DNA from: Gammaproteobacteria bacterium
GTDB lineage: Bacteria; Pseudomonadota; Gammaproteobacteria; GCA-001735895
NCBI GenBank assembly: GCA_024225395.1
Contig: JAAEMR010000174.1
Span: forward strand, 6,057-70,056
Reading direction: 5' to 3'
DNA length: 64,000 nucleotides
Part shown: piece by piece, positions 1 to 64,000 of the stretch
Position numbering within the stretch: the stretch's first letter is position 1
How the letters are laid out: every line of letters starts with the position of its first letter
Position numbers and translations under genes: made by a program
Notes under the pieces: generated by a model
The model's input: only the letters and a program-made list of their open reading frames with translations
Database searches by the model: none
What the model was told of the DNA's origin: nothing

Positions 1-558
1 CTGTTTTAATTCATCGGGTGATTGCGGAATACCCCTGGACTCAAGATAAGAAGGACTGGCACACATAACAGTATGAATTGGCGCAAGGCGGCGTGCGATC
101 AAACTTGAATCAGGCAGGTTTGCAATACGGATAGCCAGGTCAAAACCTTCCTGAATTAAATCCACTTCACGATCATTAAAATCCAGATCAAACTCAATCT
201 GGGGGTGCGCCTGTAAAAACTCATTAATGGCAGGCCCCATATGCATCAGCCCAAAAGTTGAAGGCAAGGCAATTTTTAAACTGCCTTTTAATGTGCCATG
301 CGCATGTGATGTCGCCAGTTCAGCTTCGAGGACATCTTCCAGTATGCGTACAGACTGATGGTAAAAGGCTCGCCCGCTATCGGTCAGATTCATCCGCCGG
401 GTGGTTCGATGAAAAAGCTCTACACCCAGATGCTCTTCCAACTCCTTTAAACGTCGGCTTACAGCAGATTTAGCGACACCCAGCCTGTCTGCGGCACCAC
501 TGATACTTCCGGCTTCGACCACCCGAATGAATGCACGCATGTTCTCAAAGCGATCCAT
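1..558 (-). CDS. LysR-family transcriptional regulator, partial (N-terminal 186 aa in window; C-terminus lies beyond the window start)
   Basis: Reverse-strand translation MDRFENMRAFIRVVEAGSISGAADRLGVAKSAVSRRLKELEEHLGVELFHRTTRRMNLTDSG... shows a typical LysR wHTH followed by the substrate-binding domain. ATG at 558. Divergent from the pirin gene, a classic arrangement. Confidence 0.85.
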   Translation of the reverse strand, partial: MDRFENMRAFIRVVEAGSISGAADRLGVAKSAVSRRLKELEEHLGVELFHRTTRRMNLTDSGRAFYHQSVRILEDVLEAELATSHAHGTLKGSLKIALPSTFGLMHMGPAINEFLQAHPQIEFDLDFNDREVDLIQEGFDLAIRIANLPDSSLIARRLAPIHTVMCASPSYLESRGIPQSPDELKQ

Positions 559-625
559 ATTACCTTCTCTCTATTGTTGCGAATACATGAACAATTATTT
601 CTAATTATCACTGTTTATTCCATCA

Positions 626-641
626 TTATCAACATTGATAA
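626..641. promoter_or_regulatory. Perfect palindrome TTATCAACATTGATAA (T-N11-A type) in the LysR/pirin divergent intergenic region; candidate LysR operator
   Basis: A 7-2-7 inverted repeat is seen directly in the sequence between the two divergent start codons. LysR regulators bind T-N11-A dyads (established knowledge). Confidence 0.4.
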
Positions 642-691
642 TATTTGTAAATAGAGATCGAAACACTCTGAAACAGATAACGGGGAATGCC

Positions 692-1558
692 ATGAACACA
701 CAAATCAGTCTGACACGATTCATCACAGCGATGGAGACCTCTGAAGGTGCTGGCGTAACCGTACACCGCACCATCGGCACCCCTGCTCTGCGCAACTATG
801 ATCCGTTTATGATGCTGGACCAGATCAGCAGTGATAACCCTGATGACTATGTAGCCGGCTTTCCAGAACATCCTCACCGTGGCTTTAACACCTTCACCTA
901 CATGATCGATGGTGACATGGAGCATACAGACAGCATGGGTAATACCGGCAACCTTGGCCCGGGCGGTGCCCAATGGATGAAGGCTGCCAGCGGGGTCATC
1001 CATTCGGAAATGCCAAAGCAGGAAAACGGTTTGATGAGAGGGTTCCAGCTATGGATCAACCTGCCGTCAGCAAACAAGATGGATACGCCTGAATACCAGG
1101 AATATAAATCAGGTGCTTTTTCGGTCGCTGAAACATCTGACTACAAAGTAAAAGTACTTATCGGTAAGTTTAGTGATGTAAATTCACCTATCGTCGACGA
1201 CATAACCCATGTGTCGTATTTCGATGTGCAGGCAAATGCCGGGAAACACCTTCCACATCAACTGCCAGCCGGGAATAATAGCTTTCTATATATTTTTGAA
1301 GGCAGCGGTAAGTTCAAAGGCAACGATGTACCGTTAAATACTCTCATCGTGCTGGGCGCAAAAGATAAAGTCTCTGACCTTATTGCAGGAGAACAAGGTG
1401 CACGGTTTCTGCTGATCAGCGGTAAACCTATCAATGAATCCGTGGTTCAGTATGGTCCCTTTGTAATGAACTCAAGGGAAGAGATTGATCAGGCAATGCG
1501 TGACTACCAGTCGAACAATTTCGTCCATGATCGTGCATGGGTCAGGCAGCAAAAGTAA
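692..1558 (+). CDS. Pirin-family cupin protein
   Basis: MNTQISLTRF...HPHRGFNTFTYMIDGDMEHTDSMGN... contains the pirin metal-binding His motif (HPHRGF...H...E). ATG at 692 is preceded by GGGGAA. The upstream extension to 635 is unlikely. Confidence 0.85.
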   Translation: MNTQISLTRFITAMETSEGAGVTVHRTIGTPALRNYDPFMMLDQISSDNPDDYVAGFPEHPHRGFNTFTYMIDGDMEHTDSMGNTGNLGPGGAQWMKAASGVIHSEMPKQENGLMRGFQLWINLPSANKMDTPEYQEYKSGAFSVAETSDYKVKVLIGKFSDVNSPIVDDITHVSYFDVQANAGKHLPHQLPAGNNSFLYIFEGSGKFKGNDVPLNTLIVLGAKDKVSDLIAGEQGARFLLISGKPINESVVQYGPFVMNSREEIDQAMRDYQSNNFVHDRAWVRQQK

Positions 1559-1568
1559 AAATATAACC

Positions 1569-2114
1569 ATGCAATTGAAAAACAATACGACTCACTTTGG
1601 CATCATTGCCGTCACTTTACACTGGCTGGTGGCAATAACTGTATTAAGCCTTTTTGGTCTTGGCTTATGGATGACCGGGCTGGACTACTACGACAGCTGG
1701 TACAAGCAGGGCCCATGGTGGCACAAAAGCATCGGTATTACGCTTTTCTTCGTCATCGTTTTCCGCCTGTGCTGGCGATTGTTAAACCCGCCTCCTGCAC
1801 ATTTGACAAACCACAAACCGTGGGAGGTCAAACTGGCACACATGGCGCACCTGCTGCTCTATTTTCTAATATTGGTCATCATGGTCAGCGGCTATCTGAT
1901 CTCGACCGCTGATAACCGTCCTATTGAGGTGTTCGGCTGGTTCGCCATTCCAGCGACCATCACATCGCTGCCCGGGCAGGAAGATATTGCAGGCCTGATC
2001 CATTTAATACTGGCTTCTACTTTAATCGGGCTGGTTGTGTTGCATGCAGCCGCCGCCCTTAAACATCACTTCATCGACCGTGATCGCAGCTTAAAACGCA
2101 TTTTTGGAAGATAG
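1569..2114 (+). CDS. cybB: Cytochrome b561 family protein (CybB-like, di-haem membrane cytochrome)
   Basis: Four predicted TM helices with conserved His residues (HWLVAI..., HKSIG..., HLLLY..., HAAAALKHH). Followed directly by yceI as in E. coli yceJ-yceI. Confidence 0.8.
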   Translation: MQLKNNTTHFGIIAVTLHWLVAITVLSLFGLGLWMTGLDYYDSWYKQGPWWHKSIGITLFFVIVFRLCWRLLNPPPAHLTNHKPWEVKLAHMAHLLLYFLILVIMVSGYLISTADNRPIEVFGWFAIPATITSLPGQEDIAGLIHLILASTLIGLVVLHAAAALKHHFIDRDRSLKRIFGR

Positions 2115-2146
2115 ATTAAATCTACTACATATACAGGATAAAAATT

Positions 2147-2728
2147 ATGAAATTACCAACATTAACAACCTCATTACTTATTGCTGGTTTGACTATGGGC
2201 AGCACAACTCTGATGGCAGATGATTATGTCATCGATACGAAGGGCGCACATGCATCCATTAAGTTTCGCGTGCAGCATCTCGGCTATAGCTGGTTATATG
2301 GTCGCTTTAATGATTTCAACGGCAAGTTCAGCTACGATGAAAAGCAGCCGGATAAAGCGTCCGTTGAAGTCGCCATAAAAACCAGCAGCGTTGATTCAAA
2401 CCATGCCGAACGTGATAAACACCTGCGAGATGAAGACTTCTTACATGTCAGCAAATACCCGGAAGCAAAATTCGTCAGTACCGGTTTTACACCGGGCAAA
2501 GATAGCAATGGCATTCTCAAAGGCAAGCTGACATTACGCGGCGTGACCAAACCCGTGGAGATCAATGTGCAATTTATCGGCGCCGGTAATGATCCCTGGG
2601 GCGGCTACCGCCGTGGCTTTGAAGGCAACACCCGCTTCGCCATGTCTGACTTCGGCATCATGAAAAACCTGGGCCCAAAATCAAAAGATGTGGAGATGAT
2701 TTTATCTGTTGAAGGAATAAGACAATAA
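2147..2728 (+). CDS. yceI: YceI-family periplasmic polyisoprenoid-binding protein
   Basis: Signal peptide MKLPTLTTSLLIAGLTMGS. YceI-like motif ...HASIKFRVQHLGYSWLYGRFNDFNGKF.... RBS AGGA upstream. Confidence 0.85.
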   Translation: MKLPTLTTSLLIAGLTMGSTTLMADDYVIDTKGAHASIKFRVQHLGYSWLYGRFNDFNGKFSYDEKQPDKASVEVAIKTSSVDSNHAERDKHLRDEDFLHVSKYPEAKFVSTGFTPGKDSNGILKGKLTLRGVTKPVEINVQFIGAGNDPWGGYRRGFEGNTRFAMSDFGIMKNLGPKSKDVEMILSVEGIRQ

Positions 2729-2762
2729 ACACTTCTCTATATGATTTTTCCCATCAACGGTT

Positions 2763-3746
2763 ATGGGCCAAGAGAATAAACCGGCAAAGGTAAAGACCAT
2801 GAACGCAAAACTGAAAGTAGTAAAAGGTGAATTTATTCGATCAGAGTCGGGCTTTAGAAACTGGGTCACAAGTGATGGCAGCTCGGGCCCGAGCGGTGAA
2901 GGCGGTTTTCCCGCCGAGCCTGACCGCTATCACCTTTACATATCCCATGCCTGCCCCTGGGCACATCGCACGATGATCTTTCGCGCATTGAAAGGACTGC
3001 AAGATGTGGTATCTGTATCCGTAGTGCATCCATTAATGCCCGCAGAAAGCTGGGTATTCGGCGAATACCCGGGGGCCACGGAAGATCATGTCAATCGGGC
3101 AAACTATCTATATGAAAACTACCAGAAGGTGGATCCGGATTTTGACGGACTGGTTACTGTGCCATTGCTGTGGGACAAGAAACGCCAGACCATCGTAAAT
3201 AACGAGTCATCTGAAATTATTCGCATGTTGAATTCAGCCTTTGATGATTTTTCAAATAATAATGTGGATTTTTACCCTGAAGCATTAAGACCTCAAATCG
3301 ATGAGATCAACAACCAGGTTTACACCAATGTCAACAATGGTGTCTATCGATGCGGTTTTGCCAGCACACAGGAAGCCTATAACAAGGCCTATGATCGTTT
3401 GTTTAAAACTATAGATGAACTTGAAAACAGATTATCGAAACAGCGTTACCTGGTGGGCGAAAGCATAACCGAAGCAGACTGGCGCCTTTTTACAACACTG
3501 GTGCGCTTTGATGCGGTGTATTACCACCACTTTAAAACCAATAAAAAACGCCTGATGGATTACCCGAATCTATGGGCTTACACTCGGGAGCTCTACCAGG
3601 TTCCCGGTGTTGCAGAAACGGTCAACATGGATCATATCAAGTATCACTATTTCGCCAGTCATCGTTCGATCAATCCCACCGGCATCGTGCCAAATGGGCC
3701 TGAGATTGATTTCATGCTGCCGCATGGACGGGAAAGTATTTCTTAA
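2763..3746 (+). CDS. yqjG: Glutathionyl-hydroquinone reductase (Xi-class GST, YqjG/ECM4 family)
   Basis: MGQ...GEFIRSESGFRNWVT...DRYHLYISHACPWAHRTMIFRALKGL is collinear with E. coli YqjG, including the CPWA active-site motif. Confidence 0.8.
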   Translation: MGQENKPAKVKTMNAKLKVVKGEFIRSESGFRNWVTSDGSSGPSGEGGFPAEPDRYHLYISHACPWAHRTMIFRALKGLQDVVSVSVVHPLMPAESWVFGEYPGATEDHVNRANYLYENYQKVDPDFDGLVTVPLLWDKKRQTIVNNESSEIIRMLNSAFDDFSNNNVDFYPEALRPQIDEINNQVYTNVNNGVYRCGFASTQEAYNKAYDRLFKTIDELENRLSKQRYLVGESITEADWRLFTTLVRFDAVYYHHFKTNKKRLMDYPNLWAYTRELYQVPGVAETVNMDHIKYHYFASHRSINPTGIVPNGPEIDFMLPHGRESIS

Positions 3747-3770
3747 AACCATATCTAACAGGAGAATATC

Positions 3771-3959
3771 ATGTCCAAACCAGTCAACCCGCAAAACAAA
3801 CCCTACACTGTTGAAGTCGAAGCGGGAGAAACCTATTACTGGTGTGCCTGCGGCCGAAGTAAAAATCAGCCTTTTTGTGATGGCTCTCACCAGGGAACGG
3901 GATTTCAGCCCGTAGCATTTACCGCAGAAAAAACCAATACAGCTTATCCGGGAGAGTAA
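3771..3959 (+). CDS. CDGSH iron-sulfur domain protein (62 aa)
   Basis: YYWCACGRSKNQPFCDGSHQG is the CDGSH [2Fe-2S] signature. Clear paralog of the first module of the downstream gene. Confidence 0.7.
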   Translation: MSKPVNPQNKPYTVEVEAGETYYWCACGRSKNQPFCDGSHQGTGFQPVAFTAEKTNTAYPGE

Positions 3960-3964
3960 AATCC

Positions 3965-5497
3965 ATGTCCAATCCAACAATCGCCGACAACAAACCCGTT
4001 AAGGTCACCCTTTCAAAAGGCCAGGAGTATTATTTCTGTACTTGCGGAAAGTCCAGGAGCCAGCCGTTTTGTGATGGCTCACATGTCGGCACCTCATTTA
4101 CTCCCAGGGTCATAGTTTCAGACGAAGACGGAGACGCCTATCTATGCGCATGCAAGCATACGGCTAAGACACCTTTTTGTGATGGTACTCATAAACAGTT
4201 CAGTGACAGTGATGTTGGCAAAGAGGGCCCCGGCATAAAAACACAAGCTTCCGAGTTACCGGTGGCTCTTGCCACCCCGGAAGAACCCACTGTCGAGTTC
4301 ATCCACCAGCTCGCAAGGGATGGTTTATCGAAATTAGGTCATCATGGCCCGATGACATCGATGGGTGTGCCACGCCATGAACTGCCTCACTGGGATGATC
4401 TGCAGGTAATGGTCGCACAGATGGCAAGCAAACCACTGATGGAAGATACCAGTGTTGCTACAGAACTGATCATAGGGCCAGAAGCGGAGAAACCTTTAAA
4501 ACTGGAAATTCCCTTATTTGTGTCTGATATGAGTTTTGGTGCGCTATCAGAGGAAGCAAAAATAGCTTTAGCCAAAGGTGCAGAGCTTGCAGGCACCGGT
4601 ATCTGCTCCGGTGAAGGCGGCATGTTGCCCGAAGAGCAGCAAGCGAATTCCCGCTATTTCTATGAGCTTGCCAGTGCCGGTTTTGGCTACAAAGAAAAAT
4701 TGTTGGAGAAAGTACAGGCCTTTCACTTCAAAGGCGGCCAGGGTGCAAAGACAGGTACCGGCGGCCACCTGCCCGGCACGAAGAACATAGGCAAGATATC
4801 TCAGGTCAGAGGCATACCGGAAGGTCAGCCGGCAATATCTCCGCCAACCTTTAAAGACCTTTCCTCTGTATCTGACTTTAAACGCTTCGCTGATCGGGTT
4901 AGAGAGGTTACAGGCGGCATCCCTGTTGGTTTCAAGCTCAGCGCTAACCATATCGAAAAAGACATTCAATTTGCACTGGATGCCAGTGCCGATTACATCA
5001 TCTTAGACGGTCGTGGCGGCGGCACAGGGGCAGCACCCGAAATGTTCAGGAACCACATCAGCGTCCCGACCATTCCGGCATTAGCCAGAGCCCGGCGCTA
5101 TCTTGACGAACAGGGTGCAAGTGGCCGTGTCACGCTTATTATTACCGGTGGTTTGCGGGTACCGACTGATTTCATAAAAGCATTAGCATTGGGAGCAGAC
5201 GGTATTGCTATCTCAAATAGCGCGATGCAGGCAATCGGTTGCGTTGCAGCCAGGATGTGCAACACGAATAACTGCCCTGCTGGCATCGCCACACAAAAAG
5301 AAGAGTTACGACAAAGGCTAGATATAGAAAAATCATCCTCTCAATTACAAAACTTTTTCAACGCCTCTGTCGAGTTAATGCAGGTCATGGCCCGTGCTTG
5401 TGGGCATGATGATCTAAATAAGTTCAACAAAAATGACCTTGCAAGCTGGCACCGTGAGATGACTTTATTGTCTGGCGTTAAATACTCGGGTTTTTAA
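3965..5497 (+). CDS. Fusion protein: two N-terminal CDGSH iron-sulfur modules plus a glutamate-synthase-family FMN-binding (GltS central) domain
   Basis: CTCGKSRSQPFCDGSH and CACKHTAKTPFCDGTH motifs. The C-terminal 420 aa carry GltS FMN-domain hallmarks (…DGRGGGTGAAPE…, …ITGGLRVPTDFIKALALGADGIAISNSAMQAIGC… Cys-rich 3Fe-4S-like region). Confidence 0.75.
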   Translation: MSNPTIADNKPVKVTLSKGQEYYFCTCGKSRSQPFCDGSHVGTSFTPRVIVSDEDGDAYLCACKHTAKTPFCDGTHKQFSDSDVGKEGPGIKTQASELPVALATPEEPTVEFIHQLARDGLSKLGHHGPMTSMGVPRHELPHWDDLQVMVAQMASKPLMEDTSVATELIIGPEAEKPLKLEIPLFVSDMSFGALSEEAKIALAKGAELAGTGICSGEGGMLPEEQQANSRYFYELASAGFGYKEKLLEKVQAFHFKGGQGAKTGTGGHLPGTKNIGKISQVRGIPEGQPAISPPTFKDLSSVSDFKRFADRVREVTGGIPVGFKLSANHIEKDIQFALDASADYIILDGRGGGTGAAPEMFRNHISVPTIPALARARRYLDEQGASGRVTLIITGGLRVPTDFIKALALGADGIAISNSAMQAIGCVAARMCNTNNCPAGIATQKEELRQRLDIEKSSSQLQNFFNASVELMQVMARACGHDDLNKFNKNDLASWHREMTLLSGVKYSGF

Positions 5498-5502
5498 TAC
5501 AG

Positions 5503-5530
5503 AACGTCCGACTGGACGTTGGCTTTTACT
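5503..5530 (+). terminator. Candidate Rho-independent terminator after the CDGSH-GltS gene
   Basis: Hairpin AACGTCC-GACT-GGACGTT, 6 bp after the TAA stop, followed by GGCTTTTACT. Confidence 0.4.
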
Positions 5531-6009
5531 ATTCAGTTTCTTTTCCTGAAAGAATAGTTCAGGCCAGATTTAATACTACCCGGGTGAAAGTTATGATAAA
5601 AATATTCTATTTCTTCAACCGCTGCATAAGTTTGACTGCACCGGTTTGCGCCGTTTTTGAGTCAGCCCTGTTTTATTAAGAAGGTGGGATGCAATTGCAT
5701 GGTAGACGATCGTAAGCACCTTGCACATCAGTCCCGGGAGACTAGCGAAAAGGAATCTCAGCTGAAGCGGTAATATTTTGACCAGCCCACTTTCCTTTAT
5801 TCCAGGGCGTATGTTTTTGATGCTCAGTGGTTTGAAAGTTCGTTTCAATTCCTCAGTTTGTTGGATGCAATCAAAGTATTAACCTGTTACCCGTCAGGAG
5901 TCATACAGCTCACATCATTTTTCTCAGGATAGTCCGAATCTGATTTTCAACCCATACTATGTATTACTCTGTTGTGGTGAAACCAGCCATTTAACTTTCC
6001 TGTGATATT

Positions 6010-7014
6010 TTAAATAATTGCGGGCTCACTTCGACTCCTTTTTAGTTGTGATTGTTTATTGCAAAAAGTATTCATTAATTTTGAATTTATTAAATCGTCA
6101 GTTTTTAATGATTTAATTAGAGTACGTAATCCTTTAGCTAGTGACGCACTTGCAGAAACTGATAACACCTGTTTTGCCAAAGCAGGGTCACCAACTGAAA
6201 TCCTTATATCGCCTCTTCTAGATGCATGATGTTCAATATTTACAGTTTCCCCGGTAATAGCCATTATGGTTCTTGCAAGTTGATTAATTGTTACTGATTC
6301 TCCAGTACAAACATTAAATACTGCGGGTATATGACTAATATTTGTCATGGCTGCTCGAAGAAAACGTATTATATCTGCTACGTATATAAAGTCTCTAGCT
6401 TGCTGACCATCTCCATAAATACACAATCCTTGATGACTTAAAATTCGATCTACAAAAATTGATATGACTCCAGAATATGGAGACTCCGGATCCTGTCTTG
6501 GCCCATAAACATTAAAAAAGCGCATCCCGGTCGTTGGGATTCCATGCACTAAAGATGCTACCTGAGCATGATATTCAGAACCTAGTTTATCAGCGCCATA
6601 TGCTGTTAACGGTCTTAGAATAGAATATTCTTTAAGTGGCATTTCTGCATTATCACCATATACCGCGACAGATGAAGCGTATACAACGGGTGTTTTATTA
6701 CTTCTACAGGCATCAAAAACGTTAATTGTCCCTGTTAAATTAGTCTGATGGGTTCCAACCCAGTTTTCATTTGATTCCTGTACTGAAGCAATTGCTGCCA
6801 GGTGAAAACAGCCATCCATATCTTTCATGCATTTTCGTACCATTTCAGTATCGGTGATATCACCCACTATCATTTCACTTTGGGTAGGAATATTTTCTAA
6901 TTTTCCTGTTGAAAGATTATCGAGCACACGTACATGATGACCATCATCAATTAAACTATCCACTAAATGTGAACCGATAAAACCACAGCCACCTGTAACT
7001 AAAAACTTTGACAT
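6010..7014 (-). CDS. NAD-dependent nucleotide-sugar epimerase/dehydratase (UDP-hexose/UDP-GlcNAc 4-epimerase-like extended SDR)
   Basis: MSKFLVTGGCGFIGSHLVDSL... Rossmann motif. YxxxK region present (…VYASSVAVYGD…YGADKL…). Monocistronic, flanked by about 500 and 870 bp of non-coding DNA. Confidence 0.8.
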   Translation of the reverse strand: MSKFLVTGGCGFIGSHLVDSLIDDGHHVRVLDNLSTGKLENIPTQSEMIVGDITDTEMVRKCMKDMDGCFHLAAIASVQESNENWVGTHQTNLTGTINVFDACRSNKTPVVYASSVAVYGDNAEMPLKEYSILRPLTAYGADKLGSEYHAQVASLVHGIPTTGMRFFNVYGPRQDPESPYSGVISIFVDRILSHQGLCIYGDGQQARDFIYVADIIRFLRAAMTNISHIPAVFNVCTGESVTINQLARTIMAITGETVNIEHHASRRGDIRISVGDPALAKQVLSVSASASLAKGLRTLIKSLKTDDLINSKLMNTFCNKQSQLKRSRSEPAII

Positions 7015-7886
7015 TCCTTATACCCTATTAAGTTGTAAAACTTAAGTACTGCTAAAACTGTGCCACTTTTTTTAATAAGGGTTTAGGCTGTTTTTAAATG
7101 ATTTATCAGCATAGTGCAATGCAATCTGCACTAAATTGTTTGCTGTTTCGCATGCTGCAAGCTAATCGTACCAGGGTTCGTAACTCCAGTTCGAACCAAA
7201 GAACCTAAGACGCAGAAAGATAGGCTCTTGTAGCAGGATTTAGTTAACAACTTTTTTGAAGTGGACAATAAAAGGGGGGGACTTGTTTATTATAACTTTT
7301 AAACCTATTCCTCCTGATATCACTTAGCACTGTATTACATTACAAAAATCATCGCATACCAGCCTGTCTAGATATCACCGGCAGCTCGAGGCGAGGATTC
7401 AGCATTCTGTAACATGATGCCGTTCAAGCCATCCCACAAATCGATCCGCTCATTTACCGTGGATGCAGCCAGCTACCTCATGCCAAACTGATATTCCCCG
7501 GTCAAATACCCGATTATTTTCTTCGCGGTATGGCTATAGCTATCACCATCCAGTTCGATATGTCACTGTAGATAATGTTCAAACATCGGGGCAAGCGCTT
7601 CATTAATATTCCGGCTAGCGAGCAGACTTGTAAGCATCTTCGGGAAGCCCAATACTTCGAGCATGCTTCCGTTAGTAACAATATTCAGGTGCTACTCACA
7701 AACGACTGGATGCACGTCACCGCCCTGATATGCGATTGCTTGCCGGGCAAGTCAAGTCACATGGGATCAGGTGGAATGCGATGGACCGGTAGACTATTCC
7801 TGGTACCTTACCGATGATTTCAGGCCAGCTGACATCTAAAAACGGGTAATCATGTCACGGCTTCAGTACCTGGAATGTGAGTTTTC

Positions 7887-8312
7887 TCAGAACACGATAA
7901 TTTGCCAGTTATTACCGTCCTCTGACCTGTCCCATAGGTGATTTTCGGGGGTGGCCCCATTAACTAGTGGCCATACCTGGGCAAGTAGTTTCTGTTCATT
8001 ACTGCTCAAAGCTATTTCAAATTTTTTGTATTGACTCTGAATCGATGTGCGCAACAGGCAACTGCTATAATTAACCTGGTACTGACCATCAACTTGAATA
8101 AAGTCACTGCAGATATTCAAATAGAGTCGCTGCTGGGGCGAGCCTTCATACTCAATATCAATGGCTAAAGTTTCTCCTCCTATAAAATCAAAATCGGATG
8201 AAACTACTAGATCATCGATCTTGGTAGAAGCACTATTATTTGGGGATTTATCATCTACCTGGCCACAGGAACAAATAAAAAACAACGTGATAAAAATGGA
8301 GACTGCTTTCAT
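7887..8312 (-). CDS. Putative lipoprotein (141 aa)
   Basis: Signal peptide with lipobox-like FICSCG. Start lies 12 bp downstream of the stop of the large secreted protein gene, so the two are probably co-transcribed. Confidence 0.5.
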   Translation of the reverse strand: MKAVSIFITLFFICSCGQVDDKSPNNSASTKIDDLVVSSDFDFIGGETLAIDIEYEGSPQQRLYLNICSDFIQVDGQYQVNYSSCLLRTSIQSQYKKFEIALSSNEQKLLAQVWPLVNGATPENHLWDRSEDGNNWQIIVF

Positions 8313-8323
8313 TTTATAATCCT

Positions 8324-10429
8324 CTAGTAACTGTATATTTTCGACAAAACTGCATTATTGTTTATGAACCAGAGCGGGTTCAATGTTCCACTGCTGTTGG
8401 TATAGTCCTCAAATTGAGGATAAGCCCTCATAACGTCTACCCATTCAAGAGGATGAAACCAGTTTTCCGAGCCTGCAGTACTGATTGCCACACCCCATGG
8501 AAGTCCATTATCTGCCTGATAGTAGAGATTATTTAATGGTTCGGAAACATCATCCAGCATGCCAAAATAGTCAACGTTTACTAACGATGTTGGAGGTTTG
8601 TTTTTTAAGTGAATCTCCAGTCCTCGACCTGGATTTTCGGAGAATGCAGGACCATGAAATGTATCTGGTGTGGCGAATATAAATGGATTAAACGGTGCAT
8701 CAGGAAAGGAGTTTTCAGCAATTCCATCGATAAAAGGAATTTTCAGGCTGAATGTAAAAGTTGACGATGAACTGCATCCAGCTTCAGTCTTGTAGTACCA
8801 ACATCCCGAGTCTGGTTTAACATGCTTCCTTAGGTCGTTGCTGATCTTTAGGACGGTATGGTTGGTACCTTCTTCCAGGAGATTGGTTTGGGATGCCTGG
8901 TCGTTAATATCAAACCGAATCATGGCCTGATCAATGTTGTTATTGCTTACACCCTGTAACTGGATGGCAAATCCATTCCGGTATGCAGCACCATAGGCTT
9001 TTAACTCTCCCCTCAGGTTTAATTGTTTCACGGTATTATCACTTGTAATTAACAATGAGGATTCAAGTCGGATAACAACATCATTAAGATCATAGTCACC
9101 TTTCTCGGGCCAATTGTCTTCGAAGGCCAGGAAATAAGGGCTGTTCTGGACTAGACTGTATCCCGGGTCGGTGACCAGAACCTGATAATCCTCAACCTCT
9201 CCGTCTGCCACACCACCCGTCGCCTGAATATTGGCTGTCGAGTTATAGCGTACCCTTGCCCAGGTTGTACCCGGCTCAACATTCAGTGGTGTTTCGACCA
9301 GAAAAATTTCTGTTCCAGTCTGCATCTGGCGATCAATAACGGGCTGCTCGCCAGCATCAAACTGGCCATTCTGATTCCAGTCAATCCAGATATTCAGATA
9401 TCCAGTTCCATTCACCTTAACCTGCACCAGGCTATCCAGACCCGCTTCAAAACTGGTGATAAAGTTGACACCATCCTCATCGTAGGCTGTGAATTCGTCA
9501 GAAAGTGGAAATACGTAGGCGTCATACTCAGCATCTATGGTATTGCCAAGATAGATTAAGCTGATTCCATGGCGGGCACCGTTGTTGTTCAGGGTGGTTC
9601 CATAGGAGTCAGGGGCATCACCAAAATCTGTATCGGCGGGTAGTGTATCATCCACGATTGGAGCAATAGCACAGCGTGCACCGTCGTTATTGCTTGAGCT
9701 TGGACCGTAGGCGAATAACTCTGCCGCGGGAGCTGCAACAGTTAAATCAATACGGAATATTTGACCGTCCTGGTTTCTGCTTATATATAAATTTCCGTTG
9801 ACATCGAAATAAACTGCACCAAAAGTACCGCTTACCCCAACATTACCTAAAGATAGAGCGCTACCGTCGCTAACATTGATTCGGAATAGATTACCGTTAC
9901 TATCAACAGAGTAGGCGAATCCATTTTCCGGGTGAAAAGCCAGGTCAAAAATCGCCAGTGAAAGAGAGGCTCCATCGATAATGCGAGTCGAAACAAGGTA
10001 ATCTGCTGCACTTTCATCAAGGACTATTTTGTACAAACCAAATGAACTACCTTTTTTATACATGTAGTACGCATTTTCATTTAAAGCGACATCACCTACA
10101 AAGAAGTTAGTTCCCGGGTTGTTAGAAACCACTAGCGATTCCGCCTGAAAGTCATTTCCTATTCTTATGAGGGTTCCCCATTCATAACCCCAGCCATAGA
10201 GATAATTGTCATGAAAGTTAAAGCCAAAGCCATTTATTTTGTTGTTAGTGCCAAGATCGCTGGACAATAAGCTGTAGTCACCGGTAACCAGGTTGACACC
10301 ATACAACTGTGCAACGGTTTCCTGAATAAGGAAAGCTTTCGAAGGGCAATTATTAAATGGCGCAGATTCTACTTGAAATGATAAAACAGCAAATAACAGG
10401 CCGAGTTGTATTCTTACAAAGTTCTTCAT
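8324..10429 (-). CDS. Large secreted protein with beta-propeller-like repeats, a GEVED domain and an LruC-like C-terminal region
   Basis: Signal peptide MKNFVRIQLGLLFAVLSFQVESA. Repeated ...NGNLFRI / NGNLYISRNQDGQIFRI blades. DFGDAPDSYGT... then GGVADGEVEDYQVLV (GEVED motif). Family assignment made from memory of the motifs. Confidence 0.6.
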   Translation of the reverse strand: MKNFVRIQLGLLFAVLSFQVESAPFNNCPSKAFLIQETVAQLYGVNLVTGDYSLLSSDLGTNNKINGFGFNFHDNYLYGWGYEWGTLIRIGNDFQAESLVVSNNPGTNFFVGDVALNENAYYMYKKGSSFGLYKIVLDESAADYLVSTRIIDGASLSLAIFDLAFHPENGFAYSVDSNGNLFRINVSDGSALSLGNVGVSGTFGAVYFDVNGNLYISRNQDGQIFRIDLTVAAPAAELFAYGPSSSNNDGARCAIAPIVDDTLPADTDFGDAPDSYGTTLNNNGARHGISLIYLGNTIDAEYDAYVFPLSDEFTAYDEDGVNFITSFEAGLDSLVQVKVNGTGYLNIWIDWNQNGQFDAGEQPVIDRQMQTGTEIFLVETPLNVEPGTTWARVRYNSTANIQATGGVADGEVEDYQVLVTDPGYSLVQNSPYFLAFEDNWPEKGDYDLNDVVIRLESSLLITSDNTVKQLNLRGELKAYGAAYRNGFAIQLQGVSNNNIDQAMIRFDINDQASQTNLLEEGTNHTVLKISNDLRKHVKPDSGCWYYKTEAGCSSSSTFTFSLKIPFIDGIAENSFPDAPFNPFIFATPDTFHGPAFSENPGRGLEIHLKNKPPTSLVNVDYFGMLDDVSEPLNNLYYQADNGLPWGVAISTAGSENWFHPLEWVDVMRAYPQFEDYTNSSGTLNPLWFINNNAVLSKIYSY

Positions 10430-10761
10430 GGGTTATCACATCAGCTAAATGAATATTTGAACATCCAAATATCATGCCATCTGTATATCATGGTTCCTTG
10501 ATATACAGGTTTTGTAATGCGTGGGCATCGCATACAGCCAGATATACGGTCTAATTGATTTGGATTCCAAAGAGTAATACTGTGCTGGCGAATACATAAT
10601 ATTTAACCCGTTGGTTGTAATTTACGAATTGCGAAGCAACATAATAATGAATTTTCGATTTGCAAATATTTGTGAAAAAAATAGATTCTGGATCGGGTTT
10701 TACAGGTTGAAACCGGATAATAATGTTTATATATTTTGCATACCAAACAGTATCGTAAGGA

Positions 10762-11166
10762 TCAAATTTTCCGTTGCAAGATAATGCGATTGAGACCATC
10801 GCAACTCGCATAATCTACATGATCCATCCAACGCCGCATAATCCACCAGCCGCGCCCGCTTTCAGCTTCAGGCAGAGGCTCAATATCCGGCGGAATCTGG
10901 GCCATGCTTTTTCCATTATCGGAGACCTCAATACGAATCGTATGGCCGTCCAGAATCCAGTCTACTGTCACCTCTTGACCCGGCTGACTCTCATAAGCAT
11001 GGATGATCGCATTGTTGATCGCCTCAGTGGTTGCCGTCTGCACCTGGTAACTATTCATTTCGTTCATCCCATTTTCCCGGCACAGTACATTGATACTAGC
11101 ACTGACAAGAGAAACGCAGTCAAGACGACTGTCAATCTTCAATGATATCCTTTTAAAAGCAGTCAT
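10762..11166 (-). CDS. RsbW-like anti-sigma factor / Ser-Thr protein kinase (HATPase_c_2), stand-alone
   Basis: ...EAINNAIIHAYESQPGQEVTVDWILDGHTIRIEVSDNGKSM...GRGWWIMRRWMDHVDY matches the GHKL ATPase fold of partner-switch kinases. Confidence 0.7.
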   Translation of the reverse strand: MTAFKRISLKIDSRLDCVSLVSASINVLCRENGMNEMNSYQVQTATTEAINNAIIHAYESQPGQEVTVDWILDGHTIRIEVSDNGKSMAQIPPDIEPLPEAESGRGWWIMRRWMDHVDYASCDGLNRIILQRKI

Positions 11167-11453
11167 TTTCTGACCTCACCAGTTCACATCGGGCATTTGA
11201 GGTATTTGAATTCAGCATGATACTGATAGTTCTTTGGTCAATATGGATAAATCATCATTCATGATGAGGCTGGTTTCAGCGGTACGATGTCATTCGGTCA
11301 GGTACTGAGTGATCAATTAATACTATCGTACTGCAGTATCTCCCGTGCTTCCAGTCAATCGTTCGCATGGACGACCTCAAGCTCAATCTTTGGAAATGAC
11401 ATCCCGCAACCGTCAACTGAACAAATCATCACCGACTATTAAAAATGTATGGT

Positions 11454-12020
11454 TCACCCATCTCCGACAACAGGCTGTTGCTGATTCAGATAATCGCGTA
11501 CCGGGGGAAACAAGGGCATGTCAAGGGCTTCCATACTCCCTCGAAACCCGATCCACACGACTTCTCGGCCATCCGGCCTAAGTCTCGGCAGAACTTCTAG
11601 CTGGACTTCGAATAGAGAGATGTGATCCTGCTTGTATTCAGTATGGTTGATCTTTTGGAAGACTTGCCGAAATGCAGCAACAGGCAGATCCAACCCTACT
11701 TCCTCCAGCAACTCCCGACGGGCTGCATCTACAACGGATTCTCCCCGCCCTATGCCGCCGCATGGTAATGTGAAAACTGATTTATAGCTGTTACGGATCA
11801 ACAGGATTTTGCCATCCAGCCATACCGCAATATAGGCCCCCCGGGTTTTTGGTCGAAGAAAAAAATTAACGGCCAGATGACCCTGATAGGCGATCCGGTA
11901 AAGAATACGGAAGGCCTTATCGAGTAAGGTATCAGATTCCAACGGGAAATCTTCAACAGACCACGTTTGTGTCCCGCCAGTCATCACGACTTCATCTGTG
12001 AAACTCGTATTTGATCTCAT
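11454..12020 (-). CDS. NUDIX hydrolase
   Basis: Nudix box GGIGRGESVVDAARRELLEEVGL (GX5EX7REUXEEXGU). AGGAG RBS 5 nt upstream of ATG at 12020. Confidence 0.8.
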   Translation of the reverse strand: MRSNTSFTDEVVMTGGTQTWSVEDFPLESDTLLDKAFRILYRIAYQGHLAVNFFLRPKTRGAYIAVWLDGKILLIRNSYKSVFTLPCGGIGRGESVVDAARRELLEEVGLDLPVAAFRQVFQKINHTEYKQDHISLFEVQLEVLPRLRPDGREVVWIGFRGSMEALDMPLFPPVRDYLNQQQPVVGDG

Positions 12021-12052
12021 TAATAACTCCTCATTTGTTTACATTCAGGTAT

Positions 12053-12069
12053 CAGCAATTGATGTGCCA
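12053..12069 (-). promoter_or_regulatory. Sigma-54 type -24/-12 promoter-like element (CTGGCACATCAATTGCT on minus strand) upstream of the NUDIX gene
   Basis: TGGCAC-N5-TTGCT with correct GG/GC spacing. Forms an inverted repeat with the identical element at 12207-12223. Confidence 0.4.
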
Positions 12070-12206
12070 GTCTCTTATGGTTGGAGAAACTTAGTACTCC
12101 CAGCTTTCAACTTATATGAAGAATATCGCTAATTATTCAGCAACATGTGGTACGTGACTTCACTCCAATAGATTAACAACCTATATATAGCACCCTATTA
12201 TCGGCT

Positions 12207-12223
12207 CTGGCACATCAATTGCT
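12207..12223 (+). promoter_or_regulatory. Sigma-54 type -24/-12 promoter (CTGGCACATCAATTGCT) about 145 bp upstream of the OmpA-like gene
   Basis: TGGCAC-N5-TTGCT. Identical core to the minus-strand copy 140 bp away. Confidence 0.5.
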
Positions 12224-12368
12224 AAACAAACTTCATGAAATCTAAATGGGGTGCTAATGATGAAACTATCCATCTATTCATTTGATTCAGCCGAGGTGGT
12301 GCATATGCCGCAAAAAATAACATTGCAAAATGCATCGTCAGTTGCAAAATGGGGCGCAGAATTGATAA

Positions 12369-12884
12369 ATGAATAATCAACTGAAACTACTTAATCTAGC
12401 CCTTTGTGGCATTTTGCTCTCTGGCTGCTCCAGCATGCAGTCACCCCATGCTGATAGAGTCCCCATGTTTTCACATTCGAATCCGCTAAGAGAGGCTCAA
12501 CCACACTCTCCACTTGCAGCTACGACTGATCAGACTTCGAGCCTGGAACATTATAGTCAGTCTACTGTGTTGTACTTCACCAACGATAGTCATGACATTA
12601 CAGCTGATGCAATGCAAAAACTGTTGATTTTTTTTGATCAACTGGCTTCCACATCCTGGCAACCCATCGTGATAGCAGGGCATACGGATTCCAGTAACAC
12701 TGAGGACTACAACATTAATCTGGCTAAACGACGCACACAAAGTGTTAAAGCGCTGTTAACAGGGCTCGGTTATCCTGGTGATTATATTATCGAGCTAGCA
12801 AAGGGAGAGAGCCAGCCGGTGGCTACTAACTCAACCGCCTCTGGCCGTCAGCTCAACCGTCGCGTTGAGATCCAGATTAAGTAA
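12369..12884 (+). CDS. OmpA-family lipoprotein (SypB-like)
   Basis: Lipoprotein signal LSGCSS. C-terminal OmpA peptidoglycan-binding domain (…IAGHTDSSNTEDYNINLAKRRTQSVKALL…NRRVEIQIK). Confidence 0.8.
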   Translation: MNNQLKLLNLALCGILLSGCSSMQSPHADRVPMFSHSNPLREAQPHSPLAATTDQTSSLEHYSQSTVLYFTNDSHDITADAMQKLLIFFDQLASTSWQPIVIAGHTDSSNTEDYNINLAKRRTQSVKALLTGLGYPGDYIIELAKGESQPVATNSTASGRQLNRRVEIQIK

Positions 12885-13057
12885 TTAAAGGTTTAGCATA
12901 TCAGCCCATTATCAGTTTGACCGCTCTATCCAACTTCAGAGACGATCCCTACAGCCTGTCAGGTATATCACTGACGGGTTTAAAGCAGAAGTACAGCTTC
13001 AACCCTTGAATGATTGTTACATTGAATCAACTTTCAATTAAAAAGTGCCGGTTTTTT

Positions 13058-13624
13058 CTACTCTGCCGGAAGATGGACATCAAGGCCCAGGGGCTTACGT
13101 TTCATAATAAGGGCTTCAACCACACCGATTATTATCATCAATAACGTTGTGATGCTATAGACCTGGTAAACAAGGCCATCCTCAAAGGGCATCTGTGCCT
13201 GATTCCATTTCCATAGCAACAAGGGTACCACTGCTACCAGGCCAGGGATCGCTGCGTAACACAGATTGCGCAGTAGACGGTAGAGTCTCATCCCCAGCTT
13301 GAGACCGATAGAATCGTGCAGATACCCAAGTAACAGGAAATAACAAAAGCTGTGGCAGATACCTAGGCAGACGATCATGCCGAACACGGTATCCAGCATG
13401 TAACTCTCATATAAATTATTACTCAGCAAGGACTCCAGACTAACCGCCACTAGCAATATTAATGCGATACGGATCAACAGCTCAACAATCATCACGATAA
13501 ATAATGGTTGCTTTGCCAGTTCACCCCGCCGCGCACGCTCAGAAACTGTAAGATCGATCGCGCGCGGCGGCACTATCAGCAGAACGTATCCTAACAGGTG
13601 GAAAAAATAGATAATACTACGCAT
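13058..13624 (-). CDS. Hypothetical polytopic membrane protein (188 aa), last gene of the minus-strand export operon
   Basis: Five to six hydrophobic helices. No recognisable catalytic motif. Confidence 0.4.
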   Translation of the reverse strand: MRSIIYFFHLLGYVLLIVPPRAIDLTVSERARRGELAKQPLFIVMIVELLIRIALILLVAVSLESLLSNNLYESYMLDTVFGMIVCLGICHSFCYFLLLGYLHDSIGLKLGMRLYRLLRNLCYAAIPGLVAVVPLLLWKWNQAQMPFEDGLVYQVYSITTLLMIIIGVVEALIMKRKPLGLDVHLPAE

Positions 13625-13654
13625 GCTTAACTCCAGCTTGAGTCATCAAAATAT

Positions 13655-14638
13655 TCATTTGTCTATCCACTCCTCACGGTGTGGGTTTGATGGTTCCTGA
13701 ACTGGTTTGGGATTAACCTTCTCGGCGTAAGCTTTGAGATCACGACGTAATGCGGTTACCACACCCATTACAATCACCACAGCAAAACCCAAAAAGACAA
13801 ATCCGATCATACTGAGTGCAGTCCATTTTTTTCGTGGTGGATAAGATTCAAAAAGTGGTTCGGTCGCCGGTTGAATCATCTCCAATGGATAGTTTTCACG
13901 GGCAAAAATCAACGACTCAACGGCCAGTTGTGCCTCCAACAGGCGGTAGATTGATCGATGCACCTCCTTGTTATTGACTACCTTCAATCGGCTTTCCAGA
14001 TAGGCACGACGGCTTTTTAACTCGTCGGCATCCAGTGAACGAATATATAGGTTAAAGGCTCTAACAAAATCATTAGCGAGGCGCGCGGCACGATCCGGCA
14101 TATCCGCGGTTATTCGGATATTTAAAAGATCCGTCTTTTTATCGATATCGATATACAACGCTTCGGATTTAAATTTCTTTACTGCCTCACGCATATCTGG
14201 TTCGACGCCCTCCCTCCATGTTTTTTTTACTTCGTCCCAATCCTGCGTATATAACCACGGCATTAAATTTTGCTCTGTGATAAAAGAGCTGATAAACCCG
14301 AACGATTCCATACGTGCCAGATGTCGCTCACGTTCATTGCTTTGACTGCCATCAATGATGAAGTCGTATTCTATAACACCAATAGTATTTGCCCCCCGGT
14401 AATTCTTCGGTTGTATGCCACCGGGCGTTTCACTGATATTGATCGCAACCTTTGCCTGGGCTGAGAAACGATCCTCGATCAACCATGACAGTCCAAATAC
14501 TACTCCCGCGCCAAGGATTGCAATGATAGCTATGCGGAACTTGTAGCGCAGTAGCTGGTGCATATACTTTAGCAGCAGCTGGTACTCTGCAAACTGTGTC
14601 TCACCGACCTGGAGCTGGTTTGTTTGTTGATTAGCCAT
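13655..14638 (-). CDS. Polysaccharide chain-length determinant (Wzz/PCP family) protein
   Basis: N-terminal TM (IAIIAILGAGVVFGLSWLI), a large periplasmic coiled-coil region, and a C-terminal TM (LSMIGFVFLGFAVVIVMGVV). Confidence 0.7.
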   Translation of the reverse strand: MANQQTNQLQVGETQFAEYQLLLKYMHQLLRYKFRIAIIAILGAGVVFGLSWLIEDRFSAQAKVAINISETPGGIQPKNYRGANTIGVIEYDFIIDGSQSNERERHLARMESFGFISSFITEQNLMPWLYTQDWDEVKKTWREGVEPDMREAVKKFKSEALYIDIDKKTDLLNIRITADMPDRAARLANDFVRAFNLYIRSLDADELKSRRAYLESRLKVVNNKEVHRSIYRLLEAQLAVESLIFARENYPLEMIQPATEPLFESYPPRKKWTALSMIGFVFLGFAVVIVMGVVTALRRDLKAYAEKVNPKPVQEPSNPHREEWIDK

Positions 14639-14639
14639 A

Positions 14640-17477
14640 TCACTTGATCAGATTAATCATAGCCGCTACGCCGATAGTGTTTTTATAGAAAATATCCACC
14701 CAGGTCGCAAACGACTCCCTACCATTAATGCGGTCAACACTAAGCGGAACATAGACCGTAGATCCGGGTGTAACCTTGACATTGGATGGAGACATAAACC
14801 AACCCCAGGTACTGGCTTTTGAACGCACTGACATAACCTCGCCATTGGCTTGAACGATATAGGCATGTTCATGTTGCGCCAGTTCCTTGGTACCTCCACT
14901 GAGACCAATGTAATCCAGTGCCGCACGACCGGAACGGTATTTGTGCGAAGTCGGAAAATAGACTTGACCGATAACACTGACTTCATCCTGAACCTTGGGT
15001 ACTATGATGCGGTCACCATCCTCCAGTACAACATCTGAGACCTCATCACAATGAGTCACAGCCTCTTCCATATCAATCACCATGCGCCCGGGCGCCTTTT
15101 CCGGGGAAAGCTGTTTAAGCACCCGGAAAACATCCTCTGCAGACTGATCCTTTGGCATTTTCTGATCTTTTTCTACCCCCTGGGACACATGCACATCGGC
15201 TGCCAGTCTCTCAAGTTGATCGAACATACGGTCTAGTGCTTTTTGCTCCTTTTTACGCACGCTCTCACGCAAGAAGACTGAACCAAACAGGTAGGCATCC
15301 TCGGTAAAGCCACCCACCCTCTGAACCAGTGAGCAAAGGGACTCTCGTTTATCAATGCGATAACTGCCCGGATAAATAACCTCACCCTCGATCGTGACGT
15401 GTTTCGGTTTCTCTACCCACTCAGGCTTTTCGCGCAAAACCAGATGATCTTTGGGATGTAAAATCAGGTCAGTTGTTTCAAGTAAGTGGCCTTTCCTGGT
15501 CAAACTGATAGACAACGAATCGGTACGACTGAACTCATTATCCAAAAGGACCTGTCGAGACAAGGTCGCAGCAATACCATAGGCCTCTTCTTTCATCCCA
15601 CCTGCTGCCTTTACAAGGTCTTTAACACGCATGCCGGGTACCATAGGATAAGTACCTGGATGAAAAACTGCACCACTTACCTGTACAACAGGCGCTATCT
15701 CACCGAAACCTGTTTCTCGCTTGATGCGCTCCACCGGGTCATTGATGAGCTCTGAGCGGTTCATATCCTTGTCAAAAAGATAAATTTTATCTTTGGATTG
15801 AAGCATTGGATTGTGATCACCGTTTTTGGCGCGTAGTGCTTCACGCAGAGAAATCTGCACAAAATAGAGGCGATCCGTGCTGAGATCCGTTCTTGCCAGC
15901 AGTGCATAATCCTGATCGACGCCTGATTCCAGTCCGCCAACATTATTGATCATGTCCAGCAAACGTGTACCGGGCTGCAGGGGATATACCCCGGGGTGTC
16001 GTAAGAAGCCTTTGAATTCAATGCTCTTGACCGGAGAGTCAGCGGTCGCCTCACGCTTCATCTTCAACACCACTCGGGACAGTTGTTCGGCACGGGCAGA
16101 GTGGGTATTGAAAATAATCACCTGGTCGCGAGGCTGCAGACGGATATTGCTATCTGAGGCCTTGTTGGCGAGAGCTTCCCCGAGGTTGAAATAAATGACC
16201 TCTGTACGTTTATCACGCCTGTTTTCACGCTGCACCATGGCCACGTCAAATTCAGCCCCCTGCCGTAGAATATTGGTTGAACTGATCAGGTCTGCAATGT
16301 TCATTTTTTTGCGCCACTGGTATCCCCCGGGGGTTAACACATGGCCGGAGAGCAGCACAACATCGTCCATCTTATCCAGGATCGGTAAAACCCGTATCAG
16401 ATCTCCATTTTTCACTTCAATGCCTTTTCCATGTTTTGCCAAATCGGCTTGCAGCAAGGTGTAAAGACCGGCGTTGGATACGCGTTCTATCTGCGCCTGG
16501 GCTTTGTTTGCTGTCGGCAACAAATCTCCAGCCAATCTCAAAACCTGACCCACGGTCCGTTCCTGTCTAATTTCATAGATCGCCGGACGCAGCACATCTC
16601 CCGCGATTCCAACGGTGGCACCGATAGGCGGCACAAAGATCAGATCGCCCTGGCGCAGATAGACGTTGGCGCTGTCATCACCATTGAGCAACAATTTATA
16701 AAGATCCATGCTCGCAATGACCTTCCCACCGCGTTTAACCTGAATATTGCGCAGTGATCCCGTGCGTTTAATGCCGCTACTGGATATCAGGGCATTAATC
16801 AAAGTAGAAAAACCACTCACGGCATAGGAACCGGGTTGTACCACCTCACCGACCAGCATGACCTGAATCGAACGCAGTTCTGATAACGTAACGACGGTCT
16901 TAATACCAATCCGCTGGCTTTCGATGGTTTTCGATATCACCCCTTTGGCTTCATCGAAGGTCAGACCACTGACCGATATGGCTCCCGCTTCGGGTACAAG
17001 GATCATGCCTTCTCGAGTCACCGTAAGCGTGTATTGCACGTCTGCGGCACTGTAAGCCTGAATGGTAAAGGTATCACCCGGCCCAATCACGTAATCCTGT
17101 GGCACTGGCGCACCACTAATCGGTGTAAATGTGGCTGCATTACCAGAGAACATTTCATAACCAAACAGTTCCAGACTGCTCTGTACGGTCTGCTGCTGAA
17201 TCTCCTCTTCCAGGCTCACGGGGTCCAGCGCGTTTGATACCTTTTGTTCGATCTGGGAGGGCTGGTCATCGCTGATAACCGACGGGTCTTTAACGACAAT
17301 GATTCGTTCAGGTTGGTGTGTTTCAGTACTGCCAGTCTGCGCCGCTACAATCGCCTGACGACGTTGCATATCCTCAAGCGTTGAAACACCCAGGCGTTCA
17401 TCGGCAACCACCAGTTGGCCCACGGCTGTGACGAACAGCACCAGGACAACGGGTGCTTTCATTAATATCTTAATCAC
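14640..17477 (-). CDS. Polysaccharide export protein, Wza/SLBB multi-domain family (945 aa; SypC-like)
   Basis: Signal peptide. An N-terminal PES/Poly_export-like region (…GPGDTFTIQAY…) followed by multiple SLBB-like repeats (…GDLIFVPP…, …GDLIRVLP…, …DKIYLF…, …GDRIIVPK…). Stop overlaps the Wzz start. Confidence 0.8.
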   Translation of the reverse strand: MIKILMKAPVVLVLFVTAVGQLVVADERLGVSTLEDMQRRQAIVAAQTGSTETHQPERIIVVKDPSVISDDQPSQIEQKVSNALDPVSLEEEIQQQTVQSSLELFGYEMFSGNAATFTPISGAPVPQDYVIGPGDTFTIQAYSAADVQYTLTVTREGMILVPEAGAISVSGLTFDEAKGVISKTIESQRIGIKTVVTLSELRSIQVMLVGEVVQPGSYAVSGFSTLINALISSSGIKRTGSLRNIQVKRGGKVIASMDLYKLLLNGDDSANVYLRQGDLIFVPPIGATVGIAGDVLRPAIYEIRQERTVGQVLRLAGDLLPTANKAQAQIERVSNAGLYTLLQADLAKHGKGIEVKNGDLIRVLPILDKMDDVVLLSGHVLTPGGYQWRKKMNIADLISSTNILRQGAEFDVAMVQRENRRDKRTEVIYFNLGEALANKASDSNIRLQPRDQVIIFNTHSARAEQLSRVVLKMKREATADSPVKSIEFKGFLRHPGVYPLQPGTRLLDMINNVGGLESGVDQDYALLARTDLSTDRLYFVQISLREALRAKNGDHNPMLQSKDKIYLFDKDMNRSELINDPVERIKRETGFGEIAPVVQVSGAVFHPGTYPMVPGMRVKDLVKAAGGMKEEAYGIAATLSRQVLLDNEFSRTDSLSISLTRKGHLLETTDLILHPKDHLVLREKPEWVEKPKHVTIEGEVIYPGSYRIDKRESLCSLVQRVGGFTEDAYLFGSVFLRESVRKKEQKALDRMFDQLERLAADVHVSQGVEKDQKMPKDQSAEDVFRVLKQLSPEKAPGRMVIDMEEAVTHCDEVSDVVLEDGDRIIVPKVQDEVSVIGQVYFPTSHKYRSGRAALDYIGLSGGTKELAQHEHAYIVQANGEVMSVRSKASTWGWFMSPSNVKVTPGSTVYVPLSVDRINGRESFATWVDIFYKNTIGVAAMINLIK

Positions 17478-18448
17478 TTGAAGTTTCCTCCTTCACTGGT
17501 GACAAAACGGAGACAACCGGAGAAATCTACGATTCTTCCCGCAGAGGTGTCTGGACAACGATCCCGATAGTCGTAAATCCCGTCACCATCGGTATCAGCC
17601 GGCCCCTTGTACAGAACACTCTGTACAAAATGCGTCATGTCTCTAGGCTGTGCTACCTTGTTCGCAGCAACGGAATACCCACAACTGTCGACTGTTTCAA
17701 GTCGTGTCCGCGAAAGCCGGTTGCCAATTCCCAGGGTATACAGGCAAACACCTGAGCGACTGCCTTGCCAGGGCATCGACTCAGGTTTTGAGTCTACTAT
17801 CCCCATACCGCCTTCAAAACTGCTGCGTTGACGCATGCGCATAACGGCATGTTCAACGGCTTTATCGATTTGAGACCAGGAGGTGATCAGAATTACCGCT
17901 GAGCTACCTTCAACCCGGCTAATCAATTCAGAGACTTTATCGAGAGCCGTAGCCAAAGAGTCACTTTCAATTTGTTCCATTGAACCAGGTGAACCTAAAG
18001 CTTGTTCTACGTCATCAGCGGTAAAGTTGGTCACTAGAAGCTCCTGCCTACGCGGATTCGGTTGCTGGTCGTATTTCAGTAGTGCACCGCTATAGCTCTG
18101 ATCCGGCATTGTTTGAGCAAATCGACGCACCATCTCACGAGCATAAAAGCGAGTCTCTACACCGCGAAACTGGCCTGACATCACTGAACTCTGATCGACC
18201 AGAAAGAACAGGTTTTTAACCCGGGGTTCAAGACTAAGATGAGCAACACGGCTGTCCAGCGGAATCGGGTTGAAGAGGTGAATAGACTGTCGATGAAGCT
18301 CAGTGTTGTAGCTTTTAACAGTCGCCAGTTCAGGTTGTGCAGGAACCTTAACCAACCGTTCTAAAGAAACGCAGCCCACCGAATGCAATACGACAAGCGC
18401 AAGACCCAGGGGTTTTAACAAATGCAGTAAACTATTATTGCTCATCAT
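17474..18448 (-). CDS. Lipoprotein with von Willebrand factor A domain and C-terminal thrombospondin-type-3 Ca-binding repeat
   Basis: Lipobox HSVGC. VWA MIDAS-like …LFFLVDQSSVMSG…. C-terminus DTDGDGIYDYRDRCPDT. 4-bp overlap with the Wza gene. Confidence 0.55.
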   Translation of the reverse strand: MMSNNSLLHLLKPLGLALVVLHSVGCVSLERLVKVPAQPELATVKSYNTELHRQSIHLFNPIPLDSRVAHLSLEPRVKNLFFLVDQSSVMSGQFRGVETRFYAREMVRRFAQTMPDQSYSGALLKYDQQPNPRRQELLVTNFTADDVEQALGSPGSMEQIESDSLATALDKVSELISRVEGSSAVILITSWSQIDKAVEHAVMRMRQRSSFEGGMGIVDSKPESMPWQGSRSGVCLYTLGIGNRLSRTRLETVDSCGYSVAANKVAQPRDMTHFVQSVLYKGPADTDGDGIYDYRDRCPDTSAGRIVDFSGCLRFVTSEGGNFK

Positions 18449-18460
18449 ATTGAACCCCGA

Positions 18461-18925
18461 CTAAACATGCTCATAAGTGGCTTGAATCCAACCTGATGAC
18501 CATAGATCCTGAGGGTGAAACCCGGGGAAGGTATCTATACCCACCAGATTCTTTAGCTTATAAAGCACCATAGACATAAAGCTGAGTGTGGCCAGCGTAA
18601 GACCGAATGAAACCACGTAGTGAAAAGTAAGGCGCAAAGGTCCAGGAATGTTCGCCCTGCGTGAATCTTCCAACCGATAGCTAGATATACGCTGGTCACG
18701 CCCGGTAAAAAAACTGAAATAGAAACTGCGAAAAAACAGCGGTAGATTAAAAATACTGTCTATACGGTGACGCGAAGCCTCATCCCTGGCAATCAATGCG
18801 GATGGTAGCAAATTATAATGTTCATCAGTTAGCAAATCTCTGATCCTTTGAGGCACTCTGCTCAAGGTGAAATCAGCAAATGTCTCGCTATTGACTCTCT
18901 GTTCTATTCTCATACAACTTCTCAT
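18461..18925 (-). CDS. Hypothetical protein (154 aa), first gene of the minus-strand export operon
   Basis: ORF with a C-terminal hydrophobic helix, positioned immediately downstream of a sigma-54 promoter-like element. Confidence 0.35.
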   Translation of the reverse strand: MRSCMRIEQRVNSETFADFTLSRVPQRIRDLLTDEHYNLLPSALIARDEASRHRIDSIFNLPLFFRSFYFSFFTGRDQRISSYRLEDSRRANIPGPLRLTFHYVVSFGLTLATLSFMSMVLYKLKNLVGIDTFPGFHPQDLWSSGWIQATYEHV

Positions 18926-18981
18926 TATTAATTAATATTTTACAAAAAAAATACAAGGCTGTTTCAACTCTGTATTTCGAA

Positions 18982-18998
18982 TGCAAAAAATGAGCCAG
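18982..18998 (-). promoter_or_regulatory. Sigma-54 type -24/-12 promoter-like element (CTGGCTCATTTTTTGCA on minus strand) about 58 bp upstream of the 18925 start
   Basis: TGGCTC-N5-TTGCA. GG and GC are correctly spaced. Confidence 0.4.
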
Positions 18999-19272
18999 CT
19001 AGCTATCAAAGTGATTTCCACTCAGGTAAAGCCAGTTAATGGAATACATATGAGACATACACGGAAGAGGCCTTAAGAAGCTGATATTAATCTATGCTAT
19101 TCGCAATAAAGTCCCGATTACCAAACCACAATATTGAAGGCATATTCTGAATATGCATTGCATTTTGAGAAATTAGCAACCATAAAGCGCTTGTGCACAC
19201 AGCATTGGTAGAGAACGCCTCCCAAGGGCCAAAATAAGCCCCGGTCAGGCATGCGACAGATTCCTGGATACG

Positions 19273-19290
19273 TTGGCATGATATCTGCAG
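19273..19290 (+). promoter_or_regulatory. Sigma-54 type promoter-like element TTGGCATGATATCTGCAG upstream of the biosynthetic operon
   Basis: TGGCAT-N5-CTGCA. Nearly identical to the element at 28150 (TGGCATGATCTCTGCAG). Confidence 0.5.
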
Positions 19291-19491
19291 AACCTGAATT
19301 AGATTTGAATTGGCTTCACCGTTTCGAACCGGATCGGTAGCTTAGGGCAAGGACATATGTGAACGTCTGTTAACAACCCTGCCGGAGTCAATACTGTTTA
19401 AATATGCAGAAAAAGCCGATTTTGCTGCAAGAAGACGGCTTATTTAATGCAGTATGAAAATGATTTTTTTAATTGAGTGAGGAATTTTTCT

Positions 19492-20379
19492 ATGCCAGAC
19501 GTATTCATTTTAGGTTTCACCAAGTGTGCTACGACCAGCATGTACAATCAGTTAATGCAACATGATGGTGTTTCCAATACCAAGCGCAAAGAACCTCATT
19601 TTCATTTCGTGCAGTTTATGGGCGACCGGTTCACAGGATCCGCAGATAACGACACGGTAAGCCAGATGTTTGTTACCGACCCCAGTCAATACCTAAATCT
19701 ATACGAACCTGGAAAGCTGAGTATCGACGGTTCAGCGATGTCGATCGAAGATCCACGTATCGTGGAGAATATCGACACACAGTTCCCGAAAGCCAGGTAC
19801 ATCATCATGCTTCGTGACCCCACTGATAGAGCCTTCTCCGCCTATTCACACCTGATACGCGATGCGCGTGAAACATGCGGCTTTCGTGATGCAATCGATC
19901 ATGAATTGAGCAATGCCCGAGAAGATCACATGCCGATCTGGCGTAACATCAAGTCAAGTCGGTATGTCGATGCGGTACAACATGCACGCAAGTTGCTGGG
20001 TGATCGACTCAAAGTAGTTGCCTATAGTGATTATGCCAAAAACAACAGGCAAACGATGGATGATATCGCCCGCTTTATCGGTTTGAACCCGATTGACTGG
20101 CGGCGTGACCACGCTAACCGCTCGGGTGTGCCTAACTCAAAGCTGTTCCAGAAGGTACTGATGCGTAAATCCCTGGCCAAGACCATCTTTGTCAATGCCT
20201 TTCCACAAAGCCTGGTTACATCATTAAAACGCAACCTGATGGAGCGCAATACAGGCGCAAAACCTGAGCTGACAGATGAGGATCGTACTTATTTTCAAGC
20301 CTGCATCGCTGATGAGATCGGCAAAATAGAACCGGGCACCCAGGACAGCGAATTGTTAAGGTCACTATACCGCGCATGA
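19492..20379 (+). CDS. Sulfotransferase-family protein
   Basis: 5'-PSB-like motif …FILGFTKCATTSMYNQL…. A 3'-PB-like region is also present (…IIMLRDPTDRAFSAYSH…). ATG at 19492 has GAGG 10 nt upstream; the ORF track uses an upstream GTG. Confidence 0.7.
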   Translation: MPDVFILGFTKCATTSMYNQLMQHDGVSNTKRKEPHFHFVQFMGDRFTGSADNDTVSQMFVTDPSQYLNLYEPGKLSIDGSAMSIEDPRIVENIDTQFPKARYIIMLRDPTDRAFSAYSHLIRDARETCGFRDAIDHELSNAREDHMPIWRNIKSSRYVDAVQHARKLLGDRLKVVAYSDYAKNNRQTMDDIARFIGLNPIDWRRDHANRSGVPNSKLFQKVLMRKSLAKTIFVNAFPQSLVTSLKRNLMERNTGAKPELTDEDRTYFQACIADEIGKIEPGTQDSELLRSLYRA

Positions 20380-21671
20380 CTGATACGAAGACAGCTTCGG
20401 CTGTTCCTCACATACTGTTTGGGATGTTTCTGCTGGAGATATTTTTCCTTTTTGTGAAAAAAATTGATGGAACACTGTATGGCGTATTCGACAATCTCGA
20501 AAAGCTGTATCCGGTAATTGCGATCCTGCTGTTGACCGCTTTTATGAAACTCAAGCTCAACTCTCATTGGTGGATGGCGCTGGGGTTTTACTCGGCCTAT
20601 CTACTATATGGAGTGTTGATCTCTTTAGCGCACCAGAAGGGAATAAAAATAATTCTGGTCCAGCTTTACCATGAAATGAAGTTCTTCCCGGTGATGTTCC
20701 TGTTTGCCATGGTGCGCTGTGATGACCGTTGGGCGAAGCTGACTCTGAAGGTTATCAAACCAATCATTATTATCACCGTAGTGCTGATTCTATTTCAGCT
20801 TGCGGCTCCGGGAGCCTACGATGCCATTTTTAAAAATGGTGGTCACTTTGAGAAAGGGCATTTTGGCGGAATGTTGTTGCCTCGCCTGGTAGGATGGTTC
20901 TGGCATCCGGGCCAGATCGCATTGTTTTTCCTGATTGCAGCCGTGTTTTTTATCGTCGAGTACCAGAAAGGCAGTATCAAGTTTGGTTTCTCGATGGTAT
21001 TCCTTTGTGTACTTTTTGTATTGCTGGCCATTCAACGCTTCGAACTGCTAATCCTTATCATTGTGCTGATGACCTTCTGGTTTCGGCGCTATATCAACCT
21101 GGATTATCGTCCCTATCTGGCTGGCCTGATCTTTATCCTTTTTTCGTCCAGCATTATCTATATCATTTCAGATGAAGCACACTTCTGGACACTGCTCGAA
21201 AATTTCAATTCACCACGAACCGTTTTTCTGGTTGAGGCTCTGTTCACGCTGGTCGAGAGCAACTACTGGGGGGCCGGATGGGGAACTATCGGCAGCCATG
21301 CGGCTGCAGATGTGGCCAATGTCTATGAATACAACGCTATGAAGGATCTTTGGTGGATTAAGCTCGGACAGTATTTCTACGATACCTACTGGCCCCATGT
21401 GATCGGTGAGACAGGTCTACCCGGCTTCTTTTTCCTGCTGTTGTCCATGGTTTTCATGATCCGTGCTTTTAGACGGCCGGAAGCCAGCATCCTGATGTTT
21501 GTCCTGATTCTTACCAGCGCACTGTCATCCAACGCCCAGTCACTATATCACCTGACGGTATTCGGCTGGTTCATCATGCTGCTGGAAAACACTGACAATA
21601 AAGAAGTCCCACATGAACCGGTGAAGATATCTGCATCTACATCGACTAACAATATAGGAGTTAAATTATGA
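20376..21671 (+). CDS. O-antigen ligase/polymerase-like (Wzy_C family) polytopic membrane protein
   Basis: About ten TM helices with a large loop. ATGA start/stop overlaps on both sides, indicating operon coupling. Confidence 0.7.
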   Translation: MTDTKTASAVPHILFGMFLLEIFFLFVKKIDGTLYGVFDNLEKLYPVIAILLLTAFMKLKLNSHWWMALGFYSAYLLYGVLISLAHQKGIKIILVQLYHEMKFFPVMFLFAMVRCDDRWAKLTLKVIKPIIIITVVLILFQLAAPGAYDAIFKNGGHFEKGHFGGMLLPRLVGWFWHPGQIALFFLIAAVFFIVEYQKGSIKFGFSMVFLCVLFVLLAIQRFELLILIIVLMTFWFRRYINLDYRPYLAGLIFILFSSSIIYIISDEAHFWTLLENFNSPRTVFLVEALFTLVESNYWGAGWGTIGSHAAADVANVYEYNAMKDLWWIKLGQYFYDTYWPHVIGETGLPGFFFLLLSMVFMIRAFRRPEASILMFVLILTSALSSNAQSLYHLTVFGWFIMLLENTDNKEVPHEPVKISASTSTNNIGVKL

Positions 21672-23191
21672 ACAGAAATAATCAGTTATCAGGGGTTGCC
21701 ATTGTGGGTACCCGGGCCCGCGGTGGAATTTACGCTGTGATCGAGAACCATATACAGGCGGGTGTGTATGAAGGCTATGAGCACTATTTCATCGCCTCAC
21801 ACGACGAAGTGGGCATAGTAAATCGAGTTATTCTGGCACTAACTTCCCTGTTCACCCTGATCAGCTTGATCATTCGAGGCAAAATATCAGTATGCCACCT
21901 GCATGGGTCGATGAAGGGAAGTATTTACCGTAAGTCGACCTTCGTCTTCGTGTGTCGTTTGCTGGGCTGCAAAGTTATTTTTCATCTTCATGGCTCGGAA
22001 TTTGCAAAAACCTATGAAAAAAGAGGTGGCATTTACAAACGCCTTGTCCGTTATGTGCTAAACCAGTCAGACAATGTCTTCGTACTTTCTGACTATTGGA
22101 AAACCTATGTTGAAACAATATCAGTTAACACTGAAATCCATGTCATAAACAACTTCCCTGCTCCAGTATATGAAACGCTCTACGACACCAGAGAATACTC
22201 TAAAAAGTCAACTACTGAGCTACTTTTCCTGGGGTACATTGGTCAACGTAAGGGGATTTACGACCTCGTTGAAGCTGTCGCTTTACTAAAGGCCAGAGGC
22301 ATTGAAGGGTTCCATATCAATGTCGGTGGTAATGGCGAAGTCGACAAACTCAAAGCACTGGTAGCAGAGAGGGATTTGACTCAATATTTTAACGTTATCG
22401 GCTGGGTTAGTGGCGATCAAAAGCACCAGCTCCTGAAACAATCTGATCTTTTATTATTGCCGTCACACAATGAAGGTCTGCCGATTGCAATCCTGGAAGC
22501 CATGTCAGCTGGTTTGGCAGTTTTAAGTACCAGGGTTGGCGGTATTCCCGATGCCATCAGCGATGAACGCTATGGTCTGCTGGTGGAACCGGGAAAACCT
22601 GAAGACCTGGCCAATGCAATCTCACGTTACCTGGACACTAAAGGACTGATCAAGTCGGTTACCAGAAATGCCCGCGAGCTGTATGACGAGGTTTACTCAG
22701 CTCAAGCCAACGTCGCTAAAATCAGAACTGTAATTGACAGGTTAAAACACAAACGAAAGAAAAAAGTACTCGCAGTGGCATCCAAGGGAGGCCATTCAAT
22801 TCAATTGATGCGTCTTAAACCTGTTTTGGATCAATATGATACAAGCTATGTTTCGAGCCAACATTACGATGGCATGGATAACTTTACCCGCGTAACAGAT
22901 GCCAACCGAAATTCTAAATTCCGCCTCATGCTGTTGTTCTTTCAGGTGTTATGGATCGTTATTCGAAAACGTCCAAACATTGTCATATCAAGTGGTGCTG
23001 CACCAGGGTACTTCACTGTACTTTGTGGAAAGCTACTCGGAGCAAAAACTATCTGGATCGATAGCATTGCTAACGCTGAGGAGTTGTCAATGTCAGGGCA
23101 ACGTGCTGGAAAGTTTGCTGACCTGTGGTTAACCCAATGGCCGGAAGTAGCGCATGAAAATGGCCCTAAATATGGAGGTCGTGTCCTGTGA
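21668..23191 (+). CDS. Fusion: GT4 (glycosyltransferase family 1) N-terminal domain plus Alg14-like C-terminal domain
   Basis: GT4 EX7E region …EGLPIAILEAMSAGLAVLSTRVGGIPD…. The C-terminal 140 aa (…KKVLAVASKGGHSIQLMRLKPVL…GAAPGYFTVLCGKLLGAKTIWIDSIAN…) resemble the Alg14/PssD/Cps14F membrane-anchor subunit. Confidence 0.7.
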   Translation: MNRNNQLSGVAIVGTRARGGIYAVIENHIQAGVYEGYEHYFIASHDEVGIVNRVILALTSLFTLISLIIRGKISVCHLHGSMKGSIYRKSTFVFVCRLLGCKVIFHLHGSEFAKTYEKRGGIYKRLVRYVLNQSDNVFVLSDYWKTYVETISVNTEIHVINNFPAPVYETLYDTREYSKKSTTELLFLGYIGQRKGIYDLVEAVALLKARGIEGFHINVGGNGEVDKLKALVAERDLTQYFNVIGWVSGDQKHQLLKQSDLLLLPSHNEGLPIAILEAMSAGLAVLSTRVGGIPDAISDERYGLLVEPGKPEDLANAISRYLDTKGLIKSVTRNARELYDEVYSAQANVAKIRTVIDRLKHKRKKKVLAVASKGGHSIQLMRLKPVLDQYDTSYVSSQHYDGMDNFTRVTDANRNSKFRLMLLFFQVLWIVIRKRPNIVISSGAAPGYFTVLCGKLLGAKTIWIDSIANAEELSMSGQRAGKFADLWLTQWPEVAHENGPKYGGRVL

Positions 23192-23661
23192 TTTTATTAA
23201 CAGTAGGTACTCAGTTGCCCTTCGATCGATTTGTTAAATTGGTTGATGAGTGGGCGTGTAAAAACCCCGAGGTGGAAATTCTTGCGCAAATCGCGAGTGG
23301 CACCTATACCCCAAAGCATATGGAGTATGTTGATTACCTGGATGAGAAAAGATATGCCGAAGTATTTGAAAAGGCAGAGGTTATTTTAGCCCATGCAGGC
23401 ATGGGATCGGTTATCAGTTCACTGATCGCCTCTAAACCCGTTATCGTTTATCCACGCAAAGCATCGCTGGGTGAGCACCGTAATGAGCACCAGTTGGCTA
23501 CCTGTCAGAAGCTATCCTACCTCAAGGGATGTTATATTGCCTACGAGCCTGAGGCGTTATTTACGACTCTTGATGAACTCAGTTCGCTGGAAGGTGGATC
23601 AATTAATCCCTATGCCAATGATGATCTGCTTGCAACTATCGATAATTTTATTGCCGGATAA
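23188..23661 (+). CDS. Alg13-like / PssE / Cps14G-like glycosyltransferase catalytic subunit (Glyco_tran_28_C)
   Basis: MILLTVGTQLPFDRFVKLVDEW…AGMGSVISSLIASKPVIVYPR…. GTG start overlapping the upstream stop (GTGA). Confidence 0.7.
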   Translation: MILLTVGTQLPFDRFVKLVDEWACKNPEVEILAQIASGTYTPKHMEYVDYLDEKRYAEVFEKAEVILAHAGMGSVISSLIASKPVIVYPRKASLGEHRNEHQLATCQKLSYLKGCYIAYEPEALFTTLDELSSLEGGSINPYANDDLLATIDNFIAG

Positions 23662-23684
23662 GTCTGGATGCAAAGGTCCTAATT

Positions 23685-24995
23685 ATGAATCACATCATGC
23701 GTCTTAGTTCCCGCCTGAGCGACCCGCATATACGAGAGGTCGTACTCGGTAGTCTTATTGGCCTGGGTATAAAAGTGTTGTCAGCGGTCAGTCTATTCAT
23801 TATGAATATGGTAGTCGCGCGAACTCTTGGTGCAGCAGAGGCGGGATTGTTTTTTCTTGGCTTTACTCTGGTCACTGTTGTTGCAGCCGTAGGACGCCTC
23901 GGCCTGGATCAGAGCCTTGTCCGTTTTATAGCTGCATCTAGTGCAACTCATTCAACCGGTGTACTGCATGGCGTTTATCGAAAATCAATAGGTTGGGTAG
24001 CCATCGCGAGTATCGGATTCGCTTTACTAGGCTGGATTAACACTGACCGTTTGGTTGAACATGTATTTAATCAGCCTGGTTTTGAACCCGTGTTGCGATC
24101 ATTTTTGATAGCAATTCCGTTGGTTGCTTTATACACCATGCATGCTCATGCGCTTCAGGGGCTTAAACAGATAGCAAAATCGATGTTGACGCTCAACGTT
24201 CTGGTGCCTGTTACACTGCTACTATTGTTGCTGATTGCCCCGGTAAAATCTGCTGATGCGGTTGCTAACTACTTCAATATCGCCTGTCTGCTCACATTGG
24301 GCACAGGCCTGTTGTTCTGGATTAAATCAGCACCAAAAACAGAAAAAGTAGAAAGTTTCTCCTCAACCCAGCTTCGTAAGACTTGCACTCCACTTTGGGT
24401 CGTCGCCATGTTATCGCAAGTGGTACAGTGGGCTCCGCAGTTGATGCTAGGTGCCTGGGCTTCTTCAGAAAATGTAGCCTTTTTTGCTGTCGCCCAACGC
24501 ACGGCGATGCTAACCAGTTTCGTTCTTTTTGCAGTCAATGCGATTGCCGCCCCTAAATTTGCCGCAATGCACGCGAAAGGAGATAGTGAGGGCTTGAAAC
24601 GCGTGGCAATCTGGTCTGTGCGTCTGATGTTATTGGCTGCGGTTCCTGCATTGATGCTGATGCTTTTGGCTCCTGAATGGTTGATGAGTTTTTTTGGTGA
24701 AGAGTTCCGTGCAGCATCGACGGCGTTGATGATCCTTGCTCTAGGTCAGTTTGTGAATATCGCAACGGGTTCTGTAGGTTATTTACTGAGCATGACGGGG
24801 CATGAACGTGATTTACGCAACAATGCGATCATTAGTGCAGTTATCGGATTGACGCTTGGTTTGGTTCTAATACCAGGTTATGGTTTGTTAGGCGCTACAG
24901 TTGCTACAGCGGTAGCGGTAGCCTCTCAGAACCTTTTAGGGGTTTATCAAGTCCGCAAACACCTTGGATTTAATACACTGGTGTTCTGGAAGTAG
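23685..24995 (+). CDS. Polysaccharide biosynthesis protein / Wzx-type flippase (MOP superfamily)
   Basis: 436 aa with 12 or more TM helices and the typical Wzx architecture. Confidence 0.75.
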   Translation: MNHIMRLSSRLSDPHIREVVLGSLIGLGIKVLSAVSLFIMNMVVARTLGAAEAGLFFLGFTLVTVVAAVGRLGLDQSLVRFIAASSATHSTGVLHGVYRKSIGWVAIASIGFALLGWINTDRLVEHVFNQPGFEPVLRSFLIAIPLVALYTMHAHALQGLKQIAKSMLTLNVLVPVTLLLLLLIAPVKSADAVANYFNIACLLTLGTGLLFWIKSAPKTEKVESFSSTQLRKTCTPLWVVAMLSQVVQWAPQLMLGAWASSENVAFFAVAQRTAMLTSFVLFAVNAIAAPKFAAMHAKGDSEGLKRVAIWSVRLMLLAAVPALMLMLLAPEWLMSFFGEEFRAASTALMILALGQFVNIATGSVGYLLSMTGHERDLRNNAIISAVIGLTLGLVLIPGYGLLGATVATAVAVASQNLLGVYQVRKHLGFNTLVFWK

Positions 24996-25100
24996 AGAAC
25001 ATTGATGTGTATACATCAGCCTTCACTCTAGCAGTATATTTCCCGGGACATCCCGATCTCGACAACACATTTTGCAATTTAATAATCACGTTGGTTAGCC

Positions 25101-26054
25101 ATGAGTGAATCAATACCAAAAATTACAGTGATAATACCGGCATATAATGCTGAGAAGACAATATGTCGTTCAATTGACTCGGCTCTACTTCAAAATGATA
25201 TCGACATCGAAATTATCATCATTAATGACTGCTCATCAGATTCCACTGAGAGTGTTATAAGGAATAGATACTCAGCATACAAGAATATAAAACTGCTTAA
25301 AACCAGGCGCAATTCTGGTCCGAGTGTGGCGCGGAATATGGGTATTGAAAATGCGACTGGAAACTGGATAGCATTACTTGATGCAGATGACTGGTTTGCG
25401 AAAAATCGCCTGTCAATACTCTATAAAAATGCATTAGAGTATGATCTCGATTTTATTGCTGATAGTTATCATTTGTGTAGCAGTGAGAATACAACGCCAC
25501 ACTCAGTTTGTTTTACCATTTTTTCTAAGCCTGATAGCTTAAAGGTGATCAGTAGTTCTCAGTTTGTTAGCAAAGGACTAGGTTCTGTAAAGCCTGTTAT
25601 CAAGAAGGAATTTCTTGATAACACCGGCATTCGCTTTAATCCGTTGGTATGGCGGGGCGAAGATATGATGTTTTTCGTAACATTATTAATTAATAATGCC
25701 CATTTCGGGTTATTAAATACACCTCTTTACTATAGGCAGGATACACTGGGTTCTCTTACAAAATCAGATAAAGTAATATTACTTACAGAAATGCATGAAG
25801 TATTTGTTGAGCTTCAGGAAATTGTTATTGCTGCAGGAAAGGAAGATGATGAAGTTATAAGCGCTTTGCAGTATAGAGCACATGTCGTTCAGGATACATT
25901 GGCAGCCGCTAAGTGGGAAATATGGATAAAAGATATGCCAAAGGTTACCAGCCTGTTAAATGCTGTTCGTCATGTATTATTTAAACGTAAGCGCTATCCA
26001 GTTAATAAGGCACGGAACGGAACTCAACTCACTAGTGCAACGGGTGGGATGTAA
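25101..26054 (+). CDS. Glycosyltransferase family 2
   Basis: …ITVIIPAYNAEKTICRSIDSALLQN…IIINDCSSDST… GT-A fold with a DxD (…LLDADDW…). Confidence 0.8.
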   Translation: MSESIPKITVIIPAYNAEKTICRSIDSALLQNDIDIEIIIINDCSSDSTESVIRNRYSAYKNIKLLKTRRNSGPSVARNMGIENATGNWIALLDADDWFAKNRLSILYKNALEYDLDFIADSYHLCSSENTTPHSVCFTIFSKPDSLKVISSSQFVSKGLGSVKPVIKKEFLDNTGIRFNPLVWRGEDMMFFVTLLINNAHFGLLNTPLYYRQDTLGSLTKSDKVILLTEMHEVFVELQEIVIAAGKEDDEVISALQYRAHVVQDTLAAAKWEIWIKDMPKVTSLLNAVRHVLFKRKRYPVNKARNGTQLTSATGGM

Positions 26055-26577
26055 GCCCTCGTCTGCTCACACCTTTGCAGGTTGTTGATTTTAAATCCTG
26101 CTTTTTTGATGTATCAAAAACAGGTGTTTTTTGTTATGACACTATCTCAACATCTTTTTTTACTTTAAATTTATGTCGATATTGGTTCAGTGGCATTTCA
26201 ATAAACCTATACGATATATACGCCCTATATATGATTAATCCAATACCAAAGATCATCATGATATCGGCAACAATGGTTCTTTCAAAAACTATTTTTGTTG
26301 TACCTTCTGTATCAACAGAAATAGATCCAAAAAATATTGGTGAGAAAAGTTGACTAATTATTTTTTGAAAAAGCTGGATTACTAGCAACCAAATTAAACT
26401 GATGTTCTACAGTTTAGCTGGCACATTCAATCCCCGGGTAAGCATTAATATATAAAATGGGTATAAGCGAAAATTCGTTTTACCTGGAAGTCATATAACT
26501 CCGTTATTGAATTGATTTTATCCTGCTAATTTAATGCTATAACAAATCCGGATAACACGAAAAAGAAATCAACCATT

Positions 26578-26700
26578 AATCGTAAAAGTTAAAGCCAAAG
26601 CCATTTATATTGCTGCTGGTGACAATTTTGCCGGACGATAAACTGTATAGCCGCCGGTAACCAGATTTACGCACTAACGGGAACATCGCTTCCAAATATT
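26578..26700 (-). pseudogene. Degenerate fragment paralogous to the N-terminal region of the GEVED/LruC-like secreted protein gene (8324-10429)
   Basis: About 70 percent nucleotide identity to 10201-10330. Minus-strand translation …YSLSSGKIVTSSNINGFGFNFY matches …YSLLSSDLGTNNKINGFGFNFH. No intact ORF. Confidence 0.5.
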
Positions 26701-26752
26701 TCACTTCATGGGTTACTGGTATCTTCCTGCGGAGTATCACAGCCCGGATGCT

Positions 26753-27757
26753 TTACATGGCACCGCAGTCTTTGCTGAACACAACCCCCACCGTTTTGAA
26801 CAATAGCCTGAGGTCGTAGAGCTGGCTCCAGTTTCTCTGATATCGCAAATCCAGGCGAATGATGTCTTCAAAATCCTTGATCGAGGAACGACCATTCACC
26901 TGCCATTCACCGGTAATACCAGGTTTCACATCTAAACGGCGCCACTCGGGCACGTCATACTGATCAATCTCTTCCGCCGTGGGTGGACGTGTGCCCACCA
27001 GGCTCATGGAACCTTCGAGCACGTTCCAGAACTGGGGCAGCTCATCAAGGCTTGTACGTCTTAGAAAACGCCCTACCTTCGTAATTCGTGGATCATTTTC
27101 TGCTTTGAAAATAGCGCCTTTGGCTTCATTAACTACTTCGAACTTGCGAGCTTCCGCGTCCGGAACCATAGAACGAAACTTCCACAACTTGAATTTTCGT
27201 CCCATCCATCCACAGCGAGTCTGGCTGAAGAGCAAGGGTCCCGCCCCGTCACTTCTGATGGCAATCGCGATGGGAATGAACAATAAGCCGGTTATAAACA
27301 ACCCTAGCAGCGCACCAAAAATATCGACGACCCGTTTGATACGGGAGCGAACGGAAGCATGGGTCACAGGAAGCTTATCTGCTTCGTTTGAGACTGATGC
27401 AGATTCCATATTTTCCGATGACTCAATGTTGAGGACTCTGTTCAGCCCGGTCATGGTCAAGACCGCCTCTATCTGGGGTCTGAGACCACTGACCACGAGA
27501 TCAATGCCAGTGCTTTTCGACATCTTGATAGTGCTTACCAACGCTCCTATTCCACTGCTATCTAAAAAACTAGTTTTGGAAAAATCCAGGTTTACCTTGA
27601 GTGGCGGCACTTCAGTTTCACAAATAGATTTGAAGGTATTGTTAAACGGCACGGCTTCAACGACGGTAAATTCCTTGGGCATTTCGATGATCATGGCATC
27701 GGCACTCTTCGATATCTGGTAGTATTGACTTATTTCAATGTTTTGATTTTTTTTCAT
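26753..27757 (-). CDS. Fusion: N-terminal STAS (anti-sigma-factor-antagonist) domain plus C-terminal bacterial sugar transferase (priming glycosyl-1-phosphate transferase, Bac_transf/PglC-WbaP family)
   Basis: STAS: …IIEMPKEFTVVEAVPFNNT…LKVNLDFSKTSFLDSSGIGALVSTIKMSKSTGIDLVVSGLRPQIEAVL… with the DSSG phospho-Ser motif. Transferase: TM VVDIFGALLGLFITGLLFIPIAIAI, then …RKFKLWKFRSMV…DELPQFWNVLEGSMSLVGTRP…. Start ATG at 27757 with a GGAGAAG RBS. The 387-aa extended ORF is rejected because it would include its own sigma-54 promoter. Confidence 0.8.
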   Translation of the reverse strand: MKKNQNIEISQYYQISKSADAMIIEMPKEFTVVEAVPFNNTFKSICETEVPPLKVNLDFSKTSFLDSSGIGALVSTIKMSKSTGIDLVVSGLRPQIEAVLTMTGLNRVLNIESSENMESASVSNEADKLPVTHASVRSRIKRVVDIFGALLGLFITGLLFIPIAIAIRSDGAGPLLFSQTRCGWMGRKFKLWKFRSMVPDAEARKFEVVNEAKGAIFKAENDPRITKVGRFLRRTSLDELPQFWNVLEGSMSLVGTRPPTAEEIDQYDVPEWRRLDVKPGITGEWQVNGRSSIKDFEDIIRLDLRYQRNWSQLYDLRLLFKTVGVVFSKDCGAM

Positions 27758-27898
27758 GTAACTTCTCCAAAATACAGGTAACGTAACTAATCTGTTCTGC
27801 CTTAGGTCAGATATGGATAATTCCAATTTAAATTTCCACTGGATCACTGTTGGTTTAGTCGTATTGCTCACCCTTACAGTTTTCCATTGATCTATGCC

Positions 27899-27916
27899 TT
27901 GCAATGACTGTGCCAA
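27899..27916 (-). promoter_or_regulatory. Sigma-54 promoter TTGGCACAGTCATTGCAA (minus strand), perfect TGGCAC-N5-TTGCA, about 145 bp upstream of the STAS-sugar transferase start
   Basis: Exact match to the consensus -24 TGGCAC and -12 TTGCA with canonical spacing. Confidence 0.6.
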
Positions 27917-28149
27917 CGTTTTTGATAACGTTTTTTACTGGTTTATCCGCTTCTATTTTCAGAATGCATTGCAATATGCTTTTTCATCGAAGGTATTTTC
28001 GCGGGATGCTTATATTTGAGAAATTTTCAACCCAAATTTTATTTCTCAGTTCATCACAAAATGCATAAACTTAAAATTCTCACTAAGCCCATATGCAGCT
28101 CAACATGTAACTCGTTGATTTTTGAATTATTAAATATATATTTAATGTC

Positions 28150-28166
28150 TGGCATGATCTCTGCAG
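28150..28166 (+). promoter_or_regulatory. Sigma-54 type promoter-like element TGGCATGATCTCTGCAG about 195 bp upstream of the SypE-like gene
   Basis: Near-identical to the 19273 element. Correct GG/GC spacing. Confidence 0.5.
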
Positions 28167-28358
28167 TGTTTGCTAACACCACCACTCAATTGCGGAGTTA
28201 CAGATGAATACTGAATATACCAACCAGGCTAATATATATGCATTGGGATCTACTCAAATACGTCCCGAACAAGAACAGGTTGGCAACATAGATGAATTAT
28301 TACGTGAAATTAGCCGCCTGGATCCTGCTATTAACGGGTTGACCTAATAATTAATAAA

Positions 28359-29933
28359 ATGGTTTCAGCAAAGCAACTTACTAAATCTGGAGATATAAAT
28401 TCAGTGAATCGTCTACTCATAGAAAACCAGCAACCGGCAACACTCGAATCCGTTCGTGAGCTACGCCATTTACTGGAACAGGTAACTCTGATGAGGGTTC
28501 CACAATCATTCATAAAAAAACGTATGCTGCTTTGCCTGTCAGAAGCAGCCACAAACCTGATACAACATGCTTCAACCAGGTTGAGTCAGATCACCATGCG
28601 TTTCGGAAAAAACAACACCGGCTGGTGGCTGGAAATTTTAGATGATGGCAATGCATTGGACCCAGCCAATGCAGTATTACCAAATAGTCTGGATAAATTT
28701 AGTGAATCCGAAAGTGATCGAGGTCTATCATTATTGAATAGCTTGTGTGACCATTTTGAATATCAGGCAGCCAGCAGTGGTAACGAGTTGAACAGACTAA
28801 GACTTCTGTGGAATAGCCCGGCACAGAATACTCGACCCCATATCCTTTTGGTAGAAGATGATAATTCCCTGCGTAAATTGTATGAACTTTACCTGGCAGA
28901 AACATTAGAAGTTACCACTGCAGCCAGTGGTCAGGAAGCATTATTGAAGCTAGAAACAGAGCAGATCGACCTGGTATTATCAGATATCTGCATGCCACAA
29001 ATGGATGGCATAGCATTACGCGAGCAACTGATCACAGACAGCAATTCACGCTTGATTCCTTTCATATTTCTAACTGCGATGGGTGATACTGCTCATGTTG
29101 AAAAAGCCACCAGTCTGGGTATTGATGACTATCTGACCAAACCGATAAAGAAAGAACAGTTAATCATAACCATTCAGCGTGTGTTGAAACGATCTGAGCA
29201 AGTCTACCAACAGTTGACTGACCGCATAGATGAGGGAATCACTTCTTCACTCGCACCCAGTGTACCGAAAATGAATAATAACTGGAATCTTGGCATCGCA
29301 AATCGTCACACTGGCAGCGGTGGAGGGGATCTTTTGTTACACCGGTCAGGCAAAGATTTTATGCAGATAATGCTCACCGATATCATGGGGCATGATGATT
29401 GTGCCAAATTTTTTGCTCATGCCTGTGGTGGCTATCTCAGAGGATTGATGAATGCCGCTACTTCAGATAGAAATCCTGCGAAGTTACTGGATCAAATGTC
29501 TGACTTTTGTCTACAGGATCAACTGATGTCAAAAATAACTCTGACCAGTTGCTCAGCTGTTTTATCGAATAACGGTGAGATCACCCTGGCCTGCGCCGGA
29601 CACCCACCGCCACTGCTAATCACCCCGAAAGGCATCAGCAAACTACAAGTCAGCGGTATACTACCTGGTCTGATTCCCGATACCAATTATCAATCGACAA
29701 CATTTAAGGTGGCGGCAGATGAAAGAATCGTCCTGTATACCGATGGACTATTTGAGTCTGCAGCAGATGAAAAACTTCGGCAACAACTAGAACAGCGAAT
29801 AACTTCAGAGCTCGTTAATACCCTGAATGACCCCATTGAACAGGCACTGGAAAAAATAATGGCCGTTTTTGATGAACTGGGGGGATCACCGCCTAAGGAT
29901 GATGTACTGTTGCTTTTAATGGCGCCGGTTTAA
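28359..29933 (+). CDS. SypE-like three-domain regulator: N-terminal RsbW-type Ser kinase (HATPase_c_2), central REC receiver, C-terminal PP2C/SpoIIE Ser phosphatase
   Basis: N-terminus …LCLSEAATNLIQHAS…WWLEILDDGNALDP…. REC …ILLVEDDNSLRKLYELYL…DLVLSDICMPQMDG…LTAMGD…. PP2C …GGDLLLHRS…DIMGHDDCAKFFAH…ACAGHPPPLLI…LYTDGLFE…. Confidence 0.8.
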   Translation: MVSAKQLTKSGDINSVNRLLIENQQPATLESVRELRHLLEQVTLMRVPQSFIKKRMLLCLSEAATNLIQHASTRLSQITMRFGKNNTGWWLEILDDGNALDPANAVLPNSLDKFSESESDRGLSLLNSLCDHFEYQAASSGNELNRLRLLWNSPAQNTRPHILLVEDDNSLRKLYELYLAETLEVTTAASGQEALLKLETEQIDLVLSDICMPQMDGIALREQLITDSNSRLIPFIFLTAMGDTAHVEKATSLGIDDYLTKPIKKEQLIITIQRVLKRSEQVYQQLTDRIDEGITSSLAPSVPKMNNNWNLGIANRHTGSGGGDLLLHRSGKDFMQIMLTDIMGHDDCAKFFAHACGGYLRGLMNAATSDRNPAKLLDQMSDFCLQDQLMSKITLTSCSAVLSNNGEITLACAGHPPPLLITPKGISKLQVSGILPGLIPDTNYQSTTFKVAADERIVLYTDGLFESAADEKLRQQLEQRITSELVNTLNDPIEQALEKIMAVFDELGGSPPKDDVLLLLMAPV

Positions 29934-29967
29934 CTTAACTAATGGCAGTTTGATCAAAAGCAGTTAA

Positions 29968-30210
29968 CACAAATCCACACCATTGACCTATTCCTCATCG
30001 ATCTAACTCTAGAGGATGGTAATGGCCTTAACATTGCCAGAAATATCGGTGAAAAATCAACTGTTGGTATCATCATTGTCTCTGGAAAAACCCGTGATAT
30101 TGATCGAGTTGTCGGGTTGGAGATTGGAGCCGATGACGACATCAGCAAACCTTATTTATCCACGTGAGCTATTAGCCCGTGTTCGACCGTTCTTCGACGA
30201 ACAGAAGGCA
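29968..30210 (+). pseudogene. Remnant of an OmpR-family (ArcA/TorR-like) response-regulator gene: internal REC fragment with a frameshift, lacking both N-terminus and wHTH domain
   Basis: Translation …IDLFLIDLTLEDGNGLNIARNIGEKSTVGIIIVSGKTRDIDRVVGLEIGADDDISKPY then a +1 shift to PRELLARVRP… resembles ArcA/TorR residues about 50-125. No start codon, no phospho-acceptor region, no DNA-binding domain. Confidence 0.55.
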
Positions 30211-30342
30211 ACCGCTATCCTGACAAAAAGAAAACTTTTACTCCGAAAAAGTATCATTCTCAATAATTTAAAAAACAGTACACAACATATAGCACCAGGT
30301 TTTATTGATATTAATGATATTTTAAATATTGACTAAATTAAG

Positions 30343-30358
30343 TGGCATAGATATTGCA
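30343..30358 (+). promoter_or_regulatory. Sigma-54 promoter TGGCATAGATATTGCA about 65 bp upstream of the REC-PBP-HK-EBP operon
   Basis: TGGCAT-N5-TTGCA with canonical spacing. A TTCTCAA motif lies about 85 bp upstream. Confidence 0.55.
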
Positions 30359-30423
30359 GGTACTCATTAGTAATCAGCCATAGAAAACAGGCTAATTTAA
30401 TTTTTGAGGTTGAGGAAAACTAA

Positions 30424-30843
30424 ATGCTATTTGTTAACAATAAACAAAAAATACTGGTAATAGACGATGATGCCGGCCTGCGCAGACAGCTTAGCTTTCG
30501 ACTGGAAAAACGCGAAAGTCTCAAAGTCATAGAAGCAGAGAATGGACAGAGCGGACTGACTCAGGCCAACAATCAGAATCCTGATTTAATTATTCTCGAC
30601 TGGATGCTGCCGGACATTCAGGGCCCAGAGGTGCTCAATCAACTCAAAAATCATGATCAAACCCGTATGATTCCGGTATTAATGCTCACCGGGAAAAATA
30701 AAATTGGCGATATCGAAGATGCATTTGATCTGGGTGCTGATGCGTATTTAGTCAAACCCTTCAATTTGCAAGATTTGGCAGGAAAAGTGAATAAATTATT
30801 AAATCAGTCTAGCAAAAATGACATCCAATCCTATACTATTTAA
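30424..30843 (+). CDS. Single-domain response regulator (CheY-like receiver)
   Basis: …KILVIDDDAGLRRQL…DLIILDWMLPDIQGPEV…VLMLTGKNKIGD…LGADAYLVKPF…. Confidence 0.8.
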   Translation: MLFVNNKQKILVIDDDAGLRRQLSFRLEKRESLKVIEAENGQSGLTQANNQNPDLIILDWMLPDIQGPEVLNQLKNHDQTRMIPVLMLTGKNKIGDIEDAFDLGADAYLVKPFNLQDLAGKVNKLLNQSSKNDIQSYTI

Positions 30844-30865
30844 ACTACTTGCTGGAGATAACTGC

Positions 30866-31705
30866 ATGAAAACTCTTTTGACCATAACCATTCTTTTATT
30901 CAGCCTTACCTCCATAACCGCCCAGGCAGATGTAAATCTTAAATTTGGTGTTTATACTTCTGATAAACCCACAACGATGGTCAAAATGTTTCGCCCTATA
31001 CTCAACATACTTGAACAGGAAATGACAAATAAAATAGGCGAGCCTGTCAACATCACTTTGCATGTGGCTAAAAGCTATGATCAGGGTATCAATGACCTTG
31101 TTAGCGGACAGGTTGATTTTGCACGAATGGGGCCTGCATCCTACATCACCAGTAAAGAACAAAATTCTGAGCTGCAACTACTCGCGATGGAAAGCAAAAA
31201 AGGTAAAAAGGTATTTTATGGCATTATATGTGTTCAGGATCAAAGTCCAATAAACAAGTTAACTCAAATTAAGGGCCATAGCTTTGCATTTGGTGATAAA
31301 CGTTCAACCATCGGTCGTTACCTATCTCAATACCAGCTTGCACAACAGGGTATATATGCTAGAGATTTAAGCAGTTATGAATACCTGGGTCGACATGATA
31401 GAGTTGGCACCGCAGTTGGCGCAGGTCAATTCGATGCAGGTGCGCTCAAGGAAAGTACTTTTAAAAAGCTAAAAGCAAAAGGAGTAAAAATTCGTGAGAT
31501 CTCTCGATTTCCCAATGTCACTAAACCCTGGATTGCCAGTAGTAATTTGAATAAAAAATTATTTTCTACGCTAAAAGAAAGTTTGCTTGAACTTACCGAT
31601 GTCACGGCATTAAAAGTCTTAAAGAAACAGGGATTCCTTTCTGCCAGTGATGATGATTACAATATTATTCGCAAATCGATGTTAAGTAATGCCACTTTTT
31701 TCTAA
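30866..31705 (+). CDS. Periplasmic solute-binding protein, PhnD/SsuA-like fold; probable ligand-sensing partner of the adjacent hybrid kinase
   Basis: Signal peptide MKTLLTITILLFSLTSITAQA, then …LKFGVYTSDKP…FRPILNILEQE… typical of phosphonate-type PBPs. No ABC permease or ATPase genes adjacent. ATG at 30866. Confidence 0.65.
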   Translation: MKTLLTITILLFSLTSITAQADVNLKFGVYTSDKPTTMVKMFRPILNILEQEMTNKIGEPVNITLHVAKSYDQGINDLVSGQVDFARMGPASYITSKEQNSELQLLAMESKKGKKVFYGIICVQDQSPINKLTQIKGHSFAFGDKRSTIGRYLSQYQLAQQGIYARDLSSYEYLGRHDRVGTAVGAGQFDAGALKESTFKKLKAKGVKIREISRFPNVTKPWIASSNLNKKLFSTLKESLLELTDVTALKVLKKQGFLSASDDDYNIIRKSMLSNATFF

Positions 31706-31755
31706 AAACAAACAATAGTCAACCCTACGTAAAAAGCTGTTGATAGTTAGATTAG

Positions 31756-34086
31756 ATGAAGCCTGCCCCTCAACCCTCTACTAAACGACGTTGGCCACTC
31801 TGGTCCCAGATGGCGCTGGCACTGGTAGCGGCCCTGCTGGTCGTTAACCTGATCACTGTTATTTTTACTCGCCATATAGTCAGTGATTTTACATTAGATC
31901 AGGTTGAGGAAATTAGCCGCAGCTCTTTTGCACTGCTAACCGCAACAGCCATCGATGCGGTGATTACTGAAGACATTCCACTACTGGAAACAATTGCTGC
32001 GCACTCACTAGAGAAAACACCCAGCATGATCAGTCTTAGAATGGAAAATGAACAGGGTAAGTTGCTGGCTCAACAATCACGTCCACAGACCACGGCCGAT
32101 GACAAGATACGCAGCTACCGTTATGCCATCAAATTCGAAGGTGAGCAATTCGGTACTTTAAATATCCGATGGGATATACAGCCGATTGAAACAAAGATCA
32201 ACAATCATGTTATCAAAGTCCAGCTGTTTATATCTGCCATGCTTATTCTGCTAACACTCCTCACGGTTATACTCATTTACTGGCTTAGCATTCGACCAGT
32301 TCACCGTATTACTCACTATCTAACTTTACTATCGAAAAATAGCCAGCAGTTACCCCTGAAACTGCCTGTTTTTACAAGTAGTGAACTGGAATTACTATCG
32401 ACCTCAGCCAATGAACTTTCTGAGATGATGCAACAGCAAGTTAAACGTGAAAGAGAGCTACTTTCAACACGGGAGGAACTGTTGATTGCCCATGATGAAG
32501 CTCTCAGTGCCAACCGGGCCAAATCGGGTTTCCTGGCGACTATGAGCCATGAAATACGCACCCCCATTAATGCCATACTGGGAATTCTGGGACTATTAAA
32601 AGACACTTCCCTGAGTGAATATCAACAGCAACTGGTACAAACAGGCCGTGGATCAGGTGAGCTTCTGCTAACCATTATTAATGATGTTCTTGACTTTTCC
32701 AAAATGGAAGCTGACAAATTACAACTGGAGTACAGTGGTTTTAATATCCATCACCTGTTTGCCCAGGGAATTGAAATTCTTAAGCACCAGGCCGATGAGA
32801 AGGGGTTAACTTTTATTCTTATTATGGATCCAGGCTTACCCCGTTATGCCAAAGGCGATCCGGATCGAATTCGCCAGATTTTGATTAATCTGATCAACAA
32901 TGCGATCAAATTCACTGCCAGCGGCTGTATTACCGTCAAAGTATCGCTTTTAAAAGATAACGATGAAAGTTTTTCATTACACTGCTCGGTACAGGATACC
33001 GGCATCGGCATCGACGAAGATCATCTGGCTGGTATTTTCGATGAATTTACTATGGTTGATCAAACTCATTCTCGGCATCATGAGGGATCAGGCCTGGGTC
33101 TGGCTATTTGCAATCGTCTGGTCAATCTTATGCAAGGCAGTATATACTGTGAAAGTGAACCGACAAAAGGCAGTATATTTTCCTTTAGTATTCAACTGCA
33201 GCACATACAGGAGGATGAATGTACCAATATTACAATTCCTATAGCTGAAGTTGCAACAATAATTCCGGGCAGAGATATTCGTATCCTGCTGGCGGAAGAC
33301 AATACAGCCAACCAGTTTGTTATCAAGAATATGCTGAAATACGCAGGTTTGCAGGTAGATATAGTTGCCAATGGCCTTGAGGCCGTTGAGGCTATTCGTA
33401 ACCTTCCTTATGATATAGTTCTAATGGATATTTCCATGCCGGAAATGGATGGTCTAACGGCCACTCAGGAAATTCGAAAATACCCGGAACCTGCAGGCAA
33501 ACTTCCCATTATAGCTATTACCGCTCATGCTCTGTCAGGAGACCGGGAGCGTTTTATTAATGCGGGCATGAATGATTACCTGAGTAAACCCATTGACCGC
33601 GATCTCATGCTGAACTGCATTGCACGCTGGACAAAGGATCATACCATTCATCAACATGACGAAAACAGCCTGCAACATTCGGATACCGATAATCTGCAAG
33701 CCAAAAATGAAGATCACTATGTTGATGAACAGGTATTAAAACAATTGGTACGTGATACTGACGCTGAAATAGTGCCAGAGATACTATTGTTTTACATTGA
33801 AGATGCTAAAAAAAGATCGCAATTAATTAGTCAGGCAATTACAGAAGATAATTTCAAGGCCCTGGAATTTGAAACACATACTTTAGGAAGCAGTGCAGCC
33901 GCTCATGGTAATGAAAAGCTGCATCAGCTAGCCCGTAAAATTGAACACAGCTGTAAACAATATAATTTAAAACAAGCCCTGTTAGAAGCGAAGACATTGT
34001 CTAATGTAGCCAATGAATCCTTTCGTCTATTGGCTCAATACGCTAACAAAGGGTTCAAGTCAGATAATTGGAAAATAAAAGAATGA
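31756..34086 (+). CDS. Hybrid sensor histidine kinase (TM-periplasmic-TM, HisKA, HATPase, REC, Hpt; SypF-like)
   Basis: H-box …SHEIRTPINAILGIL…. G-boxes …DTGIGI…GSGLGLAI…. REC …ILLAEDNTANQ…DIVLMDISMPEMDG…. Hpt …HTLGSSAAAHG…. Confidence 0.85.
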   Translation: MKPAPQPSTKRRWPLWSQMALALVAALLVVNLITVIFTRHIVSDFTLDQVEEISRSSFALLTATAIDAVITEDIPLLETIAAHSLEKTPSMISLRMENEQGKLLAQQSRPQTTADDKIRSYRYAIKFEGEQFGTLNIRWDIQPIETKINNHVIKVQLFISAMLILLTLLTVILIYWLSIRPVHRITHYLTLLSKNSQQLPLKLPVFTSSELELLSTSANELSEMMQQQVKRERELLSTREELLIAHDEALSANRAKSGFLATMSHEIRTPINAILGILGLLKDTSLSEYQQQLVQTGRGSGELLLTIINDVLDFSKMEADKLQLEYSGFNIHHLFAQGIEILKHQADEKGLTFILIMDPGLPRYAKGDPDRIRQILINLINNAIKFTASGCITVKVSLLKDNDESFSLHCSVQDTGIGIDEDHLAGIFDEFTMVDQTHSRHHEGSGLGLAICNRLVNLMQGSIYCESEPTKGSIFSFSIQLQHIQEDECTNITIPIAEVATIIPGRDIRILLAEDNTANQFVIKNMLKYAGLQVDIVANGLEAVEAIRNLPYDIVLMDISMPEMDGLTATQEIRKYPEPAGKLPIIAITAHALSGDRERFINAGMNDYLSKPIDRDLMLNCIARWTKDHTIHQHDENSLQHSDTDNLQAKNEDHYVDEQVLKQLVRDTDAEIVPEILLFYIEDAKKRSQLISQAITEDNFKALEFETHTLGSSAAAHGNEKLHQLARKIEHSCKQYNLKQALLEAKTLSNVANESFRLLAQYANKGFKSDNWKIKE

Positions 34087-35486
34087 GTGATAAACCCAGC
34101 ATAATTTTAATTGAAGATGACCTGTCTCAGGCACGGCTTGTCCAGCAATATCTCAAGCATGAGATGATTACACTTACCCACGTGGCTACCGGTGAAGAAG
34201 CCAAATCGCTTATCTCGGCTAATCCACCCGAACTGGTTTTACTTGACTTGCAGCTACCCGACATGGATGGACAGAAAATTCTTCAGTGGATACGGGAGCA
34301 GGGATTTCCATGTTCAGTTATTGTCATTACCGCCCACAGTTCCGTTGATATTGCCGTAGAAGTCATGCGTATCGGTGCAGAAGATTTTCTGGAAAAACCT
34401 TTTAATGCTAGCAGGTTAAAAACCACCATTAAAAACTTGCTGGATAAAAATCGTTTACAGCATATTGTAGATAATTATCAAACCACTTTCGAACGAGATC
34501 ATTATCATGGATTTATAGGCTCCTGTTTGCCAATGCAAGCTGTTTACCGGATCATTGATGCTGCGGCTCCCAGTAAAGCTTCTGTTTTTATCACTGGAGA
34601 GAGTGGAACAGGCAAAGAAGTATGCGCCGAAGCAATCCAGAAACAGAGTACACGCGCCAACCAACCTTTTATTGCCTTAAACTGCGCGGCTATTCCGCAT
34701 GATTTAATGGAAAGCGAAATTTTTGGCCATATGAAAGGAGCTTTTACCGGTGCTGCTACCGAACGTAAAGGCGCGGCTACACTAGCAGATGGAGGTACAT
34801 TATTTCTGGATGAAATTGGTGAGATGGACATGGATCTGCAAACCAAACTATTACGTTTTATTCAGACCAGTAGCTTTCAGAGGGTTGGTAGCAGTAAGCA
34901 GGAAACTGTAGATGTACGTTTTATCTGTGCCACCAACAAAGATCCACTTGAAGCCATAGCCAATGGCCGCTTCAGAGAAGACCTTTACTATCGATTGCAC
35001 GTCGTACCGCTTGATCTACCTCCTTTACGTGATCGAGGTGATGATATTTTGGAATTAGCCAAACATTTTCTTATAACCTATGCCAAAGAAGAAAATAAGG
35101 GGTTCGAGAATTTCACCCCCGAAGTAGAGGTTATCCTTCGAAGTTACAATTGGCCGGGTAATGTACGCCAATTGCAAAATGTCATTCATAATATCGTTGT
35201 ATTACATGAAAATAAAAGTGTCGTTTTAGCACACCTCCCTCCCCCGCTTAATACCTCATTAAATGAGAATGAAATATCCCAGTTAATTCCGACAAAACAA
35301 TCAACTAAAACCTTTGAGCAACCCCATCTTACCCCGATAAGACCCCTGGCCAGTGTTGAACGAGAAACCATCGAACAGGCAATTGAACTCTGTGAAGGAA
35401 ATATTCCTAAAGCTGCAGCTCTTCTTGAGGTTAGCCCATCTACCATTTATCGAAAGAAACAAGGTTGGGATCCCGATGCTTTTTAA
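34083..35486 (+). CDS. Sigma-54-dependent response regulator / enhancer-binding protein (NtrC family; SypG-like)
   Basis: REC (…IILIEDD…LVLLDLQLPDMDG…), AAA+ (GESGTGKE, GAFTGA, …ESELFGH…) and a C-terminal Fis-type HTH. ATGA overlap with the kinase stop (alternative start at 34068). Confidence 0.85.
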   Translation: MSDKPSIILIEDDLSQARLVQQYLKHEMITLTHVATGEEAKSLISANPPELVLLDLQLPDMDGQKILQWIREQGFPCSVIVITAHSSVDIAVEVMRIGAEDFLEKPFNASRLKTTIKNLLDKNRLQHIVDNYQTTFERDHYHGFIGSCLPMQAVYRIIDAAAPSKASVFITGESGTGKEVCAEAIQKQSTRANQPFIALNCAAIPHDLMESEIFGHMKGAFTGAATERKGAATLADGGTLFLDEIGEMDMDLQTKLLRFIQTSSFQRVGSSKQETVDVRFICATNKDPLEAIANGRFREDLYYRLHVVPLDLPPLRDRGDDILELAKHFLITYAKEENKGFENFTPEVEVILRSYNWPGNVRQLQNVIHNIVVLHENKSVVLAHLPPPLNTSLNENEISQLIPTKQSTKTFEQPHLTPIRPLASVERETIEQAIELCEGNIPKAAALLEVSPSTIYRKKQGWDPDAF

Positions 35487-35540
35487 CAGGAAAACCACTC
35501 AAAATTGTGACATAAAACACTATATTTTAATTGGCTAGCC

Positions 35541-35566
35541 AGAAAGTGTCTGATTTGACACTTTCT
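35541..35566. promoter_or_regulatory. 10-bp perfect inverted repeat AGAAAGTGTC-N6-GACACTTTCT between the EBP gene and the BCCT gene (terminator hairpin or operator)
   Basis: Seen in sequence. Not followed by a U-tract. Confidence 0.3.
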
Positions 35567-35715
35567 GCTTAATAGCATCAGGAATCAGTAAATTCAGACA
35601 AATTACAGGTCTCAAGGTAAATTATAAGTCGCATTTAAGACGGTAAAAAAAAATCTATTCTGTTCATATACAAAAGCTTTATCCCTCTACCTAAGAGAGA
35701 AAATAATAATTATTA

Positions 35716-37344
35716 ATGTCTGAGGAGGCAATTATGAGTGAACAAGGTTCTGAGTATAGAGTAGGACAGGATAATATTCGTTTTATGGGGCTGGATATAC
35801 ATAACCCCGTTTTTCTATTTTCCACCATTGTTATTTTTGTTTTTTTGATCGGCTCAGTGATAGCCGGGGAAGCTGCTGGTGCTTTTTTTGGTGATCTTAG
35901 AAAATCAATAACATCGACCTTTGACTGGTTCTTTTTAATCGCCGGTAATATTTTTGTGCTGTTTTGCCTGTTCCTGATTGTCAGCCCTTTAGGTAAAATT
36001 AAACTTGGGGGAAAGGAAGCTTCACCGGATTACAGTACGCTTTCCTGGTTTGCTATGTTATTTGCTGCCGGTATGGGCATAGGCTTGATGTTCTGGAGTG
36101 TGGCTGAACCAGTTGTTTATGCCTCTGGCGTGTGGGGATATGCACCTCTTGGTGTCAGTGAAAGCAAGGAAATGGCTTTTGCAGTGACCATCTTTCACTG
36201 GGGGCTTCACCCCTGGGCAATATATGCAGTTGTTGGCCTGGCATTAGCATTCTTCACTTACAATCGAGGATTACCACTTACCATTCGCTCCGCCTTTTAT
36301 CCTATTTTTGGGGATGCTGTGTGGGGCTGGGTAGGCCATATCATCGATACTTTAGCCGTTTTTGCGACCATTTTTGGTCTTGCAACTTCATTAGGACTAG
36401 GTGCACAACAGGCCAACGCCGGTTTAAACTACCTGTTTGGAATGGAGATAGGGTCAACGGTTCAAACTATATTGATTTCTGTTATCACACTAATCGCACT
36501 GGTTTCGGTGGTAGCAGGTCTTGATAAGGGAGTTAAACGCCTGAGTGAATTTAATATTGTTCTGGCATTTTTACTCATGGCAGCAGTTATTGTGCTGGGT
36601 CCCACGATGGAAATAGTGGCCGGATTCTTTGCAAATACCGGCTCGTATTTAAGTAATATCATTCCGTTAAGTAACTGGATTGGCCGTGAAGACTCCAGTT
36701 TTCTGCATGACTGGACAACATTTTACTGGGCCTGGTGGATTGCATGGTCTCCATTCGTTGGTATGTTTATTGCCCGCGTTTCAAAAGGTCGTTCTGTAAG
36801 AGAGTTTGTTACCTGCGTTCTACTGGTTCCAACCGTTGTATCTATTTTGTGGATGTCTGCATTTGGTGGTTCCGCAATTGATCAGGTCATCAACCAGGCT
36901 GGCAGTCTGGAGAATGCCATTGTCAGTGTTGCCGCTCCAACAGCTGAGAATCCATCAGCGACTACGAACGTTTTCAATAGCCAACTTGCAGAACAGGTTA
37001 ACAATGCCTATGCACAGGCAATGTTTACCATGTTTGATGGCGGTTTTCCCTTTGCTGGATTGCTTTCTTTTATCGGTATCGTCCTGGTCATCACATTTTT
37101 TGTAACTTCTTCAGATTCAGGATCGCTGGTTATTGATACGATAACGGCAGGCGGAAAAATAGATGCTCCAGTGGCGCAACGAGTACTCTGGTGTTTACTG
37201 GAAGGCTCAATAGCCATTGTGTTGTTATGGACCGGTGGCTTATCAGCTTTACAGGCCGCATCCGTTGCAACAGGTTTACCTTTTGCGCTCATTTTATTAT
37301 TTATGTGTATCGCTCTGTATAAAGGTTTGAGCAAAGAAACATAG
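35716..37344 (+). CDS. BCCT-family transporter (betaine/carnitine/choline)
   Basis: BCCT signature …WFAMLFAAGMGIGLMFWSVAEPV… with 12 TM helices. Confidence 0.85.
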   Translation: MSEEAIMSEQGSEYRVGQDNIRFMGLDIHNPVFLFSTIVIFVFLIGSVIAGEAAGAFFGDLRKSITSTFDWFFLIAGNIFVLFCLFLIVSPLGKIKLGGKEASPDYSTLSWFAMLFAAGMGIGLMFWSVAEPVVYASGVWGYAPLGVSESKEMAFAVTIFHWGLHPWAIYAVVGLALAFFTYNRGLPLTIRSAFYPIFGDAVWGWVGHIIDTLAVFATIFGLATSLGLGAQQANAGLNYLFGMEIGSTVQTILISVITLIALVSVVAGLDKGVKRLSEFNIVLAFLLMAAVIVLGPTMEIVAGFFANTGSYLSNIIPLSNWIGREDSSFLHDWTTFYWAWWIAWSPFVGMFIARVSKGRSVREFVTCVLLVPTVVSILWMSAFGGSAIDQVINQAGSLENAIVSVAAPTAENPSATTNVFNSQLAEQVNNAYAQAMFTMFDGGFPFAGLLSFIGIVLVITFFVTSSDSGSLVIDTITAGGKIDAPVAQRVLWCLLEGSIAIVLLWTGGLSALQAASVATGLPFALILLFMCIALYKGLSKET

Positions 37345-37469
37345 CAATCATGTTAAAATGGATACTGATCACAACAATAGTGAGCAGTATCCGTTTTTCA
37401 ATTTCACCAACATTGATGACTAATATTTTCTAAAATATCACCGTCTAAAACATTTAAAAGGTAAGTCAA

Positions 37470-39098
37470 TTGCAACGAGATAGCATGGAATTTGATGTAG
37501 TAATTGTCGGAGCCGGTCCCTCAGGGCTCAGCGCTGCAATTCGTCTTGCTCAATTATCTTTACAGGAAGACAGCTCTATCTCCATCTGTATTGTTGAAAA
37601 AGGATCCGAAGTCGGTGCTCACATTTTATCAGGAGCAATACTGGAACCCAGAAGTCTGGATGAATTAATACCTGACTGGAAACAGTTAAACACTCCCATC
37701 CATACCGCTGTTAGTTCAGATAATTTTCAATTTCTTACTAAAAAACACGCTTTCACTCTGCCAACACCTCCTTCTATGCATAATGAGGGTAACTATATAA
37801 TCAGCCTTGGAAATTTTTGCCGCTGGCTGGCAGAACAGGCGGAGCAACTGGGTATTGAAATTTTCCCGGGTTTTTCCGCCAGTGAATTATTGTTTGATGA
37901 AAGTGGCGCGATACGCGGTATAGCAACAGGAGATATGGGTATTGCTAAAGATGGACAAAAAACAGACAGCTTTCAACCTGGAGTTGAACTCATTGCCCGT
38001 CAAACTCTTTTTGCTGAAGGTTGTAGAGGTTCTCTAAGTAAACAACTCATGAGCCATTACCAACTGCGCAAGGATGTAGAGTCGCAAACTTATGCTATAG
38101 GGCTGAAGGAGTTATGGGAAATTCCCGCTGAAATGCACCATGCAGGATCAACCTGTCATACCATAGGCTGGCCACTGGATAATAATACCTATGGTGGTTC
38201 ATTTATTTACCACCTGGAAAATAATCAAATTGCTATAGGGTTTGTTATCGGTCTTGATTACCAGAACCCCTTTCTTGATCCTTTTGAAGAATTTCAGCAG
38301 TTTAAAAATCACCCTTCTGTCCGCCCCTTGCTTGAAAAAGGAAAACGTATTAGCTATGGGGCCAGAGCACTTTCAGAGGGAGGTTACCAATCCATTCCTA
38401 AATTGACTTTTCCCGGAGGTTGCCTTATTGGTGATAGCGCTGGATTTCTTAATGTTGCTAAAATCAAAGGAACTCATACCGCGATGAAAAGTGGCATGCT
38501 TGCGGCAGAAGCGGTGTATAAAATACTACAGCAGGATCAACAAAATGAAGCTGTAGAGTACACTGATAAGTTACGTCAAAGCTGGTTATGGGATGAACTC
38601 AAGCAAGTCAGAAATATTCGCCCCGGTTTTCAACAAGGGCTATGGCGAGGACTTTTTAATGCAGCAGTAGAAACTTACATAACCCGGGGCAAGGGCAGTA
38701 AAACGCTGAAACACCATGAAGATCATAACCAGCTTCACAAGTCAGTTGAACACACTAAAATAAACTATCCTAAACCTGATGGTATCGTTAGTTTTGACCG
38801 TTTATCCTCGGTTTATCTATCAGCCACCAACCACGAAGAAAATCAGCCCGCACACCTAAAATTAAAAGACGACTCAATACCAGTTACTGTTAATTTGACT
38901 GATTATGATGCCCCGGAACAGCGTTATTGTCCGGCTGGAGTGTATGAAATAATCAGTGATGCATCGGGATTAGATCAACTTCAGATAAATGCGCAAAACT
39001 GCCTTCATTGTAAAACCTGTGATATCAAGGATCCCACTCAAAATATCAACTGGGTTCCCCCTGAAGGTGGTGGTGGCCCGAACTACCCAAATATGTAG
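37470..39098 (+). CDS. Electron-transfer flavoprotein:ubiquinone oxidoreductase (ETF-QO)
   Basis: FAD motif …FDVVIVGAGPSGLSAA…. C-terminal 4Fe-4S …CLHCKTCDIKDPTQNINWVPPEGGGGPNY… typical of ETF-QO. Confidence 0.8.
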   Translation: MQRDSMEFDVVIVGAGPSGLSAAIRLAQLSLQEDSSISICIVEKGSEVGAHILSGAILEPRSLDELIPDWKQLNTPIHTAVSSDNFQFLTKKHAFTLPTPPSMHNEGNYIISLGNFCRWLAEQAEQLGIEIFPGFSASELLFDESGAIRGIATGDMGIAKDGQKTDSFQPGVELIARQTLFAEGCRGSLSKQLMSHYQLRKDVESQTYAIGLKELWEIPAEMHHAGSTCHTIGWPLDNNTYGGSFIYHLENNQIAIGFVIGLDYQNPFLDPFEEFQQFKNHPSVRPLLEKGKRISYGARALSEGGYQSIPKLTFPGGCLIGDSAGFLNVAKIKGTHTAMKSGMLAAEAVYKILQQDQQNEAVEYTDKLRQSWLWDELKQVRNIRPGFQQGLWRGLFNAAVETYITRGKGSKTLKHHEDHNQLHKSVEHTKINYPKPDGIVSFDRLSSVYLSATNHEENQPAHLKLKDDSIPVTVNLTDYDAPEQRYCPAGVYEIISDASGLDQLQINAQNCLHCKTCDIKDPTQNINWVPPEGGGGPNYPNM

Positions 39099-39120
39099 TC
39101 ATTTAAAATATGTTATGGTT

Positions 39121-41136
39121 TTACACTTTACTACATCGACGACGTTTACGCCGATTGGCACTTTCATCCCTTGTTTTTACCTGTACCTCAGGAAAAGAAA
39201 CCAGTTTGGATAGCTCAGTATACTTTTCCGTTTTATGCGGAATGGCCATAGCTTCAATAAAATAATCCTGAAATTTTTCTTCTATTGCCGTTTCTATTTT
39301 TTCCACTGCCGGCAAAATTTCACTGATTTCCAGACGTGAAGGAAAATTAAGCAGCGCAATTCGAGCCCCTGTTCCTGCTGCATTGCCTACTGATCCAACT
39401 TTATCCAGATTACAGTCAGGGATTAAGCCCAATATCATGGCATATTTGACATCAATATGACTTCCAAATGCTCCAGCTAATCCTATCCGGTCAACTTTTT
39501 GAATACCCAGATGATTCATCAATAACCGAATACCTGCATGTAAAGCAGCTTTCGCCAACTGAATTGCACGCACATCGTTCTGGGTAATCACAATGGATTT
39601 ATCGGCTGAATACAACAGGTAACACCAGGTCCTACCTTGTTTAAATATTCGATGACTATTATTACCCTCAACAGGAGCAATCACTCCATGCTGATTAATT
39701 ATGCCCGCTAGATACATCTCAGCAACAACTTCAATAATTCCCGAGCCACATATTCCACTGATATTTACTCTGGCACTTTTATCAATAAAGGTATCCTCAT
39801 CTGACCAGACATCACAGCCAATTACACGAAACCGGGGCTCTAATGTCTCCTTATCGATACGAACACGTTCTATGGCTCCCGCTGCTGCCCGTTGTCCTGA
39901 GCTAATTTGTGCCCCTTCAAATGCTGGACCTGTAGGGCTTGAAGCAGCGAGAAGACGATGTTGATTACCGAGCACTATTTCGGCATTTGTGCCTACATCA
40001 ACCAGCAACATATTTTCTTCGGCCAGGTCAGGTCGTTCAGATAAGATGACACCCGCTGTATCAGCACCTATGTGTCCTGCAATACAGGGCAGTACACATA
40101 TTCGGGTTTCACTATACAGATGAATATCTATTTCCCGTGCAGGAATTATAACCATTTGATCAGTTACCAGTGTGAAAGGTGCACTACCCAGTGGTGTAGG
40201 ATCTAACCCCAATAAAATATGATGCATAATCGGGTTGGCGACGATCGTTATATCAAGTATCTCACTCTCTGCAATACCGGCTGATTTTGCTGCACGTTTT
40301 GCCAGCTGGTTAATCGCTTCCCGTACAACCCTGCTTAACTCAGCTTCACTGCCTTCATTCATCATGATGTAAGAGACACGACTCATCAGGTCTTCACCAA
40401 AACGAATCTGCGGATTCATCATATCAGCGGTAGCTACTATTTCACCCGTATCGAGGTTGCATAATTGAGCAGCGATGGTTGTTGAACCCAGGTCTATAGC
40501 CAATCCGTAAACGACCTTTTTCTCTCCGGGCCAGAGTGCAATAATATGCTGATATTGATACACCGCTACCGTAACAACCCGGTTAGATTTTTCTAATATT
40601 TTTTGTAACAGTCTTAATTGAGATAACTCGCAATCAAGAACAGGCAAATCAAATTTTGTTTTTAACTCATGCTGAAGACGTCGTTTATCTGATAGAGGAG
40701 ATTGCATATCCGGCTCTGGCAGTCTCACTGTATATAACCTTAGAGCTGGCTGAACCTGAATATCGTAGGCGGTGACTTCTTTGGCTATATGCTGTTTATG
40801 CTGTTGACTTCTTTCTGGTACATCAATAACCAGGTCACCCAGAATACGTGCATTACAGGCCAGGCGTTTACCCTGTTCGAGCCAGTTTTTGTGTAAGTGA
40901 TGATGTTCGGTTTCAGTTAGTTCAGACAGATGGTTGGAAGCAGAGACAATACCATGTTTTGAAAAATCACCCAGTTGAGGCAATACCTGGCAACGTCGAC
41001 ACTTACCCTGCCCTCCACAAACCGACTCCAGATCAACAGCAAGGCGTTGAGCAGCCTGAAGAACTGTCGTTCCTACAGTTACCTGCCCGCGTATTCCAGA
41101 TGGCATAAACAGTACTGTGGCATCTTTTTTATTCAA
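39121..41136 (-). CDS. RACo-like reductive activator of corrinoid proteins (N-terminal 2Fe-2S ferredoxin plus ASKHA-fold ATPase; COG3894/RamA-like)
   Basis: N-terminus …CGGQGKCRRCQV… plant-type ferredoxin. Long ASKHA domain with …DLGSTTIAAQL… and …DVGTNAEIVLG… ATP-binding motifs. Confidence 0.7.
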   Translation of the reverse strand: MNKKDATVLFMPSGIRGQVTVGTTVLQAAQRLAVDLESVCGGQGKCRRCQVLPQLGDFSKHGIVSASNHLSELTETEHHHLHKNWLEQGKRLACNARILGDLVIDVPERSQQHKQHIAKEVTAYDIQVQPALRLYTVRLPEPDMQSPLSDKRRLQHELKTKFDLPVLDCELSQLRLLQKILEKSNRVVTVAVYQYQHIIALWPGEKKVVYGLAIDLGSTTIAAQLCNLDTGEIVATADMMNPQIRFGEDLMSRVSYIMMNEGSEAELSRVVREAINQLAKRAAKSAGIAESEILDITIVANPIMHHILLGLDPTPLGSAPFTLVTDQMVIIPAREIDIHLYSETRICVLPCIAGHIGADTAGVILSERPDLAEENMLLVDVGTNAEIVLGNQHRLLAASSPTGPAFEGAQISSGQRAAAGAIERVRIDKETLEPRFRVIGCDVWSDEDTFIDKSARVNISGICGSGIIEVVAEMYLAGIINQHGVIAPVEGNNSHRIFKQGRTWCYLLYSADKSIVITQNDVRAIQLAKAALHAGIRLLMNHLGIQKVDRIGLAGAFGSHIDVKYAMILGLIPDCNLDKVGSVGNAAGTGARIALLNFPSRLEISEILPAVEKIETAIEEKFQDYFIEAMAIPHKTEKYTELSKLVSFPEVQVKTRDESANRRKRRRCSKV

Positions 41137-41324
41137 TTGTCATAAACCTTGAAAAGCAATTAACCGCAGAGAACGCCGGGGTACGCAAGAAGAAAAATTA
41201 TTGTTTGTACTAATCGTATAAAGAAAGCTTAAATCAACCTGTACTTTTGACAACAAAGAACAAATTTAACCAAATCACTCCTCTGCGTACCCCGGCGTCC
41301 TCTGCATTCAAAAATGTTTATCTA

Positions 41325-42230
41325 TCAGCCAGGCGACCTTCTTCGACTGCGCCGCCCTGTACCTCTAACTCTGGCACCTTCAGCAGCAGGCTCTCTAAAT
41401 CGTTTTATCCAGCGCGCACAATCAGGATCTTTACCTAACATAACATCAGCTCCCATGCTGGCACTAACCACTTCAGAATGCAGCGGGTTGGTAATGGCCG
41501 AAGTCATACCAGCCTGAATCGCCATGCTGATAAAAGCCCCATTAAAACCATGGCGGTTGGGTAAACCAAAACTGATATTAGATGCACCACAGGTTGTATT
41601 TACTTTAAGTTCAGAACGTAAACGATGAATTAATTTTAGTACCTGTTGACCGGCTTTATTGATTGCTCCAATGGGCATCACCAGGGGATCAACTACTACA
41701 TCACAGGCTGGAATTCCATAATCTGAAGCACGCTCAACTATTTTTTTGGCTACATCAAATCTGACATCGATATCTTCCGAAATACCACTTTCATCATTTG
41801 AAATTGCAACAACTGCGGCACCATACTTTTTAATCAGGGGTAATACTCGCTCCAGATTCTCTTCCTCTCCAGTCACCGAGTTCACCAGTGCTTTTCCCTG
41901 ATAAACAGCCAGACCTGCTTCAAGTGCTTCGATAATGGAGGAATCAATACTCAGCGGTACGTCCGTCAGGCTTTGAACCAGCTGTAATACTTCTGCTAAT
42001 ATTTTGGGTTCATCTGCCAGTGGTATGCCTGCGTTTACATCGAGCATATGAGCACCTGCTTTTACCTGGGCAATAGCATCACTCTCAACACGAGAGTAGT
42101 CACCATTTTTCATTTCTTCGGCCATAATCTTTCGGCCGGTAGGGTTGATGCGTTCGCCGATAATTACAAATGGACGATCAAAGCCTATCACTAACTCTTT
42201 GCTCGCTGAACTAATAACCGTTTCAGTCAT
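41325..42230 (-). CDS. Pterin-binding methyltransferase (methyl-corrinoid:tetrahydrofolate methyltransferase, MtgA/MtrH/AcsE-like)
   Basis: …IIGERINPTG…HMLDVNAGIP…ALVNSV… DHPS-like TIM barrel of methyl-THF:corrinoid methyltransferases. Confidence 0.7.
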   Translation of the reverse strand: MTETVISSASKELVIGFDRPFVIIGERINPTGRKIMAEEMKNGDYSRVESDAIAQVKAGAHMLDVNAGIPLADEPKILAEVLQLVQSLTDVPLSIDSSIIEALEAGLAVYQGKALVNSVTGEEENLERVLPLIKKYGAAVVAISNDESGISEDIDVRFDVAKKIVERASDYGIPACDVVVDPLVMPIGAINKAGQQVLKLIHRLRSELKVNTTCGASNISFGLPNRHGFNGAFISMAIQAGMTSAITNPLHSEVVSASMGADVMLGKDPDCARWIKRFREPAAEGARVRGTGRRSRRRSPG

Positions 42231-42279
42231 TTTTACTTCCTCAAAGTTTTGCTACTTGTTTAAACAAAGTTGCTTAATT

Positions 42280-43287
42280 TTAATAATCGATGCCATCATG
42301 ATCACAACCCGGATACCAGGGAACACGACCCTCTAAAACACCAGACTGCTGAATAATATCCTTGACCGCTTCTTCCTGACGATATGCCATTACATGAACA
42401 CCACTGACCCCCGAAATTTCACGTATTTGCTGGATCAGTTCGATGCAAATTTTTTGCCCTTCATTTTTTTGATTTTGCGCACTTTCCAGACGTTTAATAA
42501 TGGCATCGGGAATATGAATTCCAGGTACATTTTTTCGAATCCAGCTAGCAGTTCTGGCTGAAGCAAGTGGCCCAACACCGGGTAAAATAAAACATTTTTC
42601 AAGTAAGCCAAGATCACCTGCTTTGGTCATAAAGTCTTTTAACTTCGGAACATCAAAAATATACTGAGTCTGAATAAAATCAGCACCCGCTGCTATTTTT
42701 TTGGCCAGTCGATAGGGACGAAAATCTATCGGAGGTGCATAAGGGTTTTCAGCCGCACCGAGAAACATTTTAGGAGGGGAAGTTATCGAACGGCCACTCA
42801 GGTAACGTGATTCATCACGCATGATACGAATAGTCTCCAGCAGTGAAATACTATCCAGATCAAAAACGGGTTTAGCCTCAGGATGATCGCCCACCTGAAC
42901 CCCATCACCGCTCAGGCACAAAACATTACCAACGCCCATTGCTGCAGCACCCAGTACATCACCCTGAATCGCAATTCGATTTTTATCACGACAGGAAATC
43001 TGCATCACAGGAGCATATCCGACATTGGTTAACAGTGCGCACATGCCAATGCTCGACATGTGACAGTTAGCACCCGAGCCATCGGTGGCATTCATACCAT
43101 CAACATAACCATCAAAAACCTGTGCACGAGCATAAACATCATCGGCCAGAGCAGAGTCTGGTGGAGCCAGTTCAGCAGTGACAGCAAAGTGTCCCGATTT
43201 CAGTAAGCGTTCGAGCCGACCACGAGAGACATGCCCTTCTTTTTCGGGAAGCGGTTGAGCCGCAGGATTATCGTTTAATCCTAACAT
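42280..43287 (-). CDS. metF: Methylenetetrahydrofolate reductase (MetF family)
   Basis: …ISCRDKNRIAIQGDVLGAAAMGVGNVLCLSGDG… and …FIQTQYIFDV… MetF hallmarks. Confidence 0.7.
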   Translation of the reverse strand: MLGLNDNPAAQPLPEKEGHVSRGRLERLLKSGHFAVTAELAPPDSALADDVYARAQVFDGYVDGMNATDGSGANCHMSSIGMCALLTNVGYAPVMQISCRDKNRIAIQGDVLGAAAMGVGNVLCLSGDGVQVGDHPEAKPVFDLDSISLLETIRIMRDESRYLSGRSITSPPKMFLGAAENPYAPPIDFRPYRLAKKIAAGADFIQTQYIFDVPKLKDFMTKAGDLGLLEKCFILPGVGPLASARTASWIRKNVPGIHIPDAIIKRLESAQNQKNEGQKICIELIQQIREISGVSGVHVMAYRQEEAVKDIIQQSGVLEGRVPWYPGCDHDGIDY

Positions 43288-43753
43288 CGTCAGGCATTTC
43301 CTGTTTGTTTTTTACATCGTCCTGTACAACTCTCAGCCAGGATGAACTGCCCTTAAAACTGTAATTCACAGGTTGTTGAATTTCTTTCATTTTTTCACAT
43401 TGTGACATTTGCTGTGCACCTTTCCAGGCTTCTACCCAGACACATCGCATTTCTGGTTTAACTTCACAGGTCCCATCCATCCGAACACCACCGCAGGGAC
43501 CATTTCGTAACGATTTTGGACAATTCATGGAACACGACATCCCGCTTGAGCTGAGTGCACACTGGCCACACATCTGGCAGTCAAACATTAAACCTTTTAT
43601 CGATTTTTCAATGACTCGAACGGGTTTTTCCAAACGTTCATATCCAATGACATTCCATACCTTATGTAGTCTGATGAGAACGGGTTCAAACAGTAAGTAT
43701 ATATATTCAAGACCTCTGGAATGCTTTACCGACCAGTTGCGAATAAGTTGCAC
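43268..43753 (-). CDS. MetV-like protein (methylene-THF reductase C-terminal Zn-ribbon domain, PF12225-type)
   Basis: …CQMCGQCALSS…MNCPKSLRNGPCGGV… signature. Overlaps the metF start. Confidence 0.55.
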   Translation of the reverse strand: MQLIRNWSVKHSRGLEYIYLLFEPVLIRLHKVWNVIGYERLEKPVRVIEKSIKGLMFDCQMCGQCALSSSGMSCSMNCPKSLRNGPCGGVRMDGTCEVKPEMRCVWVEAWKGAQQMSQCEKMKEIQQPVNYSFKGSSSWLRVVQDDVKNKQEMPDDVRIKR

Positions 43754-43765
43754 TTCAGTCTCCGG

Positions 43766-44149
43766 TTAAGCGGTTTTTAAACGCATTTCATCAACTCCGC
43801 TGGCCCGGATCAACCTGTCCAGAACTTCATCGTTGTAGTTTTCTTCTAATTGTTTAACCAGTAGTTGCGCCTGTTCCTGAATATTTCCCTGAAAAGCCTG
43901 CTCAACAGTTTGCCAGGGATCAAATAGAGCATCTTCTCCTCGTTTTTTTAAACGGTTAGATGCACGGTCAATTGCATCAGCAAACTTGTATGAAAGTCTA
44001 AATCGTTCATTTCGGCGACCTATACGCATAACAACCTGTGCGGGAATATCATGCCAGTACACTATTTTTAACTTTGCCATAGTAATTCTCTGTTTTAAAA
44101 CCCGGCTAAGAGCAGCTTCAAAAATTAATTCACACTTCCGGGGTTCCAC
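43766..44149 (-). CDS. Hypothetical protein (about 105-127 aa) in the methyltransferase operon
   Basis: ORF only. Possible internal start at MAKLKIVYWHDIP. Confidence 0.35.
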   Translation of the reverse strand: MEPRKCELIFEAALSRVLKQRITMAKLKIVYWHDIPAQVVMRIGRRNERFRLSYKFADAIDRASNRLKKRGEDALFDPWQTVEQAFQGNIQEQAQLLVKQLEENYNDEVLDRLIRASGVDEMRLKTA

Positions 44150-44745
44150 TCACTCATTTTTGCGTCGAGTACCGGCAGCATGACTCCACTACCGGTAAAT
44201 ATTTTTTTAAACTGAAGATTCAACCGGGTTGCTGCTTTTTTTGCCAGTTCAGTCAATTCAGTTGAATCTGTTTGTGCCAGGTAAACCAGACGTTTGTAAT
44301 GACCAAAATACAGGGGTAATAGTTCAGGAAACCGATCAAGTCCCAGTGTACCGATCACTAAACGTTCAAAATGTATAGTCAGAAAATCTGTAAGGTAAAA
44401 AGTACCGGGTTCTTCATGCTGTAAACTGGCGTATGTTTTTTCACCGGCAAGAAAGTCATAACAATGAGCACCCGGTAAACGAGATACACCACGATCCGCA
44501 AGCAATCGATCAAGCTCCCCGCTTGTACCACAGTCACCGTAGGCCACAAAAATAGAGTCGTAAGTACCTGCTGCCAGATCAATTAAGTTAGCGACTGCCT
44601 GTGGAATTTTTTGTGGTGTGGTATGCAGGTCAGCACTGATAGCCTGTAGCTCCATATGTGACCAGTGATTCATTTTTTTTATTTCATTGACTTCTCTGGC
44701 TATGGCAGCACAGGTTATTACCAGAATTCGGGGCGGATTATTCAT
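44125..44745 (-). CDS. DUF1638-like protein, a family recurrently associated with corrinoid methyltransferase gene clusters
   Basis: …ILVITCAAIAREV…VAYGDCGTSGELD…. Family assignment from memory and moderately uncertain. Confidence 0.45.
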   Translation of the reverse strand: MNNPPRILVITCAAIAREVNEIKKMNHWSHMELQAISADLHTTPQKIPQAVANLIDLAAGTYDSIFVAYGDCGTSGELDRLLADRGVSRLPGAHCYDFLAGEKTYASLQHEEPGTFYLTDFLTIHFERLVIGTLGLDRFPELLPLYFGHYKRLVYLAQTDSTELTELAKKAATRLNLQFKKIFTGSGVMLPVLDAKMSEWNPGSVN

Positions 44746-44758
44746 CTCATGATTTAAA

Positions 44759-45517
44759 TTAAGCGGCTCGTCGCTGTGCGATCAACTGCTTGGCAATATC
44801 TGTCGTTACAGCCGCATCACGACAATAGGCATCAGCTCCAACAGCATCGCCAAATTCCTGATTCAATGGAGCACCACCAACCAGTACGATGTAGTTATCT
44901 CGAATTCCCTGCTCTTTCATCGTATCTATAACCACTTTCATGTACGGCATGGTGGTGGTTAATAATGCAGACATTCCAAGAATATCCGGTTTATGTTCTT
45001 CCAGTGCGGCCAGGTATGTTTCTACTGGAATATTAATGCCCAGATCGATCACCTCGAAGCCTGCACCTTCCATCATCATGCATACCAGGTTTTTACCGAT
45101 ATCATGAATATCCCCTTTAACAGTACCTATCACCATTTTTCCTGCCACCGGTTCATCCGACTCTGCCAGCAATGGTTTTAGAATAGCCATGCCTGCTTTC
45201 ATCGAATTTGCCGACATCAGGACTTCGGGTACGAACAGAATGCCATCTCGAAAATCAATCCCGACTATGGTCATGCCTGCGACAAGAGCTTCATTTAAAA
45301 CCTTATTCGCATCCCAGCCTCGTTCCAGCAATATTTCAGTACCTTCGGCAACTTCTTCTTTTAATCCGTTGTAAAGGTCATCATGCATTTGTTCAACAAG
45401 TTCATCATCAGGTAAAGTCGAAAGGTCCAGATCCTCTTCATCATCATACTCATCGTCTAAATCAGTCATTTTTTCACCATCTATCAGGGTGTTATAAATT
45501 AGCCGTATCCGAGTCAA
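44759..45517 (-). CDS. Corrinoid (cobalamin-binding) protein, MtgC/MttC-like (B12-binding_2 cap plus B12-binding Rossmann domain)
   Basis: DxHxxG motif GDIHDIGKNLV. …GMSALLTTT… (SxL). …VLVGGAP… (GG). Confidence 0.8.
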   Translation of the reverse strand: MTRIRLIYNTLIDGEKMTDLDDEYDDEEDLDLSTLPDDELVEQMHDDLYNGLKEEVAEGTEILLERGWDANKVLNEALVAGMTIVGIDFRDGILFVPEVLMSANSMKAGMAILKPLLAESDEPVAGKMVIGTVKGDIHDIGKNLVCMMMEGAGFEVIDLGINIPVETYLAALEEHKPDILGMSALLTTTMPYMKVVIDTMKEQGIRDNYIVLVGGAPLNQEFGDAVGADAYCRDAAVTTDIAKQLIAQRRAA

Positions 45518-45775
45518 GAATAATTACAGCTCGCTTTATAATCTGACATAACAGCGACAAAACATGACTGAAACGCGACACAATTAAGGGTATCTCTATT
45601 AATCAGATTTGTTTCTTGGGGGCAAGTAAGCAGCACACGCAGAGCCTCAATTTATAAGGAATACATGAGGATTGAAGCATGGAGCTGATGCTGAAATTGA
45701 GTAAAATATGTAGATAAGCTTTAGCGAATATTAGTATTATTGACCTCGATTAGAAGTGCTGTGCTTATTCCACCT

Positions 45776-46168
45776 TCAATATTGTGGTGCATTACCTGCT
45801 ATCTCATGAAAGTCACTCTTATCAGTGACAAATATCTGGGTTGTTACCCTGTGCCCAGTTTTAGCCTCCAGGCATCCAGTCATGACAATCACTTTTCCAG
45901 TTTCAGGTTGTTGCCTGCAGAATAAATTAGAACCACATAACTGACAAAAACCTCTAATTGACAGGTTAGTTTCAAACCAGGCAAGACCGCTTTGTTCAAT
46001 AAAATGTATCTGACTCTCTTCTACCGAAGTTGCTGACACAAAGTTACCGCTGGTTTTGCGACATTCTGAGCAATAGCAACTCACAATATCCCGAAAAGGG
46101 GCTGACAGTTCAAAACTGACACTACCGCAAAGGCATTCGCCGAGTAATTTTTGATTGTTTTTGGTCAT
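45776..46168 (-). CDS. GFA (glutathione-dependent formaldehyde-activating, CENP-V-like) family protein
   Basis: Cys pattern CLCGSV…CYCSECRK…CQLCGSNLF typical of GFA zinc sites. Confidence 0.7.
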   Translation of the reverse strand: MTKNNQKLLGECLCGSVSFELSAPFRDIVSCYCSECRKTSGNFVSATSVEESQIHFIEQSGLAWFETNLSIRGFCQLCGSNLFCRQQPETGKVIVMTGCLEAKTGHRVTTQIFVTDKSDFHEIAGNAPQY

Positions 46169-46190
46169 TTTAAGACCTCGATAGAGTCGA

Positions 46191-47915
46191 TTAAAATAAA
46201 CCTTCTATTTGACCTTGCGTATTCACATGAATTTTTTCAGCCGCAGGTACACGTGGCAAACCTGGCATAGTCATGACATCACCACAGATAACAACCAGAA
46301 AACCAGCTCCATTGGACAGGCGAATTTCACGGATTGGGACAACATGATTACTGGGGGCACCTTTCAAAGCCGGATCAGTTGAAAATGATAAAGGGGTCTT
46401 AGCAATACACACGGGGAAATCACCATATCCATCCTCCTGAAGCGCTTTAAATTGATCTCGAACTTTCTGATCAGCGATCACTCCCTGAGCACCATATAAT
46501 TCCTGGGCAACTGTACGAACCTTGTCCAGTAATGGCATTTTTTCATCATATAGAAAATGGAAATTAGCAGGTTCATTATCAATCATTTCTACAACACTTT
46601 GAGCCAGGTCGACAGTCCCTTTACCACCCAGGGCCCAATGATCACACATCACTGCATTGACTTCTATTTCTGCACACAGCTGGCGTAACAAATTAATTTC
46701 TGATTTTGTATCTGCGCTAAACCTGTTAATAGCAACAATGACAGGAATGCCAAATTTACGTGTATTTTCTACATGTCGTGCAAGGTTATCAAAACCTTTT
46801 ACCATGGCGCCAATATTCTCTTTTTTCATTTGCTGCTCATCACAGCCACCATGCATTTTGAGTGCCCTTATTGTTCCTACTATGACAGCAGCATCGGGTT
46901 TTAATCCCGACTTTCTCATCTTGATATTAAAAAACTTCTCAGCACCAAGATCAGCACCAAATCCTGCTTCGGTAACGACATAATCCGCCAGTTTTAATGC
47001 CGTAGAGGTTGCCAGGACAGAGTTACAGCCATGTGCAATATTGGCAAAAGGGCCTCCATGTATAAAGGCTGGAGTTCCTTCCATTGTCTGTACAAGATTG
47101 GGTTGTAATGCATCTTTCAACAAAGCTGTCATCGCTCCCTGCGCATTAATATCACGAGCATAAACCGGTGATTTGTCGCGACGGTGCCCCACAATAATAT
47201 TTGCCAGTCTCTCCTGTAAATCATCAATATCTGTGGCCAGACAAAAAATAGCCATCACCTCGGAAGCTACGGTAATATCATAACCATCTGTTCGCGGAAA
47301 CCCATTGGTAACGGCTCCCAGTCCATTGGTGATTTCTCGTAAAGCACGGTCATTCATATCCACCACTCTACGCCATGATACTCGACGAAAATCTAACTTC
47401 TGTTCATTGCCCCAGTAAATATGATTATCTATCATCGCTGCCAGTAAATTGTTAGCCGCGCCTATTGCATGAAAGTCACCGGTAAAATGCAGGTTTATAT
47501 CTTCCATAGGCACAACCTGGGCAAAACCACCTCCGGCTGCGCCCCCTTTCATTCCAAAACAGGGGCCCAGAGAAGGTTCACGCAAGCAGACTGCCGTCTT
47601 CTTTCCTATTCTGCTCAGCGCATCACTTAATCCAACTGAAGTTGTCGTTTTTCCTTCACCGGCTTTAGTAGGCGTCATGCCAACCACTAAAATTAACTTA
47701 CCATCAGGGTTGTCATTAATCGAACGAATGAAAGGCAGACTAACTTTTGCTTTATCCGGTCCATAAAGTTGAAGGTTTTCATCGTTAATTCCAAGTTTTG
47801 CAGCAATCTTGCGTATGGGTTTTACTTTTGCCATACGGGCAATTTCAATATCTTCTTTCGGGTTCGTATGTTGAGTGACAGACATTTCCAGATAATCCTC
47901 AATTGGTTTCAACAA
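46191..47915 (-). CDS. fhs: Formate--tetrahydrofolate ligase
   Basis: …[18 protein letters not shown]… P-loop and full-length FTHFS collinearity (…[10 protein letters not shown]…). Confidence 0.9.
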
Positions 47916-48174
47916 TTCAGTCAGATTGAATCTTGAATCAATCTATATAAATAGACCAACAGGCGAGCGACTCTTGACTGTCTATTAACGACATGACCTA
48001 CCCTGTAACTTTAACCGAAAAGCTTTTTAGTTCTTTTTGCCTTTATTTAACCTGCCACAGTTTATTCAGTTGCCCTTATTTCCCTTAGTAACATGATCAG
48101 AAAAAATTCATAAACGACATCAATTAGTCACAAAGCGCCCCCTGTCTACCGCCTTAAAGAAGTTTAATTTATAT

Positions 48175-48444
48175 TTGCAAAATCTGATAAAGAGACATCC
48201 CATGCCGACTATACACTCTAATAGACGTAGGCGTAGAAATACTGCTGAAACGAGCCAACCTCGCGGTTTCCAGCCGCCACGACAACAACTGGTTGCCCCC
48301 TATCCTCCCATGGAGTTATTGTCAGCCGGTCAAATAGAATTTATTCACCAGGCCTCCTTAACAATTTTGAGTGAAATTGGTATTGATTTCCTGTTGTCCG
48401 AAGCGCGCGATATGCTGAAAAAAGCAGGCACTATATATGTCTAG
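48175..48444 (+). pseudogene. N-terminal about 80-aa fragment of an MttB-superfamily (trimethylamine / glycine betaine:corrinoid) methyltransferase; remainder of the gene absent
   Basis: …RRRRRNTAETSQPRGFQPP…LSAGQIEFIHQASLTILSEIGIDFL…AGTIYV* matches the conserved N-terminus of non-Pyl MttB/MtgB proteins (about 480-520 aa). The ORF stops after 89 codons and an unrelated MFS gene begins inside the stop (ATGTCTAG). Confidence 0.6.
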
Positions 48445-49702
48445 TAATCTCCGAAATACCACAACACTTTTCATTGGTGTTGGTTTGTTATTTCTTAGCT
48501 CAGGAATGCTTTTTACCCTGGTTGTTGTGCGGGCTAAAGATGCAGGATTTTCCACCCAGGCCATTGCAGTTTTACAATCAAGTTACCAGTTTGGCTGGTT
48601 ACTTGCCGCAATATTTATATCCAGCTTAATACATAAAGTCGGACACATTCGTGTTTTTGCTGCCCTAACCGCATTAGCTTCGTCAGTTATATTAATTCAA
48701 ATATTATATATCCAGCAATATGCATGGATTTTAGACCGGATTGTAATGGGTATTTGTATAGCCGGATTGATGGTTGTAGCAGAAAGCTGGTTGAATGAAA
48801 TGTCAATAAACTCCGATCGCGGTAGAAATTTAGCTATTTATACTATCGTAAGTTGGGGCGCGCCTATTATAGGAGTCTGGTTATTACGCTTTGGAGAAAC
48901 ATCAGGTAATACACTTTTTTTACTGGCTTCTGTGCTTATTTCATTGGCAGCAATACCACTCTTACTTTCAGTTAGCAAAACACCCCAGTTAATAGAAGTT
49001 GAGTTTTTCGGGCTTAGGAAATTATATAACATTACGCCACTTGGATTCATCGGTACGTTAATAGCAGGCATGTGCCATGGTGCTTTTTTCGGTCTTATCC
49101 CGGTTTATGGTGTAGAAATAAACTTACAAATAGATCAACTTTCAAACCTTATCGCTTTGGGACTGTTTTCTGGTGTACTGCTCCAGTGGCCGATAGCGCT
49201 TATTTCAGACAAATTTGACCGCCGTTTTGTACTTATATCAACAGCAAGCTTTGCTGCATTTCCAGCCATATACTTTTCTTTTATTGATAACATCAGCATA
49301 ACTCAGTTGTATATTTCAATATCATTGATGGGTGCATTCACTATTAGCCTTTATAGCCAATGTATCGCCCATGTAAATGACCTTCTCAAACCAGCTCAAA
49401 TAGTTTCTGCAACAGGTTTATTAGTATTGATTTATGGCTTCGGGTTTGCTTTGGCACCATTGATTATCGGACAGTTAATTGCAATATCGGCTCATTTTTT
49501 CTTTATATCGAATGGTTTACTTTCATCTTCTTTAGCGTTGTACACTTTGTATCGCACTATTCGAACCAAACCTGTTGAAGATCAGGGTGAATTGATTAAT
49601 ATACCTGTCGCCTCGCCATATTCAGCTGTTGTAATAGCCGCAGAAGAATGGGCAGAAGACACGGACCTTGAATATATAAAAGAATCAAAAAACCCGGTTT
49701 GA
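48437..49702 (+). CDS. MFS transporter (12-TM)
   Basis: 421 aa with 12 hydrophobic helices. No specific substrate motif recognised. Confidence 0.7.
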   Translation: MSSNLRNTTTLFIGVGLLFLSSGMLFTLVVVRAKDAGFSTQAIAVLQSSYQFGWLLAAIFISSLIHKVGHIRVFAALTALASSVILIQILYIQQYAWILDRIVMGICIAGLMVVAESWLNEMSINSDRGRNLAIYTIVSWGAPIIGVWLLRFGETSGNTLFLLASVLISLAAIPLLLSVSKTPQLIEVEFFGLRKLYNITPLGFIGTLIAGMCHGAFFGLIPVYGVEINLQIDQLSNLIALGLFSGVLLQWPIALISDKFDRRFVLISTASFAAFPAIYFSFIDNISITQLYISISLMGAFTISLYSQCIAHVNDLLKPAQIVSATGLLVLIYGFGFALAPLIIGQLIAISAHFFFISNGLLSSSLALYTLYRTIRTKPVEDQGELINIPVASPYSAVVIAAEEWAEDTDLEYIKESKNPV

Positions 49703-49768
49703 TTTGATTTTAATCAGGAGGCATAGGTCATCATGAGCAATAAACAGTGCGACAACACGGCGCAATGG

Positions 49769-50107
49769 AGTTTTCAGAGCCATCTGTCGATCTCGACAAG
49801 GTACGCCCCGGGATTTCTGAAAACGAGCGGTGGTCCACGCACTACATCAAGTCAATATTAACCCTGTCCTATTCGGTGGTTATGCTTGGAATTTGACTGG
49901 CAGACGCACACCCTGTCATCTAACACCGACAAGGTTATAAAAAATTGGGGTATAATGGGTTTATCGAGCAGGGCATGATCCTGTGTGTTGAATCCTGTAT
50001 AGGCTCTGAAGAAAGTGGTAAAGGTGTCAAGCAGGAACAACAGGTATTGATTACTGAGGATGCCATTCGACGGCTATCAAATTATCCTTTTCAACGGGAC
50101 TGGATTG
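49769..50107 (+). pseudogene. Two out-of-frame remnants of an M24-family (creatinase/Xaa-Pro peptidase-like) gene: about 30 aa from the start of the catalytic domain plus the C-terminal about 80 aa
   Basis: …VDLDKVRPGISENERWSTHYIKSIL (frame 3), then in another frame …LEFDWQTHTL…GMILCVESCIG…GKGVKQEQQVLITEDAIRRLSNYP, which matches the M24 C-terminus (GMVFTIEPGIY…GVRIED.VLVTEDG.E.LT). The middle roughly 150 aa are missing. Confidence 0.45.
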
Positions 50108-50133
50108 ATTAAAAAAAATTTGGAAATTGAAAA

Positions 50134-51222
50134 ATGATCCCAACAACAATGCAAGGTGTTTATCTGTTAGGCCACGGTGGTTTTGAACAATTGCAATTCC
50201 GTCATGATATTCCAGTACCTGTACCTGCAGCAGGTGAAGTGCTGATTCGGGTTGGTGCTGCCGGTGTTAATAATACTGACATCAATACCCGCATTGGCTG
50301 GTACTCAAAGAGCGTTACCGGTGAAACGAATGCAGGAGGTTCAGGTGGTTTTGAGGCTGTAGCTGAAGAGGACGGTAGCTGGACAGGTAATGCCCTGCAA
50401 TTCCCGATAATTCAGGGCGCAGACTGTTGTGGAATCATTGTTGCTGTCGGTGAAGGTGTAGATGATAACCGCCTGGGTGAACGAGTGTTGACCAGGACCA
50501 TGCAGTCTAATGCTTGTGAAGAGTCTCCTTATGACTGTATTACACTGGGATCTGAACGCAATGGTGCATTCTCACAGTACATGACATCGCCATCACACCA
50601 CAGCCTTAAGGTTGACAACAACTGGACGGATATCGAATTGGCTTCAATTCCCTGTGCTTATTCAACAGCAGAAGGCATGTTACAGCGCTCATCGGTCACG
50701 TCTGAAACCGTATTAATTACCGGAGCATCAGGTGGCGTGGGTTCTGCAGCAATTCAATTGGCAAAACGTCGAGGTGCAACAGTGATTGCGGTGTGTAGTG
50801 ACAGCAAAGCCGAAGCCGTGAAAGACCTGGGAGCTGATCAAGTGGTTTCCCGAAACTGCAACCTTGTTACTACTCTGGGTCGTGAAAGCGTTGATGTCAT
50901 TGTCGACCTGGTTGCAGGTCCTTCCTGGCCTTCTTTACTTGAAGTCATAAAACGTGGCGGGCGTTATGTGACTGCAGGTGCTATCGCAGGTCCCATTGTC
51001 GAACTGGATGTACGTACTTTATATCTTAAAGATCTGACACTATTTGGTTGCACCCACCAAAGTAATGAGATTTTTGAAAACCTGATCGGCTATATCGAAA
51101 ATGGAGATATCCGTCCAGTTGTCGCTAAATCCTACCCTCTTGATGAAATAGTGACGGCACAGGAAGATTTTTTATCCAAAAAATACATGGGTAAACTGGT
51201 ACTCGTACCACCACAGGACTAA
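50134..51222 (+). CDS. MDR-superfamily oxidoreductase (quinone-oxidoreductase/zinc-free ADH-like)
   Basis: …GEVLIRVGAAGVNNTDI…, cofactor motif …ITGASGGVGSAAIQLAKRRGATVIAV…. Confidence 0.75.
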   Translation: MIPTTMQGVYLLGHGGFEQLQFRHDIPVPVPAAGEVLIRVGAAGVNNTDINTRIGWYSKSVTGETNAGGSGGFEAVAEEDGSWTGNALQFPIIQGADCCGIIVAVGEGVDDNRLGERVLTRTMQSNACEESPYDCITLGSERNGAFSQYMTSPSHHSLKVDNNWTDIELASIPCAYSTAEGMLQRSSVTSETVLITGASGGVGSAAIQLAKRRGATVIAVCSDSKAEAVKDLGADQVVSRNCNLVTTLGRESVDVIVDLVAGPSWPSLLEVIKRGGRYVTAGAIAGPIVELDVRTLYLKDLTLFGCTHQSNEIFENLIGYIENGDIRPVVAKSYPLDEIVTAQEDFLSKKYMGKLVLVPPQD

Positions 51223-51340
51223 TGTCATTCAAGCAGGTCTTATTTCCTTATCTGTTTTCAGCTTTGTATTCATGGTAACTGCGTAGCAACTGCATGCCGG
51301 GGTAGTTAAGGAGAAACACGTTATAAAAAAAAATCGTCTG

Positions 51341-52789
51341 TTACGGACTTTGCCCAACATAGCGCCCGCAACCTTCTGGTAATGACATATTGGCATGGGC
51401 TTTGGTATAAAAGCTTAATTTTTCAGTTACAGCTTCAGAAGGCAGGCTGGTACAACGTGTATTCAAGTCCATATGCAACTGTAGAGTTTCGCAGGTAGCA
51501 ACCAGATCACCACTAGAAGCAAATATCCGGTGAAATAATTTCATCTTTTTACCTTCAACGGTCAGGACTTGTGTGGTAATTGAAATGTTCTCGCCTGCTT
51601 TCACTTCAGCAAGATATCGTATATGGGTTTCTGCGGTAAAATAGCTATAACCTGAAGCAATATAGCTGGCATCTGCACCGATTAATTCCATAAAAGCATC
51701 AGTTGCCTGTGAACTGGCTTCCAGATAGTTCGTTTCATTCATATGTCCATTATAATCAGTCCAGCTTTGTGGCACCTGACGAGAAACAGTAATGGGAAGT
51801 TGTTTGTCTTCTACCGGTGTCCGCAGAGTAGACTCATGACTATTAATGAGTCCACCCGCCCCGCTACCGGATTTTTTCAATGCCCGCATCATTCCAACCA
51901 GGTTATCATCACGTAATTGTTCCAGCTCACGAATAGAAAGATGAGCGGATTGTGCATCCGACTGTTCGGCTATTTCATTAATCAATGAGTCGGTTAACTC
52001 GGGCACATCCATCAATTTAGTCCATGGCCATTCAAGGCACGGACCAAACTGACTGATAAAATGTTTCATTCCGGCTTCACCACCGGCGATACGATAGGTT
52101 TCAAATAAACCCATCTGTGCCCAGCGAAGACCAAAACCAAAACGAATCGCATCGTCAATTTCTTCAGTAGTCGCTATCTCATCTTTGATCAACCATAAGC
52201 CTTCCCTCCACACGGCTTCCAGTAAACGGTCTGCAATATGAGCATCAATTTCTTTACGAATATGCAACGGTTTCATACCGATAGAAGTTAATATTTCTTT
52301 AGCACGATCCAAAACGGTTATTGGGGAAACAACCGATGGAACAAGTTCAACTAGAGGTAACAGGTAAACCGGGTTGAACGGGTGAGCTACAATAATTTGG
52401 TGCGGGTTTAGTGCATTTTTCTGTAAATCAGAAGGTTTAAACCCGGAAGTCGATGATCCTAGAACAGAATCTACCTTAGATAATAACTGTATCTCATTGA
52501 TTATACGTTGTTTTAACTCAAGCCTTTCCGGAACACTTTCCTGAATCCATTTCGCATCAATAACAGCATCAGCAAGATTCTCATGAAACAGTAGTTCTCC
52601 TTCGGTAGGCAATGCCTTGTCATAAAGTGAAGGTAGACTACGTCGGGCGTTGTTCAGAACCTGATTGATTTTTCGCTGCGCTTGAGGGTCAGGATCATAA
52701 ACAGAGACATCCCATCCATTGAGTAAAAATCGCGCTACCCATCCTCCTCCAATAACACCTCCACCCACTATGCATGCTTTGTTTTTCAT
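51341..52789 (-). CDS. L-carnitine dehydrogenase (3-hydroxyacyl-CoA dehydrogenase fold) fused to a C-terminal hotdog thioesterase domain (putative betainyl-CoA thioesterase)
   Basis: N-terminus …KACIVGGGVIGGGWVARFLLNGWDVSVYDP… (NAD Rossmann of the HCDH family). C-terminal about 150 aa …YNGHMNETNYLEASSQATDAFMEL…GYSYFTAETHIRYLAEV… 4HBT-like. Confidence 0.7.
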   Translation of the reverse strand: MKNKACIVGGGVIGGGWVARFLLNGWDVSVYDPDPQAQRKINQVLNNARRSLPSLYDKALPTEGELLFHENLADAVIDAKWIQESVPERLELKQRIINEIQLLSKVDSVLGSSTSGFKPSDLQKNALNPHQIIVAHPFNPVYLLPLVELVPSVVSPITVLDRAKEILTSIGMKPLHIRKEIDAHIADRLLEAVWREGLWLIKDEIATTEEIDDAIRFGFGLRWAQMGLFETYRIAGGEAGMKHFISQFGPCLEWPWTKLMDVPELTDSLINEIAEQSDAQSAHLSIRELEQLRDDNLVGMMRALKKSGSGAGGLINSHESTLRTPVEDKQLPITVSRQVPQSWTDYNGHMNETNYLEASSQATDAFMELIGADASYIASGYSYFTAETHIRYLAEVKAGENISITTQVLTVEGKKMKLFHRIFASSGDLVATCETLQLHMDLNTRCTSLPSEAVTEKLSFYTKAHANMSLPEGCGRYVGQSP

Positions 52790-53133
52790 AGTGCCTCCTT
52801 GTAAGAAGTGGGAGCTAAAGTCTCCGTATTGCCATCAACTGATAGTATATGAGCCGGAATTTTAGAGCCAGCATCAGAAGCCAGAAATACTGCCGAGGCA
52901 GCTATATCCTGTGCACTCACCCAGGTTTTCATTGATATCCCTGACACATAACTGGTTACATCTGCAGTCCGGGTAAATGTTCCAGGATGTCGTTGCTTAA
53001 ATTTTGCTACCACTTCAGGGTCTGCATCACAGATTGCTTCAGGAGCATTTTCAGCAAGAAAGGTTCCTGGGCAGGCCAGCCCAATGCCCGCAGCGCCACC
53101 GCTAATAACAACTATTTTTTGTGGATTAATCAT
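52786..53133 (-). pseudogene. Internally deleted short-chain dehydrogenase/reductase gene (115 aa; keeps the N-terminal TGxxxGIG and C-terminal …LASDAGS…VDG… but lacks the catalytic S-YxxxK core)
   Basis: MINPQKIVVISGGAAGIGLA… jumps to …DIAASAVFLASDAGSKIPAHILSVDG…. A full SDR is about 250 aa. Confidence 0.5.
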
Positions 53134-54041
53134 TTTGGAGCCCGCTTGATTAAAGCTAATTTCTCACGTACTGCTTGCGGACCAATAATCTGAGCACCCA
53201 TACCTTCAATCACGGTAACGGCTTTTTCGACCAGTTGTGCATTTGTTGCAAGCACGCCTCTTTGAAGAAAAAGATTATCTTCAAGGCCAACCCGCACATT
53301 TCCTCCAACCAGAGCAGCAGCGGCAACGTAAGGCAGCTCATCTCTTCCGAGGGAAAAAGCAGACCAGATCCAGTCAGATGGAATATTATTCACCATAGCC
53401 ATGAAGGTATTCATATCATTGGGTGCTCCCCAGGGAATTCCCATGCATAACTGAACCATAGCAGGCGACTTTAAAATACCCTCTTTCACCAGCTGTTTAG
53501 CAAACCACAGGTGACCGGAATCAAATGCTTCAATTTCAGGTCTCACGTCCAGGCTGGTCATTATTTCACCCATTGCTCGCAACACACCCGGTGTATTGGT
53601 CATCACATAATCAGCTTCAGCAAAGTTCATGGTGCCACAGTCCAGCGTACAAATTTCCGGCAGACACTCGGCAACATGGGCCATACGTTGGGTCGCACCG
53701 ACCATATCCGTTGCCGCTGCATTTAATGGAAATGGATTTTCAGCATCACCAAAGACAATATCTCCACCCATACCTGCAGTCAGGTTTAACACAACATCTG
53801 TTTCAGAGTCACGTATTCGGTCTGTTACTTCACGATACAGTTCCAGCTCTCTTGATGGAGCACCGGATTCAGGGTTTCGTACATGACAATGTACTATTGC
53901 CGCGCCGGCTTTAGCGGCATCAATAGCACTATTAGCGATTTGTTCAGGTGAGCGAGGGACATGATGAGATTTGTTCTGAGTTGCACCAGAACCGTTTACG
54001 GCTGCGGTTATAAATACTTCGCGATTCATTGCTAATGGCAT
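53130..54041 (-). CDS. BKACE-family beta-keto acid cleavage enzyme (DUF849; 3-dehydrocarnitine cleavage enzyme-like, CdhC)
   Basis: …VFITAAVNGSG…HCHVRNPESG…GGNVRVGLEDNL… TIM-barrel Kce-family hallmarks. Sits between the CdhR-like regulator and the carnitine dehydrogenase. Confidence 0.8.
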   Translation of the reverse strand: MPLAMNREVFITAAVNGSGATQNKSHHVPRSPEQIANSAIDAAKAGAAIVHCHVRNPESGAPSRELELYREVTDRIRDSETDVVLNLTAGMGGDIVFGDAENPFPLNAAATDMVGATQRMAHVAECLPEICTLDCGTMNFAEADYVMTNTPGVLRAMGEIMTSLDVRPEIEAFDSGHLWFAKQLVKEGILKSPAMVQLCMGIPWGAPNDMNTFMAMVNNIPSDWIWSAFSLGRDELPYVAAAALVGGNVRVGLEDNLFLQRGVLATNAQLVEKAVTVIEGMGAQIIGPQAVREKLALIKRAPK

Positions 54042-54188
54042 AACAGCATCCTGATAATATTGGTGTTAGTTATAGTCACTTTTGGTAATGCCACATTGCA
54101 TGGCAATAATCATTTAAGGAAATATAAAGTAGCATGTTGATAAGCATATCTATTGCCTTTTTGCGCAGCAATTTTTACACTTTGCGCA

Positions 54189-55148
54189 ATGAAACTCTTT
54201 CAACCAACAACCCGTCCACTTGATGTCTGCCTGCTGATTTTATCAGGGTCTTCATTAATGACTGTTGCCTCAGTTCTGGACACGATGCGTGCATGCAACC
54301 GCATAGCCAAACAGAAACTTTTTAACTGGAAACTCATCAGTATCGATGGTAAAGCTATTCGCTTAAGCTGTGGTTTAAGCATCTCAGCCGACTCCAGCCT
54401 TGAAGATATAAATGGTGGCGATCTGTTAATGATCATTGCCGGATTAAATCAGGATCCCAGGATTTCATCTAAAACTTACAGGCGCATTCATTTTTTATAC
54501 CGCCACTATCAGTTCCTTGCGGGTGTCGAAGCTGGAAGCTGGTTGCTCGCTCGTGCAGGATTACTGACAGATAAAAAGGCAACAACACACTGGGAAGATT
54601 TCGAGGAATTTTGTACTAAATTTCCTGATATTGAAATGCGCACGGATCGATTTGTTATCGATGGCAAAATCATTACTACAGGTGGCGCATCACCGAGTTT
54701 TGATTTTATGCTGTATCTGATTCGAAAGCGCTACGGTTATCCACTGTCACTGGATGTAGCCAGTATTTTTATTTATGACGGTACGCACAAACCTGATGAT
54801 GCCCAGCCCAGTATATCGCTGGGAATGCTTGAGACCTATGATCAGCGTGTCGCAACCGTGATTAGAATAATGGAGCAACACCTGGATGAACCGATGAGCA
54901 TAATCCAGTTGGCTAAGGAAGTTGGGCTTTCAATACGCAGACTCGAGAACTTGTTTTCACAAACACTGAATACTTCACCCTGCCATTATTATTTACACCT
55001 GCGTTTGCAAGCCGCACGACGCATGGTGGTAGATACCCGTTTGTCGATTCAGGAAATTGCAATTCGCACCGGGTTTACTTCACTATCTTCTTTTTCGCGA
55101 CGCTTTAAACAACATTTTGGCAACAAAGCCAGTGCTTTTCGGTGTTAA
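54189..55148 (+). CDS. AraC-family transcriptional regulator with N-terminal DJ-1/PfpI (GATase1-like) domain, CdhR/GbdR-type
   Basis: N-terminus …LDVCLLILSGSSLMTVASVLDTMRACN…. C-terminal AraC HTH (…IQLAKEVGLSIRRLENLF…IAIRTGFTSLSSFSRRFKQHFG…). Divergent from the BKACE operon. Confidence 0.75.
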   Translation: MKLFQPTTRPLDVCLLILSGSSLMTVASVLDTMRACNRIAKQKLFNWKLISIDGKAIRLSCGLSISADSSLEDINGGDLLMIIAGLNQDPRISSKTYRRIHFLYRHYQFLAGVEAGSWLLARAGLLTDKKATTHWEDFEEFCTKFPDIEMRTDRFVIDGKIITTGGASPSFDFMLYLIRKRYGYPLSLDVASIFIYDGTHKPDDAQPSISLGMLETYDQRVATVIRIMEQHLDEPMSIIQLAKEVGLSIRRLENLFSQTLNTSPCHYYLHLRLQAARRMVVDTRLSIQEIAIRTGFTSLSSFSRRFKQHFGNKASAFRC

Positions 55149-55173
55149 CCAGTTATCCTGATCAAACTTCGGC

Positions 55174-56808
55174 TTAATTATCATCTACACCACGCTCTTC
55201 GAGCAAGGTGGTCAACCAGTCAGGGTCCATTTCCGGAACAGAAGATAACAATAAATCTGTGTATTCATGATGCGGAGGTGTAAACATGACATCCTTAGGA
55301 CCTTGTTCAATAACCTTTCCATTTTGCATAACCACAACTTCATCGGCAATGGATCGAACAGTGGCCAGGTCATGCGTGATAAACATATAGGCCAGGTCCA
55401 GTTCATCCTGAAGTTTATCCAACAGCCTGAGAATGCCTTCCGCTACCAGCTGATCGAGTGCACTGGTAATTTCATCACAAATAATAAAAGTGGGTTCTGC
55501 AGCAAGTGCTCTCGCAATCCCGATACGTTGCTTCTGACCACCTGAAAGTTCAGTGGGATAACGGTTATAATAATTTGCAGGATCCAGCTCAATCAGGTCG
55601 AGTAATTCATCAACCCGGGTCTTTAATTCTGCACCACGTAAACCACCATAAAACTGAGCTGGCCGGCCTATAATTTCCTTGATCTTCACTTTTGGATTCA
55701 ATGCCGTATCAGCCATTTGATATATCATTTGAGCCTGGCGTAATTGATCCTTGGTTCGATCCTGAAACCTGGGAGGCATTTCTTCCCCTTTAAACAGGAT
55801 ATGACCACTAGTAGGTGGCAGTAACCCTGTGATACAGCGAGCCGTGGTTGATTTTCCTGATCCGGATTCACCTACAACAGCTACCGTCATGCCGGCAAAA
55901 ATATCAAACGAAACGTCTTCTAATACCTTGACTGTCCCATAAGCTGCATCAATATTCTCTACTGAATAAAGTGGTAAAGTATTGGCCGGACGCTTTTTTT
56001 GTGCACTTTTAAAATCTCTCACAGCCCATAAAGACTTGGTATACTCTTCTTTAGGGTTTTCCAGCATGGTGCGGGTATCCGCTTGCTCAACCTCATTACC
56101 TTTTAATAAAACTTTAATAACATCGGCCATTTGTGCGACTACAGCCAAATCATGGGTTATATAGATCGCAGCCGTATTGAATTCATCAACTATATCCCGA
56201 ATAGCTGATAACACTTCAATTTGTGTTGTCACATCCAGTGCAGTTGTGGGTTCATCAAAAATAATCAGATCAGGACGACAGGACATGGCCATTGCAGTCA
56301 TGGCACGCTGTAACTGTCCTCCAGACACCTGGTGAGGATATCGAAAACCAATTTCATGAGGATGAGGAAGACGTAAACGGTTATATAACTCCATCGCATC
56401 TTCCTGGCTTTCTAGCCGCTTCTTTATACGATATTGCACGGGGGCTTCGGTGTGCTGATCGATCAATCTATGTGCGGGGTTGAAAGATGCCGCCGCTGAT
56501 TGAGCTACATAGGCAATACGAGCACCACGTAATGAGCGTAAATCAGCTTTAGGAGTAGTCGTCAACTCCATCCCATCAAAATCGACTGAACCTTCTGATA
56601 TTCTTGTTCCATCGCGGGTAAAGCCCATGGCAGCAAGACCAATGGTCGACTTACCAGCTCCTGATTCACCAATTAAGCCCATGACCTCACCACGATGTAA
56701 TTTCAAATCTACACCATGGACAATTTCAACCCAGTGCTCATCTGAATAACCTTCGATATGAAGATTTTGAATATCCAGCAGAACCTCATGTTTTTTTTCT
56801 TTAGTCAT
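55174..56808 (-). CDS. ABC transporter ATP-binding protein with two fused nucleotide-binding domains (GsiA/DppDF-like)
   Basis: Two Walker A motifs ([18 protein letters not shown]), two LSGGQ signatures and two Walker B motifs. Confidence 0.85.
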
Positions 56809-56812
56809 GTCT

Positions 56813-57874
56813 TCACTCCTTCAGTCCGGATGAACGATACAGCATCCAGTCGACAACAAAGTTAACAGCAACTGTGAGCAGTGCGATAGCGCCAGCGGGT
56901 ATTAATGGTGTGATCTCTCCAAATGAAATCAGCGTGGCATTTTCACGAACCATAGAACCCCAGTCAGCGGTTGGAGGTTGAATACCAAGGCCCAAAAAGG
57001 ATAGACCAGCCACTAACAAAAATACAAAACAGAATTCAAGGCCAAACTCAGCGATTAATGGTGCGGTGGCATTTGGTAAAACTTCTTTACGAATAATATA
57101 CCAGGTACCTTCTCCACGAAGTCTGGCAGCTTCAATATAATCCATAACAACAATATTACCCGCTACTGACCTCGCTAATCGAAATACACGGGGTGCATAG
57201 ATTATAGCCATGACTATAATCAGGGTCACAACATTGGTTCCAAAAATACTCAGCAGTAACAGTGCGAAGATTAAAGAAGGTATAGACATCACCACGTCAA
57301 CAATACGGCTCATAACCTGGTCAAACTTACCGCCTTTTGAAGCAGCAAGTAAGCCTCCAATAGCACCTATAAAAAATGCTAAAAAGGTTGCAATCAGAGC
57401 CAGCCCCACGGTATTACGAGCACCATAAACAATACGACTGAACATATCCCGTCCAAGTTGATCAGCACCTAGCAGCATTTCATCATTGGCTGGTTCAAAG
57501 GCCTGTGAAATAATTTCAGATTCTCCATAAGGGGCTATGATTGGCGCAAATATGCCAGTAATTGCATAGGTAAAGATAATAAACAAACCAAAAGCAGCCG
57601 TCAGGGGGGCGGTTCGCATTATTTTGGCTGACTCTTTAGGTAAAATAATGGCCAGAAACTCCCTGAATGAATAAGAGACTCCTGCCGAAAAAGCAATAAT
57701 TCCAGCCAGAATGGTGACTGCCCATAAAGCGGATTCTCCGCCCACTATGCCCATCACAAAGGAAACCAGGGTGACAGAAAACAACAACAGAAAAGCCGTT
57801 CGTTTCTGGTAGAAGGCAGCCAGACTGGAGCCACCGATTAACAGTGCGTAAAAACCAATAATAAAATAATTCAT
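56813..57874 (-). CDS. ABC transporter permease (DppC/OppC-like, with N-terminal extension)
   Basis: EAA-like loop …IEAARLRGEG…. Six or more TM helices. Confidence 0.8.
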   Translation of the reverse strand: MNYFIIGFYALLIGGSSLAAFYQKRTAFLLLFSVTLVSFVMGIVGGESALWAVTILAGIIAFSAGVSYSFREFLAIILPKESAKIMRTAPLTAAFGLFIIFTYAITGIFAPIIAPYGESEIISQAFEPANDEMLLGADQLGRDMFSRIVYGARNTVGLALIATFLAFFIGAIGGLLAASKGGKFDQVMSRIVDVVMSIPSLIFALLLLSIFGTNVVTLIIVMAIIYAPRVFRLARSVAGNIVVMDYIEAARLRGEGTWYIIRKEVLPNATAPLIAEFGLEFCFVFLLVAGLSFLGLGIQPPTADWGSMVRENATLISFGEITPLIPAGAIALLTVAVNFVVDWMLYRSSGLKE

Positions 57875-57884
57875 GATTAAAACC

Positions 57885-58841
57885 TCACTTCGGATGACGC
57901 AGGCGTGGATTGGTCAAAATAGCCCCAATATCAGCTGCCAGATTTAATAATATAAAAGTGGCTGCAAAAATCAGACAACAGGCCTGCACTACCGGAAAAT
58001 CACGTTTGGTTACACTGTCTACCAGCATTTGTCCAATTCCCGGATAGACAAACACGACTTCAACCAGAACTACACCGGTTATCAGGTAAGCTAGATTCAA
58101 AGCAACCACATTAATGATCGGAGCCCAGGCGTTTGGCAAGGTGTGTTTAACGATTACTTTCCAGGCAGGAACACCCTTTAACCGGGCCATTTCAACATAG
58201 GGTGAAGCCAACAAATTAATAATAGAAGCACGTGTCATACGCATCATATGGGCTACAACCACCAGCACCATGGTCAGCGCAGGTAGAAAAGTTCGTTCCA
58301 GCTTGTCGAGTAAGGTCATATCAGCATCAATTTTGGCAATAGCCGGAAACATGCCCCATTTGACTGAGAAAAAAAGGATCAATACGTAAGCCAGGAAAAA
58401 TTCGGGTGCTGATATTGAGGTGAGGGTTAATATATTGGCGACACGATCAAAAACGGTATTTCGATATAAAGCCACCAATATCCCCAGGAAGATGGCAATA
58501 GGTACAGCTATAAAAGCCGCATAAACGGCCAGAAACAGGGTATTGGAAAACCTCTCGCCTATGGCCTCCGAGACCGGTTTCTGTGATACCAGTGAGTTAC
58601 CGAAGTCTCCGGTCACTGCACCGCCCAGCCATTCAAAATATCGGACCGGCGCTGATCGATCCAGACCAAGTTGTTCGCGCATTGCGGCAACATTTTCTTT
58701 TGTAGCTCCCTGCCCCAGTACAGCCTCCGCTATATCACCCGGCAACAGCTCAACAGCGCCGAAGATGATGACTGAAATGACCAGTAGCGTTAATAAGCCC
58801 AGTCCCAGTCTTTTTATAACAATATTTAAAATATCGCCCAT
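57885..58841 (-). CDS. ABC transporter permease (DppB/OppB-like)
   Basis: …MTRASIINLLASPYVEMARLKG… EAA loop. Six TM helices. Confidence 0.8.
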   Translation of the reverse strand: MGDILNIVIKRLGLGLLTLLVISVIIFGAVELLPGDIAEAVLGQGATKENVAAMREQLGLDRSAPVRYFEWLGGAVTGDFGNSLVSQKPVSEAIGERFSNTLFLAVYAAFIAVPIAIFLGILVALYRNTVFDRVANILTLTSISAPEFFLAYVLILFFSVKWGMFPAIAKIDADMTLLDKLERTFLPALTMVLVVVAHMMRMTRASIINLLASPYVEMARLKGVPAWKVIVKHTLPNAWAPIINVVALNLAYLITGVVLVEVVFVYPGIGQMLVDSVTKRDFPVVQACCLIFAATFILLNLAADIGAILTNPRLRHPK

Positions 58842-59122
58842 AGCCCTCTCCAGCTAAAATGACATTATTATTGGAATATATTTCAATCTGGAAAAATCAG
58901 TCAAGTGCGCAAAAGATGTACACAAGTTGTTGGTTTGGCTAGCGTAATGAAAAAATGCGATGTCACCTTACTGGTGATCAGCACTTTTTTGATATAGCTA
59001 CACAAATCAAGAACTTATGCAGACTTTCTTCATTCAATTGATTTATCCAGATTTAAGGGTTTGACTAAATATTAGGTATAGCCAAACCCTAGCTCATTGA
59101 GGCACAAATTAATGTGTTTAGA

Positions 59123-60748
59123 TCAGGCAAACCACCAACGATGGTATCCTCTTCCTCCATCTAGCTCCCAACTGGAGGCAATGCTAGGACCATGTTGAAC
59201 CTTTTTGTTTCTAGCACCAACAAAGTTAACAAAGATCGGAATTATTGAACCGCCATCATCGTGTGACAACTGACACATCTCTCGATACATGTCAGCACGA
59301 CGTTTCTCATTCAGCTCAGCCTTAGCCTGTAGCAATAATTCGTTAAAACGTGCATTTTGCCAATGAGATTCATTCCAGGCTGCATCGTCTTTGTAAGCAA
59401 GAGTAAACATATTATCGGGCGTTGGGCGTGCTCCCCATTTAACAAATGTAAATGGCTTTTTAAGCCAGACATCAGACCAGTAACCATCATTGGGTTCACG
59501 TTTTACGTTGATATTTATTCCAGCCGCTTTGGCATGTTCACTATAAAGAACACACATATCTACAGCTCCTGGTAATACACTATCAGCCGCAGACAGAGTT
59601 ACGTCCAATGAACTATGTCCGGCACGTTTCAGGTGAAACCTGGCTTTATCTGGATCATAGGTACGTTGTTTGATATCGGGCCAGTAAGGCATATTTGGTG
59701 ATACATGGAAATCATTTCCGGGGCTACCTGCACCAAACAGGATTTTCTTAACTATTTCTTCACGATCAATTGCATACTTAAGTGCTAGACGGGTATCCAC
59801 ATTGTCGAAAGGTGCCTGATCACAAAACATAGGTAGAGTGATGGCTGATCCACTGGCTACATTATCAATCTCAATGTTTCGATTACGTTTGAGTAAATTA
59901 AGAGTTTTTAAGTCAACAGAGGTTATGGCATCAACATCACCTGTTATTAATGCCGTTTGACGAGCATTTGGATCGTTCAGATAAATCATTTCGATTTTAT
60001 CGAAATAAGCCCCTTCGCGGTGCCATCCGTCATGCCTTGTTAAATTGGTCGAAACACCGGGTTTATGGTTGACAATTTTATACGGGCCAGCACCTGCACC
60101 ATCTTTCCAGTCGATGGTACCATCGGCATTTGCGGGTAACATAACCAGGTGATAGTCAGTCATAATCCATGGTAGATCGGCAAATCCCTGGGATAGCTCA
60201 ATAACAATTGTATGATCACCATCGGCCTTGATATCTGTAACAGCTGTTAACAAAGGTTTAGCTGCGGAAGTAGATTTATCCCCACGATGGTAATTCAATG
60301 AAGCAATGGCATCTTTCGCTGTAAATTTTTGACCATTATGAAAGCTTGCATTTTTATTCAGCGTAAATGTCCATTTTTTTGCATCTGGGGACGCACTCCA
60401 CGAAGTAGCCATATCGGGGCCGAGACCATTTTCAGAAGTAATTTCAGTCAAATAACTGCGATGGACGTGAGCAAGCTGAATTTCCGCTACAGCGGCATAT
60501 TTTCCGGGATCATGGGTATGTGTTGTATTTCCATCATGAACACCCACGCGGAATGTACCACCTCTTTTTGGCGCTGCTGATACATTTGAACTCCATAAGA
60601 GAGAGCCAGTGGAAGCAGTCATGCCAGCCGCAATGGCATAACTCATAAACTCACGTCGATTGATGCGACCAGTTTTTGCATCTGTCGCCATTTGATCAAT
60701 TAGTCTGGAATTCTTTTTCTGCGTCATCTTGTCTCCTCGGTTTAACAC
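59123..60748 (-). CDS. ABC transporter substrate-binding protein, family 5 (peptide/opine/nickel type), with Tat-like signal (RREFM)
   Basis: …RINRREFMSYAIAAGMTASTGSLLWSSNVSAA then an SBP_bac_5 fold. Likely start at MTQKK (60727). Confidence 0.8.
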   Translation of the reverse strand: MLNRGDKMTQKKNSRLIDQMATDAKTGRINRREFMSYAIAAGMTASTGSLLWSSNVSAAPKRGGTFRVGVHDGNTTHTHDPGKYAAVAEIQLAHVHRSYLTEITSENGLGPDMATSWSASPDAKKWTFTLNKNASFHNGQKFTAKDAIASLNYHRGDKSTSAAKPLLTAVTDIKADGDHTIVIELSQGFADLPWIMTDYHLVMLPANADGTIDWKDGAGAGPYKIVNHKPGVSTNLTRHDGWHREGAYFDKIEMIYLNDPNARQTALITGDVDAITSVDLKTLNLLKRNRNIEIDNVASGSAITLPMFCDQAPFDNVDTRLALKYAIDREEIVKKILFGAGSPGNDFHVSPNMPYWPDIKQRTYDPDKARFHLKRAGHSSLDVTLSAADSVLPGAVDMCVLYSEHAKAAGININVKREPNDGYWSDVWLKKPFTFVKWGARPTPDNMFTLAYKDDAAWNESHWQNARFNELLLQAKAELNEKRRADMYREMCQLSHDDGGSIIPIFVNFVGARNKKVQHGPSIASSWELDGGRGYHRWWFA

Positions 60749-61125
60749 CTGTTGTTATATATCCCACCACCCTAACAAGGCTAACCTTAAAATTCAAATG
60801 GATACATAGAAATAATAAATTCTAAAAACGGTTATAAATTATTTTTAGTGGTTAACAACACTGGACAGTCATTAAATTCAATTTATCAGAAATGTTTTAA
60901 AAGTGCCTGGTGTGATGAGAGTTAACATTAAACTGTTTTCTTTACTCTTACAGAATAATAATTAAAAAAAGGTCGTCATGGTGATTGATTAGATGATGGA
61001 AAAATTTCTCCAGTGATGGATACTCCAACTCATTGTTTTCATCACTGGGTGGCAACACATATAGTGAATAGGCGCAATAAAAAACTGAGCCTAATAGTTC
61101 AGAGCAGTGATATCACTAAATTTAT

Positions 61126-61377
61126 TCATCCTCCCTTAATGGGAGAAAATATTATTATTTCATCACCTGACCCGGGGATAATACTGGCATATTCCTGCTT
61201 CTGCATCAGATCACCATTTAGTAATACAATAAAATCCTGATCATCTGGCACTTTTAACTGGCTTAGTATTTTCTGAAGAGTCGATCCCGTTGGAATATTC
61301 AATTTGCATTGGTTAAATTTTCCGCATTCCGGCAAATACTGACGCAACTCTCCCAGCAGTTTAATACAGACTTTCAT
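61126..61377 (-). CDS. MoaD/ThiS-family small sulfur-carrier-like protein ending in Gly-Gly
   Basis: 83 aa with a beta-grasp-like sequence ending …IIIFSPIKGG*. Immediately downstream of the AOR gene. Confidence 0.6.
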   Translation of the reverse strand: MKVCIKLLGELRQYLPECGKFNQCKLNIPTGSTLQKILSQLKVPDDQDFIVLLNGDLMQKQEYASIIPGSGDEIIIFSPIKGG

Positions 61378-61383
61378 ATCGTT

Positions 61384-63195
61384 TTAAAGGCCAAGTCGCT
61401 TCAAAGTCTCCTGTAACGGCCTACCGTCCTGATCCCAACCACGCAATCGATAATATTCAGGTAACATCTCACCCAGTTTATTGACCAGTCCCCTACCCAC
61501 ACCCGATTTGGCAGGTTCCTCAAGAATACGTCCGGGCAGAGTGTCATCCTTTTTGCTTAAACCCGCCTGCAAATTAAACTGGCGTTCAAGGTTCCAGATT
61601 CTCTCACCTGTTTCAAACACGCGTTGTTCATTCCAGACACCTTCACAGACTGTGTTTACCAGTTCACAGTAATCACTAATAGACCAGCCGGAACCACCCG
61701 TAAACAAACATAAACCGGTGGAGTCTATAAAAGCGACCTCATCCTGTGAAGTTTTGACAACTTCTGCTTTACCCCCGGTACCGGTAGATTTAAAGTCATG
61801 ACCATAGGGGTCGGCACGTAAGTGACATGCGCCCCGATTACTGGTCGCATAGGCCAGTCCCATACCCTGCATGGAACGACCATCGTAAGCAGCAAACTCC
61901 TGACCTTTAACCGACATGGATAATTCCGGGCAGCCATATTTTTTAGTCAACAGCTTTGAGCCCATAGCAATTTGCTGACCAAAACCTTTTCCTTTAGCAG
62001 TAAGTTCGGTTATTTCACAAAGGGCTTCGGCTGAACCAAACTCCAGTTTGATTCCAGCTGTATCTGTATCGCTGAGAATACCTGTTTCGTACATCTCCAT
62101 TGCGGCTGCAATGGTACCTCCCAGTGAAATTGGATCCATACCATATTCATTACACAAAAAGCCGGCATAGGTGGCCGCATCAATATCAGCCACACCACAG
62201 GCGGCTCCTAATGCATAAGCAGTTTCATATTCCAGGCCTCCGGATGCCCCATGGTATTGTGTTTTATCTTTGATTGAAAAATGGGCTGGATCTATCTTAC
62301 AGATGCGGCCGCAACCGATAGTACAGGCAAAACAGGCTGCATTAGTAACCAGGTTGGTATGACCATTTCTATTGCGTGTTTGCATGGCTTCAACATTAAT
62401 CTCTGAAGCCCGCTCAAACTGAACTTGCTGATTATTGCGCGTGGGCAAACTACCAAAACTATTGGTGATATCCATCATTGCCAGGGTTCCATTTCGGCGA
62501 TAACCCTGTCGCTTTGTCAGGCGGATATTGATTGACTGAAAAATTTCATTACATGCATGACTGTTGTCATTACAATGCAAACCCCGGGTTCCCCTGACCG
62601 CAATGGCTTTCAATTTTTTTGATCCCATCACTGCACCCACACCTGAACGGCCGGCAGCACGATGGCGATCATTTACTACGCAGGCAAAACGGCACAGGTT
62701 CTCCCCTGCCGGTCCGATAGAAGCAATTTTAAGTTGAGGATCAACTGCCGAAAGAAGAACTTCGGTATCCCATACTGTCTTGCCCCATAGATGTGAGGCA
62801 TCACACAATTCGACTTTTTCATTCTCAATAGAAAGATAAACAGGTCGAGAGGATTGACCTTCAATAATCAGCAAATCATAACCTGCAAGCTTCAATTCAG
62901 CACCAAACTTACCACCTGAATTAGAACAGGCTATGGCACCGGTTAAGGCTCCCTTGGTAATTACAGAGTAACGCCCTCCTGTAGAAGCCATGGTGCCGGT
63001 TAAAGGCCCGGTTGCAAAGATCAGTTTATTTTCAGCAGAAAGTGCATCTGCAGCAGGATTCATTTCTTCGAGTAGATATTTACTACCCAGTCCGCGCTGA
63101 CCGAGATATTGCTGAGCCCATTCCATATTCAGGGGTTCGACATGGCAATTTTGAGTCGTTAAATTAACTCGTAAAATTAAACGTTGCCAGCTCAT
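61384..63195 (-). CDS. Aldehyde:ferredoxin oxidoreductase family (tungsten/molybdopterin-containing AOR)
   Basis: AOR N-terminal domain …LRVNLTTQNCHVEPL…GQRGLGSKYLLEE…LIFATGPLTG…GGRYSVITK…. Cys for the 4Fe-4S (…CFACTIGCGRIC…). Full-length collinearity at 603 aa. Confidence 0.85.
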   Translation of the reverse strand: MSWQRLILRVNLTTQNCHVEPLNMEWAQQYLGQRGLGSKYLLEEMNPAADALSAENKLIFATGPLTGTMASTGGRYSVITKGALTGAIACSNSGGKFGAELKLAGYDLLIIEGQSSRPVYLSIENEKVELCDASHLWGKTVWDTEVLLSAVDPQLKIASIGPAGENLCRFACVVNDRHRAAGRSGVGAVMGSKKLKAIAVRGTRGLHCNDNSHACNEIFQSINIRLTKRQGYRRNGTLAMMDITNSFGSLPTRNNQQVQFERASEINVEAMQTRNRNGHTNLVTNAACFACTIGCGRICKIDPAHFSIKDKTQYHGASGGLEYETAYALGAACGVADIDAATYAGFLCNEYGMDPISLGGTIAAAMEMYETGILSDTDTAGIKLEFGSAEALCEITELTAKGKGFGQQIAMGSKLLTKKYGCPELSMSVKGQEFAAYDGRSMQGMGLAYATSNRGACHLRADPYGHDFKSTGTGGKAEVVKTSQDEVAFIDSTGLCLFTGGSGWSISDYCELVNTVCEGVWNEQRVFETGERIWNLERQFNLQAGLSKKDDTLPGRILEEPAKSGVGRGLVNKLGEMLPEYYRLRGWDQDGRPLQETLKRLGL

Positions 63196-63635
63196 GATTT
63201 TTCTCCAAAAGACTTAACAGTGAATGTACCACGCCAGTTAGTATCCCGAAATGGTATTTTTGATCACTGTTTTTTTTGCCTTAATAAATTATAGTTTTCT
63301 ATCATTTGAACTTATCCTATAACTAAAAATTATACTAATCAGCGTTATTAAGTATGACAATTTTCAACTGATTCACAGTATATTCGTAGCACAGATTGAA
63401 ACTTCGGAGCGCATGGGTGTTTAATACCGATCTCCTCAGTATGAGAAATCTTGAACAATTAACCATGTCCAATGTTCGTGGAGAACTTTTCATGTCTGTC
63501 GTTTTGTTTGCAATTTGCCTGCTAGGTCTAAATAAGGAACAGGCACTATTCGGAATTGTTTCACTGCTGGTTTCCTTATTCATATTGAAACTGGGTATTG
63601 ATGATTACTACCTGCTGCAATGCCGTCGCAGATTT

Positions 63636-64000
63636 TTAAAACAAAAAAATACGGTAATGGTGGAGCCTCCCTGTTCCAGAAATTGAAAAAGTGTTTGCAC
63701 GGAATCGATAAAGTGTGCATTGCGAACCAGTAGGCCGATCAGGTCCGGAATGGAAAATCCTTGAGAAATCAGAGTAGTAACCATGACAACCTACAACATC
63801 AGTGTCTAATGCAATCAGTTCATTGTTTCCAATAACCTTACTGGCTGATTCCTGAAACCAGGGATTAGTTCTCTGTCCTGAACTGAGCAACCTTGTTTCA
63901 CAGTAATCAGCATTTTGAGAGATAACTGATTGATGCAGAACCGACCATAATTCATTTTCTGTGATGCCCGGTTGAATGGCATCACGTAGCTGGCCAAGAG
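63636..64000 (-). pseudogene. M24-family metallopeptidase (creatinase/Xaa-Pro peptidase-like), partial: open frame enters from beyond the window end and terminates prematurely at 63636
   Basis: Single minus-strand frame …QPGITENELWSVLHQSVIS…ELIALDTDVVGCHGYYSDFSRIFHSG… matches the M24 core up to the DxD/TRTF region. It stops about 150 aa before the expected H/E/E catalytic residues. Confidence 0.5.

Follow-up and report, generated by a model that had tools for sequence, protein, structure and literature searches.

A candidate sulfated exopolysaccharide locus with putative two-tier Syp-type control in an uncultured marine gammaproteobacterium

A locus spanning about 6.0-35.5 kb of the 64-kb window examined here (the whole stretch of DNA that was analyzed, from an uncultured marine gammaproteobacterium) is most likely a Wzx/Wzy-dependent exopolysaccharide (EPS) system, and the polymer that it makes is most likely sulfated, with about four sugars per repeat unit. 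Control is most likely two-tier and Syp-type, with transcription governed by a sigma-54 enhancer-binding protein (EBP) and the priming enzyme governed by serine phosphorylation of its own STAS domain. We regard this proposal as a whole as moderately probable. Judged by homology, the locus is a mosaic and not a plain syp cluster; Vibrio Syp biofilm control appears joined to a cyanobacterial-type first enzyme with a built-in phospho-switch domain, and this combination of genes suggests a target for the long-mysterious Syp phospho-switch. There was no sign of mobility, with neither a tRNA nor an integrase found.

An earlier note on this DNA had matched both the gene content and the organization of the locus to syp. 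That match held for the regulatory arm (28.1-35.5 kb) and failed for the structural genes, where the likeness to SypB and SypC is at the domain level and sypA and sypD are absent. The regulatory arm contains the following:

28204-28347, + strand: sypA relic, a 47-aa ORF matching the SypA N-terminus (blastp E 3e-6 against SypA of related locus L008)
28359-29933, + strand: SypE orthologue with RsbW-like serine kinase, receiver and PP2C/SpoIIE phosphatase domains (Pfam)
29950-30340, + strand: truncated, frameshifted receiver-domain (REC) pseudogene
30424-30843, + strand: single-domain response regulator (Pfam Response_reg 1.5e-27; 56-71% identical in L002, L007 and L008)
30818-31705, + strand: PhnD-like periplasmic binding protein (Pfam Phosphonate-bd 2.9e-47), in the same position in syp-type loci
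31756-34086, + strand: SypF-type hybrid histidine kinase (2 TM, HisKA, HATPase, REC, Hpt; Pfam)
34068-35486, + strand: SypG-type sigma-54 EBP (REC, AAA+ with GAFTGA, HTH_8; Pfam), true start probably ATG 34083

Gene order is the same as in canonical sypA-B-C-D-E-(REC)-(PhnD)-F-G loci, including those of Parasalinivibrio latis (Vibrionaceae), Psychromonas and uncultured relatives, and the arm is orthologous and syntenic to them. Identities to the canonical loci were 45-62% for SypE, 48-64% for the hybrid kinase (48-70% across related loci) and 64-80% for the EBP, in agreement with the Syp-type regulatory logic proposed earlier. All invariant residues of SypE are kept (N66, D209, D324, D341-H345 and D462). 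Against the Vibrio LuxO model the EBP scored 642 bits, and against NtrC 388; LuxO and SypG share about 48% identity (PMC10162802). A PhnD-like protein has been reported in Vibrionaceae syp-like clusters (PMC5801674), and the one encoded here is presumed to be the sensory partner of the kinase. The 106-aa ORF of the earlier note (30016-30336) is part of the REC pseudogene.

Alignment of the sypA relic showed DPAI in place of DSSG, with loss of the serine, and a missing C-terminal half. At the DNA level, this region is homologous both to the promoter and start of sypA and to the sypD-end/sypE-start junction. Because both the relic and the scar of a sypA'-sypD deletion are present, homology points firmly to descent from a canonical syp locus. 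On this reading, such a locus lost sypA'-sypD, and its regulatory cassette now adjoins a sulfotransferase-bearing EPS cluster with a priming enzyme of the cyanobacterial XssP/All4160 type. The export and biosynthetic arms of this cluster are as follows:

12369-12884, + strand: OmpA-like peptidoglycan-binding lipoprotein (Pfam OmpA 4.2e-16)
13058-13624, - strand: 188-aa polytopic membrane protein of unknown function, last in the export operon (39% identical to the syntenic gene of Alteromonas A079; no family match in Pfam and NCBIfam searches)
13655-14638, - strand: Wzz-like chain-length (PCP) protein (65% identical in Alteromonas A079)
14640-17477, - strand: 945-aa Wza/OPX outer-membrane polysaccharide exporter with multiple SLBB domains (Pfam Poly_export, SLBB)
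17474-18448, - strand: VWA/TSP3 lipoprotein, upstream of the exporter and conserved as its partner (Pfam VWA 9.9e-06, TSP_3 0.0038)
18461-18925, - strand: 154-aa protein of unknown function, first in the export operon behind the sigma-54 promoter at 18997-18982 (no family match in Pfam and NCBIfam searches)
19477-20379, + strand: PAPS-type sulfotransferase (Pfam Sulfotransfer_3 8.3e-17, Sulfotransfer_1 3.6e-10)
20376-21671, + strand: polytopic Wzy/O-antigen-ligase-like polymerase candidate
21668-23191, + strand: GT4 glycosyltransferase fused to an Alg14-like domain (Pfam; NCBIfam PssD 1.2e-21)
23188-23661, + strand: Alg13-like protein (Pfam; NCBIfam PssE 2e-28)
23685-24995, + strand: Wzx flippase (Pfam Polysacc_synt, MatE; 55-85% identical in relatives)
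25101-26054, + strand: GT2 glycosyltransferase (Pfam Glycos_transf_2 2.4e-34)

Every gene class named in the earlier note was recovered with Pfam and NCBIfam, two of them through transitive homology only. The Wzz-like protein had a direct Pfam Wzz match at E=0.052 and 34% identity to a Marichromatium protein carrying PF02706; the polymerase candidate had no direct Pfam match and was negative by hhalign, and PF04932 (Wzy_C) is present in its homologues, which are 32-34% identical to it. These matches support the Wzz and O-antigen-ligase-like assignments. The OmpA-like and Wza-like proteins resemble SypB and SypC at the domain level only (20-32% identity). Identity of the exporter was 68% to Alteromonas, 42-44% to Chromatiaceae homologues and 20-25% to SypC-type proteins, and the VWA/TSP3 lipoprotein was 48% identical in Alteromonas with partial matches in Chromatiaceae loci. 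Both arms are syntenic and 55-68% identical in Alteromonas sp. A079. The structural arms are a sulfotransferase-bearing Wzx/Wzy cluster common to Alteromonas and uncultured relatives, not syp orthologues. The GT4-Alg14 fusion and the Alg13-like protein match a PssD/PssE-type split enzyme; L058 and Alteromonas encode GT4 and Alg14 separately.

The sulfotransferase has both PAPS-binding motifs (TKCATTS and RDPTDRAFS), is 25% identical to XssA of the Synechocystis synechan cluster (E 2e-11), and is 66-72% identical in L058 and Alteromonas, where the conserved sulfotransferase gene likewise heads the biosynthetic operon. Sulfation of the polymer is deduced from this one gene.

The left boundary of the system reaches about 6010, and this extension brings in five genes. 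A rearrangement scar related to one of them lies between the biosynthetic arm and the priming enzyme gene:

6010-7014, - strand: NAD-dependent sugar epimerase/dehydratase, last gene of a conserved LruC-lipoprotein-epimerase module (Pfam Epimerase 3.6e-55; 56-61% identity and synteny in L002, L004, L005, L009 and L010)
7887-8312, - strand: 141-aa lipoprotein of unknown function, conserved as a partner of the LruC-domain gene, lipobox visible in translation (44-56% identity in the same five loci and L058)
8324-10429, - strand: secreted LruC-domain protein with DUF6923 repeats, GEVED and DUF4842 (Pfam; NCBIfam TIGR04456, 1.4e-74; 66-74% identity in relatives), a candidate co-regulated matrix or surface protein
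10762-11166, - strand: stand-alone RsbW-like serine kinase (Pfam HATPase_c_2 1.1e-21), downstream of the NUDIX gene
11454-12020, - strand: NUDIX hydrolase (Pfam NUDIX 3.4e-12), with an exact sigma-54 promoter (12069-12054) ahead of it
26570-26670, - strand: LruC-like gene fragment (81% nucleotide identity to 10209-10297; in-frame stop by tblastn)

The window was scanned for the sigma-54 promoter consensus TGGCAC-N5-TTGCW with at most 1 mismatch. There were 3 exact and 5 one-mismatch matches (3.06 expected), all within 7050-30358. Six of the 8 lay in non-coding DNA in the right orientation, with a start codon 20-260 nt downstream, a placement open to 4.6% of positions (P~2e-7). Promoters and enhancer sites were located as follows:

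7065-7050, - strand: sigma-54 promoter of the epimerase gene, TGGCACAGTTTTAGCA
7112-7133: palindromic enhancer-like site of the epimerase gene, core TGCAATGCA
10479-10464, - strand: weak sigma-54-like site ahead of the LruC-domain gene
12069-12054 (-) and 12208-12223 (+): divergent, identical exact sigma-54 promoters, TGGCACATCAATTGCT
18982-19289: divergent control region, sigma-54 promoters 18997-18982 (-) and 19274-19289 (+) around a palindromic enhancer
19145-19171: that enhancer, TTCTGAATATGCATTGCATTTTGAGAA, core TGCAWTGCA
27900-28165: divergent control region between priming transferase and sypE, exact sigma-54 promoter 27915-27900 (-)
27956-27982: enhancer of this region, core at 27965, second TGAGAA element at 28015-28032
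28150-28165, + strand: sypA-type sigma-54 promoter, similar to those of sypA in L008 and L077
30343-30358, + strand: sigma-54 promoter TGGCATAGATATTGCA of the REC-PhnD-kinase-EBP operon, with equivalent exact sites in L008, L077 and L078

The published SypG upstream activating sequence, TTCTCANNNTGMDW, has an exact match at 19171-19158. The core TGCAWTGCA occurred 5 times (0.5 expected), and 3 of these copies immediately precede sigma-54 promoters. When 8 loci were aligned, the only invariant blocks were the enhancer and the -24/-12 elements, and the core lay exactly 58 nt ahead of the priming-transferase promoter in 6 of the 8, these being the loci with an exact core. The sigma-54 wiring claimed in the earlier note is therefore strongly supported by predicted promoters and SypG-type enhancer sites ahead of the operons. 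The site at 10479-10464 is a weak candidate, and the promoters at 19274 and 28150 are weak in their -12 elements. The rpoN gene is absent from the window.

The priming enzyme is encoded across the shared control region from sypE:

26753-27757, - strand: STAS domain fused to a small monotopic phosphoglycosyl transferase (PGT) (Pfam; PDB sequence matches WbaP, PglC and SpoIIAA)

The fusion reported in the earlier note is real. Its STAS domain (residues 14-115) keeps a phosphorylatable DSSG motif with predicted phospho-Ser67, and D66-S67-S68-G69 and the catalytic D238-E239 are invariant among 32 homologues. Translation starts at ATG 27757 (334 aa; exact match to an NCBI protein); a start at TTG 27916 was rejected, as it overlaps the gene's own promoter. 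An AlphaFold model gave pLDDT ~90 for STAS and a poor transferase domain (pTM 0.36). The enzyme is 50% identical to cyanobacterial XssP. All4160 of Anabaena, also cyanobacterial, belongs to this class, and its phosphorylation at Ser74 of the STAS domain by an RsbW-like kinase was shown in 2026 to switch it off, with reactivation by the REC-SpoIIE protein HenR (PMC13555669). An RsbW-like kinase ORF lies within 1.5 kb downstream in 28 of 52 cyanobacterial STAS-PGT loci, often with a 9-nt overlap with the PGT gene. The suggestion that the variant was possibly undescribed thus has to be narrowed: phospho-control of a STAS-fused priming transferase is published, and the literature searched contained no description of it in a Syp-wired locus of a proteobacterium. 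The xss/All4160 link, sypA relic, stand-alone kinase and left LruC-lipoprotein-epimerase module were absent from the earlier account.

We propose that the PhnD-like protein and the hybrid kinase would relay phosphate through Hpt to the EBP in response to a presumed signal. The EBP would bind conserved predicted sites (TTYTSA-N3-TGCA-W-TGCA) and activate sigma-54 promoters of at least seven transcription units: the epimerase gene, the NUDIX gene (with the RsbW-like kinase gene downstream on that strand), the OmpA-like lipoprotein gene, the export operon, the sulfotransferase/biosynthesis operon, the priming transferase gene, and sypE together with the regulatory operon itself. Phosphorylation of Ser67 by an RsbW-type kinase, either the SypE N-terminal domain or the stand-alone kinase or both, would hold the transferase, and with it the first committed step, off. 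The same relay would phosphorylate the SypE receiver, whereupon the PP2C domain would strip the Ser67 phosphate and the pathway would run. One signal would therefore be needed for both transcription and enzyme activation, forming a coherent gate. In V. fischeri, SypE inactivates SypA as a kinase while unphosphorylated and works as a phosphatase once phosphorylated (PMC4517449), a polarity that matches that of All4160.

SypE may not recognize the fused STAS, because the latter shares only about 22% identity with STAS proteins of the SypA type. The adjacency of the transferase and SypE could also be an accident of rearrangement, since 14 related gammaproteobacterial STAS-PGT loci lack any RsbW-type kinase within 10 kb. 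The substrate of SypE may instead be another STAS protein, or belong to a second syp locus, encoded outside the window; within it, the only STAS domain is that of the transferase, 600 bp from sypE. Control of the priming enzyme through its own STAS domain is the reading we prefer. SypE is intact, and sypA, its canonical substrate gene, survives only as the serine-less 47-aa relic.

The genes were inventoried by six-frame ORF listing of the window combined with Pfam and NCBIfam scans, and these bore out the gene content that the earlier note had described for a Syp-like, sigma-54-wired exopolysaccharide island at 12053-35486. The limits set in that note were too short; the system reaches further left, from a NUDIX gene to a sugar epimerase gene. 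The features of the locus, in window coordinates, are as follows.

6010-7014: sugar epimerase (left extension)
7887-8312: 141-aa lipoprotein (left extension)
8324-10429: secreted LruC/DUF4842/GEVED protein (left extension)
10762-11166, minus strand: stand-alone RsbW-like serine kinase, downstream of the NUDIX gene and outside the limits of the earlier note
11454-12020: NUDIX gene (left extension)
12369-12884: OmpA-like lipoprotein (Pfam/NCBIfam)
18925 down to 13058, minus strand: export operon with a 154-aa protein of no known function, VWA/TSP3 lipoprotein, 945-aa Wza/SLBB exporter, Wzz-like protein, and 188-aa membrane protein
19477-26054, divergent from the export operon: biosynthetic operon with sulfotransferase, 431-aa polytopic protein, GT4-Alg14 fusion, Alg13, Wzx, and GT2
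27757 (start ATG) down to 26753, minus strand: STAS-Bac_transf priming phosphoglycosyl transferase (STAS-PGT), 334 aa
28359-35486: regulatory arm with kinase-REC-SpoIIE protein (SypE-like, 28359-29933), single REC protein, PhnD-like binding protein, hybrid histidine kinase with Hpt (31756-34086), and sigma-54 EBP (34068-35486)

The LruC-lipoprotein-epimerase triplet adjoins the EBP and STAS-PGT genes in six of the related loci retrieved for comparison (L002, L004, L005, L009, L010, and L058), and a DUF4842-small ORF-epimerase triplet adjoins 2 canonical syp-order loci, L008 and L078. Because of this conservation beside both kinds of locus, we regard the LruC module as part of the system. Relatives have the lipoprotein and epimerase genes side by side; in the window the two are separated by about 870 bp without a convincing ORF (7015-7886), which hold the sigma-54 promoter and palindromic enhancer of the epimerase gene, and an Rfam scan of this stretch was empty. 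Rfam detected no RNA family in the whole window, and thus no Qrr-like sRNA lies behind any sigma-54 promoter. The term island, taken as a mobile element, was rejected since the window has no tRNA, integrase, or flanking repeats.

Two gene models were revised. The STAS-PGT gene starts at ATG 27757 and not where it had been placed before, and its product is identical to NCBI protein MCP4077425.1 (from a "Gammaproteobacteria bacterium" MAG). The 106-aa ORF at 30016-30336 belongs to a truncated and frameshifted OmpR-type receiver-domain pseudogene (29950-30340) located between the sypE-like gene and the single REC gene; L008 and L078 have two REC genes at this position. The Wzx/Wzy-dependent set was complete, with PGT, Wzx, and OPX recognized by direct Pfam matches and Wzz and Wzy by transitive homology; the labels "Wzz" and "O-antigen-ligase-like" in the earlier note can be kept solely through homologues carrying PF02706 and PF04932. 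The 431-aa membrane protein matched no family in Pfam at E values up to 10 or in NCBIfam, its hhalign probability with the Wzy_C proteins of Chromatiaceae loci was 0.1, and it was placed only by its distant homologues with PF04932.

The SypE-like protein matched Pfam HATPase_c_2, Response_reg, and SpoIIE, which is the tri-domain architecture of SypE, and kept all of the invariant kinase, receiver, and PP2C residues. A homologue search with this protein returned hundreds of relatives of the same architecture from marine gammaproteobacteria. The hybrid kinase possessed the HisKA, HATPase, REC, and Hpt domains of SypF (Pfam). The EBP had a REC-AAA+(GAFTGA)-HTH_8 architecture by Pfam and sequence and scored 642 bits on the Vibrio LuxO model compared to 388 on NtrC, a preference that fits SypG because SypG is about 48% identical to LuxO (PMC10162802); it was classed as a SypG-type sigma-54 response-regulator EBP close to LuxO. 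We inspected 6 syp-order loci, from Parasalinivibrio latis (Vibrionaceae), Psychromonas ossibalaenae, and 4 uncultured relatives, with the P. latis and Psychromonas loci serving as proxies for the V. fischeri Syp proteins. The order STAS(sypA)-OmpA(sypB)-Wza(sypC)-sypD-sypE was present in all 6, with the hybrid kinase and EBP genes further downstream; between sypE and these genes were a single REC gene in 3 loci and a PhnD-like gene in 5. This gene order is the published syp order, and the PhnD-like insertion has already been noted in Vibrionaceae (PMC5801674). Identities to the canonical loci were 45-62% for the SypE-like protein, 48-64% for the hybrid kinase (over its cytoplasmic part), and 64-80% for the EBP, the EBP being 64% identical to that of P. 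latis and 80% to that of L008. Based on these identities and the shared order, the regulatory arm belongs, by its sequence, to the syp family proper.

At 28150 lies a promoter (TGGCATGATCTCTGCA) similar to those of sypA in L008 and L077, and a 47-aa ORF behind it aligned to the N-terminus of SypA (E 3e-6). This relic has DPAI in place of DSSG and has lost the C-terminal half, and DNA homology picks up again at the junction of the sypD end and the sypE start. The promoter likeness, the relic, and the junction homology therefore indicate that sypA'-sypB-sypC-sypD was deleted from a canonical ancestor. All that is left of a stand-alone SypA STAS is this relic, which lacks the phosphorylatable serine of DSSG, and no STAS domain besides the fused one was found in the 64-kb window by tblastn or HMM. 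A 41-aa ORF at 12251-12376, between a sigma-54 promoter and the OmpA-like gene, was considered as a STAS/sypA remnant and rejected because neither its protein nor its DNA sequence was significantly similar to any STAS set.

The claim that the locus matches the syp paradigm holds for its regulation (SypE/F/G, order, and promoters) but not for its structural genes, none of which were orthologous to sypB, C, D, or H-R of the Vibrionaceae/Psychromonas proxies. The OmpA-like protein was 29-32% identical to SypB in the OmpA domain only, the Wza-like protein 20-25% identical to SypC, and the PGT domain 34-44% identical to SypR-type enzymes; SypD had no counterpart in the locus. The complete genome of Alteromonas sp. 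A079 contains both divergent structural operons in synteny, at identities of 55-68%, with lower values for the small membrane protein and VWA lipoprotein (39-48%) and GT2 (36%). The same uncharacterised sulfotransferase-bearing Wzx/Wzy cluster is found in Alteromonas KUL42 and AMM-1 and in uncultured marine gammaproteobacteria, and its order in Alteromonas is TM protein-Wzz-Wza-VWA on one side and sulfotransferase-Wzy-GT4-GT2-Alg14-Alg13-Wzx on the other. The GT4-Alg14 fusion of the window corresponds to two genes in Alteromonas, and Alteromonas has no STAS-PGT, SypE, or EBP within 10 kb of the cluster. Strain A079 (L080, CP185260.1, 3303-15817) is a cultivable host of this core; a sigma-54-like site (TGGCATAGTTCTAGCA) lies upstream of its sulfotransferase gene, and its priming transferase and regulators are beyond the 10-kb flanks. 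A sulfotransferase-first biosynthetic operon was again found beside EBP and STAS-PGT genes in L058, and the exporter was 42-44% identical to exporters of Chromatiaceae loci that also carry a STAS-PGT. The in-cluster polysaccharide sulfotransferase of the window matched Pfam Sulfotransfer_3 and Sulfotransfer_1 and has PAPS-binding motifs; it was 25% identical to XssA (E 2e-11), with a conserved operon position. Downstream of the STAS-PGT gene, a 700-bp gap contains an N-terminal fragment of about 100 nt from a LruC-like gene (26570-26670, minus strand), with an in-frame stop and 81% identity to 10209-10297. This fragment is probably a scar left when a rearrangement moved the LruC module and the EBP/STAS-PGT module apart.

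The priming transferase carries an N-terminal STAS domain (Pfam 1.9e-14) and a C-terminal Bac_transf domain (1.5e-64) in one polypeptide. Sequence matches in the PDB were to SpoIIAA-type/TM1442 proteins for the STAS part and WbaP/PglC for the catalytic part, and the best NCBIfam matches of the transferase were EPS_sugtrans, WcaJ, and WbaP. AlphaFold2, run with a 32-sequence alignment, gave a confident STAS domain followed by a disordered 16-residue linker and a poorly predicted transferase domain (pTM 0.36). Residues D66-S67-S68-G69 and the catalytic D238-E239 were invariant in 32 gammaproteobacterial and cyanobacterial homologues. The protein was 50% identical over 93% of its length to XssP, which primes the synthesis of synechan, a sulfated EPS (PMC8205485), and its family is overwhelmingly cyanobacterial (40 of 47 species-level genome loci). 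The fused STAS was about 22% identical to SypA-type STAS, with the DSSG loop being the most similar region (54% over 24 aa). Four gammaproteobacterial loci have a stand-alone STAS gene directly upstream of the STAS-PGT gene (L002 9520-9936, L004 9516-9929, L005 9538-9942, and L010 about 9875-10390). These paralogues were 47-53% identical to the fused STAS domain and look like recent duplication or fission products of it.

In Anabaena, the equivalent serine of All4160 is phosphorylated by an RsbW-like kinase, which inactivates the enzyme, and the REC-SpoIIE phosphatase HenR reactivates it (PMC13555669, 2026). All4160 is the only STAS-PGT for which control of activity by reversible serine phosphorylation has been demonstrated, and the authors considered STAS-PGT fusions rare outside cyanobacteria and the phospho-regulation lineage-specific (PMC13555669). 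SypE acts as a kinase when unphosphorylated, turning its STAS off, and as a phosphatase when phosphorylated, turning its STAS on (PMC4517449), a polarity that agrees with that of All4160. We ran HMMs made from the SypE domains over the fetched loci. An RsbW-like kinase ORF was present on the same strand within 1.5 kb downstream of the STAS-PGT gene in 28 of 52 cyanobacterial loci (L014-L071), in many cases with a 9-nt overlap; the arrangement suggests a two-gene operon widespread in cyanobacteria, with the published all2285-all2284 apparently one example. No such kinase was found within 10 kb of the STAS-PGT gene in 14 gammaproteobacterial loci. The window was the exception, with an intact SypE encoded 600 bp from the STAS-PGT across a shared enhancer region. 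A metagenome scan for STAS-PGT relatives yielded only 3 more gammaproteobacterial loci, none with SypE nearby.

The sigma-54 pattern TGGCAC-N5-TTGCW had 3 exact and 5 one-mismatch matches in the window compared to 3.06 expected, and all 8 fell between 7050 and 30358. Positions outside coding sequence, in the correct orientation, and 20-260 nt 5' of a start codon make up 4.6% of the total and contained 6 of the 8 matches (P~2e-7). Sites with two mismatches but intact GG/GC elements lay in front of the sulfotransferase operon (19274), sypE (28150), and the LruC gene (10479); the total at two mismatches was in only slight excess over chance (52 vs 40 in the window). Sigma-70-like promoters were under-represented in the region (17 vs 27 expected). 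The SypG enhancer TTCTCANNNTGMDWN, as defined in PMC10162802, which cites Ray et al. 2013, had an exact match at 19171-19158, as one half of a 27-bp palindromic site lying between the structural operons. Its core, TGCAWTGCA, occurred 5 times compared to 0.5 expected, and 3 of the 5 were directly upstream of sigma-54 promoters (7115, 19154, and 27965); this motif is common to the regulatory and structural arms, and sypE and the divergent STAS-PGT gene have one enhancer region between them. The locus thus has sigma-54 promoters with the SypG enhancer in front of them. Whole-window counts of SypG UAS and LuxO-box patterns were not above chance, and these patterns are informative only by position and cross-locus conservation. 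We aligned the regions 5' of the STAS-PGT gene from 8 loci with proteins about 70% identical. Invariant columns fell in two blocks, CA-ATTGC-A-GC--CT--AA and TGGCA-N6-TTGC, and the enhancer core was 58 nt before the promoter in the 6 loci having the exact core. This footprint is the strongest evidence for the predicted sigma-54 wiring.

The locus shares with V. (Aliivibrio) fischeri sypA-R and the syp-like loci of Vibrionaceae and Psychromonas the SypE tri-domain protein, the SypF-type kinase with Hpt, the SypG-type EBP, the order sypE-(REC)-(PhnD)-F-G, in which the PhnD-like gene falls between E and F as described for several Vibrionaceae (PMC5801674), sigma-54 promoters with SypG-type UAS, a sypA promoter with a sypA remnant, and the logic of transcription control combined with STAS phospho-control. 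However, the window has neither a functional sypA nor sypD, its OmpA-like and Wza-like proteins are not SypB and SypC orthologues, its glycosyltransferase set is different and accompanied by a sulfotransferase, its priming transferase carries the STAS itself, and the stand-alone RsbW-like kinase, NUDIX gene, and LruC module are additions. The partner-switching-like module of Anabaena PCC 7120 (All4160/HenR/Alr3423) likewise has a STAS-Bac_transf priming enzyme whose phosphorylatable serine is conserved, an available RsbW-like kinase and REC-SpoIIE phosphatase, and the same predicted polarity, phospho-STAS being the off state (PMC13555669). In the window, in contrast, a single SypE-type protein, whose gene adjoins that of the enzyme, combines the kinase and the phosphatase; the system belongs to a gammaproteobacterium, is coupled to sigma-54/EBP transcription, and has no heterocyst context. 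The xss cluster on pSYSM of Synechocystis PCC 6803 shares the XssP-like primer, XssA-like sulfotransferase, and Wzx/Wzy/PCP pathway (PMC8205485). It is regulated by XssS/R/Q (a two-component system plus a STAND activator), whereas the window has SypE/F/G with sigma-54, showing only generic kinase/receiver similarity to the xss regulators and no STAND/NACHT activator. The xss cluster also has 8 glycosyltransferases compared to about 4 in the window, and the Synechocystis OPX gene lies outside it, whereas the window has its OPX gene within the cluster. Taken together, the locus is a mosaic, in which a Syp regulatory cassette is joined to a self-regulated priming enzyme of the XssP/All4160 type in a sulfotransferase-bearing EPS cluster.

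We propose that a single phosphorelay, consisting of the PhnD-like binding protein and the hybrid kinase with its Hpt domain, would have two outputs. It would activate the SypG-type EBP and thereby turn on the sigma-54 promoters, and it would turn SypE from kinase to phosphatase, freeing the priming transferase from phosphorylation at Ser67. Synthesis would then follow the standard Wzx/Wzy route, beginning with priming by the hexose-1-phosphate transferase and continuing with three more transfers by GT4, the PssD/PssE-like pair, and GT2. Sulfation would come after the sugar transfers, followed by flipping, polymerisation, chain-length control, and export via Wza with the VWA/TSP3 and OmpA-like lipoproteins. 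The choice of kinase acting on Ser67, the sulfation of the product, and the signal sensed are the parts that we infer.

These results could be explained in more than one way. Transcription could be of the Syp type while SypE does not act on the fused STAS, which would instead be served by the stand-alone kinase (10762-11166) and an unlinked phosphatase or act without phosphorylation, for instance in membrane targeting or ligand binding; SypE would then be an orphan or act on a STAS encoded elsewhere. The fused STAS is indeed far less similar to SypA-type STAS than to the stand-alone paralogues of sister loci (about 22% vs 47-53%), the cognate kinase in cyanobacteria is a stand-alone RsbW-like protein (PMC13555669), and sister gammaproteobacterial loci have no SypE within 10 kb. 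However, SypE has kept every invariant catalytic residue despite the decay of sypA, which argues that it still has a substrate; the DSSG loop is both invariant and the most SypA-like region, the enhancer region is common to sypE and the STAS-PGT gene, and the stand-alone kinase is equally distant from the cyanobacterial PGT-linked kinases (about 25%) and from SypE (29-32%). We consider this alternative rather unlikely.

Alternatively, an ordinary capsule or O-antigen cluster could lie beside an unrelated two-component/EBP operon, with coincidental promoter and enhancer matches and sigma-54-independent expression. The high-quality sigma-54 sites are too strongly enriched by position, the enhancer and promoter too well conserved over 8 loci, and sigma-70-like promoters too scarce for this to be more than very improbable, and the EBP, STAS-PGT, and LruC module are linked in six other loci. 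That the structural genes are not syp orthologues, that the same core occurs in Alteromonas A079 with neither EBP nor SypE within 10 kb, and that the two-mismatch sigma-54 total is just above chance would suit such a cluster, but the Alteromonas sulfotransferase gene is also preceded by a sigma-54-like site. The least likely explanation, and a highly implausible one, is an assembly chimera joining a syp regulatory fragment of one organism to the EPS cluster of another, such that no single cell has the arrangement. The source is a MAG, and for some related contigs the assigned bin is taxonomically implausible (e.g., Polaribacter or Urechidicola). Yet proteins encoded in each arm of the window recur as exact copies on several independent contigs, which reach 138 kb in length, the junction bears biological scars (sypA relic, REC pseudogene, and LruC fragment) and no clean break, both arms have the same enhancer motif, and L002 independently links REC-PhnD-kinase, EBP, and STAS-PGT on one contig. 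The contigs placed in MAGs of these two Bacteroidota genera (L009 and L011) carry a gammaproteobacterial-type locus and are probably mis-binned.

In this mosaic the Syp kinase/phosphatase is connected, by position and by evolution, with the STAS domain of a priming transferase. Its main value is the testable hypothesis that Syp-type STAS regulators act on the priming transferase. Tentatively, and with more doubt than confidence, the locus may be read as a "Rosetta stone," a syp-descended lineage that lost sypA and kept an intact SypE beside a STAS-carrying primer, so that the downstream target of SypA-type STAS regulators would be the priming phosphoglycosyl-transferase step and STAS-gated priming would be general across phyla. 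If so, unphosphorylated SypA would activate SypR in V. fischeri, and STAS-gated priming would be a general EPS control point, not a cyanobacterial speciality. The statement that the fusion is rare outside cyanobacteria and its phospho-regulation lineage-specific (PMC13555669) needs revising because a STAS-PGT clade exists in marine gammaproteobacteria and Chromatiaceae. The product of the locus is presumably a sulfated polysaccharide, judging from its genes. The sulfotransferase-bearing EPS cluster is conserved in cultivable Alteromonas, and sulfated bacterial exopolysaccharides, which are of biotechnological interest, may therefore be more widespread in the sea.

The right flank (35716-47915 and 51341-54041) encodes a BCCT transporter, ETF-QO, RACo, pterin-binding methyltransferase, MTHFR, B12-binding protein, and formate-THF ligase, which form a corrinoid-dependent quaternary-amine (glycine-betaine-type) demethylation cluster. 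Genes for a carnitine-type BKACE and a 3-hydroxyacyl-CoA dehydrogenase-thioesterase come after it. This flank is metabolism unrelated to the EPS locus.

Follow-up and report, generated by a model that had tools for sequence, protein, structure and literature searches.

The window, by which we mean the whole 64-kb stretch of DNA analysed, carries between ~6 and 35.5 kb the genes of a predicted syp-like locus. Its outputs are export, represented by a 945-aa exporter, and biosynthesis, represented by a sulfotransferase, glycosyltransferases and Wzx. The regulatory genes encode a SypE-type regulator of HATPase_c_2-REC-SpoIIE architecture, a SypF-type hybrid kinase and a LuxO-related SypG-type enhancer-binding protein. 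The latter (34083–35486(+)) is composed of REC, AAA+ sigma-54 activator and HTH_8 domains and bears both the GAFTGA and Walker A motifs, in agreement with an initial annotation of this DNA, which had described an NtrC-class activator in the locus. On the LuxO model it reaches 641.7 bits, where the cutoff is 800; an equal score, likewise below the cutoff, was obtained for the activator of the Parasalinivibrio (Vibrionaceae) syp locus, to which it is 64% identical, and identity to the activator of the related locus L003 reaches 79.7%. rpoN is absent from the 64-kb window. As by-products of the analysis, we observed a chimeric history of the locus and found the fusion of STAS to the priming transferase to be widespread.

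Seven putative sigma-54 promoters, all with GG-N10-GC spacing, were located no more than 1 nt from the positions given in the initial annotation. The operon of a NUDIX-like (11454–12020) and a HATPase_c_2 (10762–11166) gene is preceded by 12054–12070(-) (CTGGCACATCAATTGCT, 17.0 bits, 33 nt from the ATG), which had been placed 1 nt off, at 12053–12069. The identical 17-mer at 12207–12223(+) faces a STAS remnant (12257–12373) and an OmpA-like gene (12369–12884), and the two elements form a perfect 17-nt inverted repeat with 136 nt separating the arms. The export operon (p154, VWA-like, 945-aa exporter, p327 and p188; 18925 down to 13058) has its element at 18982–18998(-) (CTGGCTCATTTTTTGCA, 16.2 bits) and the biosynthesis operon (sulfotransferase to Wzx and GT2, 19477–26353) at 19273/4–19289(+) (TGGCATGATATCTGCA / TTGGCATGATATCTGCA, 18.7 bits), with a 187-nt leader for which Rfam gave no match. 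Upstream of the STAS-fused priming sugar-phosphotransferase gene (26753–27757) lies 27900–27916(-) (TTGGCACAGTCATTGCA, 18.9 bits), and 28149/50–28165(+) (TGGCATGATCTCTGCA / CTGGCATGATCTCTGCA, 18.3 bits) precedes sypE (28404–29933) and a sypA remnant, the 47-codon ORF p47 (28204–28347), which aligns with the SypA N-terminus. The last element, 30342/3–30358(+) (TGGCATAGATATTGCA / GTGGCATAGATATTGCA, 15.5 bits), is found 65 nt from the ATG of the signalling operon, which consists of the genes for a response regulator (30424–30843), a PhnD-like protein (30818–31705), the hybrid kinase (31756–34086) and the activator. As proposed earlier for the operon boundaries, each operon start from 12 to 30.4 kb has one such element, intergenic and oriented to the gene.

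In the window, the pattern TGGCAYN5YTGCW gives 6 matches vs. 0.54 expected, all of them intergenic and directed at a gene start, and none of 100 shuffles reached 6; the looser TGGCN8TGCW gives 14 vs. 5.7 expected. When scored with a sigma-54 weight matrix that approximates the published consensus, the seven elements take seven of the eight top scores in 64 kb. Six sites reach at least 15.5 bits, whereas in 300 simulations the number of such sites averaged 0.63 and never exceeded 5. On a rival reading, such matches would be a product of chance in AT-rich intergenic DNA and the operons would rely on ordinary sigma-70 promoters. A sigma-54-like match of equal quality does occur inside a gene (21990–22006), and a sigma-70-like TTAACA-17-TATTAT (10/12) at 12173–12201 adjoins one of the elements. 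Yet sigma-70-like sites are not enriched (28 vs. 36 expected), and neither the excess of matches nor the intergenic, correctly oriented position of all seven is expected from chance.

Comparison with related bacteria pointed in the same direction, as a positional counterpart in related loci was found for each of the seven promoters. At the sypA position a sigma-54 site is present in 30 of the 37 canonical relatives; CTGGCATGATCTCTGCA at 28149(+) matches their sypA promoters (TGGCAYGATCYCTGCW), the 5′UTR 'aattgcggagt' is kept as well, and we read this element as the ancestral sypA promoter, now in front of the sypA remnant and sypE. The relatives' RR-PhnD-kinase-activator operon has an upstream sigma-54 site in the same position as 30342(+). 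In the 19-kb spacer, five orthologs keep the two promoters, 18982(-) as a conserved block in a 6-locus alignment and 19273(+) as TTGGCATGAAACCTGCT and similar sequences. The 12-kb pair is kept in locus L091, 134 nt apart vs. 136 in the window, with CTGGCACACCAATTGCT at the place of 12054(-) and TTGGCACATCAATTGCT as the counterpart of 12207(+), and the STAS-fused transferase promoter in locus L095, where TTGGCATAGCTATTGCA lies upstream of STAS138 and STAS-PGT. The promoters are the only conserved blocks within otherwise unalignable spacers; conservation in the 12-kb spacer is limited to the two promoters, and the 19-kb spacer also holds a conserved upstream activating sequence (UAS). This conservation effectively refutes the chance explanation, to which we assign a very small probability. 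The seven sequences are real, non-random and kept in related bacteria. Because they are enriched, intergenic, correctly oriented, 28–190 nt from start codons and matched by position in related loci, the sequence evidence supports their action as genuine sigma-54 promoters at each operon start between 12 and 30.4 kb.

The initial list was not complete. It had overlooked a candidate sigma-54 promoter at 7050–7066(-) (GTGGCACAGTTTTAGCA, 13.8 bits), 35 nt from the ATG of an epimerase gene (6010–7014), with a candidate UAS 96 nt upstream (7145–7162, GTTTCGCATGCTGCAAGC, 14.0 bits); the relatives' epimerase genes bear sigma-54 sites too. Also missed was a degenerate sigma-54-like element at 10464–10480(-) (ATGGCATGATATTTGGA) before the DUF4842/GEVED protein gene (8324–10429). 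It has GG instead of GC at -12, the corresponding position in L095 reads ATGGCATGATATTTGAT, and two UAS-like sites (14.3 and 13.4 bits) lie upstream at 10620–10667.

Across ~85 related loci the conserved enhancer is TT[C/T]GCA-N3-TGCAA, of the LuxO/SypG type. Unbiased 7-mer enrichment upstream of the relatives' sigma-54 sites returned TTCGCAT/TTTGCAA (12–13 fold). With a family UAS matrix, trained on the same kind of regions in which sites were then counted, 70 of 79 regions yielded a site, for the most part 85–125 nt upstream. The regions upstream of sigma-54 sites make up 1.7% of the sequence and hold 72 of 131 strong sites. Five of the seven promoters and both extra candidates in the window are preceded by sites above the 95th–99th background percentile, and these sites are weaker than in the relatives (9–14 vs. 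15–26 bits); the scan gave no family-type UAS upstream of 12207(+). A candidate LuxO/SypG-type UAS at 12321–12338 (TTGCAAAATGCAT, 14.4 bits, beyond the 99th background percentile) is located in the 5′ end of the STAS remnant, 268 nt upstream of 12054(-). Its counterpart in L091, TTTTCGCATTTTGCAAGG (21.4 bits), stands 267 nt upstream of the NUDIX promoter; as the site is in coding sequence and overlaps the conserved codons T-L-Q-N-A, codon constraint could be the cause of its conservation.

The 19-kb spacer contains a candidate shared UAS dyad at 19145–19171 (TTCTGAATATGCATTGCATTTTGAGAA), ~110–130 nt from 19273(+) and ~170 nt from 18998(-), which aligns with TGCATTGCAAnnTGCAA, the sole conserved non-promoter block in the five orthologs. 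Part of it, TTCTCAAAATGCAA at 19158–19171(-), agrees without mismatch with TTCTCANNNTGMDWN, the SypG UAS published for V. fischeri. The candidate UAS of 27900(-), 27954–27983 (reverse strand AAAGCATATTGCAATGCATTCTGAAAA), has one mismatch to the SypG consensus and aligns with AGTGCAAATTGCAATGCATCCTGAAAA of L095, at a promoter spacing of 66 nt here and 67 nt there. A degenerate sypA-type candidate at 28041–28069 (ATTTCTCAGTTCATCACAAAATGCATAAA, 9.0 bits, exceeding the 95th percentile) corresponds in position to TTTGCAAAAC-N-TT[C/T]GCA-N3-TGCAAA, which 11 relatives carry ~85–115 nt upstream of their sypA promoters. Between it and the 28149(+) promoter lies an IHF-consensus site (28108–28120(-), AATCAACGAGTTA), one of only five exact matches to WATCAANNNNTTR in 64 kb, and a block TAAC-N3-TTG(T/A)TT occupies the same place in the relatives' sypA promoters.

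The enhancer proposed in the initial annotation was instead a TTGAGAAATT-type motif, which is borne out in part. Its copy at 19165–19181 (TTGAGAAATTAGCAACC) is present, and TTGAGAA at 19165 proved to be one half-site of the dyad TTCTGAATATGCATTGCATTTTGAGAA; the UAS kept in relatives is of the TT[C/T]GCA-N3-TGCAA form, and the AATTAGCAACC flank is not kept in the five orthologous spacers. The second copy, TTGAGAAATTTTCAACC, had been placed at 28026–28042 and lies 10 nt away, at 28016–28032(+). It is of uncertain function and is not kept in relatives. The positionally conserved UAS 27954–27983 and 28041–28069 lie on either side of it, and with 28041–28048 it forms an inverted repeat (TGAGAAAT-N16-ATTTCTCA) at the junction of sequences related to two syp lineages. 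Two further variants received no support from conservation or the family matrix; that at 30257 does contain TTCTCAA, and that at 12080 reads GGAGAA, whose opposite strand gives TTCTCC and not TTCTCA. The hexamer TTCTCA/TGAGAA as such is ~12-fold enriched in the UAS windows of this DNA (5 vs. 0.40 expected in 726 nt, 60–200 nt upstream of the seven promoters).

The helix-turn-helix of the activator (GNIPKAAALLEVSPSTIYRKKQ) is the same as in relatives with TTCGCA/TTTGCA sites, whereas relatives using TTCTCA carry GNVL(K/N)AAVLLE..L; TTCTCA may for this reason be a weakened rather than a preferred half-site. The same recognition helix would also fit TTGAGAAATTnnCAACC being no activator site at all, and rather another regulator's operator or a lineage-specific scar where two syp lineages joined. 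Orthologs keep neither the CAACC flank nor the 28016 copy, this copy has its own inverted repeat between two conserved UAS, and the 15/17 match between the two inter-promoter spacers is reached by 2.2% of simulated pairs, which makes it nominally significant and no more. Nevertheless, TTGAGAA at 19165 exactly fills the TTTGCAA half-site of the orthologous UAS, TTCTCA at 28043 stands in place of the relatives' TTTGCA, and the enriched TTCTCA is the published SypG half-site (PMC10162802). We regard a separate element as possible but doubtful.

Autoregulation of the signalling operon had also been suggested. The promoter position of 30342 is kept in relatives, there with a strong UAS; here no family-type UAS was found within 300 nt upstream, and autoregulation is therefore plausible but weaker. 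The promoters might also be genuine sigma-54 promoters but driven wholly or partly by a different enhancer-binding protein, a true LuxO or a LuxO-family paralog encoded elsewhere; such a driver would tie the locus to quorum sensing and not to its own kinase alone. The conserved UAS of the relatives contains the LuxO consensus TTGCAWWWTGCAA, and the window's best palindromes (7148–7160 and 12323–12335) are LuxO-like. SypG and LuxO have overlapping sites at qrr1 in V. fischeri, but LuxO does not activate the syp promoters there (PMC10162802). Neither a luxO nor a qrr gene was seen in the window, while the locus has a cognate activator with a DNA-binding helix identical to that of the relatives' locus-encoded activators, and an outside driver appears unlikely. 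With a probability of roughly 80%, we conclude that ~6 to 35.5 kb is a syp-like exopolysaccharide/biofilm locus with all operons on sigma-54 (RpoN) promoters, and that the activator of these promoters is the SypG-type (LuxO-related) response regulator encoded in the locus.

The analysis establishes the sequences of the elements, how enriched and conserved they are, and the domains of the encoded proteins; from these data we infer activator binding, sigma-54 dependence and signal flow. A signal would be sensed by the PhnD-like periplasmic protein together with the SypF-like hybrid kinase (HisKA-HATPase-REC-Hpt), which would phosphorylate the receiver domain of the activator. The activator would then oligomerise on TT[C/T/G-or-T]CA-N3-TGCAA sites, which precede the promoters by 65–270 nt; two divergent spacers have a single site or dyad common to two promoters. 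DNA looping, with an IHF-type site at 28108–28120 in the sypA-type promoter, would allow the GAFTGA loop to touch the sigma-54 holoenzyme at -24/-12, and ATP hydrolysis would open the promoter. The operons switched on would be those for export, biosynthesis, the STAS-fused priming transferase, SypE and accessory functions, and probably the signalling operon too.

Like the window locus, the LuxO-qrr promoters of Vibrionaceae depend on a sigma-54-dependent activator, and their UAS, TTGCAWWWTGCAA, is the palindrome that forms the UAS core in the window's relatives. The LuxO recognition helix is presumably near-identical in type to that of the window activator (GNIPxAA..L.VSPSTIYRK). The window activator differs from LuxO in its sub-cutoff model score and in being embedded in an EPS locus, and no qrr RNA was found in the window.

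SypG and ScvE are described as sigma-54-dependent activators of syp and scv loci (PMC10162802; PMC8941931). Among known systems, the scv locus of V. parahaemolyticus and the rbd locus of V. vulnificus (ScvE/RbdG) are also close to the window locus; scv homologs are reported from 28 genera, and these loci have a wide, divergent distribution in aquatic Gammaproteobacteria, shaped by gene loss, fusion and transfer (PMC8941931). The passages of that study considered here deal with operon-level qRT-PCR and gene content rather than promoter or UAS sequences, and the gene set of the window (sulfotransferase, 945-aa exporter, NUDIX/HATPase module) differs from that of scv.

The symbiosis polysaccharide (syp) locus of V. 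fischeri, where SypG, the syp enhancer and sigma-54 promoters come together (Yip 2005; Ray 2013; both through PMC10162802 and PMC5801674), shares several features with the window. Every operon of the EPS locus is preceded by a sigma-54 promoter, the gene for a LuxO-related activator of REC-AAA+-HTH architecture follows that of the hybrid kinase, a SypE-type RsbW-REC-PP2C regulator is accompanied by a STAS partner, and the enhancer lies ~90–130 nt upstream with the half-site TTCTCA-N3-TG, matched perfectly at 19158–19171 of the window. In contrast, the window lacks the unidirectional sypA-R gene order and has three divergent promoter pairs with common spacers, its structural genes (945-aa exporter, sulfotransferase, STAS-fused priming transferase) belong to another lineage, sypA has decayed to remnants, and most UAS are weak and nearer the LuxO-like TT[C/T]GCA-N3-TGCAA form. 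The seven elements are in this respect an ordinary instance of a known design, a syp-type biofilm-polysaccharide cluster turned on by its own SypG/LuxO-like activator.

Seven sigma-54 -24/-12 elements were found in the window, at the places listed in the initial annotation or 1 nt away at most. They are CTGGCACATCAATTGCT at 12054-12070 (-) and, as a second copy, at 12207-12223 (+), CTGGCTCATTTTTTGCA at 18982-18998 (-), TTGGCATGATATCTGCA at 19273-19289 (+), TTGGCACAGTCATTGCA at 27900-27916 (-), CTGGCATGATCTCTGCA at 28149-28165 (+) and GTGGCATAGATATTGCA at 30342-30358 (+). The GG and GC doublets of all seven lie exactly 10 nt apart, as had been claimed, within TGGCAC-N5-TTGCW, and the two identical copies form a perfect 17-nt inverted repeat with arms 136 nt apart. 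Each element is intergenic and faces a gene, ending 28-190 nt before the start codon. As the initial annotation had proposed, the window was scanned with a sigma-54 weight matrix, an approximate one built on the published consensus; the seven elements were among the eight top scores in 64 kb, the eighth (21990-22006) being intragenic. Six of them reach ≥15.5 bits, where 300 simulations yielded 0.63 such sites on average, and the pattern TGGCAYN5YTGCW gave 6 matches where 0.54 are expected in 64 kb, a count reached by no shuffle. Given this excess and the intergenic, gene-facing positions, we rejected chance matching as the main reading and regard it as highly improbable. The gene at 34083-35486 supplies an AAA+ enhancer-binding protein, in which a Sigma54_activat domain and the GAFTGA and Walker A motifs were recognized. 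Scans of the window for sigma-70 promoters and terminators were uninformative. A sigma-70-like match, TTAACA-17-TATTAT (10/12), at 12173-12201 (+) lies directly 5' of the 12207 element and could provide basal expression of the gene for an OmpA-like protein.

Profile and homolog searches identified the region of about 6-35.5 kb as a syp-like polysaccharide locus. Its regulatory genes encode a SypE-type protein (28404-29933; HATPase_c_2, REC, SpoIIE), whose true start lies 15 codons 3' of the long-ORF start, a small response regulator, a PhnD-like periplasmic protein, a hybrid kinase (31756-34086; HisKA-HATPase-REC-Hpt) and the activator (34083-35486; REC-AAA+-HTH_8). The structural genes encode a 945-aa Poly_export/SLBB exporter, a sulfotransferase, glycosyltransferases, Wzx, a priming sugar-phosphotransferase with an N-terminal STAS (SypA-like) domain (26753-27757 (-)), the OmpA-like protein, an epimerase and a DUF4842/GEVED protein. 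SypE (RsbW-like kinase, REC, PP2C), the SypF-like hybrid kinase and the SypG-like activator are thus encoded together, and the same module in identical order occurs in the canonical loci L003-L005 and in Parasalinivibrio (L089). The window does not have a free SypA (STAS) leading a SypB-SypC-SypD operon, nor the unidirectional 18-gene order; only 47 codons of sypA are left, immediately before sypE, and the structural genes are those of another lineage in divergent arrangement. Rfam gave no match in the long leaders. Three JGI metagenome contigs are 99.6-99.7% identical to the window, with too few differences to gauge constraint, and when contigs were scanned with the 507-aa glycosyltransferase, the only matches were two loci unrelated to this one (Acidobacteriaceae, Arthrobacter). 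JGI sample 3300017598 (L003, L087) contains a twin of this locus together with a canonical sypABCDE locus, the SypE proteins being 62% identical.

About 90 related loci were gathered. Canonical relatives have the gene order sypA-B-C-D-E, then (RR-PhnD), sypF and sypG, and 30 of 37 carry a sigma-54 site at the sypA position; this site, TGGCAYGATCYCTGCW, is very close to the 28149 and 19273 elements of the window. A further site precedes their operon for the response regulator, PhnD-like protein, kinase and activator (ATGGCACAGTCATTGCA in L005, for example). The second lineage (L090-L095, including Salinimonas iocasae) shares the window's structural genes, with exporters 72-87% identical. When the exporter/sulfotransferase spacer was aligned with five orthologs, the only clear conserved blocks were the -24/-12 element of the leftward promoter and a single element upstream; alignment was poor at the rightward promoter, yet the matrix scan found one in every ortholog. 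L091 has the divergent STAS-OmpA and NUDIX pair as in the window, with promoters TTGGCACATCAATTGCT and CTGGCACACCAATTGCT 134 nt apart in a spacer otherwise unalignable with ours, and L095 has TTGGCATAGCTATTGCA 5' of the operon for the STAS-fused priming transferase. Taken together, the canonical relatives and L090-L095 give each of the seven promoters a positional counterpart elsewhere. In the strain variant L086, a 12-nt deletion relative to 27915-27926 removes one direct-repeat copy directly 5' of the 27900 (-) promoter, which itself is intact, and shifts the distance to its upstream activating sequence (UAS) by about one helical turn. A different rearrangement concerns the GT4 and Alg14/PssD-like genes, which are fused in the window into one 507-aa protein (21668-23191 (+)), with GT2 now behind Wzx. 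Orthologs have an internal sigma-54 promoter with a UAS between the GT2 and Alg14-like genes (L090, 3825-3841; L091, 3401-3417; L092, 4084-4100; L093, 3830-3846), which is gone from the window.

The enhancer was defined from the relatives, with the window excluded. In an unbiased count of 7-mers in the 210-nt stretches preceding 79 non-redundant sigma-54 sites, CTTCGCA, TTCGCAT and TTTGCAA were enriched 12-13-fold. Refinement gave a matrix with the consensus GCTT[C/T]GCATTTTGCAAAT, which finds a site in 70 of these 79 stretches, in most cases 85-125 nt ahead of the promoter. Strong sites are concentrated upstream of sigma-54 sites (72 of 131 in 1.7% of the sequence), a figure that is partly circular as the matrix was trained there. 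The consensus equals the LuxO palindrome TTGCAWWWTGCAA plus an extra flank and differs by one base from the V. fischeri SypG enhancer, TTCTCANNNTGMDWN (Ray et al. 2013, as cited in PMC10162802). In the Parasalinivibrio locus, our positive control, TTCTCAATATGAAAT lies 87 nt upstream of the sypA promoter.

In the window, the best UAS scores within 300 nt for the three divergent spacers are 14.4, 12.3 and 9.0, against background 95th and 99th percentiles of 7.5 and 12.4. Candidate sites are present for the 12054 (-), 18982 (-), 19273 (+), 27900 (-) and 28149 (+) promoters; the matrix detected none within 300 nt upstream of 30342 (+), and none upstream of 12207 (+), where the sole site lies downstream. 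The 19-kb spacer contains a candidate dyad, TTCTGAATATGCATTGCATTTTGAGAA (19145-19171); its half on the minus strand, TTCTCAAAATGCAA, agrees with the SypG consensus at every position. The dyad includes TTCTCA at 19166-19171, and in the five orthologs it is aligned to TGCATTGCAAnnTGCAA, with TTGAGAA of the window at the exact place of their TTTGCAA. At 28 kb, AAAGCATATTGCAATGCATTCTGAAAA on the reverse strand (27954-27983) aligns with AGTGCAAATTGCAATGCATCCTGAAAA of L095 at nearly the same distance from the promoter (66 nt vs. 67 nt), and a degenerate site at 28041-28069 is a copy of the double element that lies about 85-115 nt upstream of the relatives' sypA promoters, with TTCTCA in place of their TTTGCA. 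Between this degenerate site and the promoter lies an exact IHF consensus (28108-28120), and relatives carry a block TAAC-N3-TTG(T/A)TT at the same place; the IHF consensus is not enriched overall in the window, the 28108 site being the only one whose position is meaningful. At 12 kb, TTGCAAAATGCAT (12321-12338) precedes the 12054 (-) promoter by 268 nt, and in L091 a 21-bit site precedes the counterpart promoter by 267 nt; both fall within the STAS codons T-L-Q-N-A, so that coding constraint is an alternative explanation. The SypG pattern matches the window perfectly at 19158-19171 and with one mismatch at 19145 and 27956. One-mismatch matches are not enriched window-wide (20 vs. 16.5 expected) and give no statistical argument alone.

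The initial annotation had described a shared upstream motif different from this enhancer. In the 19-kb spacer its TTGAGAA holds up as a genuine half-site, whereas the AATTnnCAACC flank is not conserved in orthologs. The second copy, placed at 28026-28042, really lies at 28016-28032, at neither conserved UAS position; the supposed variant at 12080 reads GGAGAA in a non-conserved spacer, and the copy at 30257 is without the TGCAA half. The match of the two spacers at 15 of 17 positions has nominal significance only (2.2%). The TTCTCA/TGAGAA hexamer occurs 5 times in UAS windows against 0.40 expected. An alternative reading, which concerns the motif only, is that TTGAGAAATTnnCAACC is an operator in its own right or a scar of a sequence junction; in our estimate this is unlikely.

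The activator scored 641.7 bits on the NCBIfam LuxO model, under the equivalog cutoff of 800, so that a true LuxO was rejected; the syp-locus activators of L089 and L003 scored 647 and 653 bits. It is 64% identical to the canonical-syp-locus activator of Parasalinivibrio latis (Vibrionaceae) and is of the SypG type, LuxO-related but not LuxO. A PEP-CTERM/PrsR identity was also rejected (365.5 vs. 502.6, TIGR02915), and the exporter falls under the XrtA-system cutoff (140.4 vs. 180). The recognition helix, GNIPKAAALLEVSPSTIYRKKQ, is the same as in relatives with TTCGCA or TTTGCA sites, and relatives using TTCTCA (L089, L057, L059) have GNVL(K/N)AAVLLE..L. We have therefore downgraded TTCTCA as the activator's preferred half-site; the helix favors the view that TTCTCA is, in this organism, TTCGCA with one tolerated base change and not a specificity determinant. 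Across the relatives the helix-turn-helix covaries with the enhancer, GNVL(K/N)AAVLLE..L with TTCTCA-type and GNIPKAAALL..I with TT[C/T]GCA-type sites, the exceptions being the window (C-terminus at 35300-35486) and L074 (TTTCA site). This may offer a small lead on LuxO/SypG site specificity. Another LuxO-family activator could in principle drive the promoters, as the UAS consensus contains the LuxO palindrome; with an activator of the SypG type encoded in the locus, we consider this quite improbable.

Autoregulation of the signalling operon, also proposed initially, appears plausible, with a weaker case than had been implied: the position of the 30342 (+) promoter is conserved, but the UAS is missing. 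The terminator scan found no terminator-like site between sypE and this promoter. An ORF at 30016-30336 (+) sits where relatives carry the UAS of the signalling-operon promoter. It corresponds to the C-terminal part of a receiver domain (GLEIGADDDISKPYLSTRELLARVR), has no Pfam or NCBIfam matches and is probably a response-regulator pseudogene fragment.

Two further promoter candidates had been missed. GTGGCACAGTTTTAGCA at 7050-7066 (-) lies 35 nt before the epimerase gene, with TAGCA as its -12 part and a 14-bit UAS 96 nt further upstream. A degenerate element, ATGGCATGATATTTGGA at 10464-10480 (-), lies 5' of the DUF4842/GEVED gene; the -12 C is absent and two UAS-like sites accompany it. L095 has ATGGCATGATATTTGAT (about 150-166) 5' of the same gene, likewise without the -12 C, and this pair, kept in two lineages, is a possible non-canonical class of sigma-54 promoter. 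With these two candidates the regulon probably covers 6-35.5 kb.

Remnants in the locus bear on its history. A 47-codon ORF after the 28149 promoter (28204-28347 (+)) is a decayed canonical SypA directly 5' of sypE, with sypB-D missing there, and a 39-codon ORF after 12207 (12257-12373 (+)) is the N-terminus of the other lineage's STAS, in which a deletion reaches the ompA start codon. L091 and L094 have a REC-PP2C gene (432-438 aa) between the NUDIX and HATPase_c_2 genes that is absent from the window. A 287-nt gap at 11167-11453 occupies its place between the NUDIX-like and HATPase_c_2 genes, leaving a split SypE-like module without phosphatase alongside the fused SypE at 28404-29933. The activator is 79.7% identical to that of the canonical L003 and 66% to the native structural-lineage activator of L095. 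The STAS remnants, the REC-PP2C loss and these identities suggest a graft, in which the structural genes of one syp lineage received the signalling cassette of a different one. Tentatively, a canonical SypE-RR-PhnD-SypF-SypG cassette, with the sypA promoter and the decayed sypA, may have replaced the native activator, REC-PP2C and free STAS of a second lineage marked by the 945-aa exporter, the sulfotransferase, the STAS-fused priming transferase and the NUDIX/HATPase module, a lineage for which our literature searches found no description. Such a graft would work because sigma-54 and the TTGCA-N3-TGCAA logic are common to both lineages. If it is true, the changes from TTGCAA to TTCTCA at two orthologous half-sites would be traces of enhancers re-tuned toward a LuxO-family activator or insulated from it. 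Of the best 120 homolog clusters of the priming transferase (56-76% identity), nearly all have the STAS+Bac_transf architecture; they come from Gammaproteobacteria, Chromatiaceae among them, and from many Cyanobacteria. As the mechanism and target of SypA are reported as unknown, the fusion hints that a SypE/SypA partner switch might act on the priming transferase.

The reading we favor from sequence comparison, with a probability of about 80%, is a sigma-54-dependent regulon of SypG type that belongs to the known syp kind. Our literature search found no described sulfotransferase/Alteromonas EPS cluster under sigma-54 control. Sigma-54/SypG control of syp (PMC10162802, PMC5801674) and ScvE control of scv, with divergent loci spread widely over 28 genera (PMC8941931), have been published. 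The natural TTCGCA, TTTGCA and TTCTCA half-sites and the two helix-turn-helix variants are material on the insulation of syp promoters from LuxO, a question raised in PMC10162802. About 85 loci outside Vibrionaceae conserve the architecture of promoter, UAS and, at sypA, IHF-like site, with a definable consensus and spacing. The design, an EPS locus with a sigma-54 promoter on every operon and its own SypG/LuxO-like activator, is already known in V. fischeri, V. parahaemolyticus and V. vulnificus, so that the finding is mainly a confident regulon annotation in an uncultured marine gammaproteobacterium.

Follow-up and report, generated by a model that had tools for sequence, protein, structure and literature searches.

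Does a STAS (anti-sigma-antagonist) domain that is fused to the enzyme starting exopolysaccharide (EPS) synthesis control that enzyme directly? The question is raised by a 64,000-nucleotide stretch of gammaproteobacterial DNA (positions 6,057 to 70,056 of contig JAAEMR010000174.1, called the window hereafter) in which one gene encodes both domains. The original prediction, made from the letters of the DNA, took this fusion as a Rosetta stone: the partner-switch STAS module would gate the initiating transferase post-translationally, rather than a sigma factor, and by extension the STAS protein SypA of Vibrio fischeri would act on the sugar transferase SypR. The gene and the parts of its product are listed below.

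26753 to 27757, minus strand: gene for a fusion of a STAS domain and a small monotopic phosphoglycosyl transferase (PGT), 334 amino acids plus stop (open reading frame, Pfam, homologs), with its ATG read at 27757
27763 to 27767, minus strand: ribosome-binding site GGAGA, 5 nt ahead of the fusion-gene ATG (read from the sequence)
27413 to 27718, minus strand: STAS domain (PF01740), residues 14 to 115 (Pfam E = 1.3e-14; Foldseek matches to TM1442, SpoIIAA, and RsbV)
27557 to 27559, minus strand: codon of S67, the first Ser of the DSSG motif and predicted phospho-acceptor (read from the sequence; invariant in 57 of 57 homologs)
27323 to 27376, minus strand: juxtamembrane linker LPxTHxSxxSxxKRxxD, residues 128 to 145 (conserved in 57 sequences)
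27257 to 27322, minus strand: hydrophobic helix, residues 146 to 167, predicted to be re-entrant (alignment, motif rules)
26777 to 27337, minus strand: Bac_transf domain (PF02397), residues 141 to 327 (Pfam E = 1.1e-64; WbaP and PglC matches)

Both Pfam profiles were found on the product, the STAS match scoring 54 bits against a cutoff of 22.6, and the two peptides quoted in the original prediction are present. NCBIfam models for anti-sigma-antagonists and for EPS polyprenyl glycosylphosphotransferases also matched, and TIGR00377 scored 49.5 bits on the STAS part, slightly below its cutoff of 53.45. SpoIIAA and RsbV are free proteins of ∼110 amino acids whose kinase partner holds a sigma factor; the STAS domain here instead forms one chain with a membrane enzyme. 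The AlphaFold2 model of the protein had a mean pLDDT of 80.8 and a pTM of 0.62, the five models spanning pLDDT 61 to 81. In Foldseek searches, its N-terminal domain resembled TM1442, SpoIIAA, and RsbV (TM 0.76 to 0.88, rmsd about 2 Å; STAS structures matched, 1th8, 6m36, and 1vc1), and its C-terminal domain resembled PglC (8e37; TM 0.78 normalised to the target, 36% identity). The catalytic domain also matched WbaP (E = 6e-44) and PglC (E = 2e-30) by sequence. D66-S67-S68-G69 is read from GAT AGC AGT GGA at 27551 to 27562, and the Asp-Glu dyad D238-E239 (of DELPQ) from 27041 to 27046. S67 appears to occupy the position of S56 in SypA and S74 in All4160; we take it to be the counterpart of SpoIIAA S58 as well, on the common D-S-S-G motif and a residue count along the SpoIIAA sequence. 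These matches confirmed, at the level of sequence and predicted fold, a SpoIIAA/RsbV-type STAS domain with a putatively phosphorylatable serine at the N terminus and a small PglC-type priming transferase at the C terminus. Linker residues 115 to 127 were disordered in the model, and the five models were inconsistent in how they docked the STAS domain on the catalytic domain.

The pairing of STAS and Bac_transf recurs widely, as a survey of genomes established. More than 100 full-length homologs of 318 to 346 amino acids share the architecture, and a genome scan gave at least 600 matches to the fusion protein, almost all cyanobacterial; the best 80 of these at least 600 matches were all fused STAS-transferase proteins. 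Cyanobacterial members share 50 to 61% full-length identity with the window protein, and XssP is 50.5% identical over residues 23 to 333 (E = 2e-110). Judged by sequence, the protein is thus a member of the All4160/All2285/XssP family, its membership resting on identity to XssP and its likeness to All4160 on architecture. In an alignment of 57 full-length homologs, from which all conservation counts are taken, S67, K141-R142, P162, D238-E239, and R257-P258-P259 are invariant (57/57). So are P130, T132, H133, S135, S138, K141, R142, and D145 of the linker, which lies mostly outside the Pfam Bac_transf match beginning at residue 141.

This fusion type is already known in cyanobacteria, where it has also been tested experimentally. 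The architecture was noted for all4160 in 2007, as quoted in a passage of PMC8256260; the term "STAS" is absent from a 2024 superfamily annotation paper on monotopic PGTs. All4160 is a STAS glycosyltransferase that the heterocyst polysaccharide layer requires (Wang et al. 2007; Harada, Matsuoka and Ehira 2026, PMC13555669), and it is switched off by phosphorylation of the serine equivalent to S67 (Mol Microbiol 2026, PMC13555669). The kinases Alr3423 and All2284 bind its STAS domain and phosphorylate S74 in vitro, deletion of alr3423 suppresses the henR defect, and the S74A substitution bypasses loss of the REC-SpoIIE phosphatase HenR, while induction of hepA and hepB persists in the henR mutant (PMC13555669). 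Thus, the predicted direct gating of the transferase stood as the best-supported reading, but its novelty did not, the fusion being widespread in cyanobacteria and its phospho-regulation having been published in 2026. Since gating at the priming transferase has been published for Anabaena, our gene adds a member to the family and not a mechanism.

What is new is the context, a fusion beside a Vibrio-type SypE regulator. Like All4160, the window protein begins with a STAS domain carrying a potentially phosphorylatable Ser and continues through a hydrophobic helix to a Bac_transf domain; both have ties to an RsbW-type kinase and a REC-SpoIIE phosphatase, and for both the proposed control is exerted on the enzyme, not on a sigma factor. 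In contrast to Anabaena, where HenR and Alr3423 are separate proteins, the window has both activities in one SypE-type protein beside the gene. The DNA comes from a marine gammaproteobacterium that is uncultured, and transcription of the gene is apparently sigma-54 dependent. A cyanobacterial-type STAS-transferase under a Vibrio-type SypE/sigma-54 cassette thereby links two literatures that had not been joined. XssP, the second point of comparison, is the priming glycosyltransferase for synechan, a sulfated EPS, and is encoded on plasmid pSYSM of Synechocystis PCC 6803 (Maeda et al. 2021, PMC8205485). It has the same two-domain architecture, and like the window gene it has a sulfotransferase gene in its Wzx/Wzy locus, but it carries DSAA, with the Ser kept, where the window protein has DSSG. 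Unlike the window, the xss locus has no kinase or PP2C genes nearby and is regulated by XssS, XssR, and XssQ (a STAND protein). The STAS domain of XssP goes unmentioned in the 2021 paper (PMC8205485). A profile search did not link the sulfotransferases of the window and of xss. An XssP-type primer beside a sulfotransferase outside the cyanobacteria suggests that sulfated EPS may extend beyond that phylum.

The genes around the fusion that bear on its regulation and on the polymer are the following.

28359 to 29933, plus strand: SypE-type tripartite regulator with RsbW-like Ser kinase, REC, and PP2C/SpoIIE phosphatase domains (Pfam)
10762 to 11166, minus strand: stand-alone RsbW-type serine kinase, 134 amino acids, second candidate kinase for S67 (Pfam HATPase_c_2, E = 1.1e-21)
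30424 to 30843, plus strand: single-domain (REC-only) response regulator (Pfam; 69% identical to its L095 equivalent)
30818 to 31705, plus strand: periplasmic Phosphonate-bd family protein, paired with a sensor kinase (Pfam)
31756 to 34086, plus strand: hybrid histidine kinase with HisKA, HATPase, REC, and Hpt domains, in the SypF position (Pfam; 60% identical to L095)
34068 to 35486, plus strand: sigma-54-dependent response regulator, in the SypG position (Pfam; 80% identical to L095)
19477 to 26054, plus strand: EPS structural operon (Pfam)
14640 to 17477, minus strand: Wza-type outer-membrane polysaccharide export protein (Poly_export plus SLBB; Pfam)

The EPS operon encodes a sulfotransferase, a putative Wzy, a GT1-Alg14 fusion, an Alg13-like protein, a Wzx flippase, and a GT2 enzyme; the putative Wzy is a 431-amino-acid protein free of Pfam matches that we name by its position and hydrophobicity. 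The SypE-like gene that was predicted some 600 bp away is indeed there, divergent from the fusion gene and with its first ATG 601 bp from the fusion-gene start, although gene callers and homolog lengths suggest that the true start may lie about 15 codons downstream. Pfam placed HATPase_c_2 at residues 26 to 144, REC at 162 to 272, and SpoIIE at 335 to 521. On inspecting the sequence and an alignment ourselves, we recognised the N-box and G-box of the kinase, the context of the REC acceptor Asp, and the PP2C motifs (GGD, DxxGHD, TDG, and DD). A PDB sequence search with this protein returned only REC-domain matches among the 60 matches listed. The second kinase, which shares 46 to 48% identity with the kinase encoded in L093, a related locus, did not figure in the original prediction, nor did the sigma-54 promoter ahead of the fusion gene. 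By gene content, therefore, a cognate kinase and phosphatase are present in the window as candidates for action on S67. Among open reading frames of at least 60 amino acids in the 64 kb, the fused STAS domain is the sole one.

We evaluated how far such linkage extends in the best 80 of the at least 600 genome matches. An RsbW-type kinase gene lies directly downstream of the fusion gene in 19 of these 80 loci, as counted with a profile seeded from the window and further loci and Pfam-confirmed on three; a profile seeded from the window alone was too insensitive (0/80). Six of the 80 loci have a PP2C gene as well. Neither a kinase nor a phosphatase occurs within 10 kb in the other 61, nor in seven of nine gammaproteobacterial loci, so linkage in cis is not the rule. 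The related gammaproteobacterial locus L093 has a kinase gene and a separate REC-PP2C gene.

Two promoters complete the picture of the region next to the fusion gene and the regulatory cassette.

27900 to 27915, minus strand: exact sigma-54 -24/-12 promoter TGGCACAGTCATTGCA, 143 nt upstream of the fusion-gene ATG
30343 to 30358: sigma-54 promoter with one mismatch, ahead of the REC-only gene at 30424 to 30843 (motif scan)

Exact sigma-54 sites number three in the window, against about 0.06 expected from base counting, and all are intergenic and face a gene. With one mismatch allowed in TGGCAC-N5-TTGCW, three more sites were found, all six being correctly placed, and sites like that of the fusion gene precede most other operons of the locus from 6 to 35.5 kb. 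One perfect copy of the SypG enhancer TTCTCANNNTGMDWN and several imperfect ones lie in the expected intergenic regions, but the motif is not enriched over the whole window (20 occurrences versus 16.5 in shuffle controls). Between 26000 and 28400, terminators and sigma-70 promoters did not rise above shuffle controls, and an Rfam scan of the whole window gave no matches.

We consider it probable that sigma-54 transcription and phospho-gating at S67 of a family-member transferase together explain the control of EPS initiation at this locus. The fusion enzyme would start a Wzx/Wzy-type, possibly sulfated, exopolysaccharide, its N-terminal STAS domain serving as a cytoplasmic phospho-switch. The hybrid kinase/Hpt protein (31756 to 34086) would activate the sigma-54 regulator (34068 to 35486), which probably drives the fusion-gene promoter and the similar sites at other operons. 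Either the SypE-type protein, through its kinase domain, or the kinase at 10762 to 11166, or both, would phosphorylate S67 and thereby turn the transferase off. Phosphorylation of the REC domain of the SypE-type protein through the same phosphorelay would then let the PP2C domain dephosphorylate S67 and EPS initiation proceed. Which kinase modifies S67, that phosphorylation inhibits, and how the STAS domain influences the catalytic domain are inferences on our part; for the direction of the switch and for the REC state favouring the phosphatase, we follow All4160 and V. fischeri SypE. Direct post-translational gating of the transferase, as opposed to a sigma factor, appears best supported because of the All4160 experiments and of the kinase genes found directly downstream in the 19 loci. 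[quoted passage not shown] There too a phospho-signalling protein controls EPS synthesis post-translationally at the priming transferase, but EpsW is a REC protein that acts in trans on a large PGT and promotes its dimerisation, whereas in the window the regulator would be a STAS domain that is part of the small PGT itself. Nothing in our results tied the REC-only protein of the locus to the transferase.

Stand-alone RsbW-type kinases are typically anti-sigma factors (SpoIIAB, RsbW), and the window encodes one at 10762 to 11166. Classical partner switching could therefore operate, in which the tethered, unphosphorylated STAS domain sequesters an RsbW-type kinase (the 134-amino-acid protein or the N-terminal domain of the SypE-type protein), the output passes through the other partner of that kinase, e.g., a sigma factor, and the transferase itself is ungated. 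Free STAS paralogs adjoin the fusion gene in the related loci L085, L087, L091, and L092 (48 to 53% identical to the window STAS), which looks like competition for a shared partner. However, no sigma-70-family gene was found among the open reading frames scanned from 1 to 52.8 kb. In Anabaena, an S74A allele of the enzyme restores polysaccharide synthesis, and the phosphatase mutant still induces hepA and hepB; in V. fischeri, SypA comes after SypE in the genetic order and exerts its effect at a level beneath transcription. Together, these observations make partner switching with an ungated transferase unlikely.

Direct phospho-gating would also fail if the STAS domain were a constitutive structural module, serving dimerisation, membrane targeting, or ligand binding as in SLC26/SulP, with the SypE-type protein acting on an unlinked SypA-like protein. 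STAS domains do occur in many multidomain proteins that have no known kinase, and the large PGTs WbaP and EpsZ are controlled through dimerisation. Since most related loci (61 of the 80) have no linked kinase, the STAS partner of the SypE-type protein could be encoded elsewhere, and our view covers 64 kb of the genome. In contrast, the DSSG motif with S67 is invariant in all 57 homologs, as a kinase substrate requires, XssP retains the Ser within DSAA, and about a quarter of the family loci have the kinase gene immediately adjacent. Moreover, the SypA-D block that usually precedes sypE is absent from the window, and the gene immediately upstream of the SypE-type gene is that of the fusion, in divergent orientation. 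A purely structural role for the STAS domain is thus improbable.

Control of S67 by the kinases of the locus supposes that the STAS domain faces the cytoplasm. PglC-type enzymes have a re-entrant helix with both termini cytoplasmic; the sequence rules for such helices are a Lys-Arg dyad and a break at Ser-Pro, of which a branched-chain residue followed by Pro is an accepted variant (Entova et al. 2018). Like PglC of Campylobacter and WbaP of Salmonella, the window protein has an Asp-Glu dyad, a PRP motif, and a Lys-Arg dyad ahead of the membrane helix; unlike them, it adds the N-terminal regulatory domain and the conserved linker. Residue 161, ahead of the invariant P162, is I, V, or L in 56 of the 57 sequences, but this proline falls four residues, i.e., one helical turn, past the PglC/WbaP register, and AlphaFold2 modelled helix 139 to 170 as unbroken. 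On the re-entrant-helix rules, we argue that both domains are probably cytoplasmic, a topology that the unbroken model helix and the offset proline leave as a prediction. If the hydrophobic segment instead spanned the membrane, the STAS domain would be periplasmic and beyond the reach of cytoplasmic kinases. The 2026 preprint discusses a periplasmic STAS domain as a possibility for All4160 and leaves the topology open, and in the window protein the hydrophobic stretch of 22 residues, the continuous model helix, and the shifted proline would suit such a segment. Yet the protein has no N-terminal signal sequence, so that a folded N-terminal domain of 125 residues would have to cross the membrane, and invariant K141-R142 and a net charge averaging +2.2 both lie on the N-terminal flank of the helix. 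The STAS domain of All4160, moreover, is phosphorylated by cytoplasmic kinases with genetic effect. A spanning segment is accordingly very unlikely, and the sequence rules bear on the question that the Anabaena authors left open.

That the fusion is an assembly or frameshift artefact of two genes is hardly conceivable, since the same 334-amino-acid product is called in a continuous frame on six independent contigs (in the four places shown, each from a different sample, the nucleotides differ from the window at 0 to 3 positions, all synonymous), the length and architecture are common to hundreds of homologs, and the linker between the domains is itself highly conserved.

We then compared the locus with Syp by way of syp-order loci from other genera. 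The Syp system of V. fischeri comprises SypA (STAS), SypE (kinase-REC-phosphatase), SypF, SypG (sigma-54 activator), and SypR (sugar transferase), and the kinase-REC-phosphatase architecture has been described as unique to SypE (PMC10120452). The window likewise has a protein of SypE architecture followed by a hybrid kinase with Hpt and then a sigma-54 activator, and its EPS operons are likewise preceded by sigma-54 promoters. This regulatory cassette keeps the gene order of the syp-order loci and is 45 to 80% identical to theirs: against L095, L096, and L097, respectively, identities are 62, 51, and 45% for the SypE-type protein, 60, 58, and 48% for the hybrid kinase, and 80, 64, and 64% for the sigma-54 regulator; the REC-only protein, compared with L095 and L096, is 69 and 56% identical. 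The position of the Phosphonate-bd gene is conserved in L085, L087, L091, and L095 to L098.

The remainder of the locus differs from Syp. In the syp-order loci, one of which is from a member of the Vibrionaceae, genes for a STAS protein, OmpA, Wza, and a protein of roughly 240 amino acids precede the SypE-type gene; free SypA proteins have 105 to 116 amino acids. The window, in contrast, has no free SypA and no orthologs of SypB, SypC, and SypD in the expected position, its STAS domain is attached to the transferase, and its structural EPS genes are different. OmpA-family and Wza-type genes occur elsewhere in the locus and are 20 to 32% identical to the syp-order versions. The fused STAS domain shares partial identity of 22 to 37% with the stand-alone STAS proteins of the syp-order loci, and the whole protein is of the cyanobacterial type; we therefore rejected it as a SypA ortholog. 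We also rejected orthology of the whole locus to syp, on the few matches to a syp-like locus of Plesiomonas, which were confined to the SypE-type protein, the transferase domain, one GT4 glycosyltransferase (29% over 189 amino acids), and, weakly, the Wza-type protein. When the plasmid collection was searched for syp loci of Vibrio, the only returns were from Plesiomonas and, on a Vibrio replicon, an RsbU/V/W-like module that is unrelated.

The target of SypA was still described as unknown in 2023. We consider it possible, though less likely than not, that the window presents a fused state of the Syp circuit, in which case unphosphorylated SypA would bind and activate SypR in trans. This suggestion rests on the retention of the syp-like cassette with SypA missing and the sole STAS domain sitting on the transferase, on the small transferase gene that lies zero to two genes upstream of the free STAS gene in L088, L096, and L098, and on the control that a cyanobacterial STAS domain exerts on its own attached enzyme. 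In the syp-order loci, the transferase gene comes before the STAS gene, opposite to the domain order of the fusion. Because the STAS domain of the fusion is no ortholog of SypA, action of SypA on SypR is plausible but unproven: of the extension made in the original prediction, the SypE-type cassette is retained, but the step from the fusion to SypA is by analogy. SypR nevertheless becomes a concrete candidate target, and if this reading were true, SypA would act on the first enzyme of SYP synthesis.

In L093, a further transferase, of the WecG family, carries two STAS domains and a NUDIX domain in the same chain. In a wider version of this reading, STAS tags may mark several glycosyltransferase steps for one kinase/phosphatase pair.

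The gene at 26753-27757 on the reverse strand had been read as a natural fusion of a STAS domain to the priming transferase of an EPS locus, and this observation is confirmed. GGAGA stands ahead of its ATG start, and the 334-aa product matches Pfam STAS over residues 14-115 (E=1.3e-14, well over the gathering score) and Bac_transf over residues 141-327 (E=1.1e-64), with NCBIfam models agreeing on both domains. A longer ORF starting at TTG and reaching 27916 was rejected as unsupported, since it overlaps a promoter element and disagrees with the homolog lengths (mostly 332-337 aa). In the AlphaFold2 model (57 homologs as input; mean pLDDT, 80.8), the C-terminal half aligns structurally with PglC and WbaP, the N-terminal half with TM1442, SpoIIAA, and RsbV. 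The DSSG motif is D66-S67-S68-G69; since it shares the D-S-S-G register of the phosphoserines that are, by our own count, S58 of SpoIIAA and S56 of RsbV, S67 is the predicted phospho-acceptor.

Alignment of 57 sequences revealed invariant residues in the STAS domain (E34, T62, F64, D66, S67, S68, G71, and K78), in the linker (P130, T132, H133, S135, S138, K141, R142, and D145), in the hydrophobic helix (P162), and in the enzyme (D238-E239 and R257-P258-P259). Mean identity to the window protein was 59% for the STAS domain versus 83% for the enzyme among gammaproteobacterial sequences and 41% versus 70% among cyanobacterial ones. The STAS domain is less conserved than the enzyme, yet its phospho-site is absolutely kept. 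Both this site and the catalytic residues of the transferase are intact in the window protein.

More than 100 full-length proteins carrying both STAS and Bac_transf domains came up in a homolog search. The nearest (65-77% identical) belong to uncultured gammaproteobacteria and Chromatiaceae (Marichromatium and Rhabdochromatium), and the remaining ones (56-62%) to a wide range of cyanobacteria; a full-length match on a Streptomyces plasmid is 39% identical. The fused architecture is present in at least 5 separate 50%-identity clusters. Scanning one genome per species gave at least 600 matching stretches, the best 80 of which comprised 79 from cyanobacteria (by title, a few MAGs by presumption) and one from Rhabdochromatium; STAS and transferase were fused in 80/80. 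XssP, encoded on Synechocystis plasmid pSYSM, is 50.5% identical to the fusion protein over residues 23-333 and is the priming transferase for the sulfated EPS synechan (PMC8205485).

The all4160 architecture of Anabaena was remarked on in 2007, as cited in a 2021 review (PMC8256260). Harada, Matsuoka, and Ehira (2026, PMC13555669) reported that the heterocyst polysaccharide layer requires All4160 and the REC-SpoIIE phosphatase HenR, that two RsbW-type kinases bind the All4160 STAS domain and phosphorylate it at S74 in vitro, and that the henR mutant, in which induction of hepA and hepB transcripts persists, is rescued by All4160 S74A, its defect being suppressed by deletion of one RsbW-type kinase gene, alr3423. 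The same study names All2285, which adjoins the kinase All2284, and XssP as All4160 homologs and describes the STAS-transferase architecture as widespread among cyanobacteria. The window protein belongs to this family, in which the equivalent STAS serine controls function. The original prediction of a partner switch working directly on the transferase that initiates synthesis is right in substance; its core had already been published for this family with the All4160/HenR work in 2026, so it is not new in principle.

The EPS locus spans ~6.0 to 35.5 kb between flanks of unrelated metabolism genes. It encodes an epimerase, a DUF6923/GEVED/DUF4842 protein, an OmpA-family protein, and a Wza-type exporter. 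Its EPS operon, on the strand opposite to the fusion gene, encodes a sulfotransferase, a putative Wzy, a GT1-Alg14 fusion, an Alg13-like protein, Wzx, and a GT2. A regulatory block encodes SypE-type, REC-only, and Phosphonate-bd periplasmic proteins, a hybrid kinase with Hpt, and a sigma-54 response regulator. A stand-alone kinase, missed in the original prediction, adjoins a NUDIX gene.

Features of the EPS locus
10762-11166, reverse strand: stand-alone RsbW-type kinase, 134 aa (HATPase_c_2, E=1e-21)
11454-12020, reverse strand: NUDIX gene, with an exact sigma-54 promoter ahead of it (12054-12069)
19477-20379, forward strand: sulfotransferase, heading the EPS operon
21668-23191: GT4-type glycosyltransferase with Alg14-like domain, 507-aa ORF
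23188-23661: Alg13-like (Glyco_tran_28_C) gene, after the GT4-Alg14 ORF
28359-29933, forward strand: SypE-type gene (RsbW-like kinase, REC, SpoIIE/PP2C phosphatase)

The fusion gene is flanked by genes for a kinase/phosphatase and has a sigma-54 promoter ahead of it. The pattern TGGCAC-N5-TTGCW has 3 exact matches in the window versus ~0.06 expected, each intergenic and gene-facing, one of them 143 nt upstream of the fusion-gene ATG (27900-27915); six more sites, with 1-2 mismatches, lie ahead of other operons. The nine sites (7050-7065, 10464-10479, 12054-12069, 12208-12223, 18982-18997, 19274-19289, 27900-27915, 28150-28165, and 30343-30358) describe a predicted sigma-54 regulon across the EPS locus. 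An element resembling TCAGAATGCATTGCAATATGC is common to three intergenic regions and is similar to the SypG (TTCTCANNNTGMDWN) and LuxO enhancer motifs; elements of this kind showed no statistical enrichment. Among bacteria, sulfated EPS is considered a cyanobacterial speciality (PMC8205485); the sulfotransferase and the XssP-type primer hint at sulfated EPS in gammaproteobacteria, and a profile search gave no link between the window sulfotransferase and the Xss sulfotransferase.

In a search with an enriched kinase profile, RsbW-type kinase genes (145-215 aa) occurred in 19 of the 80 best genome loci, starting from ~40 bp before to 900 bp past the fusion-gene stop; Pfam confirmed HATPase_c_2 on three sampled kinases. 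A PP2C gene was also present in 6 of these 80 loci, and three carried the string fusion-kinase-PP2C-free STAS-REC. We compared nine gammaproteobacterial loci (the window, L005, L085-L087, and L090-L093). A tripartite SypE-type gene adjoins the fusion gene in one, the window; in L093 a kinase and a REC-PP2C protein are encoded by separate genes, alongside its own STAS-transferase fusion; and three of the nine had no regulator nearby. In four others, free STAS proteins (134-138 aa) are encoded directly upstream of the fusion gene.

STAS-containing and sulfotransferase genes in related loci
L085, 9516-9929: free STAS
L087, 9520-9936: free STAS
L091, 5871-6287: free STAS
L092, 9529-9933: free STAS
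L093, 7555-8475: sulfotransferase, beside Wzx
L093, 12856-14925: WecG/TagA-family glycosyltransferase with two STAS domains and NUDIX, 689 aa, beside the REC-SpoIIE phosphatase and RsbW-type kinase

The free STAS proteins of L085 and L087 are 48-53% identical to the fused STAS of the window and keep DSSG, and those of L091 and L092 were identified by Pfam/profile only. All four look like a duplicated STAS domain, which might compete for the same kinase; no kinase and no SypE-type gene was found within 10 kb in these loci. The window 134-aa kinase is 46-48% identical to the L093 kinase and the window NUDIX protein 47% identical to the NUDIX end of the L093 WecG-STAS-STAS-NUDIX protein, and the window pair has the look of a split version or a relic of the L093 module. 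The representative protein P0203 is a partial protein of the WecG-STAS-STAS-NUDIX type. From the L093 protein, STAS tagging may reach a second glycosyltransferase step.

The kinase-REC-phosphatase architecture has been called unique to SypE of V. fischeri (PMC10120452). The window SypE-type protein has the same tripartite architecture. Of its 290 homologs (E<=1e-20), 120 were listed; almost every one of these is tripartite, and those named are from marine Gammaproteobacteria. SypE controls SypA, a 105-aa STAS protein (Ser56) that is active when unphosphorylated and acts below transcription, on what was in 2023 "an as yet unknown protein target." We read four syp-order neighbourhoods: L095, L096 (Psychromonas), L097 (Parasalinivibrio, Vibrionaceae), and L098. 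Their order is free STAS, OmpA, Poly_export/SLBB, a ~240-aa protein, SypE-type, an optional REC-only, Phosphonate-bd, hybrid kinase/Hpt, and sigma-54 regulator, followed in L097 by glycosyltransferase genes and Wzx; it corresponds to the V. fischeri order sypA-B-C-D-E-F-G.

Identity of window proteins to their counterparts in L095, L096, and L097
Sigma-54 regulator: 80%, 64%, 64%
Hybrid kinase: 60%, 58%, 48%
REC-only: 69%, 56%, none
SypE-type protein: 62%, 51%, 45%

The fused STAS domain shows 22-37% partial identity to the free STAS proteins, confined to the surroundings of the F(L/I)DSSG(I/V)GA motif, and identity between the transferase domain and the small transferases in the SypR position is 36-38%. 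Since identity is high in the cassette and low in STAS and transferase, the window combines a syp-type regulatory cassette, a cyanobacterial-type STAS-transferase, and different structural genes. The block from SypA to SypD is missing; in its place, divergent and upstream of the SypE-type gene, stands the fusion gene. In three loci, a small transferase (SypR position) lies 0-2 genes upstream of the free STAS (SypA position).

Transferase-STAS regions
L088 (Plesiomonas plasmid), 15615-16603
L096, 3781-6223
L098 (uncultured relative), 2079-4280

The V. fischeri order runs from sypA to sypR, and these loci are circularly permuted relative to it. The fusion gene offers a bridge to the open question of the SypA target: that SypA acts on SypR is a reasonable and testable hypothesis by extension. 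No SypA-SypR link is made in the papers we found, including both versions of Harada et al. 2026; V. fischeri is mentioned generally in the preprint and is absent from the published version (PMC13555669).

In the mechanism that we propose, S67 would be a substrate of the SypE-type N-domain, the 134-aa kinase, or both, and its phosphorylation would switch the transferase off. Phosphorylation of REC via the hybrid kinase/Hpt relay would lead the PP2C domain to dephosphorylate S67, and the same relay would activate the sigma-54 regulator, so that transcription and enzyme activity would be switched together. The STAS domain might act on the catalytic domain by docking, by control of dimerisation, through which WbaP and EpsZ are controlled, or by recruitment of later enzymes. 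The AlphaFold2 model showed no stable arrangement between the two domains; the invariant juxtamembrane LPxTHxSxxSxxKR linker is a candidate coupling element. Alternatively, the tethered STAS domain could mainly titrate an RsbW-type kinase, with the real output elsewhere, which we consider unlikely; we give the same low weight to a constitutive structural role of the STAS domain, with the SypE-type protein serving an unlinked SypA.

The preprint of Harada et al. raised the possibility that the inter-domain helix places the All4160 STAS domain outside the cell. For the window protein we regard a periplasmic STAS domain as very improbable: the sequence features that mark the PglC re-entrant helix (Lys-Arg dyad ahead of it, Pro after Ser or a branched-chain residue; Entova et al. 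2018) have counterparts in K141-R142 and I/V/L161-P162, the N-terminal helix flank has a net charge of +2.2, the protein has no signal peptide, and neither a signal nor a membrane segment is evident in the regulators when their sequences are read by eye. On the other side, P162 lies one helical turn later than the Pro of PglC and WbaP and AlphaFold2 shows a continuous helix, so we infer rather than demonstrate that both domains are cytoplasmic.

An artefactual fusion is a negligible prospect, given that gene calls on six contigs yield the identical protein, that the four places listed come from four samples whose copies of the fusion gene differ from the window by 0-3 nucleotides, all synonymous, and that the inter-domain linker is strongly conserved. 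In locus L001 (metagenome sample JGI 3300021186), an otherwise near-identical SypE-type gene carries 31-bp and 18-bp insertions at about window positions 28626 and 29541 and is split into two broken gene calls, the fusion gene being intact. Either the insertions arose through misassembly or the gene has naturally lost its function; some V. fischeri strains are reported to carry natural frameshifts in sypE. The L001 gene calls also include a separate 147-aa Alg14 gene, the GT1 region being otherwise absent among the genes listed, so the GT-Alg14 fusion call may hinge on start-codon choice.

The source of the window is an uncultured marine gammaproteobacterium. The window sequence also occurs in GCA_024449705.1, where the contig accession JAANSU012224858 implies millions of contigs, and GCA_024449465.1 and GCA_024232655.1 contain relatives. 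Such records point to contigs of bacterial origin within host-genome or other very large assemblies, and the source is possibly a symbiont. Genes for a BCCT transporter, ETF-QO, corrinoid methyltransferase/RACo, MTHFR, and FTHFS lie at 37-48 kb, consistent with use of methylated amines or betaine.
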